IMG/VR virus record: IMGVR_UViG_3300044857_000116
Direction: 5' to 3' (one strand)
Length of the DNA stretch: 18,984 bases
DNA from: a virus
A model generated the notes under the pieces. It ran no database searches. It was not told where the DNA came from and saw only the letters and a list, made by a program, of their open reading frames with translations. Below, piece after piece: positions 1-18,984 of the stretch. The translations under genes and the position numbers were made by a program. Position 1 is the stretch's first letter. Each line of letters starts with the position of its first letter.

Positions 1-173
1 AAGGATAGAGAAGTGTGTGTGTGTGTTGTCTTTCCCCGTCTGTGTTTGTTATTCCTTTGTGTGTCAGTTTTTTTTCGCGTGTGTCGCCTTATTTTTTTTT
101 TGTTTGGTGTTTTGGTGTGTTGTGTGGTATGATTGTGTTGTTGGTTCGGAGTGGTTAATGTTAGGAGATTGAT
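1..173. repeat. Left inverted terminal repeat (ITR), presumed protein-primed replication origin
   Basis: In my hand alignment the reverse complement of 18813-18984 matches 1-173 base for base, except one homopolymer indel (T10 at 92-101 versus A9 on the right). It starts 5'-AAGGATAG and contains (GT)7 at 13-26, T8 at 68-75 and tandem TTTGGTGT x2 at 103-118. Confidence 0.95.
104..133 (+). promoter_or_regulatory. Candidate early promoter inside the left ITR (TTGGTG, 18-nt spacer, TGgTATGAT extended -10)
   Basis: TTGGTG lies at 104-109, TG at 125-126 and TATGAT at 128-133. It points inward, about 40 nt upstream of the first ATG (174). This is a motif reading only. Confidence 0.45.
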
Positions 174-344
174 ATGTTGAGTGAGCAAACGATTCGTGAT
201 TATGCTGAGGAATATATTGAGAATTCGGGTCAGTCTGTTGATGATTTTGATTTGGATGCTGTTATTTCTGTTCTTGATTTTCAAGCTAATACTGTTTTGG
301 GGGTGGATGATATGGATAGTTTTCCTAATCAGGTTTTTTGTTGA
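174..344 (+). CDS. Hypothetical early protein, 56 aa, strongly acidic (DNA-mimic candidate)
   Basis: Hand-translated and absent from the ORF track because it is under 60 aa: MLSEQTIRDYAEEYIENSGQSVDDFDLDAVISVLDFQANTVLGVDDMDSFPNQVFC, stop TGA at 342-344. AGGAG (163-167) sits 6 nt upstream of the ATG. It has 13 D/E against 1 R. It reads as a more plausible protein than the overlapping 181..369 ORF. Confidence 0.6.
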   Translation: MLSEQTIRDYAEEYIENSGQSVDDFDLDAVISVLDFQANTVLGVDDMDSFPNQVFC

Positions 345-371
345 TGCTTTTTGGGGTAATATGAGGTGATT

Positions 372-400
372 TTGGTTTTTTTGAGTCGTTGTGATATGAT
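372..400 (+). promoter_or_regulatory. Candidate early promoter (TTGGTT, 17-nt spacer, TGaTATGAT)
   Basis: It has the same architecture as the ITR promoter candidate: TTGGTT at 372-377, TG at 392-393, TATGAT at 395-400. It lies in the gap upstream of the 442 gene. Confidence 0.45.
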
Positions 401-441
401 GATTCTGTTGGTTGATATTGTAGATAGGTTAGGAGTTAACT

Positions 442-648
442 ATGAAGAGTAAGTTTATGATCGTTGCTGGTGACAAGGTTGTTTACACTTGTAACTGTGA
501 TTTTGTTTTCTATCAAGAGGGCTATGAGTGTGTGTATTTCTTGAATAAGAGTATTGACGAAAAGGGTTCTGTTTTTTCTATCGCTGAGTATTCCGTGAGT
601 GATTTGAATGATTTTGTTATTGTTAAGGAGTTGGGTTCAGTTGCGTAA
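442..648 (+). CDS. Hypothetical early protein, 68 aa
   Basis: ORF-track entry with an ATG 6 nt downstream of AGGAG (431-435). I recognise no family. Confidence 0.65.
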   Translation: MKSKFMIVAGDKVVYTCNCDFVFYQEGYECVYFLNKSIDEKGSVFSIAEYSVSDLNDFVIVKELGSVA

Positions 649-853
649 TCGTGTGAAGATGTTGTGTATATTCTTGTCGGGCGTGTTGTTGTTGGGGATG
701 TCTGCTTGTGGCACTGTTGATTCTAGTGGCAATCTTGAGTCTTATGAGGTGCACTTGCCGGATGGTCGTTATGTGTATTGTGTTCGGGATAGGGGCTTGT
801 CTGATCGTGGCGCTGTGTCTTGTAATTGGCGTGGTACGTTTTCTAAGGATTGA
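641..853 (+). CDS. Putative small secreted lipoprotein (about 70 aa precursor)
   Basis: This is the frame of track ORF 608..853. TTG at 641 is 10 nt downstream of AAGGAG (625-630) and gives MRNRVKMLCIFLSGVLLLGMSAC-GTVDSS..., that is a basic n-region, a hydrophobic core and a lipobox-like MSAC. Alternative starts are GTG 653 and ATG 659. The mature part is about 48 aa with two further Cys. Confidence 0.5.
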   Translation: MRNRVKMLCIFLSGVLLLGMSACGTVDSSGNLESYEVHLPDGRYVYCVRDRGLSDRGAVSCNWRGTFSKD

Positions 854-887
854 TGGTTATGAAAGTTTGCGTTTAGGATTATTCCAT

Positions 888-916
888 TTCAAAGTGCTGT
901 GATATTGTGTTATATT
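888..916 (+). promoter_or_regulatory. Candidate promoter (TTCAAA, 17-nt spacer, TGtTATATT)
   Basis: TTCAAA lies at 888-893, TG at 908-909 and TATATT at 911-916, in the 146-nt gap before the 1000 gene. Confidence 0.4.
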
Positions 917-999
917 TGCATGGGTAAACAGATTAGTGAAGCTGTTCCGCGTTGTGATGTTTTCCCGCGTATTGTTGAGATAGTGGAGGGTAAGTAATC

Positions 1000-1392
1000 A
1001 TGCTTATTAAAGAATTTGAGTCTAAGTCTATGCGCGTTAGGCTGTTTGGTGATACGCGATTTGTTGAAGCGGGGTCGGCTAAGCAAGTCCCTTATTTTGT
1101 TGTTAATGTTACTGACTTGGATTATGTCAAGTATACGTCTGATAGATTTGACGATTTAGATAATGCGTTTATACGATTCAAGGACGAGGTAAGTATTCTG
1201 AAGTATGAGGATAATTTCACATCTTCTAAAAATGTGTATTTTTCTGCACTGGATAATGTTCAGGAAGCTGTGGATGCATGTTTTGTTGATATAATTCGAG
1301 ATGGCAACCATGCAGTGGTTAACACGTCTCTGTTATATAGGGCGATCTCTAAGGCTACTCAAGATGCCATAGATAAGGCGTTCAGCAAATGA
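1000..1392 (+). CDS. Hypothetical early protein, 130 aa
   Basis: ORF-track entry with GGAGG (985-989) 10 nt upstream of the ATG. I recognise no family. Confidence 0.7.
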   Translation: MLIKEFESKSMRVRLFGDTRFVEAGSAKQVPYFVVNVTDLDYVKYTSDRFDDLDNAFIRFKDEVSILKYEDNFTSSKNVYFSALDNVQEAVDACFVDIIRDGNHAVVNTSLLYRAISKATQDAIDKAFSK

Positions 1393-1550
1393 GCATTATT
1401 GGTGAACAGTATTATACCGATCTCGGCGAGAGACGTGCGGAATTGGATAGGCGTAACGATTTTTTGAGTGCCACTCCTGAGGATACTGAGTTGGTTCCTC
1501 CTGAGTTTTTGGAATATTATTTGAAAGGATACAATAATGGAAGAGGGTAG
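1389..1550 (+). CDS. Hypothetical small protein, 53 aa
   Basis: Hand-translated: MSIIGEQYYTDLGERRAELDRRNDFLSATPEDTELVPPEFLEYYLKGYNNGRG, stop TAG at 1548-1550. The ATG overlaps the upstream stop (ATGA), which suggests translational coupling. The SD is weak. Confidence 0.45.
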   Translation: MSIIGEQYYTDLGERRAELDRRNDFLSATPEDTELVPPEFLEYYLKGYNNGRG

Positions 1551-1716
1551 GAAATTGAAAGTATATGAAGTGTGTGTACGGGGTGATGTTGTCAAGGTTA
1601 CCGCTGATAGTTTTTCCATTGACGCGATGAACACATTGACGTTCGGTCGTAATGGCGGTGTTGTGGCAATGTTTTTCGAGGGGAATTATGCCTATCTCAG
1701 AGAAGTGCATGACTGA
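1537..1716 (+). CDS. Hypothetical small protein, 59 aa
   Basis: Hand-translated: MEEGRKLKVYEVCVRGDVVKVTADSFSIDAMNTLTFGRNGGVVAMFFEGNYAYLREVHD, stop TGA at 1714-1716. AAAGGA (1524-1529) is 7 nt upstream of the ATG. Confidence 0.5.
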   Translation: MEEGRKLKVYEVCVRGDVVKVTADSFSIDAMNTLTFGRNGGVVAMFFEGNYAYLREVHD

Positions 1717-1864
1717 CATAGATCGCGGTTTCAAGGCGGGCTTTATGGACTCGGTTGACGGCAATGGCTGGAATAACGAGTCCATGTCCGCCGAATATGC
1801 GCGCGGGTATGCGCAAGGGTTTCAGGCGGGTTCGGAGGCACGGTATGAGCCGATTTTTCAGTAA
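1688..1864 (+). CDS. Hypothetical small protein with repeated G[FY]xxG[FY] motif
   Basis: This is the frame of track ORF 1652..1864. ATG 1688 follows GAGGGG (1676-1681). An alternative start is ATG 1709 (MTDIDRGFKAGF...). The protein contains RGFKAGF and RGYAQGFQAG. Confidence 0.45.
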   Translation: MPISEKCMTDIDRGFKAGFMDSVDGNGWNNESMSAEYARGYAQGFQAGSEARYEPIFQ

Positions 1865-2393
1865 CAATAGTCAGACTAGAAGTTATGCCGAGTTCGTTGG
1901 CTCGCCTAATTGGTTTGATGATGATATTATGAACGATCATCGTATCAAGAGGGCATGCAAGGGGCATAGGCGTGAGCTGAGGTTGCTTGAATGGGACAGG
2001 GGTATCGCGGGGGATTATGAGACGTTTTGTCGTGCTGTGGCTCTCGTGGCGACGTTTTACGACAAGGGCACCAAGGGCGACATGGCGCTGTATAAGACGA
2101 TATGTGCCATATCCTCGCTCTGTCTGTCAATAAACGCCGGCATGACTTGGCGAGACGTTCTGAAAATGCCCATGCCGTTCACTACGCTGTTTGGGACGGT
2201 TAATGTCCCTAGTTTGGTGTCGTGGTGTGCCGTGATGAATGTCAAGGGCGGGGACCGCTATTCGTGTGCCGACGTGGTGTCGGATAATGATACTGCGGTG
2301 AAAATGGTGGGTATCTGCTTCGCTAGTTTTGACAAGCTCAGCGAAATGCGATACACTACTGATGAAGTCAATATTGGAGTAATGAAAGGTTGA
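1845..2393 (+). CDS. Hypothetical protein, 182 aa
   Basis: This is the frame of track ORF 1755..2393. ATG 1845 (MSRFFSNN...) is preceded by GGAGG about 5 nt upstream. I recognise no family. Confidence 0.65.
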   Translation: MSRFFSNNSQTRSYAEFVGSPNWFDDDIMNDHRIKRACKGHRRELRLLEWDRGIAGDYETFCRAVALVATFYDKGTKGDMALYKTICAISSLCLSINAGMTWRDVLKMPMPFTTLFGTVNVPSLVSWCAVMNVKGGDRYSCADVVSDNDTAVKMVGICFASFDKLSEMRYTTDEVNIGVMKG

Positions 2394-2396
2394 ATC

Positions 2397-2681
2397 ATGG
2401 TTAAGAGAACTAAGCGCTATGCCGTTGTCGAGGGTATTCATAAGGGCAAGGATGGCAAGCCGGAGAGTTTCAGCGCCGAGGTGGACATCTCGTCTCGAGA
2501 TGAAAAGACTGTTGCCCGTGTGGCTCGCAAGCAGTTGAAGCAGGATGTTATTCTCACGTCCATTGCGTTTTACGAACTGGTTGCTGAAATGGACAATGAG
2601 ACGTTTTTCAAGAATGCGACGTTCGGGGAGCCGACGCTTGTCGATCCTGACGGAGAAGATTCCGATGAAGATTTGCAGTAA
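2397..2681 (+). CDS. Hypothetical protein, 94 aa, basic N-terminus and acidic tail; possible p6-like dsDNA-binding protein
   Basis: ORF-track entry. The N-terminus is MVKRTKRY and the C-terminus is DPDGEDSDEDLQ. Its size, its position just upstream of the SSB/TP/pol genes and the segment FYELVAEMDNETFFKNATF loosely resemble my recollection of phi29 p6 (..VYELPVEKFLEVATV.. followed by an acidic tail). Confidence 0.7.
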   Translation: MVKRTKRYAVVEGIHKGKDGKPESFSAEVDISSRDEKTVARVARKQLKQDVILTSIAFYELVAEMDNETFFKNATFGEPTLVDPDGEDSDEDLQ

Positions 2682-2701
2682 TGCGAATTATCATGTACAA
2701 T
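2673..2701 (+). promoter_or_regulatory. Candidate sigma70-type promoter (TTGCAG, 17-nt spacer, TACAAT)
   Basis: TTGCAG lies at 2673-2678 and TACAAT at 2696-2701, with TG immediately 5' of the -10. It is upstream of the 2742 gene. Confidence 0.45.
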
Positions 2702-2741
2702 CAATTTTGCAGTAAACAACAACAGTAAGGATAGTGGTACA

Positions 2742-3191
2742 ATGGCAGGTAACGAAATTCAGTCAGTGAACGCGGAAACGGGCGAGATTCTCGACGAGCG
2801 CGAGCAGGTCGGCACACATCAGACGATCAGCACGATTCATCCGAAGACGTTTGACGAGCGAGCCAAGGCATATAATGCGCTGAGCAATGCCGCTTCGTTG
2901 GACGATATGGGCGATAAGGTCATTACGATCACGGGCATCATGCAACGGCCCGGAGTCGCCAAGGATCCTCAGTCGGGTGTTGAGCGTGATTGTCTTGATA
3001 CCACGTTGGTCGGCAAGGATGGGGAGGGGTATTTCTCCAAGTCGGGTGGTATCGCCAAGTCCGCTCAGCTGATCGTGGCCATGTTCGGAGGTAATTCCGA
3101 TCACTGGGAGAAGCCCATTAATGTACAGGTTGTAAAAACTATTCTGCCGAACAAGCAGACACTCAAGACCTTGAAGATCGTGATCAAGTAG
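2742..3191 (+). CDS. Putative single-stranded DNA-binding protein (phage SSB-like)
   Basis: ORF-track entry, 149 aa. The call rests on its position in the replication module and on the pattern ..AYNALSNA..LDDMGDKVITITGIM......DP.SG......TTLVGKDGEGYFSKSGGIAKS...IVAMFG.., which resembles small phage SSB families as I remember them. No search was done. Confidence 0.45.
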   Translation: MAGNEIQSVNAETGEILDEREQVGTHQTISTIHPKTFDERAKAYNALSNAASLDDMGDKVITITGIMQRPGVAKDPQSGVERDCLDTTLVGKDGEGYFSKSGGIAKSAQLIVAMFGGNSDHWEKPINVQVVKTILPNKQTLKTLKIVIK

Positions 3192-3199
3192 TGTATAGT
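3171..3199 (+). promoter_or_regulatory. Candidate promoter (TTGAAG, 17-nt spacer, TATAGT) overlapping the end of the SSB-like gene
   Basis: TTGAAG lies at 3171-3176 and TATAGT at 3194-3199, preceded directly by TG. Confidence 0.4.
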
Positions 3200-3204
3200 A
3201 TGCG

Positions 3205-3234
3205 GTAGGCATGGATTAGCGTGTCCATGTCTAC
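3205..3234 (+). promoter_or_regulatory. Leader hairpin (11 bp with one G-U pair, 8-nt loop)
   Basis: GTAGGCATGGA (3205-3215) pairs with TCCATGTCTAC (3224-3234). No T-tract follows. Confidence 0.4.
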
Positions 3235-3246
3235 CACTATCAACCA

Positions 3247-3285
3247 AAGGCCCCTGCCTCCTAGCGCGGGGGCCTTGTTGTTTGT
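3247..3285 (+). terminator. Rho-independent terminator candidate
   Basis: AAGGCCCC (3247-3254) pairs with GGGGCCTT (3269-3276), followed by GTTGTTTGT. Confidence 0.65.
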
Positions 3286-3300
3286 CAGGCGGGGGCGGGT

Positions 3301-4302
3301 GTGGCTAAGAACTTTACCGAGAATTTCATCAAGGGCCTAAGTCCTGAAAAAATAGCGAGAATGCCGAAGTCCGATCTTAAGGAATTGGCAAAAGCCGTGT
3401 CGAAGATGACGGAAACGGTCATCAATTCCGCCATCAAGAACATGGGGAACACGACATACACGGAAGCACCCGTAATCAAACTCACGCCAAAAGAGCGCAT
3501 GTACGCTTCTCGAAAAAGCATTCCCGAGTCTGCCATAACAGTGCCATACGTGCATAGTCAAAAAGGTTTGAGACAGCAGAAGCGTCGCATAGACGCGGCC
3601 AAGGCGAAACAACGCCGTATCGCCAATTATGCTCAGGAGAATGCGAGCAAGCCGAGCGTACGACAGCAACGCTTGAATGAGATGAAAGGCTATACGTCCG
3701 CTAGTGGGGACGTGAGTTCACGTAGATACGGCATTCCCGCCTTGACGAACGCCATGTCTCAGAGAAACGTTCTTTCCGACCCCAAGATCGTCGCCAAGCT
3801 CCCCAAGGCCACGCTTGTCAATGAGATCAGTGACAGGATATCGGATGTCAAGGATATTTCGCCCAGAAAAAGGACGAACAACAAGCCCAAGAATCGTGGC
3901 AAGACCAAAAGCAAGGCACAACGACAGCGCCGACCGATGAGTGAAGAGTCGAGGGCGCGAAACTCGATGAAAGCGCATGGCGGCAAGCAATGGAACAGTC
4001 CTGTCCATGCAACCAAGAGAAAACCATCCTCGCCCATGTTCACAAATAACAGCGACATCAGCTATCGCAAGCTGGTATCCAAGAGCATACGCGAAGTGTT
4101 CGGGAAAGAGTATGCCAGAAAGTTCGATAAGATCAGCGCCCGTAAACAATTCAAGTTATTGAACAATACCGGCTTTCAGAAATTCATCGCACAACACGCG
4201 ATGTATGATTCGTATGAACGTAAGGCGGTGAAGTGGGAGTCGCCCGACGAGCGTGGGACATGGGGGAAGATAGAACAGCGCTATAATGATTACATCGAAT
4301 AG
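3301..4302 (+). CDS. Putative terminal protein (replication primer)
   Basis: 333-aa ORF with a GTG start after a G-rich tract, lying 13 nt upstream of the protein-primed polymerase gene, which is the conserved TP position. It is very basic (KRRIDAAKAKQRRI, KRTNNKPKNRGKTKSKAQRQRRP). I see no sequence similarity to phi29 TP, so the call is positional. Confidence 0.55.
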   Translation: MAKNFTENFIKGLSPEKIARMPKSDLKELAKAVSKMTETVINSAIKNMGNTTYTEAPVIKLTPKERMYASRKSIPESAITVPYVHSQKGLRQQKRRIDAAKAKQRRIANYAQENASKPSVRQQRLNEMKGYTSASGDVSSRRYGIPALTNAMSQRNVLSDPKIVAKLPKATLVNEISDRISDVKDISPRKRTNNKPKNRGKTKSKAQRQRRPMSEESRARNSMKAHGGKQWNSPVHATKRKPSSPMFTNNSDISYRKLVSKSIREVFGKEYARKFDKISARKQFKLLNNTGFQKFIAQHAMYDSYERKAVKWESPDERGTWGKIEQRYNDYIE

Positions 4303-4315
4303 CTAGGGGCCTACA

Positions 4316-5773
4316 TTGATAGTGGTGGCATATGATGGCGGTGATACGATGATCGTCAACGGCAACGCTGTACCGTATTCATTCAAGCGCATGGAATACC
4401 TATCGCTGGATGATGATGTGATAGTGTGGAATGACGGCATTGGTACGGCTATGGGCATGTTCAAGGATACCGTGAAAAACGGGTATCGTGAAGCGGATCG
4501 CGGGGAACGTTCATATTCGATACTGGTGTCCATGCAACGCATATTCTATATGTTGAAACTCAGGCCGATGCCGCGACGGTCGATAACGATACAGTCCGTG
4601 GTCAATATCGTATCGACGGCGAAACCGCGAGAGATCATGGAGACGTTCGGTGGCGGATCGCGTCTCAAAAGCGTGTGGCGTATGGCGGCGGAGTTCGAGC
4701 GTCTCGGTATTCGCGGCGTGACGGCGGGCGCTAGTGCCATATCCATAATTCGCAGGAACATGGGGTATGGAGAGTTCGCCAAGAATTTTCCGTGGGATGA
4801 GGCGTGGCTGTCGGATGTGCGCATGGCGTATCGTGGTGGTATCGTGTGGACTGACGGCACGAACGAGCGGGAGTACGGCGAGGGCGTATCATACGACAAC
4901 AATTCTCTGTATCCGTACTGTCTGACTCACTATCCCATGCCGTACGGCACGCCCGTGCATTATGAGGGTGAATATGAGCATGATGACGGTATGCCGTACC
5001 ATGTCGAGCGCATAACATTCAGGGCCGATCTAAAGGACGGGGGTATTCCGTTTCTTAGTGGCATGTTGTTTCCGTGGTTGCAGGAGGGCGATTACGTTAC
5101 CTCGACCAAAGGTTTCGTGACCATGTGGCTTACCGACATTGACATCATCAGTCTCACGGAGAACTATGACGTGTATATTTTGGAGCATGTCGAGGGATAT
5201 AAATTCGCGGCCAAGATGGGCATGTTTTCCCAGTATGTGTCGCATTGGGCGACGTTGAAAGCGTCCTCGCATGACGCGGAGCGCAAGGTGGCGAAGCTCA
5301 TGATAAACGCTCCGATAGGCAAATTCGGGGCGGTGCCGAGAGACAATAGACTCGATCCGAGTCTTGACGAGGACGGCGAGATACAATGGAATGTCAGGAG
5401 AAACGAACGGCGCAATCCCCTATGCTATCCGCCCGTGGCCATGTGGACGACGGCGTTGGCGCGATCCGTGCTGCTCAAAGCAATGCGAGACAATCGAGAC
5501 AGGCTGATATACGCCGACACTGACTCAGTGGTGCTGATCGGCAAGGAACCTCCCAATGGTATTACCGTGCACCCGACCAAACTCGGTTGCTGGAAGATCG
5601 AGCGTGAATTTACTTCCGCGAGAATTCTCGGATTGAGGAAATATGAGATGCAGACACCGGATGGCGTGCACATGTGTCTGTCGGGTGTTTCACGTGAAAC
5701 ACCGATACCATACGACATGTTTCACAAGGGCGTTCGTCACAACGACGACCGTGGCAATGAGTTTGTGCTATAG
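4316..5773 (+). CDS. Protein-primed family-B DNA polymerase (phi29 gp2-like)
   Basis: Motifs found: AYRGGIVW, SYDNNSLYP (motif A), KLMINAPIGKFG (motif B), LIYADTDS (motif C), LRKYE (KxY). It is colinear with my recollection of phi29 pol (AYRGGFTW..GEGMVFDVNSLYP..KLMLNSLYGKFA..YCDTDS). The start TTG 4316 is uncertain; GTG 4322 or 4325 are possible. Confidence 0.95.
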   Translation: MIVVAYDGGDTMIVNGNAVPYSFKRMEYLSLDDDVIVWNDGIGTAMGMFKDTVKNGYREADRGERSYSILVSMQRIFYMLKLRPMPRRSITIQSVVNIVSTAKPREIMETFGGGSRLKSVWRMAAEFERLGIRGVTAGASAISIIRRNMGYGEFAKNFPWDEAWLSDVRMAYRGGIVWTDGTNEREYGEGVSYDNNSLYPYCLTHYPMPYGTPVHYEGEYEHDDGMPYHVERITFRADLKDGGIPFLSGMLFPWLQEGDYVTSTKGFVTMWLTDIDIISLTENYDVYILEHVEGYKFAAKMGMFSQYVSHWATLKASSHDAERKVAKLMINAPIGKFGAVPRDNRLDPSLDEDGEIQWNVRRNERRNPLCYPPVAMWTTALARSVLLKAMRDNRDRLIYADTDSVVLIGKEPPNGITVHPTKLGCWKIEREFTSARILGLRKYEMQTPDGVHMCLSGVSRETPIPYDMFHKGVRHNDDRGNEFVL

Positions 5774-5900
5774 TTTACCGTGAGCATGGAACTTTCCGAG
5801 ATATGGTCTGCCGGTCACACGTATTAGGTTACGCGGCAGTCCCTTGGCAGTGTGTGTGTATGTTTCGGTCAGTATCCCCAAGTGCTCGCATACAGTAACG

Positions 5901-5928
5901 GTGACGCGCTCCGAGAGGGGCGCGTTAC
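5901..5928 (+). promoter_or_regulatory. Stable hairpin just upstream of the scaffold gene RBS
   Basis: GTGACGCGC (5901-5909) pairs with GCGCGTTAC (5920-5928): 9 bp including one G-U, with a 10-nt loop. No T-tract follows, so it is not an obvious terminator. Confidence 0.4.
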
Positions 5929-5949
5929 GATTATCAGAGAGGTATCGAC

Positions 5950-6306
5950 ATGGCGGACAACACTGAAAACATCGAGGACGAGGACGAGACCCCCAAGGAT
6001 GACGAGAACACGGGCGAGGATGAACAGCAGGAGGATGTCGAACCGGAGCGGAAAGAGCAGGAGTCAGACGAGGAGTCCGATCTCAGGCGGCAGGTCGATT
6101 CGCTGACCACTGATCTACAGGCTTGCCGCTCGACCATCGAGGAACTCGTCAAGACGGTTCAGGCCATGCAGGACAAGGCCGCCGACGACACTCTCGGCGG
6201 AGCGGACATTGAGGATTCGGAGGAACTCGGAGGAGACGACGGCGACGACGACCCCGATGGTGTAAACTTGACATTACAGGACATCATGACTCGAAAGGAT
6301 GATTAG
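5950..6306 (+). CDS. Scaffolding protein (phi29 gp7 position)
   Basis: 118 aa, extremely acidic (EDEDETPKDDENTGEDEQQEDVEPE...), with a helical heptad-like middle section. It lies immediately upstream of the capsid gene. Confidence 0.7.
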   Translation: MADNTENIEDEDETPKDDENTGEDEQQEDVEPERKEQESDEESDLRRQVDSLTTDLQACRSTIEELVKTVQAMQDKAADDTLGGADIEDSEELGGDDGDDDPDGVNLTLQDIMTRKDD

Positions 6307-6310
6307 TCTC

Positions 6311-8062
6311 ATGGCAGATAACGGCAAACAGGGCGACGAAAAACTGCGCCCACTCAACGAGCTTTCCAACGCACAGTTGCTGAACCTTGTGCGCAACGAG
6401 GCGTCCCCGATGTATCAGCAACGCATTGATTCCGCGACACAGGCCAACGTCAAGGAGACGATGGAGAACATGATGCGGTTCACTGCCACGCGAAACGAAT
6501 TTTACGATGTACTGGTGAATCGTATCGGCTCCACGTATGTCAATGCTTGGTCGTGGAACGATCCGCTTGCGATATTCAAGCGTAATACCATGCAGTACGG
6601 CGACACCTTGCAGGAGATTTCCGTGGGTATGCCCACGGCTCAGCTGTACGATCCGAACCAAGAGTATCTTGGACAGGATGCGTTCGGCACGTTCAAGGTC
6701 CCCATTAACTCGCTGTATCACAAGTTGAATCGACAGGTATTCTACCCGATAACCATCAATGACGCGCAGACCCGACAGGCGTTCACATCCGAGGGCGCGG
6801 GCATGGGACAACTGGTCACCCAGCTCATGCAGTCACAGCAGAACGCGGATCAGACGGACGAATTCCTGATGATCTGCTCGCTGTTCGCGGAATATGCGAG
6901 AATGGGCGGCTATTGGCGTGTCAATGTTCCCGACGTGGCGGATATGTCTTCCACTCAGGCCATGTCGCAGACGTTGCTCAGGTATATTCGCGCATGGATC
7001 GGTAATCTCAAATTCCCGTCCACGAAATACAATGCGCGGCACATGCCCATTTCGGTCAATGATCCGTCCGAACTTGTGTTGTTTACGACCCCTGAAGTCA
7101 AGTCGGGCTTGGATGTCATGGGCCTTGCTCAACTGTTCCATATGGAGCCTGCTGAGGTGGACGCGCAAATCATCGAACTGCCTGCTGAGAATTTTGGCAT
7201 GGATGGCGTTCAGGCGATTCTCACCACGAAATCGTTTCTGATGGTGTACGACAACATGCTGGAGAATACGTCACAGCGCAACAACGTGTCACTGGGAACG
7301 AACTTCTACCTGCATCATTGGCAGACGCTCAGCGTGTCCGGTTTCCAGCCCGCCATCCTGTTCTGGACAGGCCCCGCAACCGACGAGAGGATCGTTCGCC
7401 CGACCGGTGTCAAGGCGGCTACGCCCGTCATGCAACTCAAGCTCGGCAAGTACGGCGATCCCGATGTTGTTCCCACGTCCGCCGTTCGCGCGGAGCGCGT
7501 GCAGGTCTGGGCGGACATCTCCATTGCCAATGAGGATGAGGCATCATACACGGTCAAGGGCGTACAGTACTCTATCGGTACCACTGCCAAGACGCTGTCC
7601 GAGTTCACGCGGATCAACAACAACGGCGTACTGACCGTTGGCATGGACGAGCCGAACACCGAGATTCCGATTAACGCCACGGCAACCTATATCGATCCGG
7701 CGATACCCGAGGTAACCTCGGCGGTATCCGGTTCGTACAAGGTAAAGATCACCGGCGACGGCGTTATCGGCTTTGATCGAAGATTCGTAACCTCCATTAC
7801 GATCTTGGGAGCGCCCGACAACAAGACGGCAAAGGTCGGCGATACCGCCAAGCTCACCGTTCGAGGGAATATGTGGGGAAGCACGTCGGCGGACGCGGCA
7901 GTCGACCTTTCCGTGTTGAGCGCGTTTGAGTCCTCGGACGAAAGCGTGGCCACGGTTGACTCGGACGGCAACGTCAAGTACATCGCGGCGGGAAAGGTCA
8001 CGTTCAAGGCAACAGTGTTCATGAAGTCCAATAGCACCGACGAGATTACCGTCACTGCATGA
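6311..8062 (+). CDS. Major capsid protein with C-terminal Ig-like (Big_2-type) domain(s) (phi29 gp8-like)
   Basis: FLMVYDNMLENTSQRNNVSLGTNFYLHHWQTLSVSGF closely matches the recalled phi29 gp8 segment [37 protein letters not shown]. The C-terminus (..AKVGDTAKLTVRG....FESSDESVATVDSDGNVKYIAAGKVTFKATV..) has a Big_2 signature. An alternative start is ATG 6299. Confidence 0.92.
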   Translation: MADNGKQGDEKLRPLNELSNAQLLNLVRNEASPMYQQRIDSATQANVKETMENMMRFTATRNEFYDVLVNRIGSTYVNAWSWNDPLAIFKRNTMQYGDTLQEISVGMPTAQLYDPNQEYLGQDAFGTFKVPINSLYHKLNRQVFYPITINDAQTRQAFTSEGAGMGQLVTQLMQSQQNADQTDEFLMICSLFAEYARMGGYWRVNVPDVADMSSTQAMSQTLLRYIRAWIGNLKFPSTKYNARHMPISVNDPSELVLFTTPEVKSGLDVMGLAQLFHMEPAEVDAQIIELPAENFGMDGVQAILTTKSFLMVYDNMLENTSQRNNVSLGTNFYLHHWQTLSVSGFQPAILFWTGPATDERIVRPTGVKAATPVMQLKLGKYGDPDVVPTSAVRAERVQVWADISIANEDEASYTVKGVQYSIGTTAKTLSEFTRINNNGVLTVGMDEPNTEIPINATATYIDPAIPEVTSAVSGSYKVKITGDGVIGFDRRFVTSITILGAPDNKTAKVGDTAKLTVRGNMWGSTSADAAVDLSVLSAFESSDESVATVDSDGNVKYIAAGKVTFKATVFMKSNSTDEITVTA

Positions 8063-8085
8063 CACGATGGAGTGAGGTATAATCG

Positions 8086-8122
8086 AGCGAGACGGGCATG
8101 ATGTCCGTCTCGCTTTACTTTT
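8086..8122 (+). terminator. Rho-independent terminator candidate between the capsid and tail genes
   Basis: AGCGAGACGG (8086-8095) pairs with CCGTCTCGCT (8105-8114), followed by TTTACTTTT. Confidence 0.7.
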
Positions 8123-8133
8123 GGAGGATACGC

Positions 8134-10314
8134 ATGTCACAGGCTTTCGATCAGGAACAGGGCTTCAGTTGGGCGCAATGGACACCGAACACCAAAATCA
8201 TGCTCTGCAACGTGCCATGGGATAGCTCGTACAGGGACCTTGTGCGATTCGATTCTGAGCAGGACAGGGACTCGTGGTTCCAGTCGCTGAGTGAGACGAA
8301 AACGGTAAGCCATGCCGTCATGGCGAAGTTCGGCGCTCCGGTACGTTTGGAGATACCGTTCAATCAGGCATCCAAATACAATTACATGGTGGTGTACAAT
8401 GATTATCCGTCGCTGGAGGTTCCTCGAAGATGGTTCTATTTCGTACAGGCGGTGTCCTACGTTAACGCCTATACTACCGAGTTCGTGGTCATGCTGGATC
8501 TGTGGACATCGTTCCAGTTCGACGTGCATTTTGGCCGCTGTTTTGTCGAGCGGGGGCATATCGGCATAGCCAACGAAAACGCCATGCAGGACAATGGCCG
8601 CGCAAACCTCGATATACCGGAGGGGATGGACGTCGGGTCGGATGGCGTGATAGTCGATGATGTATGCACTACGTGGATGAGCAATGCGAGTCAATATACG
8701 GCAGGTGTGCTTGTGGTGTCTACTACGGCCCTGGAGGATAATCCGGGTACGGACGCGGCACCCGTGGTCCATACGGCCAAAGGCGTCGACGGCCCGTTGC
8801 CCAATGGCACGAGTTCATACTATTTCCCCAGCCCCGCCGAGTTCGGTAGATTTATGAACGTGGCATCTCAGTATCCGCTGGTGACTCAGGGGATCGTGGC
8901 CGTGTTCATCATTCCCCATATTTGGAGTACGCTATCAGGGAGGGTCAATCCGTTCGACAATGCTTCTGCGGGGGTCGAGATGTATCGCATGTACGGCGAT
9001 CTTGTTGACTCTCAGGACTTCATGAAGCAGGAGAATTTCCGCGATCTGTTCATGAAAAGTCTGAACGAAAGATATGCCAAACTAAGCAAGTTTTCAACAT
9101 ATCCGTACGCCTACATTGAACTCACCATGCAGACAGGTAGCAGTCTCATTATCAAACCGCAATTCGTTTACGACAACGATCTGAAAATACAGCAAAGCTC
9201 CATCTACGCGGCCCCACAGCCTAGAGCGACATTCCGTCCACTCAACTACATGGGCCAGGAAACTTCATCCTACGCCGGGGCGGAGCAGTTCAACGCCGCG
9301 ATAGGGTTCTCCGATTTTCCGCGTCTCGCCGTGGTCAACAATGGCACGATAGCCTATCTGCAATCCACTGCCTACAGTCGCGCCTACGCCCGCGAGTCCG
9401 CCGACTGGTCACAGTCCAAGACACAGATGGGCATCAACAATGCACTGGCACTGAATAACATCGGCATGAATTACAACACGTCATCCAATAATCTGGCTAT
9501 GGGCAATCGCAATGCCATGACCAACATCGCCAACAGCGCCACAATCACTCAGACAGGCATAGATCAGGCTCAAATGGCATTCAACAATCGCATGGCGCAG
9601 ATCAATGCCGTGGGAACAGGCGTCACGGGCGTGGCCACCGGCATTGCCACGGGCAACGCTGCGGGAGCTGTCGGATCAGCGGTGGGGGCCGGCTTGCAGG
9701 TATATTCCAACCAACAGGCCTACGACCAGAACATCAGAACATCCAACGCAACGATGGCCAACAATCTCAACGCATCGGGAGCCACGAACTCACAGGCGAA
9801 CACATACAGCCGTAGCACCACGAGCTTGCAGAATTCCACAAGTCAGGCCACGGCGGATACGAACGCAGCCTATGCGACAGCCGCCATGCAAGGGGATTAC
9901 GCCAACACCATCGCCGGAATAAACGCTCAGGTACAGAGCGCCAACACGGTACAGCCCTCAATGAGCGGATCAGCGGGCGGAGAGTCTCTCATGTATTCGA
10001 CCAATAAGCTCATGGTGCACCTGAGATTCAAACGGCTTTCGGACTCGGCAATGCGCAACATAGGCGAGTTCTGGCTTCGATACGGCTACTATGTCCAGCG
10101 TTTTATCGTACCGCCCGAAAATCTCCGGTGCATGAGCAAATTCACGTATTGGAAAATGCATGAAACATACCTATCCTCCACCACATGCCCCGAAGAGTAT
10201 CGGATGGCGATTCGTGGTATATTCGAGAAAGGCGTGACGGTATGGGCAAAGCCGGAGTATATCGGCATGACGGACTATGCGGACAACGACAAGATCGCCG
10301 GAATCAGCTATTAG
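8134..10314 (+). CDS. Tail knob / distal tube protein (phi29 gp9-like)
   Basis: The ATG follows GGAGG (8123-8127). The N-terminus (NVPWDSSYRD..RRWFYFVQAVSYVNAYTTEFVVMLDLWTSFQFDVHFGRCFVERGH) and C-terminus (FWLRYGYYVQR..IRGIFEKGVTVWAKPEYIG) parallel recalled gp9 segments ([76 protein letters not shown]). Confidence 0.9.
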   Translation: MSQAFDQEQGFSWAQWTPNTKIMLCNVPWDSSYRDLVRFDSEQDRDSWFQSLSETKTVSHAVMAKFGAPVRLEIPFNQASKYNYMVVYNDYPSLEVPRRWFYFVQAVSYVNAYTTEFVVMLDLWTSFQFDVHFGRCFVERGHIGIANENAMQDNGRANLDIPEGMDVGSDGVIVDDVCTTWMSNASQYTAGVLVVSTTALEDNPGTDAAPVVHTAKGVDGPLPNGTSSYYFPSPAEFGRFMNVASQYPLVTQGIVAVFIIPHIWSTLSGRVNPFDNASAGVEMYRMYGDLVDSQDFMKQENFRDLFMKSLNERYAKLSKFSTYPYAYIELTMQTGSSLIIKPQFVYDNDLKIQQSSIYAAPQPRATFRPLNYMGQETSSYAGAEQFNAAIGFSDFPRLAVVNNGTIAYLQSTAYSRAYARESADWSQSKTQMGINNALALNNIGMNYNTSSNNLAMGNRNAMTNIANSATITQTGIDQAQMAFNNRMAQINAVGTGVTGVATGIATGNAAGAVGSAVGAGLQVYSNQQAYDQNIRTSNATMANNLNASGATNSQANTYSRSTTSLQNSTSQATADTNAAYATAAMQGDYANTIAGINAQVQSANTVQPSMSGSAGGESLMYSTNKLMVHLRFKRLSDSAMRNIGEFWLRYGYYVQRFIVPPENLRCMSKFTYWKMHETYLSSTTCPEEYRMAIRGIFEKGVTVWAKPEYIGMTDYADNDKIAGISY

Positions 10315-10324
10315 GGAGAGCCAT

Positions 10325-11254
10325 ATGAGTCGGAGACAGGACAAGCTCAATCGAGCTAACTACAATTACGAGAATTTCATGCCACGCAACGGCAAGAAAC
10401 TTCGACGCGGCAATTACATGGAATACAGTCAGTTCAGGCGCGTCCGCATGTACTATCAGCTATTGCAGATGCTGTGCGTGACTCGCTTTACTTGGACAGG
10501 ACTACCGTCTGAAATAGATGAAAGGTTCCTAGAGATAACTCTGTTCCAGTCGCAGATGGCGCTCTTTTTCCGAGACCTGTCTATTGGCAGGTATATGGCT
10601 ACACAGGCTAATTTCGCGGGTTCTATGAACCCATATCTCAACCCCACCGTTTTTCAACCATATGGCACGGGGTACCATTACAAGCAACTGGGGCCAAAGG
10701 AGTGCGTGCCCATATGGGATAATGTTCTCCGAGTGAGCATGTTTGATTTGCTGGAAGTGTATGCGGAGCGTTTGGCCCGACTCGACAGGTCTCTCGACGT
10801 AAACATCGACAACACGAACATCCCGCTGATTATATCGTGCGACGAAAAACAGAAACTTACCGTGATGAACGCGCTGAGACAGCGACAGGATGGCGAACCG
10901 GCCATACTCACCTATGATTCTCTCGATGTACAAGGGATGATCCAATCGTTCCCGAACGTCACGCCATTCAATGCAGACAAACTGCTGAACGCCAAGGCTC
11001 AGGTCATGAACGAGGCGCTGAGTTTTCTCGGTATACAGAACAGCAACACCGAGAAGAAAGAACGTCTCATTACCGACGAGGTGGACGCGGGAAGTGAACG
11101 TGTGGACATCTACAGGGCCGGATACCTCAAGTCACGGCAACAGGCGTGCGATCAGATTAACCGACTGTTCAAACTCAATGTGGGCGTGAATTGGGCTGAT
11201 CCTGATAGCGGGGGGATCATCGACGTACAGCAGGGAGGTAGCGAGAGTGAGTGA
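10325..11254 (+). CDS. Portal / head-tail connector (phi29 gp10-like)
   Basis: 309 aa from ATG 10325, preceded by GGGAG. DKLLNAKAQVMNEALSFLGIQNSNTEKKERLITDEVDAGSE..YLKSRQQACDQINRLFKLNVGVNW parallels recalled gp10 ([60 protein letters not shown]). Confidence 0.93.
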   Translation: MSRRQDKLNRANYNYENFMPRNGKKLRRGNYMEYSQFRRVRMYYQLLQMLCVTRFTWTGLPSEIDERFLEITLFQSQMALFFRDLSIGRYMATQANFAGSMNPYLNPTVFQPYGTGYHYKQLGPKECVPIWDNVLRVSMFDLLEVYAERLARLDRSLDVNIDNTNIPLIISCDEKQKLTVMNALRQRQDGEPAILTYDSLDVQGMIQSFPNVTPFNADKLLNAKAQVMNEALSFLGIQNSNTEKKERLITDEVDAGSERVDIYRAGYLKSRQQACDQINRLFKLNVGVNWADPDSGGIIDVQQGGSESE

Positions 11255-12056
11255 GTCACACGAGTTTCAGGAATTTGCCATGCCGGGCGATAAGGGCGAT
11301 TACACCATGACACTAGGGGAGATTATAGCACTGGGCCACGACAATGCCGAGGAATTGCACTTGGACTCGGCTCATTATCCCATATTCGACGAGAACTACA
11401 GGGCGCAGCTCAATCGCAAGATTGTCCAGCATTTCGCATTAAGGGAGATTGGAGCCGAGACGTTCGAGATGTTTAGGTTCTATCTCGGCAGGACCATGGA
11501 CGAGAACATGTCCTATTTCAATCAGCTGTATCTCACCACGCGCATGGATATAGACCCACTGTCCACCATCAACGTCAAAAGCCTGGGCGACAGCGACAGC
11601 ACGGCACAATCATCCAGCAAGGCCAACGGCACTCAGGATACGGCATCGGAGGGCAGCTCGACAACGGGTTCCAAAAGCACCACATCCTCCGAGTCGTATG
11701 ATTCGGAGGTTCCTCAGACGGGTATGGAGGATAATTTCGAGCGTTACGCCACGCATGCCAACAAAAGCTTGGCCAATACCAATAACGACACGACATCATC
11801 ATCCACGGGCAGCAATCACTCCACAACTCAATCCAACAACGAATACGAACACAGCAATGTGAGCGGGAAAAGCACGTCACAGCAGACGGGCTACAGTGGC
11901 ATGTCGCCCGCTGATCTGATAGTCGCCTATCGCAGGGCGATGCTCAACATCGACATGGATGTAATAAACTCGCTTGAATCGTGCTTCATGGGCGTTCATA
12001 CCGGCTATGATGCTATGATGACAGGGAACATAGGAGGAATGTATTATGGTATCTGA
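11247..12056 (+). CDS. Lower collar protein (phi29 gp11-like)
   Basis: GTG start 8 nt after GGGAGG. HYPIFDENYRAQLNRKIVQHFALREIGAETFEMFRFYL..YFNQLY is the N-terminal signature I associate with lower-collar proteins of phi29-like and staphylococcal podoviruses. It lies directly after the portal gene. The middle of the protein is Ser/Thr-rich and low in complexity. Confidence 0.75.
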   Translation: MSESHEFQEFAMPGDKGDYTMTLGEIIALGHDNAEELHLDSAHYPIFDENYRAQLNRKIVQHFALREIGAETFEMFRFYLGRTMDENMSYFNQLYLTTRMDIDPLSTINVKSLGDSDSTAQSSSKANGTQDTASEGSSTTGSKSTTSSESYDSEVPQTGMEDNFERYATHANKSLANTNNDTTSSSTGSNHSTTQSNNEYEHSNVSGKSTSQQTGYSGMSPADLIVAYRRAMLNIDMDVINSLESCFMGVHTGYDAMMTGNIGGMYYGI

Positions 12057-12579
12057 CGTAACCAATGATCCACAGAGAATGTGGCCATATTTCAGGGGAG
12101 AGAACTCCCCTACCGTTTCCAGCGTGCCGTTCACGTTCCGCGACGGGATTACCACGATGGAGAAAATGGAGGAACTCGCGCACATGTTTCGCCATCTGTG
12201 TGAGGTGTGGACTCAGTATCAGGAAAACATGAAAGACTGGGCGGACGAGACTCAGAAAGACCTTGCGGACGAGCAAGAGGCTTATGAAAAGTCCGTGAAC
12301 TCGCGGCTTGACGATATGTTGTCCATTATTCAAGGGCTGTATAAGGGCGTATTCGAATACAATCCCACCACGGGGGCTTATGAGAACACTCAAAAGGTTC
12401 AGCGCGACATGTTCAGGAATCTCTCTGTGTTCGGTGCGCGTGTGGATCAGATGGCTACACTGACCTGCGAGGAGGCGGCCAAGCATACCGCTCAGGAGAC
12501 GTCCGTGATAGGCAATGTCAGCATATTCGGCAACACGGCTCCAAGGGTTACGCCCGTTTCAGGAGGGGAACAGTCATGA
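12046..12579 (+). CDS. Hypothetical structural-module protein, 177 aa (coiled-coil-like middle section)
   Basis: ORF-track entry with an ATG after AGGAGG. It lies between the collar and tail-appendage genes. I recognise no family. Confidence 0.7.
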   Translation: MVSDVTNDPQRMWPYFRGENSPTVSSVPFTFRDGITTMEKMEELAHMFRHLCEVWTQYQENMKDWADETQKDLADEQEAYEKSVNSRLDDMLSIIQGLYKGVFEYNPTTGAYENTQKVQRDMFRNLSVFGARVDQMATLTCEEAAKHTAQETSVIGNVSIFGNTAPRVTPVSGGEQS

Positions 12580-12728
12580 AGAGCACGCCGTTTTACCATC
12601 TGCCCTTATATGAGGATGCCGACGCGCAGGACCTCAGAGACGGGTATAATAATGCCATGATCCTCATGGATCAGAAACTTCATCAGATCGACAACATCAT
12701 ACAAGACATGAAGAACGGAGTCAAGTAA
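12576..12728 (+). CDS. Small protein, 50 aa, carrying a tail-fibre N-terminal anchor-like motif
   Basis: Hand-translated: MKSTPFYHLPLYEDADAQDLRDGYNNAMILMDQKLHQIDNIIQDMKNGVK, stop TAA at 12726-12728. AGGAGG (12561-12566) is 9 nt upstream, and the ATG overlaps the upstream TGA. It aligns with the N-terminus of the next gene (NYGLDLYGDKDPADLRDGHNANMRSIDGVIKEQ). Confidence 0.55.
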   Translation: MKSTPFYHLPLYEDADAQDLRDGYNNAMILMDQKLHQIDNIIQDMKNGVK

Positions 12729-12729
12729 C

Positions 12730-14403
12730 ATGGGAGCAGTATACAGCAAGACGGATAACTACGGACTCGACCTCTATGGCGATAAAGATCCCGCCGACCT
12801 CAGAGACGGGCATAACGCCAACATGCGTTCCATAGACGGCGTTATCAAGGAGCAATCAGACTCGATTTCCGAGGTACGGAAGACAGCGGAAGCTGCGGCT
12901 CCCCAAAACACCACATACAACAAAACTGAAATAGACGATTTTTTAACAAAAAAGGCAGATTCTGAGGGAACAGTTTTATCACTGAGTCTAAAGGCTGACA
13001 AGAAAACAATAGAAAAAACGGGCAATGTCGTGGCCCTAGGCATCGACAATTCAGGGGAAAACGATATATCCTCTAGCGTAAACGAATTGATACAAAGCGG
13101 CGAATATATGGGATTATACTTTCCTCAGGGTACGTATTTACTTTCTGATAAAATATCCGTCAATATCAAAACAGGAAGTTCATTTTCCATATTTGCATCA
13201 CCATCTGCAAGATTTATCGCACAGACTGACAATATGCCCGAAATGTTGTATGTAGAAGCGATAAACTGGACGGGAACGCGATTCGTGCTAGACGGCGGTA
13301 TTTGGGATGCTAATAGAAAAGCGTTGCGATGTATAAAAGTAAAAACAAACTATGACGCAATCATGAGAAATATGCAATTATTAAACGCCATAGATACGGC
13401 GCTAGACAATTCAGAAGCCACTTGCGTAATGGCTGACAATATAGACATCTGGGGCGGTAAATGGAATGATGATACAAGCAATAAGACACGAACGGGCATC
13501 GACAGCCATCATGATTCACAGTATAATCACATTAGAGTATTTTTCTGTGATATCGGGATAAAACATAGGGGGTATTCACAATTTTCTGACATATATATAT
13601 ATGGAGGTACTAATCAGTCAAACAGGATTACTGTTGGATTTAATTGCATGCAGTCTTCCAGCGAACTTCAAATACATGATATATATATGGATACTCTACA
13701 AACCTATTTTTCGGCTGATTCTGGAGTAGATCACTGCAATTATTTTGGGAATGGTCTATTTGCATATCTTAATAATACGGAAATATTGGAGGGTTCAAAC
13801 TGCACGATCTTCAAAACAGGCCCAACTACGCTACTTAATGTGTCTGGGATGAGGATAAGGATACCTATCCATTATATGTTTTCTGATTTTTACTTTCTCA
13901 ACCCATTTAGTATCAATTTACTAAACAGCAGAGAGATTAATTTTTCCAATATTCTGGACATTAATCACCTATTGAATTCAAACAATATGGCAACATATCA
14001 CAATTGGACGAAAATATCAGACGGTACTCCAATAACAAGCGGACAATGTATTAAAATATGCTGCATTCCAGCATCTAATCAAATACATAAAATTAAAATC
14101 ACAAACTCATATCACTCCAGAGAATTTGAAATAATGGCAGACAAAAACTCAGGTGGCAGAGTTGTTTCAGAAAGGGCATTATTTAATGGTGACTCGATAG
14201 AGTTTTATTCCAAGATTTCCTCAGATAACTCTACTAGAGAAATTTATCTCTCAAACGACGGTACAAGCACGTTTGCAGATTCAACTTTCTTCATCGAATT
14301 TACCGAAAGTGCAGTTTTTAATCAAGGGGCGTACTCTGATAAAGTAGGGTCAGTCAATGTTCCTACAGCAAAAACATCGGACATGACAGTAATGAGTAAA
14401 TAA
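12730..14403 (+). CDS. Tail appendage / fibre, probable receptor-binding or depolymerase protein with beta-helix domain (phi29 gp12 position)
   Basis: 557 aa. It has an N-terminal anchor motif. The segment GENDISSSVNELIQSGEYMGLYFPQGTYLLSDKISV resembles the start of pectate-lyase-superfamily beta-helix domains. It occupies the gp12 position between the collar and the tail lysin. Confidence 0.75.
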   Translation: MGAVYSKTDNYGLDLYGDKDPADLRDGHNANMRSIDGVIKEQSDSISEVRKTAEAAAPQNTTYNKTEIDDFLTKKADSEGTVLSLSLKADKKTIEKTGNVVALGIDNSGENDISSSVNELIQSGEYMGLYFPQGTYLLSDKISVNIKTGSSFSIFASPSARFIAQTDNMPEMLYVEAINWTGTRFVLDGGIWDANRKALRCIKVKTNYDAIMRNMQLLNAIDTALDNSEATCVMADNIDIWGGKWNDDTSNKTRTGIDSHHDSQYNHIRVFFCDIGIKHRGYSQFSDIYIYGGTNQSNRITVGFNCMQSSSELQIHDIYMDTLQTYFSADSGVDHCNYFGNGLFAYLNNTEILEGSNCTIFKTGPTTLLNVSGMRIRIPIHYMFSDFYFLNPFSINLLNSREINFSNILDINHLLNSNNMATYHNWTKISDGTPITSGQCIKICCIPASNQIHKIKITNSYHSREFEIMADKNSGGRVVSERALFNGDSIEFYSKISSDNSTREIYLSNDGTSTFADSTFFIEFTESAVFNQGAYSDKVGSVNVPTAKTSDMTVMSK

Positions 14404-15695
14404 TGTCAAATCAAAGCATGTATGCCATGTACGTTATAGGAAAGGTAGAAAGCAATCACAATTGGGCTTCCGTGAACACCACTGATCCCATAACGTTCGG
14501 GATGATGCAATGGTTCGGCACGAGAGCCTATGGTCTTCTGGTGCTATGCTCTCAGAGGGATGCAGAGGGGTGGGCGGCATTCAAGGCCGCCGCCCCCGCA
14601 CTCGGCGCGCACGTCGAGAACAACGACGTGAATTGGCCCACATATTACACGAACGCGGCAGAGGAGAACGCTTGGAGACAGTGGGCCACTCGTGATCTCA
14701 ACCACGCGGCACAACAGGAGCAATGGGAGACGGATTATGTCACGTATTCCAAACAGTGCGACAGTATCGGTATTCCATCAGAAAACATGCAGGTACGCAT
14801 ACTGTTTATGACAGCATACCATCAGGGGCCAAAATACGCTCTGAGAGTGATACGATCCGTAGGCGTTATGAGCACGTTGGATAGATTGCATGACGGATTG
14901 TTGGCGGACGGAGTATTGGGAAGATACCGCAACCGCTACAATACGGCATACGATCTGCTGAAAACATGGGATGGACAGAGCGCACCACCCGACTTCGGGC
15001 AGTCAGGCGGAGGAGAAACTCAACCCGACCACGGCGGAGACACCGCCCCCTCGGTACAGCCGACACCCGACAAGCCGGTCATGGTTACCGTGTTCGGGAA
15101 TGATCTCGTATACAACGAGAATGGCACTAAAAAGCGTCTATACAAAACGTCCGCACAATCATGGCAGGGCGGCACGATAACAGGGCAGACCATAGCAGGC
15201 GGAGGAACAGGCGGCGGACAGAGCACAGGAGGAGGCGACAGTAGCGGCAACGCTTCTGGGGATGCGGCCAAAGTGCTTAAATGGATCAGTGACCGCATGG
15301 GAAAATTCAACTATTCACAAGGGCCGGGCCGACTCAACCCCGACGCGACAGGATACACGGACTGTTCGGGATTGATATGGTCTGCATACCATTTCGCCAT
15401 AGGCAAAGACATAGGGACATGGACGGGAACGGAACAGTCCCTAGGCACCGAAGTTGCCAACTCGTCCACAAGCTCCGTTGCAGACGCTATAGCCAAGGTC
15501 AAGGCGGCCGATATTCTCGTCATAGACTGGGCACGTAATGGCGTGACTGGGGACTATGACCATGAGGAAATATTCACCGGAGATGGAAGCGGCCACCTAT
15601 ATTCACACGGCGGCCCCGGCAAGGGGCCATCAGAACGACAGTTCACCGATCAAGCCCCCGCAATGGTACGCTGGAAGATACGGAGACACTTATAG
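14403..15695 (+). CDS. Tail-associated peptidoglycan hydrolase (gp13 position): lysozyme-like N-domain, Gly-rich linker, NlpC/P60-type C-domain
   Basis: The N-terminus has GKVESNHNW...FGMMQWF (compare recalled gp13 GNMQSEST..GLVQWT). The linker is GGGTGGGQSTGGGDSSG. The C-terminus has GYTDCSGLIWSAY...HEEIF...SHGG, a Cys/His peptidase pattern. The ATG overlaps the upstream TAA (TAATG). Confidence 0.8.
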   Translation: MSNQSMYAMYVIGKVESNHNWASVNTTDPITFGMMQWFGTRAYGLLVLCSQRDAEGWAAFKAAAPALGAHVENNDVNWPTYYTNAAEENAWRQWATRDLNHAAQQEQWETDYVTYSKQCDSIGIPSENMQVRILFMTAYHQGPKYALRVIRSVGVMSTLDRLHDGLLADGVLGRYRNRYNTAYDLLKTWDGQSAPPDFGQSGGGETQPDHGGDTAPSVQPTPDKPVMVTVFGNDLVYNENGTKKRLYKTSAQSWQGGTITGQTIAGGGTGGGQSTGGGDSSGNASGDAAKVLKWISDRMGKFNYSQGPGRLNPDATGYTDCSGLIWSAYHFAIGKDIGTWTGTEQSLGTEVANSSTSSVADAIAKVKAADILVIDWARNGVTGDYDHEEIFTGDGSGHLYSHGGPGKGPSERQFTDQAPAMVRWKIRRHL

Positions 15696-15706
15696 GAGAT
15701 GATGAT

Positions 15707-16777
15707 ATGGCGGCAAAAGGCAAGAACGGAATGCTCACCGAGGCGGACTATTACGACGGGCATGACATTCTCTCGGTAAACGCTATGTGGAATTTCATAC
15801 TGGGCGCTAGAGGACTGGGAAAGACATACTGGGCGCTCCGGTTCGTCATACGCAAATACATCAATAACGGAGAACAATTCATCTACCTCAGGCGCACCGA
15901 GGAAGAGGTGAAAAAGGTTCGCACGAAACTGTTCGACGACATGAAAACAGTGTTTCCCGCGTACGCTTTCCGAGTGGAGGGCATGGATCTACAGATATGC
16001 CGCAATCCCAAGGCATCCAAGAAAGAGATTGTTTGGGAGAACATGGGAGCGATCATGGCCCTCAGCACATCAGGCGGCCTCAAATCAATACCATACCCGC
16101 ATGTCAACTGGATACTGTTCGAAGAGATATTCCCCAACAAGGGCGGCCAAGGATATCTGCCTAATGAGACGGAGCAGTTTCAGGAACTCTACAGTACCAT
16201 AGATCGCTGGCATGATAGAGTCAGGCTCATAGCACTATCCAACGCAGTATCATTGTCTAACCCGTATTTCGCCATCTATGGGTTGGAAGTGGAAAATCAG
16301 CGGACAACAGTACGCAAATACGCCAACGGATATATCGCCGTGGAAATGGCCGACTACAAAGGCTTCAGCTCCAAGGTCAAAGAGACCAGGTTCGGACAGT
16401 TCATATCTAATCAGGAATACGCCAAGTATGCTATGGACAATCAATTCAAGGATGCTGGCGATAACATGCTACGCCCCCTGAGTCGATCCGACGATTCGTA
16501 CAGTTTCACTATTCAGTCAGAAATGGGCGATTTCCGCATATGGTCACATCAGGACATGGTCAGCATGGAATCATATTACACACTATCCGCAAAACATCCA
16601 AAAAACGAACGATGGCGAACCACGATGGCAACGAACGTCACCGAAGACATGCCGCTAATCTCAAAGCGCGACGATATACTTAAACGACTCACCGCCGCAT
16701 ATCGTGGCGGACGATTATTCTTCGAGAGTGCTACGATGAAGAGCATGTTCATTAACATGTTCGGCTCGATGATGTAA
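15707..16777 (+). CDS. DNA encapsidation (packaging) ATPase (phi29 gp16-like)
   Basis: WNFILGARGLGKTYWALRFVIRKYINNGEQFIYLRR parallels recalled gp16 LNFVIGARGIGKSYAMKVYPINRFIKYGEQFIYVRR (Walker A). WILFEE is the Walker B motif. LIALSNAVSLSNPYF parallels CICLSNAVSVVNPYF. Confidence 0.93.
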   Translation: MAAKGKNGMLTEADYYDGHDILSVNAMWNFILGARGLGKTYWALRFVIRKYINNGEQFIYLRRTEEEVKKVRTKLFDDMKTVFPAYAFRVEGMDLQICRNPKASKKEIVWENMGAIMALSTSGGLKSIPYPHVNWILFEEIFPNKGGQGYLPNETEQFQELYSTIDRWHDRVRLIALSNAVSLSNPYFAIYGLEVENQRTTVRKYANGYIAVEMADYKGFSSKVKETRFGQFISNQEYAKYAMDNQFKDAGDNMLRPLSRSDDSYSFTIQSEMGDFRIWSHQDMVSMESYYTLSAKHPKNERWRTTMATNVTEDMPLISKRDDILKRLTAAYRGGRLFFESATMKSMFINMFGSMM

Positions 16778-16785
16778 GGATCAGA

Positions 16786-17250
16786 ATGGTACAGGCAACA
16801 ATCAGAATAGGAGACATCATGTCATTCATAGGACTCAGCGAAGCGGCACGCCAATGGGCAATAGCATTGGTGGCAATATTCATCATCATGGATGTGATAA
16901 GCGGTTTCATCAAAGGAGCCGCGCAACACAATCTCAGTTCGTCGGCAATCAGGCAAGGAATATGGCATAAGGCCGCGTATATTATTCTCATGGCTCTCGC
17001 TGTTCTCATAGACCTCGCTCAAAATCACCTCGATCTAGGATTTAATAAACAGATACTCATACCGCTCTGCATTATGATAATCCTATCAGAGGCAGTATCC
17101 ATAGTGGAGAACGTCATAGCCATATTCCCCGAGCTTAAAGATCAGCCAATACTTAAGCTATTCAACACAAGCGCCGCCGATGACACCATCGTAACACGAT
17201 ACGTCGAAGCAACCAAAAACAACAAAAAGGAAGATGACAGCAATGCCTGA
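16786..17250 (+). CDS. Holin (phage_holin_4 / phi29 gp14-like class)
   Basis: 154 aa with three hydrophobic segments. MDVISGFIKGA....LSSSAIRQGIWHKA and SEAVSIVENV..IFPEL fit the family pattern as I recall it. The C-tail is charged. A second in-frame ATG at 16819 has its own AGGAG. Confidence 0.75.
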   Translation: MVQATIRIGDIMSFIGLSEAARQWAIALVAIFIIMDVISGFIKGAAQHNLSSSAIRQGIWHKAAYIILMALAVLIDLAQNHLDLGFNKQILIPLCIMIILSEAVSIVENVIAIFPELKDQPILKLFNTSAADDTIVTRYVEATKNNKKEDDSNA

Positions 17251-18043
17251 CATACAAACATTCGTCAACAGAATGATATACTGGTGCGCCACCGCGTCAC
17301 TAGGATATGACCAAAACCACAGATGGGACATTCGAGACGGAGGAGCAGCAGACTGTTCGTCACTCGTGATATTCGCCGCACGCGAAGCAGGATTCAATAC
17401 AGGCGACGCAAGCTATACCGGAAACATGCGCGAAGCATTCACTAAAAACGGTTGGACAGTATTACCACCAAACACGCCCAAACAGGCCGGAGACATCCTA
17501 CTCAACGACGTACACCACGTAGCAGTATACCTTGGCAACAATAAAATCGCACAGGCATCCATAGACGAACGAGGCAGAGCATCAGGAGGACGAGAGGGCG
17601 ACCAAAGCAACGAAACAAACATCAGGAACTACTACGACTACCCATGGAACTGCGTACTAAGATACAACGGCATAAACACCACACCCGCACCATCAGACAC
17701 TACGAGGATACATGTAGACGTAGACGGCTATTTTGGCCACCAGCTCGCCAAGGCCCTGCAAACCATTCAAGGAACAAACCCTGACGGCATCATAAGCGGA
17801 CAGTATCGAAACAAGTGGACAACACCAATATCCGCAGTACAATTCGGCACCGGAGGAAGCGACCTCATCGCAAGCATGAGCGCCGAACTAGGCACAACAA
17901 ACGACCCCAGATACATAGGGCCGACATGGGTAGGAAGAATACTCGTCCGCTACAACGGCACAACCGGAAACGGCGTAATCGACAGACCATCAGACGCAAT
18001 AAGAAAAATGCAGGAAAGAATCAACGCAACCGGCAAATGGTGA
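17234..18043 (+). CDS. Endolysin: N-terminal cysteine-peptidase/amidase-type domain plus C-terminal peptidoglycan-binding-like domain
   Basis: GGAADCSSLVIFAAREAGF ... GDILLNDVHHVAVYLG ... GGREGDQSNE resembles the Amidase_5 / NlpC-P60-like phage lysin pattern. VDGYFGHQLAKALQTIQGTNPDGIISG resembles PG_binding_1. It overlaps the holin stop. ATG 17243 has the better SD spacing and may be the true start. Confidence 0.8.
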   Translation: MTAMPDIQTFVNRMIYWCATASLGYDQNHRWDIRDGGAADCSSLVIFAAREAGFNTGDASYTGNMREAFTKNGWTVLPPNTPKQAGDILLNDVHHVAVYLGNNKIAQASIDERGRASGGREGDQSNETNIRNYYDYPWNCVLRYNGINTTPAPSDTTRIHVDVDGYFGHQLAKALQTIQGTNPDGIISGQYRNKWTTPISAVQFGTGGSDLIASMSAELGTTNDPRYIGPTWVGRILVRYNGTTGNGVIDRPSDAIRKMQERINATGKW

Positions 18044-18055
18044 CAAGAAAACACA

Positions 18056-18084
18056 CGGCCCCTCGAAAGAGGGGCTGTTTTTTT
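18056..18084. terminator. Bidirectional rho-independent terminator between the convergent + and - transcription units
   Basis: CGGCCCCTC (18056-18064), a GAAA loop, then GAGGGGCTG (18069-18077), followed by T7 on the + strand. On the - strand the hairpin is followed by GTGTGTTTTC. Confidence 0.8.
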
Positions 18085-18088
18085 ATGG

Positions 18089-18214
18089 CTAAAACAGAGA
18101 CCATACAGAATCAGTAATATGGTCATAAGAAAATGGAGCATTTACATCCCCAACAACAATGCACAAAATTCCATCTACAATATAAGGAAAACTAGTACGA
18201 TCAGAGAAAATCAT
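18089..18214 (-). CDS. Hypothetical small protein, 41 aa
   Basis: Hand-translated from the - strand: MIFSDRTSFPYIVDGILCIVVGDVNAPFSYDHITDSVWSLF, with the stop complement at 18089-18091. Its SD AGGAG is the 3' end of the conserved 15-mer shared with the ITRs (the - strand reads AGGAGGTGATGGTATG), about 8 nt upstream of the ATG. Confidence 0.4.
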   Translation of the reverse strand: MIFSDRTSFPYIVDGILCIVVGDVNAPFSYDHITDSVWSLF

Positions 18215-18222
18215 ACCATCAC

Positions 18223-18237
18223 CTCCTAACATTAACC
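18223..18237 (-). promoter_or_regulatory. Third, internal copy of the ITR-proximal 15-mer GGTTAATGTTAGGAG (SD-containing element)
   Basis: The exact 15-mer also occurs at 153-167 (+) and 18819-18833 (-). Flanking bases are partly similar (GTGTTGTTGGTT in the ITR versus GGTGTTGGTTTGGTTTGG here). Confidence 0.6.
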
Positions 18238-18262
18238 AATCCTTTCCAAACCAAACCAACAC

Positions 18263-18811
18263 CTATTGCACCGAACGCATAGGCACAAGAAGCACTGTTG
18301 TCTTCAGACAACTAACAGTGAACCTCAACGCCTTAAAATTGGGACTCTGTTTGTTGACGCTCATCACCATCGGTACGGGTTTTTTCATGCCCTTGTCATC
18401 AAGGATTTCACATACTGTGATAAGAAGTTCGGGATTTACCACAATGAGATTCGAAAATCCATTCAAGGATATCCTACTATCATCACCATCGCCATAGTTC
18501 GATTCATCGAACAGTCTGTCCAAGTTAGGATAGCTACTTTTGGCTTCATGCCAAGGCATTATAGACCAATCAATGTCAATATTTGACCTCGCATTTCTAA
18601 CAAAAAACTCCAAGTCCTCAATCGTAAGATACTGATTATCCTTGATTCCGTCGAGCTTCTGTTCAATCTTCACAGCGCTAAATCTATCGGTAGCATAGAT
18701 AAAACCATTACAATACCATACATTCACAAGGATGTCATCAGGCATATGCCTACATTTCTTCTCATTCTTTAAAACCTTAACAATACCACGAATATTATTC
18801 TTCTTCATCAT
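18263..18811 (-). CDS. Right-end early protein, 182 aa, with DNA polymerase III beta-clamp-like motifs (tentative)
   Basis: This is the frame of track ORF 18263..18853. The start ATG at 18811 (MMKKNNIRG...) lies 7 nt after the ITR AGGAG. Motifs in clamp order: YATDRFSAV (compare ATDGHRLAV), SSYPNLDRLF (compare GRFPDYRRVLP), VVNPELLITVCEIL, and C-terminal TTVLLVPMRSVQ (compare AYVVMPMRL). Confidence 0.75.
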   Translation of the reverse strand: MMKKNNIRGIVKVLKNEKKCRHMPDDILVNVWYCNGFIYATDRFSAVKIEQKLDGIKDNQYLTIEDLEFFVRNARSNIDIDWSIMPWHEAKSSYPNLDRLFDESNYGDGDDSRISLNGFSNLIVVNPELLITVCEILDDKGMKKPVPMVMSVNKQSPNFKALRFTVSCLKTTVLLVPMRSVQ

Positions 18812-18812
18812 A

Positions 18813-18984
18813 ATCAATCTCCTAACATTAACCACTCCGAACCAACAACACAATCATACCACACAACACACCAAAACACCAAACAAAAAAAAATAAGGCG
18901 ACACACGCGAAAAAAAACTGACACACAAAGGAATAACAAACACAGACGGGGAAAGACAACACACACACACACTTCTCTATCCTT
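18813..18984. repeat. Right inverted terminal repeat (ITR)
   Basis: This is the reverse complement of 1-173, with one fewer base in the homopolymer (A9 at 18885-18893). Confidence 0.95.
18853..18882 (-). promoter_or_regulatory. Candidate early promoter inside the right ITR (mirror copy of 104-133)
   Basis: The complement of TATGAT lies at 18853-18858 and the complement of TTGGTG at 18877-18882. The sequence is identical to the left copy. Confidence 0.45.

Follow-up and report, generated by a model that had tools for sequence, protein, structure and literature searches.

A probably complete phi29-like podovirus genome from a new genus-level lineage of Bifidobacterium phages, with a candidate packaging RNA between the polymerase and scaffold genes

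The window, which is the whole 18,984-bp stretch of DNA analysed here, is very probably the complete linear double-stranded DNA genome of a lytic, phi29-like podovirus that belongs to a Bifidobacterium-infecting clade, represents a new genus-level lineage, and follows the mechanism proposed below. Two inverted terminal repeats (ITRs) flank complete phi29-type modules for replication, morphogenesis, packaging, and lysis, and the genome size falls inside the 17.6–19.8 kb range of isolated relatives. Together with a gene order matching that of Bifidobacterium phage BadAargau2, these observations agree with the first-pass annotation, which had described a complete phi29/Cp-1-like protein-primed podovirus. 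The genome is ordinary in itself; the more interesting features are a polymerase that probably lacks exonuclease activity across the clade and a structured RNA encoded between the polymerase (pol) and scaffold genes.

That the ends are inverted repeats, as had been claimed, can be read directly from the window. Bases 1–100 are 100% complementary to bases 18885–18984, and bases 93–173 are 100% complementary to bases 18813–18893. The left ITR (1–173, + strand; 173 nt) and right ITR (18813–18984, − strand; 172 nt) are complementary from the terminal base and differ only in the length of a T run (10 T on the left, 9 T on the right), being otherwise perfect. Each arm starts at base 1 of its own end and extends inward as far as the SD sequence and initiation codon of the nearest inward-directed gene (ATG 174 at the left end and ATG 18811 at the right). 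The left arm holds an extended -10 promoter-like site (TGGTATGAT, 125–133) and the 5′ UTR and ribosome binding site (RBS) of the first gene, and the right arm carries an identical promoter-like site (18853–18861) and an identical RBS serving the gene that starts at 18811, a start codon that most likely replaces the TTG at 18853 proposed earlier. Matches to the extended -10 motif exceed expectation in the window (10 versus 2.85). The presence of the same inward early promoter and RBS in both ITRs suggests that early transcription would proceed from both ends.

An inverted repeat this long located exactly at both termini cannot have arisen by chance. It is also highly improbable that the ITRs are an assembly artefact or that the window is an incomplete or permuted form of a circular or terminally redundant molecule. 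The source is a metagenome assembly, and an artefact would be compatible with the one-base homopolymer difference between the ITR copies and with a separately produced Logan assembly of the same phage (SRR16378841, 18,730 nt), which matches the window at 100% identity across the 15,627 nt compared and, judged from its length, would cover positions 147–18876, stopping within both ITRs and leaving out the outer 146 and 108 nt. However, assembly from k-mers would be expected to stop within an inverted repeat, and this accounts for the shorter contig; in addition, both arms stop at the same ITR position. Moreover, ITRs of 90–236 nt are usual among isolated relatives, the lower value being given in the source for Microbacterium phage Curie (90 bp; PMC11320940), and the ITR of BadAargau2 (227 nt) likewise abuts the first start codon at each end. 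The full set of genes is present, in an order that follows the isolates throughout the genome, and linear ends are implied by a protein-primed polymerase. Collectively, these observations argue for genuine linear termini. The 5′ ends would be protein-linked.

Gene order in the window is collinear with that of the Bifidobacterium phages BadAargau2/BadAztec1, BD811P1-3, and BP1. BadAargau2 has 14 of the 26 genes in common with the window at 27–55% amino-acid identity, with a nucleotide identity of about 8%; the major capsid protein (MCP) is 44–46% and pol 41% identical to those of BadAargau2/BadAztec1. A megablast search against 50,697 phage records returned zero matches, and near-identity to a described phage is thus absent, the nearest genomes being those with about 8% nucleotide identity. 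These amino-acid and nucleotide identities therefore place the window as a new genus-level lineage within a known clade, to which the genus Badaztecvirus, BD811P1-3, BP1, and no fewer than 80 IMG/VR contigs belong. The novelty proposed in the first-pass annotation accordingly holds for the lineage, while its degree was overstated because the clade has already been described.

Members of Badaztecvirus (BadAargau2 and BadAztec1/2/4, from honeybee-gut B. asteroides) share with the window an identical gene order from ITR to ITR, ITRs that at either end abut the start codon of the first gene, a short polymerase (470–485 aa) devoid of Exo motifs, and a GC content of about 49%. They differ in a nucleotide identity far under the 70% genus threshold, in left early genes that are mostly unshared, in a different appendage gene, and in an endolysin that shares only its N-terminal domain; the ITR of BadAargau2 is unrelated in sequence and longer (227 nt versus 173 here). 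Phages BD811P1-3 and BP1 (human gut, sewage) resemble the window in module order, short polymerase, spacer RNA architecture, and appendage N-terminus, whereas protein identities are 32–59%.

Features in common with phi29 (Bacillus, Salasmaviridae) include a family-B polymerase with TPR1/TPR2, a single-stranded DNA-binding protein (SSB), MCP, connector, lower collar, tail knob, gp16 ATPase, and a bidirectional terminator preceding the right early genes. However, only five proteins are detectable between the two phages by tblastn (27–35% identity), and phi29 differs in its ITR (6 bp versus 173 nt), its leftward left early genes, a pRNA gene at the left end, an ATPase gene that is the last of the late genes, and the possession of a head fibre and the p4 regulator. 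In the window, as had been recognized at the outset, the replication genes share a strand with the late genes, the minus strand carries only two short genes at the right end, the ATPase gene sits between those for the tail lysin and holin, and a head-fibre gene is absent. Streptococcus phage Cp-1 (Madridviridae) has an ITR of 236 bp and, by description, shares with the window a long ITR, co-oriented replication and late genes, and a few leftward right-end genes. In contrast to the window, Cp-1 infects a low-GC Firmicute, and it is not among the closest matches for any protein; Streptococcus phages appear only low in the MCP and polymerase match lists.

Early genes of unassigned function occupy both ends. 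Those on the left (174–2393, + strand) lie at 174–344, 442–648, 608–853, 1000–1392, 1389–1550, 1537–1716, 1688–1864, and 1845–2393; the gene at 608–853 encodes a lipoprotein-like signal (PHROG 3641) and that at 1845–2393 is conserved among Bifidobacterium phages (30–34% identity). Right-end early genes (18089–18811, − strand) comprise 18811→18263 (182 aa) and probably 18214→18089 (41 aa), the latter with a 5′ UTR that repeats the UTR inside the ITR. A terminator-like bidirectional hairpin (18055–18078) separates them from the convergent late genes. Just upstream of the SSB gene, a clade-conserved 94-aa protein that is basic and then acidic (2397–2681, + strand) may play a p6-like role, as suggested by the position of the DNA-binding protein p6 in phi29. 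The phi29-type SSB itself (2742–3191, + strand) was identified by PF17427 (Pfam E = 6e-10) and PHROG 6243, and is followed by a terminator-like GC hairpin with a T-rich tail (3247–3276, + strand).

Directly upstream of pol, a basic, mostly helical 333-aa protein (3301–4302, + strand) is the candidate terminal protein (TP), a role that its position suggests. Homology searches linked it to none of the known TPs; similarity to phi29 TP was not detected in a profile comparison (probability 0.3%) or in a PDB sequence search, and a fold search with its predicted model (pLDDT 58) gave no match. In an alignment of the candidate, T290 is invariant and Y302 near-invariant, and both are therefore candidate priming residues.

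The protein-primed family-B DNA polymerase (4316–5773, + strand; DNA_pol_B_2, E = 2e-33) has intact motifs A, B, and C, and alignment with relatives suggests that its true start is ATG 4349, yielding 474 aa. Residues 130–443 align without large gaps to phi29 183–500, including the TPR1 and TPR2 insertions (PDB sequence match), and the AlphaFold model (pLDDT 91) superposes on phi29 polymerase with a TM of 0.83–0.85 (Foldseek, E = 1e-41), bearing out the earlier assignment to the phi29 type. The phi29 polymerase has an active 3′-5′ exonuclease (PMC11476376). Here, in contrast, the N-terminal exonuclease-like domain is shortened, the ExoI, ExoII, and ExoIII alignment columns are empty of catalytic residues, and zero acidic residues are invariant within residues 1–135 of nine clade members. 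The polymerase therefore probably cannot proofread, and the alignments and model suggest that this is probably a clade-wide property. In the proposed life cycle, the polymerase would prime on the 333-aa protein, acting as TP, at 3′-TTCC ends and replicate by strand displacement; its exonuclease domain would be a structural remnant, and replication would not be proofread.

Profile matches substantiated most of the gene set listed in the first-pass annotation (polymerase, MCP with an Ig-like domain, gp9-, gp10-, and gp11-like proteins, ATPase, holin, and endolysin), whereas the TP, scaffold, appendage, and tail lysin calls are weaker. The scaffold candidate (5950–6306; this and all following virion and lysis genes on the + strand) is a 118-aa protein proposed from its position and coiled-coil character, and is 28% identical to the syntenic BadAargau2 ORF. 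It is followed by a phi29-type MCP with a C-terminal Big_2 Ig-like domain (6299–8062; Phi29_MCP E = 1.5e-95, Big_2 E = 1e-5) and, directly 3′ of the capsid gene, a 14-bp terminator-like hairpin (8085–8115). The tail and connector genes encode a gp9-like tail knob (8134–10314; PHROG 2248, E = 3e-80), a gp10-like connector (portal) with the basic N-terminus MSRRQDKLNR (10325–11254; E = 1.5e-48), and a gp11-like lower collar/adaptor Ad4 (11247–12056; PHROG 3225, E = 3.5e-30). Two conserved virion-module ORFs of unassigned role (12046–12728) follow, at 12046–12579 (177 aa) and 12576–12728 (50 aa). The appendage, a putative receptor-binding protein (12730–14403), is 59% identical to a BD811P2 protein over its N-terminal 56 aa; the remainder has low GC (about 36%) and no phage homolog apart from a sub-threshold pectate-lyase-like match (E = 3.5e-4). 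A candidate tail-associated lysin (14403–15695) shares 55% identity with BadAargau2 gp06, and its C-terminal part gives a marginal NlpC/P60 match (PDB 6b8c, E = 0.009). The gp16-type packaging ATPase (15707–16777; Podovirus_Gp16, E = 1.5e-52), holin (16786–17250; Holin_4_1, E = 3e-16), and endolysin with NlpC/P60 and ELLD domains (17234–18043; E = 2e-22) complete the late region.

An actinobacterial host had been guessed from the sequence, and homology to phages and prophage-like genes supports and narrows this to Bifidobacterium. The closest phages for MCP, pol, the TP candidate, lysin, and ATPase infect this genus, and the best full-length relatives of the endolysin are in Bifidobacterium phage PMBT6 and Bifidobacterium genomes. 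Another gut actinobacterium (Collinsella or other Coriobacteriia) or a low-GC Gram-positive is an unlikely host. Collinsella metagenome-assembled genomes hold endolysin relatives (49–51% identity), but the top full-length endolysin relatives are mostly in Bifidobacterium genomes; Eggerthella and Hungatella phages are among the polymerase matches, but among isolated phages the best matches to each conserved gene are Bifidobacterium phages. The receptor-binding portion of the appendage gene, at 36% GC, has a weak match to a Lactobacillus phage protein. The overall GC content of 49.2% (0.50–0.57 in the core, in line with the 52–57% or so first reported) is below that of most bifidobacteria, yet the B. 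asteroides phage BadAztec2 is close to it (48.7%; PMC11476376).

The 176-nt spacer between pol and scaffold begins at an extended -10 promoter-like element (TGCTATAGT, 5766–5774, + strand) that overlaps the pol stop codon and is kept in 13 of 14 subfamily representatives. Late genes would be transcribed rightward from this element, and the first ~160 nt of the transcript are predicted to fold (z = -3.6 for the window spacer) into a pRNA-like RNA. Domain I (5780–5889, + strand; 110 nt) is closed by helix A (5780–5787/5882–5889) and contains a C stem (5808–5813/5834–5839), a 5′ bulge GUCACA (5814–5819), an E stem (5820–5823/5830–5833) with loop UUAGGU (5824–5829), and a D region GUGUG (5850–5854) that is complementary to the bulge and lies in a weakly structured GU-rich stretch with no clear hairpin. 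Domain II (5895–5936, + strand) forms a stable GC hairpin, capped by a GAGA loop, that lacks a U-tract and ends 14 nt before the scaffold start codon.

A pol-scaffold spacer is present in every examined relative with a locus reaching past pol (176–234 nt; n = 10 measured), and domain I is 110–115 nt in 10 of 10 examined. Badaztecvirus spacers (~180 nt) share the promoter overlapping the stop codon and carry the hairpin CGUAUUARGUUACG; those of BD811P1-3 and BP1 differ in length (227–230 nt) and E loop (UGAGAAU). The C/bulge/E hairpin occurs at nt 35–48 in 56 of 58 distinct sequences, compared with 12.7% of shuffles. In two subfamilies among the relatives, pairing holds in 99% of cells, with double changes at 22 of 43 pairs; slid controls give 30–43%. 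Complementarity between the bulge and D region, which co-varies across subfamilies, sums to 51, versus 39.1 ± 2.6 in shuffled sequences, with 0 of 5000 shuffles reaching 51.

Applied to phi29 pRNA, the descriptor behind the hairpin count recovers the C/CE/E arm at nt 36–66, compared with nt 35–66 for the arm in the window, and both arms consist of an outer stem, a 5′ bulge, a 4-bp stem, and a 6-nt loop (UUGAGU in phi29). Likewise, domain I of phi29 pRNA (117 nt) is closed by a terminal helix, its bulge pairs as AACC:GGUU, where here the complementary segment lies 10–15 nt after the arm, and a short linker leads to a domain II hairpin. In contrast to phi29 pRNA, the window RNA is encoded between pol and scaffold and read rightward, has no clear D hairpin, and lacks a U-tract in domain II. 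Rfam models gave no pRNA match in the window, and covariance models built from relatives matched one bridging lineage (L009, E = 7e-5) but neither the window spacer nor phi29 pRNA.

By analogy with phi29, we consider this RNA likely to be a pRNA-like packaging RNA whose gene occupies a new position. Since domain II lacks a U-tract, the RNA may instead be no more than the late operon's 5′ leader (promoter, structured leader, and terminator-like hairpin) acting in attenuation, processive antitermination (put-like), mRNA stabilisation, or an early-to-late transcription switch, a reading that we regard as doubtful but worth weighing. The element sits precisely where early genes give way to late ones, neither Rfam nor the relatives' models tie it to pRNA, and antitermination would aid passage through the strong terminator-like hairpin after the MCP gene. 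The scaffold RBS comes within about 15 nt after the 3′ hairpin in the window, the Badaztec phages, L008, L009, and L010, a distance that leaves no space for a separate late promoter, and the spacer RNA is therefore co-transcribed with the late genes; BD811P2, BP1, and L012 carry a true terminator with a U-tract and then a separate TATAAT. However, a closed 110–115-nt domain with a C/bulge/E arm at the phi29 pRNA position would be unexpected in a leader, and co-varying complementarity of a bulge to a loop 10–15 nt downstream is a hallmark of the pRNA CE/D interaction. Furthermore, the genome encodes a full-length phi29-type gp16 ATPase, the phi29 gp16 motor requires pRNA (PMC5066667), and no second candidate packaging RNA was found in the genome. 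A packaging RNA would most likely bridge the connector and gp16 ATPase during packaging, as in phi29, and, if this is true, a packaging-RNA gene resides between pol and scaffold and is read with the late genes. Leader and packaging-RNA roles are not mutually exclusive.

The window is the complete genome of a phi29-like podovirus, and the phage is almost certainly protein-primed. The inverted repeats that the first-pass annotation had reported at both ends are borne out: bases 1-100 pair perfectly with 18885-18984 and bases 93-173 with 18813-18893, and reading both ends reveals one continuous inverted terminal repeat (ITR) whose left arm (173 nt) differs from its right arm (172 nt) solely by one T in a homopolymer. 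Each arm starts at base 1 of its end and extends as far as the first inward-facing gene, up to its RBS (GGAGATTGAT) and start codon. The same phage is present in a separate assembly (Logan run SRR16378841) as a contig of 18,730 nt, with 100% identity across the 15,627 nt that were compared; judged from its length, both ends of this contig would fall inside the ITRs, which supports real linear ends. A relative with 89% identity, found through the polymerase cluster, is present in SRR15194129. The genome encodes 26 plausible genes (coding density ~95%), and a tRNA search of the window identified none. GC content averages 49.2%, with 0.50-0.57 in the core and lower values in the left kilobase (~0.39) and around 13.0-14.5 kb (~0.36).

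Screening against Pfam and PHROGs assigned nine genes unambiguously: a phi29-type SSB (2742-3191), a protein-primed PolB (4316-5773; PF03175, E 2e-33), a Phi29_MCP capsid protein with a Big_2 domain (6299-8062; PF25622, E 1.5e-95), the gp9 tail knob (PHROG 2248, E 3e-80), the gp10 connector (PF05352, E 1.5e-48), the gp11/Ad4 lower collar (PHROG 3225, E 3.5e-30), the gp16 ATPase (PF05894, E 1.5e-52), a holin, and an NlpC/P60+ELLD endolysin. The remainder of the gene set proposed in the first-pass annotation stands less firmly. The scaffold is a candidate based on position and coiled-coil character, the appendage has a pectate-lyase-like match below threshold, the tail lysin has a marginal NlpC/P60 match and 55% identity to the syntenic protein of Bifidobacterium phage BadAargau2, and the terminal protein (TP) is placed by position. 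The phi29-like group, taken here as the Salasmaviridae, Guelinviridae, and Madridviridae together with the genera Anjalivirus, Badaztecvirus, and Dybvigvirus, is characterized by a small linear dsDNA genome of about 15-27 kb with ITRs, a phi29-type PolB with TPR1 and TPR2, a TP gene adjoining the polymerase gene whose product is linked covalently to the 5' ends, and a phi29-type structural and packaging set. The window, at 18,984 bp with a 172/173-nt ITR from base 1 at both ends, carries such a polymerase (PF03175, alignment, and Foldseek) and all of the capsid protein, connector, lower collar, tail knob, and gp16 ATPase. The ITRs, gene set, collinearity with relatives, and Logan assembly support the proposal of a complete linear protein-primed genome. 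The differences from phi29 that had been listed (co-directional replication and late genes, only two right-end genes on the - strand, the ATPase between tail lysin and holin, and no head-fibre gene) are correct against the annotated phi29 genome.

Two genes carry features of their own. In the appendage gene, the C-terminal three quarters (12900-14403) form a low-GC island of ~36%, compared to 50-55% in flanking genes. No phage homologue of this part was detected, and the match to the appendage protein of Bifidobacterium phage BD811P2 covers the first 56 aa only. This part looks as if a receptor-binding module had recently been exchanged for one from a low-GC donor. An early ORF (608-853, 81 aa) encodes a lipoprotein-like signal peptide and lipobox (LLLGMSAC) and matches PHROG 3641 (E 1.5e-11); a superinfection-exclusion or membrane protein is a possible role for its product.

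The first-pass annotation had made novelty conditional on the lack of near-identity to a described phage, and megablast against 50,697 phage records identified no near-identical phage. Exact-protein look-ups with the MCP and the JGI-called polymerase returned no record, and a scan of IMG/VR with MCP peptides returned no match. The best tblastn matches (44-46% for the MCP and 41% for the polymerase) were to BadAargau2 and BadAztec1/2/4, members of the genus Badaztecvirus that infect the honeybee-gut bacterium Bifidobacterium asteroides. These were followed by BD811P1-3 from Bifidobacterium dentium and BP1 from B. pseudocatenulatum, and then by actinophages: those of Arthrobacter and Curtobacterium for both proteins, and those of Microbacterium in the counts only. 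Of these two queries, only the polymerase matched phi29 itself. The annotated genomes of BadAargau2, BadAztec1, BD811P2, and BP1 share the gene order of the window from end to end, and the 227-nt ITR of BadAargau2 also stops at the first start codon on both sides. BadAargau2 encodes homologues of 14 of the 26 window proteins (27-55% identity), whereas only five are detectable in phi29 (27-35% identity). Genome-wide nucleotide identity by sensitive blastn was ~8% to BadAargau2 and BD811P2 and 0.2% to phi29. Since the ICTV genus criterion calls for 70% or more genome-wide nucleotide identity, the ~8% identity to BadAargau2, together with the lack of a megablast match, places the window well outside Badaztecvirus, which itself carries no family assignment. 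Comparison of sequences therefore identifies the window as a new genus-level member of a known clade of Bifidobacterium phages, of which an IMG/VR scan recovered at least 80 related contigs, mostly 16.6-18.9 kb in length.

The host is most likely a Bifidobacterium, as indicated by homology to Bifidobacterium phages and by relatives of the endolysin in Bifidobacterium genomes. A single-sequence scan of genome contigs with the endolysin returned no match; a profile scan found relatives. The best relatives of the endolysin are in Bifidobacterium phage PMBT6 (48%) and, as full-length genes, in Bifidobacterium genomes (47-52%), with those in Collinsella MAGs only slightly more distant. The genome adds one genus-level lineage to the phi29-like Bifidobacterium phages, a small and growing group of relevance to gut and bee-gut ecology. 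With the clade already known, the genome attracts moderate interest in its own right; the clade-wide loss of the proofreading site and the pRNA-like gene described below are more worth following up.

The polymerase is clearly of the phi29 type. Motifs A (DNNSLYP), B (KLMINAPIGKFG), and C (YADTDS) can be read in its sequence, and residues 130-443 align continuously with phi29 residues 183-500, TPR1 and TPR2 included. An AlphaFold model (pLDDT 91.4; 93-96 in the N-terminal domain) superimposed on phi29 polymerase structures (Foldseek; PDB 2ex3/2pyj) over ~565 columns, with E 1e-41 and TM 0.83-0.85. The N-terminal domain is ~50 residues shorter than that of phi29. Proofreading (DEDD) PolB enzymes are recognized by the catalytic residues of ExoI (DxE), ExoII (Nx2-3F/YD), and ExoIII (Yx3D). 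In alignments with phi29 and 60 canonical relatives, ExoI DxE, ExoII NxxFD, and ExoIII YxxxD were absent from the window polymerase and the ExoIII segment was deleted, so that the enzyme falls outside the proofreading PolB while still keeping the exonuclease-domain fold. Across nine polymerases from the short-polymerase clade (464-486 aa), residues 1-135 contain no invariant Asp or Glu. Because a DEDD exonuclease needs its acidic catalytic residues, this suggests that the enzyme does not proofread and that the polymerase of the whole clade is probably a natural enzyme without proofreading, with the exonuclease domain plausibly persisting as a structural module for TP binding and strand displacement. 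The exonuclease-domain region spans window positions 4316-4720, and relatives showing the loss include polymerases P0002-P0006 and loci L001, L006, and L007.

No description of a polymerase lacking the Exo site in this clade was found in the literature searched. An Exo-dead phi29-type polymerase would be informative about how low fidelity is tolerated by small dsDNA phages, and its strand displacement could make it useful in practice; if the loss is real, the clade would be a natural experiment in which a dsDNA phage genome is replicated without proofreading. Dozens of distinct related contigs of 17-18.9 kb (L033-L091) come from one IMG sample (3300045988), indicating high microdiversity. Speculatively, this would fit a polymerase without proofreading.

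The only TP candidate in the genome is, by its position, the 333-aa ORF directly upstream of the polymerase gene (3301-4302). The product is basic and mostly helical, the ORF is kept in every clade member, and a profile search recovered 515 unannotated homologues, many on 17-19 kb contigs. It matched nothing in Pfam or PHROGs, showed no similarity to the phi29 TP by hhalign or a PDB profile search, and yielded no fold match by Foldseek with an AlphaFold model built from 37 homologues (pLDDT 58). In alignments of 10 and 37 sequences, T290 is invariant and Y302 near-invariant within the C-terminal helical region, making both candidate priming residues. By analogy with the phi29 mechanism, the 5'-AAGG at the termini would permit synthesis to begin opposite the second template T and then slide back by one base.

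Between the polymerase and scaffold genes lies a non-coding spacer (5774-5949, 176 nt in the window; 5766-5949 with the promoter element that overlaps the polymerase stop codon) that was present in every examined relative with a locus extending past the polymerase (syntenic spacers L001, L004-L012, and L015-L092) and that measured 176-234 nt in ten of these. The window spacer folds with z = -3.6. In 10/10 sequences examined, a co-varying terminal helix (GAGCA/UGCUC, GAGCG/CGCUC, GAGAC/GUCUC, GCGGG/CCCGC, and AGCGUC/GACGCU) encloses 110-115 nt. RNAalifold identified 45 pairs in two subfamilies of relatives. A count on 43 of these found 99% of cells paired, compared to 30-43% in slid controls, with 22/43 pairs changed on both sides. 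The resulting topology is a helix A/B rod, a junction, a C/E arm and a D hairpin, a return, a linker, and a 3' hairpin. Domains I and II of phi29-type prohead RNA (pRNA) come in the same order of rod, junction arms, linker, and 3' hairpin (PMC5066667). When MAFFT and RNAalifold were applied across all RNA subfamilies, only the E hairpin and the 3' hairpin were recovered, since the interior misaligns.

Two covariance models, R1 and R2, for which two or three subfamilies of relatives supplied the sequences, reached the bridging lineage L009 (E 7e-5), which has the CGUAUUAGGUUACG hairpin in common with the window; in L035 and L041 they matched the 3' hairpin only, and they matched neither domain I of the window nor phi29 pRNA. 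As the models failed to show homology, we instead used a descriptor search with shuffle controls, in which an arm was defined as an outer stem, a 4-9-nt 5' bulge, a 4-5-bp stem, and a 6-7-nt loop. Of 58 distinct sequences, 56 have such an arm at nt 35-48, versus 12.7% of shuffles, with the sequence of its outer stem fully changed from lineage to lineage. In the window, the arm CUGCCG[GUCACA]CGUA(UUAGGU)UACG CGGCAG occupies nt 35-66 (5808-5839). The same descriptor applied to phi29 pRNA as a control identified the C helix, CE bulge, and E stem-loop at nt 36-66 (UGGG[GAUUAAACC]CUGA(UUGAGU)UCAG CCCA), and the phi29 E-loop sequence UUGAGU also occurs in one IMG/VR lineage.

A complement of the bulge lies 5-15 nt 3' of the arm in 7/11 representatives. 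The pairing is CACAC:GUGUG in the window, where GUGUG lies in the D region, and GGCAAA:UUUGCC, GCCAC:GUGGC, CACCAC:GUGGUG, AUCAG:CUGAU, or UGGCA:UGCCA in other lineages. Over the 11 representatives, the summed run length of complementarity was 51, compared to 39.1 +/- 2.6 in shuffles, and 0/5000 shuffles reached 51. The CE/D kissing interaction of phi29 pRNA (AACC:GGUU) occurs at a similar offset; here, the pairing may be inter- or intramolecular. The spacer RNA thus has co-varying complementary CE/D loops. Against the pRNA layout of a ~117-nt domain I with helix A and C/CE-bulge/E and D arms, a linker, and a domain II hairpin, the window RNA comprises a domain I of 110 nt (5780-5889), the arm at nt 35-66, and domain II at 5895-5936. 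The D arm is weak, as the D element of the window is a GU-rich stretch with no clean hairpin. This stretch (5849-5864, AGTGTGTGTGTATGTT) nearly repeats the (GT)n of the ITRs (12-27 and 18958-18973), a likeness that was not seen in BadAargau2 and is probably a low-complexity coincidence.

Upstream, a likely promoter element of the extended -10 form TGNTATRRT (5766-5774) overlaps the polymerase stop codon and is kept as TGnTATAAT or TATAGT in 13/14 lineage representatives, among which the flanking proteins are only ~35-40% identical. Domain II ends 14 nt 5' of the scaffold start codon and is without a U-tract, so that the RNA is at least initially the leader of the late transcript. A purely regulatory leader is worth weighing, as a possible if somewhat doubtful reading. 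That domain II runs so close to the scaffold start codon without a U-tract is compatible with it, as are the failure of the relatives' covariance models to match the window or phi29 and the outcome of an Rfam cmscan of the whole window (E <= 5), which detected no pRNA and only a chance snoRNA match (E 0.86). The Rfam miss is weak evidence, however, because known pRNAs share only ~12% sequence (PMC5066667). The position of the C/CE-bulge/E arm and the co-varying bulge/D pairing match phi29 pRNA and argue against a leader alone. We slightly favor the view that the spacer RNA is a pRNA. The phi29 connector and gp16 both work with pRNA, and the window encodes a connector with a basic N-terminus (MSRRQDKLNR) and a full-length phi29-type gp16 ATPase, lending this view supporting inference.

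The pRNA, which is bound to proheads and needed for packaging driven by gp16, is known from textbooks as a peculiarity of the phi29 motor and is widely used in RNA nanotechnology. In the literature searched, no pRNA was recognized outside of Bacillus phi29-like phages, and a 2024 review regards it as confined to phi29 and its relatives among the Bacillus phages (PMC11476376). The combined reading, in which 5774-5949 would encode a clade-wide pRNA at the head of the late operon, with its promoter in the last codons of the polymerase gene, and the polymerase would lack proofreading, is evenly balanced in our estimation. Should both parts hold, packaging that depends on a pRNA either predates the phi29-like phages or is widespread among them. 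An RNA of equivalent structure in a clade of actinobacterial phages would supply many new natural pRNA sequences with co-varying kissing loops, and a pRNA in a second system would open the way to testing where the RNA component came from and whether it is necessary.

The extended -10 motif has 10 matches in the window (2.85 +/- 1.77 expected), and its non-coding sites likely mark promoters. Besides 5766-5774, these lie at 125-133 inside the left ITR, 18853-18861 inside the right ITR, and 392-400 before ORF 442. With one promoter per ITR, identical early transcripts would run inward from both ends. The ITR 5' UTR and RBS (141-167) has a third copy, 85% identical over 27 nt, before a 41-aa ORF (18214->18089, -). 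The possibility that the ITR promoter recurs a third time at 18210-18249 was considered and rejected, as this is a repeated 5' UTR/RBS and TGGTATGAT spans the start codon of the 41-aa ORF; the mechanically called ORF 18262->18089 (-) is probably mis-started. Terminator-like hairpins were identified after the SSB gene (3247-3276), between the convergent late and right-end genes (18055-18078), and directly 3' of the capsid gene (8085-8115), the last being a GC-rich 14-bp hairpin with a T-rich tail that overlaps the more upstream start called mechanically for the tail-knob ORF. This hairpin may act as an attenuator that raises capsid mRNA relative to downstream genes.

Follow-up and report, generated by a model that had tools for sequence, protein, structure and literature searches.

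A phi29-type phage DNA polymerase with a degenerate, probably non-catalytic 3'-5' exonuclease domain shared with phages of Bifidobacterium

The phi29 DNA polymerase is the standard example of a replicase that combines high fidelity with strand displacement and the workhorse of whole-genome amplification, and engineered exo-minus versions of it are used in sequencing chemistries. The D12A/D66A substitutions abolish its proofreading and leave an enzyme that extends mismatches, metal-ligand mutations impair strand displacement, and the tunnel for the downstream template is built by the exonuclease domain, TPR2 and the palm (PMC6351526). Roles have been described for T189 (PMC6351526) and for residues of the thumb tip (PMC1475753). 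Exonuclease folds that were kept after loss of the catalytic motifs are known from eukaryotic Pol alpha and Pol zeta, archaeal PolB2/G2 and phage divPolA1 (PMC7544198, PMC11348598).

The DNA analyzed here (the window, meaning the whole stretch of 18,984 bp) is a complete phi29-like phage genome with terminal repeats of ~175 bp that resembles Badaztecvirus phages of Bifidobacterium in gene order and carries phi29-type capsid, connector and packaging ATPase genes (Table 1). No near-identical DNA was found among the GenBank phages searched. The genome encodes one DNA polymerase only, and the ORF and peptides quoted for it in a first-pass annotation made from the sequence alone were all present as stated. 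The ORF that is the terminal protein (TP) candidate by its position shared 30% identity over 193 aa with gp17 of BadAargau2, the equivalent Badaztecvirus ORF, with no similarity to the phi29 TP and no Pfam or PHROG match.

Table 1. Features of the window and of its DNA polymerase gene (residue numbers refer to the 485-aa product).
Feature	Coordinates	Strand	Remarks
Left inverted terminal repeat	1..175	.	begins AAGGATAG
phi29-type single-stranded-DNA-binding protein (SSB)	2742..3191	+	Pfam Phi29_Phage_SSB E 6e-10; PHROG 6243
Putative TP, 333 aa, basic	3301..4302	+	by position directly upstream of polymerase
DNA polymerase ORF	4316..5773	+	485 aa; Pfam DNA_pol_B_2, phi29 match
Vestigial 3'-5' exonuclease domain, residues 1-132	4316..4711	+	strand/helix order kept, catalytic residues gone
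Exo I remnant IVVAYDGGDT, residues 2-11	4319..4348	+	D7 may sit at phi29 D12; G9 replaces E14
Exo II remnant VIVWNDGIGTAMG, residues 35-47	4418..4456	+	phi29 H61, N62, D66 = D40, G41, T44
(S/T)Lx2h strand remnant SITIQSVVNIVS, residues 89-100	4580..4615	+	
Deletion junction ETFGGG, then Exo III helix SRLKSVWRMAAEFERLG	4640..4708	+	helix 116-129 in model
Interdomain linker GVTAGASA	4715..4738	+	T136 = phi29 T189, invariant in all homologues
YxGG motif AYRGG, residues 171-175	4826..4840	+	
Motif A YDNNSLYP, residues 193-200	4892..4915	+	intact; D194 metal ligand, Y199 steric gate
Motif B KLMINAPIGKF	5294..5326	+	K327, N331, G335 kept; phi29 Y390 = Ile334
TPR2-equivalent beta-hairpin insertion, residues 347-367	5354..5416	+	continuous alignment; model strands 345-350, 356-361
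Motif C IYADTDS, residues 398-404	5507..5527	+	intact; D401, D403
KxY motif as RKY	5633..5647	+	phi29 K498 -> R441
Thumb tip, C-terminally truncated	5735..5770	+	protein end = phi29 L567
Right inverted terminal repeat	18810..18984	.	

In sequence searches, the window ORF was matched in its polymerase half alone. Pfam DNA_pol_B_2 scored 116.4 bits (cut-off 25.8) and covered only residues 136-404, and residues 130-443 aligned without a break to residues 183-500 of phi29 polymerase (PDB phmmer, E 6.7e-57), as expected from the kinship with phi29 proposed for this half in the first-pass annotation. The AYRGG motif, noted there at residue 171 as against about 225 in phi29, does occupy residues 171-175 versus 225-229, giving a total shortfall of ~54 residues. 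An AF2 model of the polymerase (pLDDT 93.4) returned phi29 polymerase as the first-ranked Foldseek match, with an E value of 1e-42 and a TMq of 0.84. The columns of motifs A (DxxSLYP) and C (YxDTDS) were invariant across the homologues, and the pPolB-specific TPR1 and TPR2 insertions were both present, as judged from the phi29 alignment, a hairpin at residues 345-361 of the model and the full-length Foldseek match. The polymerization domain of the window enzyme is complete, and protein-primed initiation and strand displacement are predicted for it. The inverted terminal repeats (ITRs) measure ~175 bp, and the upstream ORF of 333 aa is a TP candidate by position and by its homology to the Badaztecvirus ORF only.

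In the public gene call, translation begins at GTG 4322 and yields 483 aa; a ribosome-binding site, AGGGG, lies at 4305-4309. The polymerase frame opens at 4307, 9 nt 5' of the start and directly behind the stop codon that ends the preceding gene. A longer N-terminus provided by a missed upstream start or a frameshift, which the first-pass annotation had asked to be searched for, was ruled out because of the stop codon at 4304-4306, and it could not supply the missing part in any case since the N-domain is homologous along its full length. ATG 4349 is a possible but less likely start because the hydrophobic strand and "DG" that precede it are conserved at the protein level in most members of the clade described below; both are also encoded upstream of the annotated Badaztecvirus starts.

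The N-domain is a true, though degenerate and shortened, homologue of the exonuclease domain. An N-terminal profile of 19 related short polymerases (hereafter the short clade) matched the profile of exo-intact domains at 97% with an E value of 8.5e-11 in hhalign, with residues 33-139 of the window enzyme spanning phi29 54-192, and 20 column-shuffled controls gave values of at most 6.4% and a wrong domain 0.2%. The order of secondary-structure elements was the same as in the exonuclease domain in two AlphaFold models, so that the elements of the fold do persist, as had been proposed. An N-domain model derived from short-clade sequences alone retrieved the N-terminal parts of viral pPolBs from BFVD with modest scores (E 4.7e-4, TMq 0.62). 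When this model, free of exo-intact sequences, was searched against the PDB, nothing significant was found (best E 0.2), with RNase HI among the matches of the isolated domain at E ~0.7 only; this was not counted against the fold because the same model had matched pPolB N-domains in BFVD.

At Exo I, D7-G8-G9 was found opposite D12-F13-E14 by multiple alignment and by strand order in the model, which agrees with the change from DxE to DxG put forward earlier; hhalign was not confident on this segment, and the N-terminal 30 residues of the window enzyme align poorly. The Exo I Glu was missing from all short-clade members and the Asp was not conserved, D7 being replaced by Gly in BadAargau2 and BadAztec1. 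The loss of the Exo II Asp also stands, with the difference that D66 is paired with T44 in the profile alignment and not with the Gly suggested from the hand alignment; no conserved acidic residue occurred at this position in the short clade. At the ETFGGG junction, a 5+22-residue deletion removes K143, Y148 and Y165 (hhalign), and phi29 D169 of Exo III corresponds to R116 in the window enzyme. The first-pass annotation had placed the whole Exo III region in a deletion of ~25 residues; the helix itself persists at residues 116-129, and the loss is confined to its catalytic start and the preceding loop. A second shortening is located between Exo I and Exo II. The DxE, Nx2-3(F/Y)D and Yx3D patterns and the Kx2h Lys were all absent from a domain whose homology was upheld, and the profile alignment and AlphaFold models agreed on a domain without the Glu of Exo I, the Asp of Exo II and both the Tyr and the Asp of Exo III. 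As first counted, three of the four carboxylates are missing; the one that may be left, D7, is not conserved in the closest relatives. Judged from the alignments, the former active site appears to lack its catalytic set.

The Exo I Asp and Glu, Exo II Asp, and Exo III Tyr and Asp were kept in 104-113 of 114 exo-intact homologues, the exceptions being nearly all N-terminally truncated fragments with a single complete one, P0087. The losses do not reflect random drift at a handful of positions. The short clade, with 19 divergent members of 445-496 aa that were obtained independently and that include cultured lytic phages of Bifidobacterium, was monophyletic, and all its members share the loss of exonuclease residues; specifically, the window and Bifidobacterium phage polymerases grouped together in 60/60 NJ bootstraps. 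The intact/degenerate split was reproduced by an alignment-free motif scan, and exo-intact homologues of similar divergence retained every motif. The profile alignment, both AlphaFold models and the comparison across >200 homologues agree on the identity of the N-domain and on its losses.

Conservation within the short clade differed between the two parts of the enzyme, with 4 of 132 columns at least 70% conserved in the N-domain compared with 106 of 353 for the polymerase domain and identities of 0.18 and 0.39, respectively; the corresponding identities in exo-intact enzymes were 0.40 and 0.42. N97 was the sole residue of the N-domain invariant across the short clade, where no invariant acidic residue was found; Asp or Glu occurred at columns 15 and 109 in 74% of members each, the window having Asn at column 15. 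Between BadAargau2 and BadAztec1, which are sister-genus genomes with dS near saturation (1.3-1.8), dN/dS was 0.083 in the N-domain, as compared with 0.070 in the polymerase domain. The N-domain is still under purifying selection between close relatives, which fits the earlier suggestion that it was kept for a non-catalytic role.

Changes were also found within the polymerase domain. The family-B invariant Tyr of motif B (Kx3NSxYG) is absent from the window enzyme, and the Tyr390 position is occupied by V, I, T or A in the 19 short-clade members. Across the wider set, this Tyr was kept in 64/65 exo-intact enzymes and replaced in 82/82 exo-degenerate ones. The exo-intact sequence P0188 has Cys at this position, a hint that the Tyr may have been lost before the exonuclease site. 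The window enzyme lacks the equivalents of phi29 568-575 and of the conserved K555 stretch. The thumb truncation, the motif-B change and the shortening between Exo I and Exo II are additions to the features listed in the first-pass annotation.

Degenerate exonuclease motifs also occur in a second metagenomic clade (clade d, locus L008), which is larger, is headed by P0087 and formed a separate clade beside exo-intact sequences in the NJ tree. These polymerases, from uncultured 13-15-kb phi29-like phages, resemble the window enzyme in their degenerate motifs, in a deletion at the same K143-Y165 loop and in replacement of the motif-B Tyr, mostly by Ser, but differ in their length (590-695 aa), an N-domain of ~170 aa, C-terminal extensions and retention of K498. 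Their N-domain profile matched the exo-intact profile at 98% (E 1e-13) and the short-clade profile at 97.7%. No GenBank phage relatives were found at E < 1e-30 beyond Bacillus phage Gxv1, whose match lay in the polymerase domain (query residues 199-529). The trait marks a whole clade and a second metagenomic clade; a proofreading-deficient pPolB had been considered unusual, and the alignments support the apparent loss but not its being a one-off. In the open-access literature searched, no paper was found to describe polymerases of phi29-like or Bifidobacterium phages that have lost the exonuclease, the second clade or the accompanying motif-B replacement. The Bifidobacterium phage records annotate the gene as "DNA polymerase" or "hypothetical protein".

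Taken as a whole, the sequence comparisons make it likely that the window enzyme combines a complete polymerase half with an exonuclease domain decayed to a non-catalytic module of ~132 residues and has no intrinsic proofreading. With the catalytic residues gone from the fast-evolving remnant, the genome is very probably copied without error correction. Synthesis would begin on the TP at the 175-bp terminal repeats, which would act as replication origin, and the 19-kb genome would be copied processively with strand displacement; in the absence of intrinsic proofreading, accuracy would come from base selection alone. The remnant may have been kept because it would still build the template tunnel with TPR2 and the palm and would probably be part of the TP- and DNA-binding surface. 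Loss of the motif-B Tyr, replacement of K498 by Arg and shortening of the thumb tip could belong to the same remodeling, the primer end no longer being moved to an editing site. Since phi29 ligand mutants are impaired in displacement, enzymes without these ligands would have to displace strands differently.

Errors could instead be edited in trans by a host 3'-5' exonuclease or an unrecognized phage protein, with the N-domain as a docking scaffold, a role that would explain its purifying selection. Several early ORFs do lack a detectable family: Pfam and PHROG scans assigned none to ORFs 1000-1392, 1755-2393, 2397-2681 and 18263-18853 (minus strand), and PDB and phage searches with the second and last of these gave no match. 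Such editing is nevertheless improbable, as no second exonuclease was found among the main ORFs by Pfam or PHROG, an exonuclease-domain HMM run against all six frames of the window gave as its best hit the polymerase ORF itself (E 0.62), and phi29-type replication is processive from one binding event (PMC6351526), leaving little access for a separate editor. It is very improbable that the N-domain has remained active as a nuclease or phosphoesterase through rearranged, non-canonical catalytic residues, even though the fold is retained, N97 is invariant, acidic residues are fairly frequent at columns 15 and 109 and D7 may occupy the D12 position; neither of these columns is invariantly acidic, the window itself has Asn at the first, D7 is Gly in the two Badaztecvirus relatives named above, the loop with K143 and Y165 is deleted and 3% conserved columns fit a maintained active site poorly. 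An artefact (wrong start, frameshift, mis-assembly, defective phage or misaligned functional domain) might be suspected from the poorly aligned N-terminal 30 residues and the non-ATG start but is hardly credible given that the same architecture recurs in 19 independent divergent sequences including cultured phages, the frame opens just 9 nt upstream, the motif scan needs no alignment and exo-intact homologues of similar divergence keep every motif.

If intrinsic proofreading is indeed absent, a natural lineage that includes cultured lytic Bifidobacterium phages may use an exo-minus enzyme as its only replicase, and a tailed double-stranded DNA phage would be viable without proofreading. It is conceivable, though on balance doubtful, that proofreading was abandoned as an evolved replication strategy, and not by accident, in small phi29-like phages of gut Actinomycetota and their relatives. 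The exonuclease site would then have been lost once or twice, each time together with the motif-B Tyr that checks the nascent base pair (82/82 versus 1/65) and with the parts of the thumb by which the primer end is shifted to the editing site, and the replicase would tolerate and extend its own mismatches instead of stalling. Per-genome mutation rates of such double-stranded DNA phages would lie nearer to the rates of RNA viruses or single-stranded DNA viruses, and high mutation could help them to match host receptors and defenses. The strict linkage of exonuclease loss with motif-B Tyr loss offers a specific hypothesis on the coupling of insertion checking and editing in family-B polymerases. 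The lineage opens the way to studies of the fidelity needed by a 19-kb DNA genome, of non-catalytic roles of the exonuclease domain in the template tunnel and in TP contact, and of strand displacement without carboxylates, and exo-minus, strand-displacing polymerases that differ in substrate tolerance could be developed from its enzymes.

Among known systems, the closest enzymes are those of BadAargau2, BadAztec1/2/4, BD811P1-3 and BP1, which come from genomes syntenic with the window and share with the window enzyme the short architecture (445-480 aa), the missing exonuclease residues, a non-Tyr motif B and a clipped C-terminus, the BD811P/BP1 subgroup having in addition Asn for the first Asp of motif C. 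In the cultured lytic phages BadAztec, BadAargau2, BD811P1-3 and BP1, the short enzyme is the only polymerase. Identity to the window enzyme was only 34-41% over the whole protein and fell to 13-29% in the N-domain, so that the window is estimated from these values to represent a separate lineage at genus level or above.

Phi29 polymerase (gp2; PDB 1XHX, 2EX3, 2PYJ) shares ~35% identity with residues 130-443, along with motifs A and C, YxGG, TPR1, TPR2 and the overall fold, and the two genomes have in common ITRs, SSB, a putative TP gene directly upstream of the polymerase, capsid, connector and packaging ATPase. The window enzyme differs in having an N-domain of 132 residues versus 189, in missing E14, H61, N62, D66, K143, Y165 and D169, in carrying Ile for Tyr390 and Arg for K498, and in a thumb cut off at the equivalent of L567; the ITRs are ~175 bp versus 6 bp in phi29. 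The best functional analogue is phi29 D12A/D66A, which has no proofreading, is active as a polymerase, misincorporates and extends mismatches (PMC6351526). That enzyme was made in the laboratory by two point substitutions in a domain that is intact in all other respects, and its strand displacement is reduced, whereas the loss in the window lineage is natural and ancient, with deletions and compensating changes elsewhere. Pol alpha and zeta, PolB2/G2 and divPolA1 are RNA- or DNA-primed, or belong to family A, and usually act beside a proofreading replicase; the window enzyme, in contrast, would be protein-primed and is the sole polymerase of its genome.

The ORF encoding the phi29-type polymerase translated to the 485-aa protein quoted in the first-pass annotation, with AYRGG at residues 171–175 (225–229 in phi29), and its polymerase half aligned with phi29 polymerase as described there (residues 130–443 versus phi29 183–500, E 6.7e-57). 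A search for a missed start or frameshift revealed a stop codon 9 nt 5′ of the start. Sequence searches detected the C-terminal two thirds of the protein only, with Pfam DNA_pol_B_2 spanning only residues 136–404. The polymerization machinery is intact, including motif A (YDNNSLYP), motif C (IYADTDS) and the Tx2GR arginine, and both TPR1 and TPR2 were found. A full-length AlphaFold2 model (pLDDT 93.4, pTM 0.90) gave exclusively phi29 polymerase chains as top structural matches (E 1e-42, TMq 0.84, ~565 columns aligned).

The N-terminus is an exonuclease domain by homology, as shown by profile comparisons, their controls and concordant AlphaFold models. The N-termini of the short clade (19 short phi29-type polymerases including the window enzyme) matched ~100 domains from homologues keeping the DxE, NxxxD and YxxxD motifs (exo-intact) with 97% probability (E 8.5e-11; window 33–139 versus phi29 54–192), the first ~30 residues aligning poorly; an earlier, smaller profile of 10 sequences gave 96%, 20 column-shuffled profiles gave ≤6.4% and a polymerase-domain decoy 0.2%. 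Two AlphaFold models, the second built from six short-clade N-termini only (pLDDT 79), agreed on the order of elements: three strands, helix, strand, helix, three strands, two helices. The isolated N-domain (residues 1–132) had no significant match in the PDB, and its top BFVD matches were N-terminal parts of protein-primed polymerases, the best being a 189-aa polymerase fragment of Streptococcus phage SOCP (E 4.7e-4, TMq 0.62), with BadAztec1 and Mycoplasma phage P1 among the others. Separately, the annotated polymerase starts of BadAargau2 and BadAztec1 are probably 9 codons too short, as an in-frame upstream peptide, VIVYVG(D/G).. (4231–4257 and 1504–1530 of the respective phage sequences), starts at GTG and aligns to IVVAYDGG of the window.

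The proposed loss of catalytic residues was largely borne out, with changes in detail. For Exo I, the suggested DxE to DxG replacement agreed with the multiple alignment and strand order, which pair D7-G8-G9 with D12-F13-E14, the profile alignment being weak at this point. For Exo II, the Asp is indeed lost, but T44 rather than a Gly lies opposite D66, with D40 opposite H61 and G41 opposite N62. The Exo III deletion was confirmed, the 5+22 missing residues including K143, Y148 and Y165, and D169 lying opposite R116; the phi29 S122/L123 strand corresponds to SVVNIV in the window. Of 114 homologues outside the short clade, 104–113 carry D, E, D, K, Y and D at the catalytic positions, the exceptions being almost all N-terminally truncated fragments, with one complete protein, P0087, whose motifs are degenerate. 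None of these positions is conserved in the short clade, where 4 of 132 N-domain columns are ≥70% identical, N97 alone is invariant and no acidic column is, the window having Asn at the most acidic one. From these alignments, we conclude that a two-metal DEDDy site would be unable to form in the window N-domain.

An N-domain profile search against 1.84 billion representative proteins returned 22 matches, nearly all 454–496-aa polymerases or their fragments and none of them exo-intact. The 19 full-length members, monophyletic in 60/60 neighbour-joining bootstraps of the polymerase domain only, include those of the cultured phages BadAargau2, BadAztec1/2/4, BD811P1-3 and BP1, which infect B. asteroides, B. 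dentium and B. pseudocatenulatum. Exonuclease degeneration is thus a character of the clade and no accident, and the enzyme must be a working replicase because it is the sole polymerase in lytic isolates. In the BD811P/BP1 subgroup (L002 1405–2742, L003 1315–2730, P0005 and P0126), motif C reads YxNTDG versus YxDTDS, the first Asp being replaced by Asn, and the K498 position is also Asn; primer-independent PolBs likewise without this Asp are nevertheless active (PMC7544198).

Proofreading supplied in trans by a host factor has a low probability. Nothing exonuclease-like was found in the window genome itself using Pfam, PHROG and a six-frame exonuclease-domain profile. A re-invented active site within the N-domain is unlikely given the absence of conserved residues. 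An artefact is ruled out, since independent isolates share the feature and a stop codon precedes the start.

The degenerate N-domain appears decaying or retained according to the time scale considered. Over the short clade as a whole, its identity is about half that of the polymerase domain (0.18 versus 0.39), whereas the two are about equal in exo-intact enzymes of the same divergence (0.40 versus 0.42). Between BadAargau2 and BadAztec1, close relatives from a sister genus, the N-domain is under as much constraint as the polymerase domain: aa identity is 83% for the N-domain and 82% for the polymerase domain, with dN/dS of 0.083 and 0.070, ratios that are approximate because dS is near saturation. 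N-domain length is stable throughout the clade. Such a pattern would be expected if the module lost catalysis while keeping a structural or binding role specific to the lineage. The exonuclease domain of phi29 builds the downstream-template tunnel with TPR2 and the palm, and its mutations affect strand displacement (PMC6351526). The putative terminal protein (TP) also diverges fast, with 30% identity to its Badaztecvirus counterpart and no similarity to phi29 TP, which would fit a possible co-evolution with the N-domain.

Changes were also found in the polymerase half. The otherwise invariant motif-B tyrosine (phi29 Y390) is Ile334 in the window and V, I, T or A across the short clade; in phi29, Y390S abolishes discrimination against dA opposite 8-oxoG (PMC1976434). 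In the KxY motif, Arg replaces K498, and the protein ends at the thumb-tip residue aligned to L567, without the returning strand (568–575) and the conserved K555 stretch. The odd match P0087 (691 aa; L008 1907–3982, a 14.6-kb phi29-like contig) led to a set of 63 protein clusters (590–695 aa) from uncultured phages of ~13–15 kb, a second, larger clade (P0087 and P0139–P0252) with Exo I/II/III degenerate and the motif-B Tyr replaced by Ser, Ile, Ala, Thr or Leu. Profile comparison of its N-domain gave 98% with the exo-intact domains (E 1e-13) and 97.7% with those of the short clade, with a deletion in the same K143–Y165 loop. GenBank phages yielded no relatives at E <1e-30 beyond a match of the polymerase domain to Bacillus phage Gxv1, and one member carries a label assigning it to an Aeriscardovia (Bifidobacteriaceae) MAG. 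In the alignment, the tyrosine was absent from 82/82 exo-degenerate enzymes and kept in 64/65 intact ones; in an alignment-free motif scan, it was present in 132 of 137 proteins with Exo I+II+III and in none of 48 with zero exonuclease motifs. The neighbour-joining tree placed the two degenerate clades apart, each adjoining exo-intact sequences. With short deep branches, and with P0087 joining the short clade in 35/60 bootstraps, the exonuclease site may have been lost either once or twice. P0188, an exo-intact enzyme from the sister group of the P0087-type clade, has all exonuclease motifs and Cys at the tyrosine position, which hints that tyrosine loss can precede exonuclease-site loss.

The 18,984-bp window spans an entire linear phage genome with inverted terminal repeats (ITRs) of ~175 bp, far longer than the 6 bp of phi29. 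Both start AAGGATAG, are identical over the first 100 nt and then diverge by a single T (T10 versus T9 run). Each terminates in AGGAGATTGA(T)TATG, so that the first gene facing inward has an identical ribosome-binding site and ATG at either end; the one on the right begins near 18811 on the minus strand.

Features of the window genome
Feature	Coordinates	Strand	Remarks
Left ITR	1–175
First inward-facing gene, left end	174–344	+	opened by ITR ribosome-binding site/ATG
Polymerase ORF	4316–5773		485 aa
Major capsid protein	6299–8062		phi29-type; C-terminal Big_2 immunoglobulin-like domain, residues 497–573
Tail spike or receptor-binding protein (probable)	12730–14403		557 aa; weak pectate-lyase-like match
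Right-end ORF	18263–18853	-	196 aa; weak PHROG 6615 "DNA polymerase" match (E 1.5e-3, residues 41–83)
Right ITR	18810–18984

The gene set is phi29-like (phi29-type single-stranded-DNA-binding protein, major capsid protein, tail knob, connector, packaging ATPase, holin and endolysin), and gene order is the same as in BadAargau2, a Badaztecvirus from honeybee gut. As GenBank phages showed no nucleotide similarity and the best polymerase match only 41% identity, we take this to mean a new lineage inside a known group. The immunoglobulin-like domain of the capsid protein is likewise found in phi29 gp8. GC falls to 0.36–0.37 at 13000–14500, within the probable tail spike ORF, against ~0.52 in the remaining genome, which is suggestive of a host-recognition module that is mosaic or was acquired recently. 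At the left end (1–1500), GC is also low (0.39–0.41) and GC skew is very strong, reaching 0.50; this stretch has GT-rich as well as T-rich runs, and all its ORFs are small. The right-end ORF, whose true start is probably an ATG near 18811, had no match in Pfam, PDB or GenBank phages; its stretch YATDRFSAV may resemble the beta-clamp motif ATDGHRLA.

In the open-access literature searched, including a 2024 review of phi29-like phages and papers mentioning these Bifidobacterium phages, no account of exonuclease inactivation in protein-primed or phi29-like polymerases was found. Inactivated exonuclease domains are known from Pol alpha, Pol zeta, archaeal PolB2 and a phage PolA (PMC7544198; PMC11348598); beside these, the window enzyme is a protein-primed sole replicase whose exonuclease domain is vestigial, a state to which loss of the motif-B tyrosine is tightly linked.
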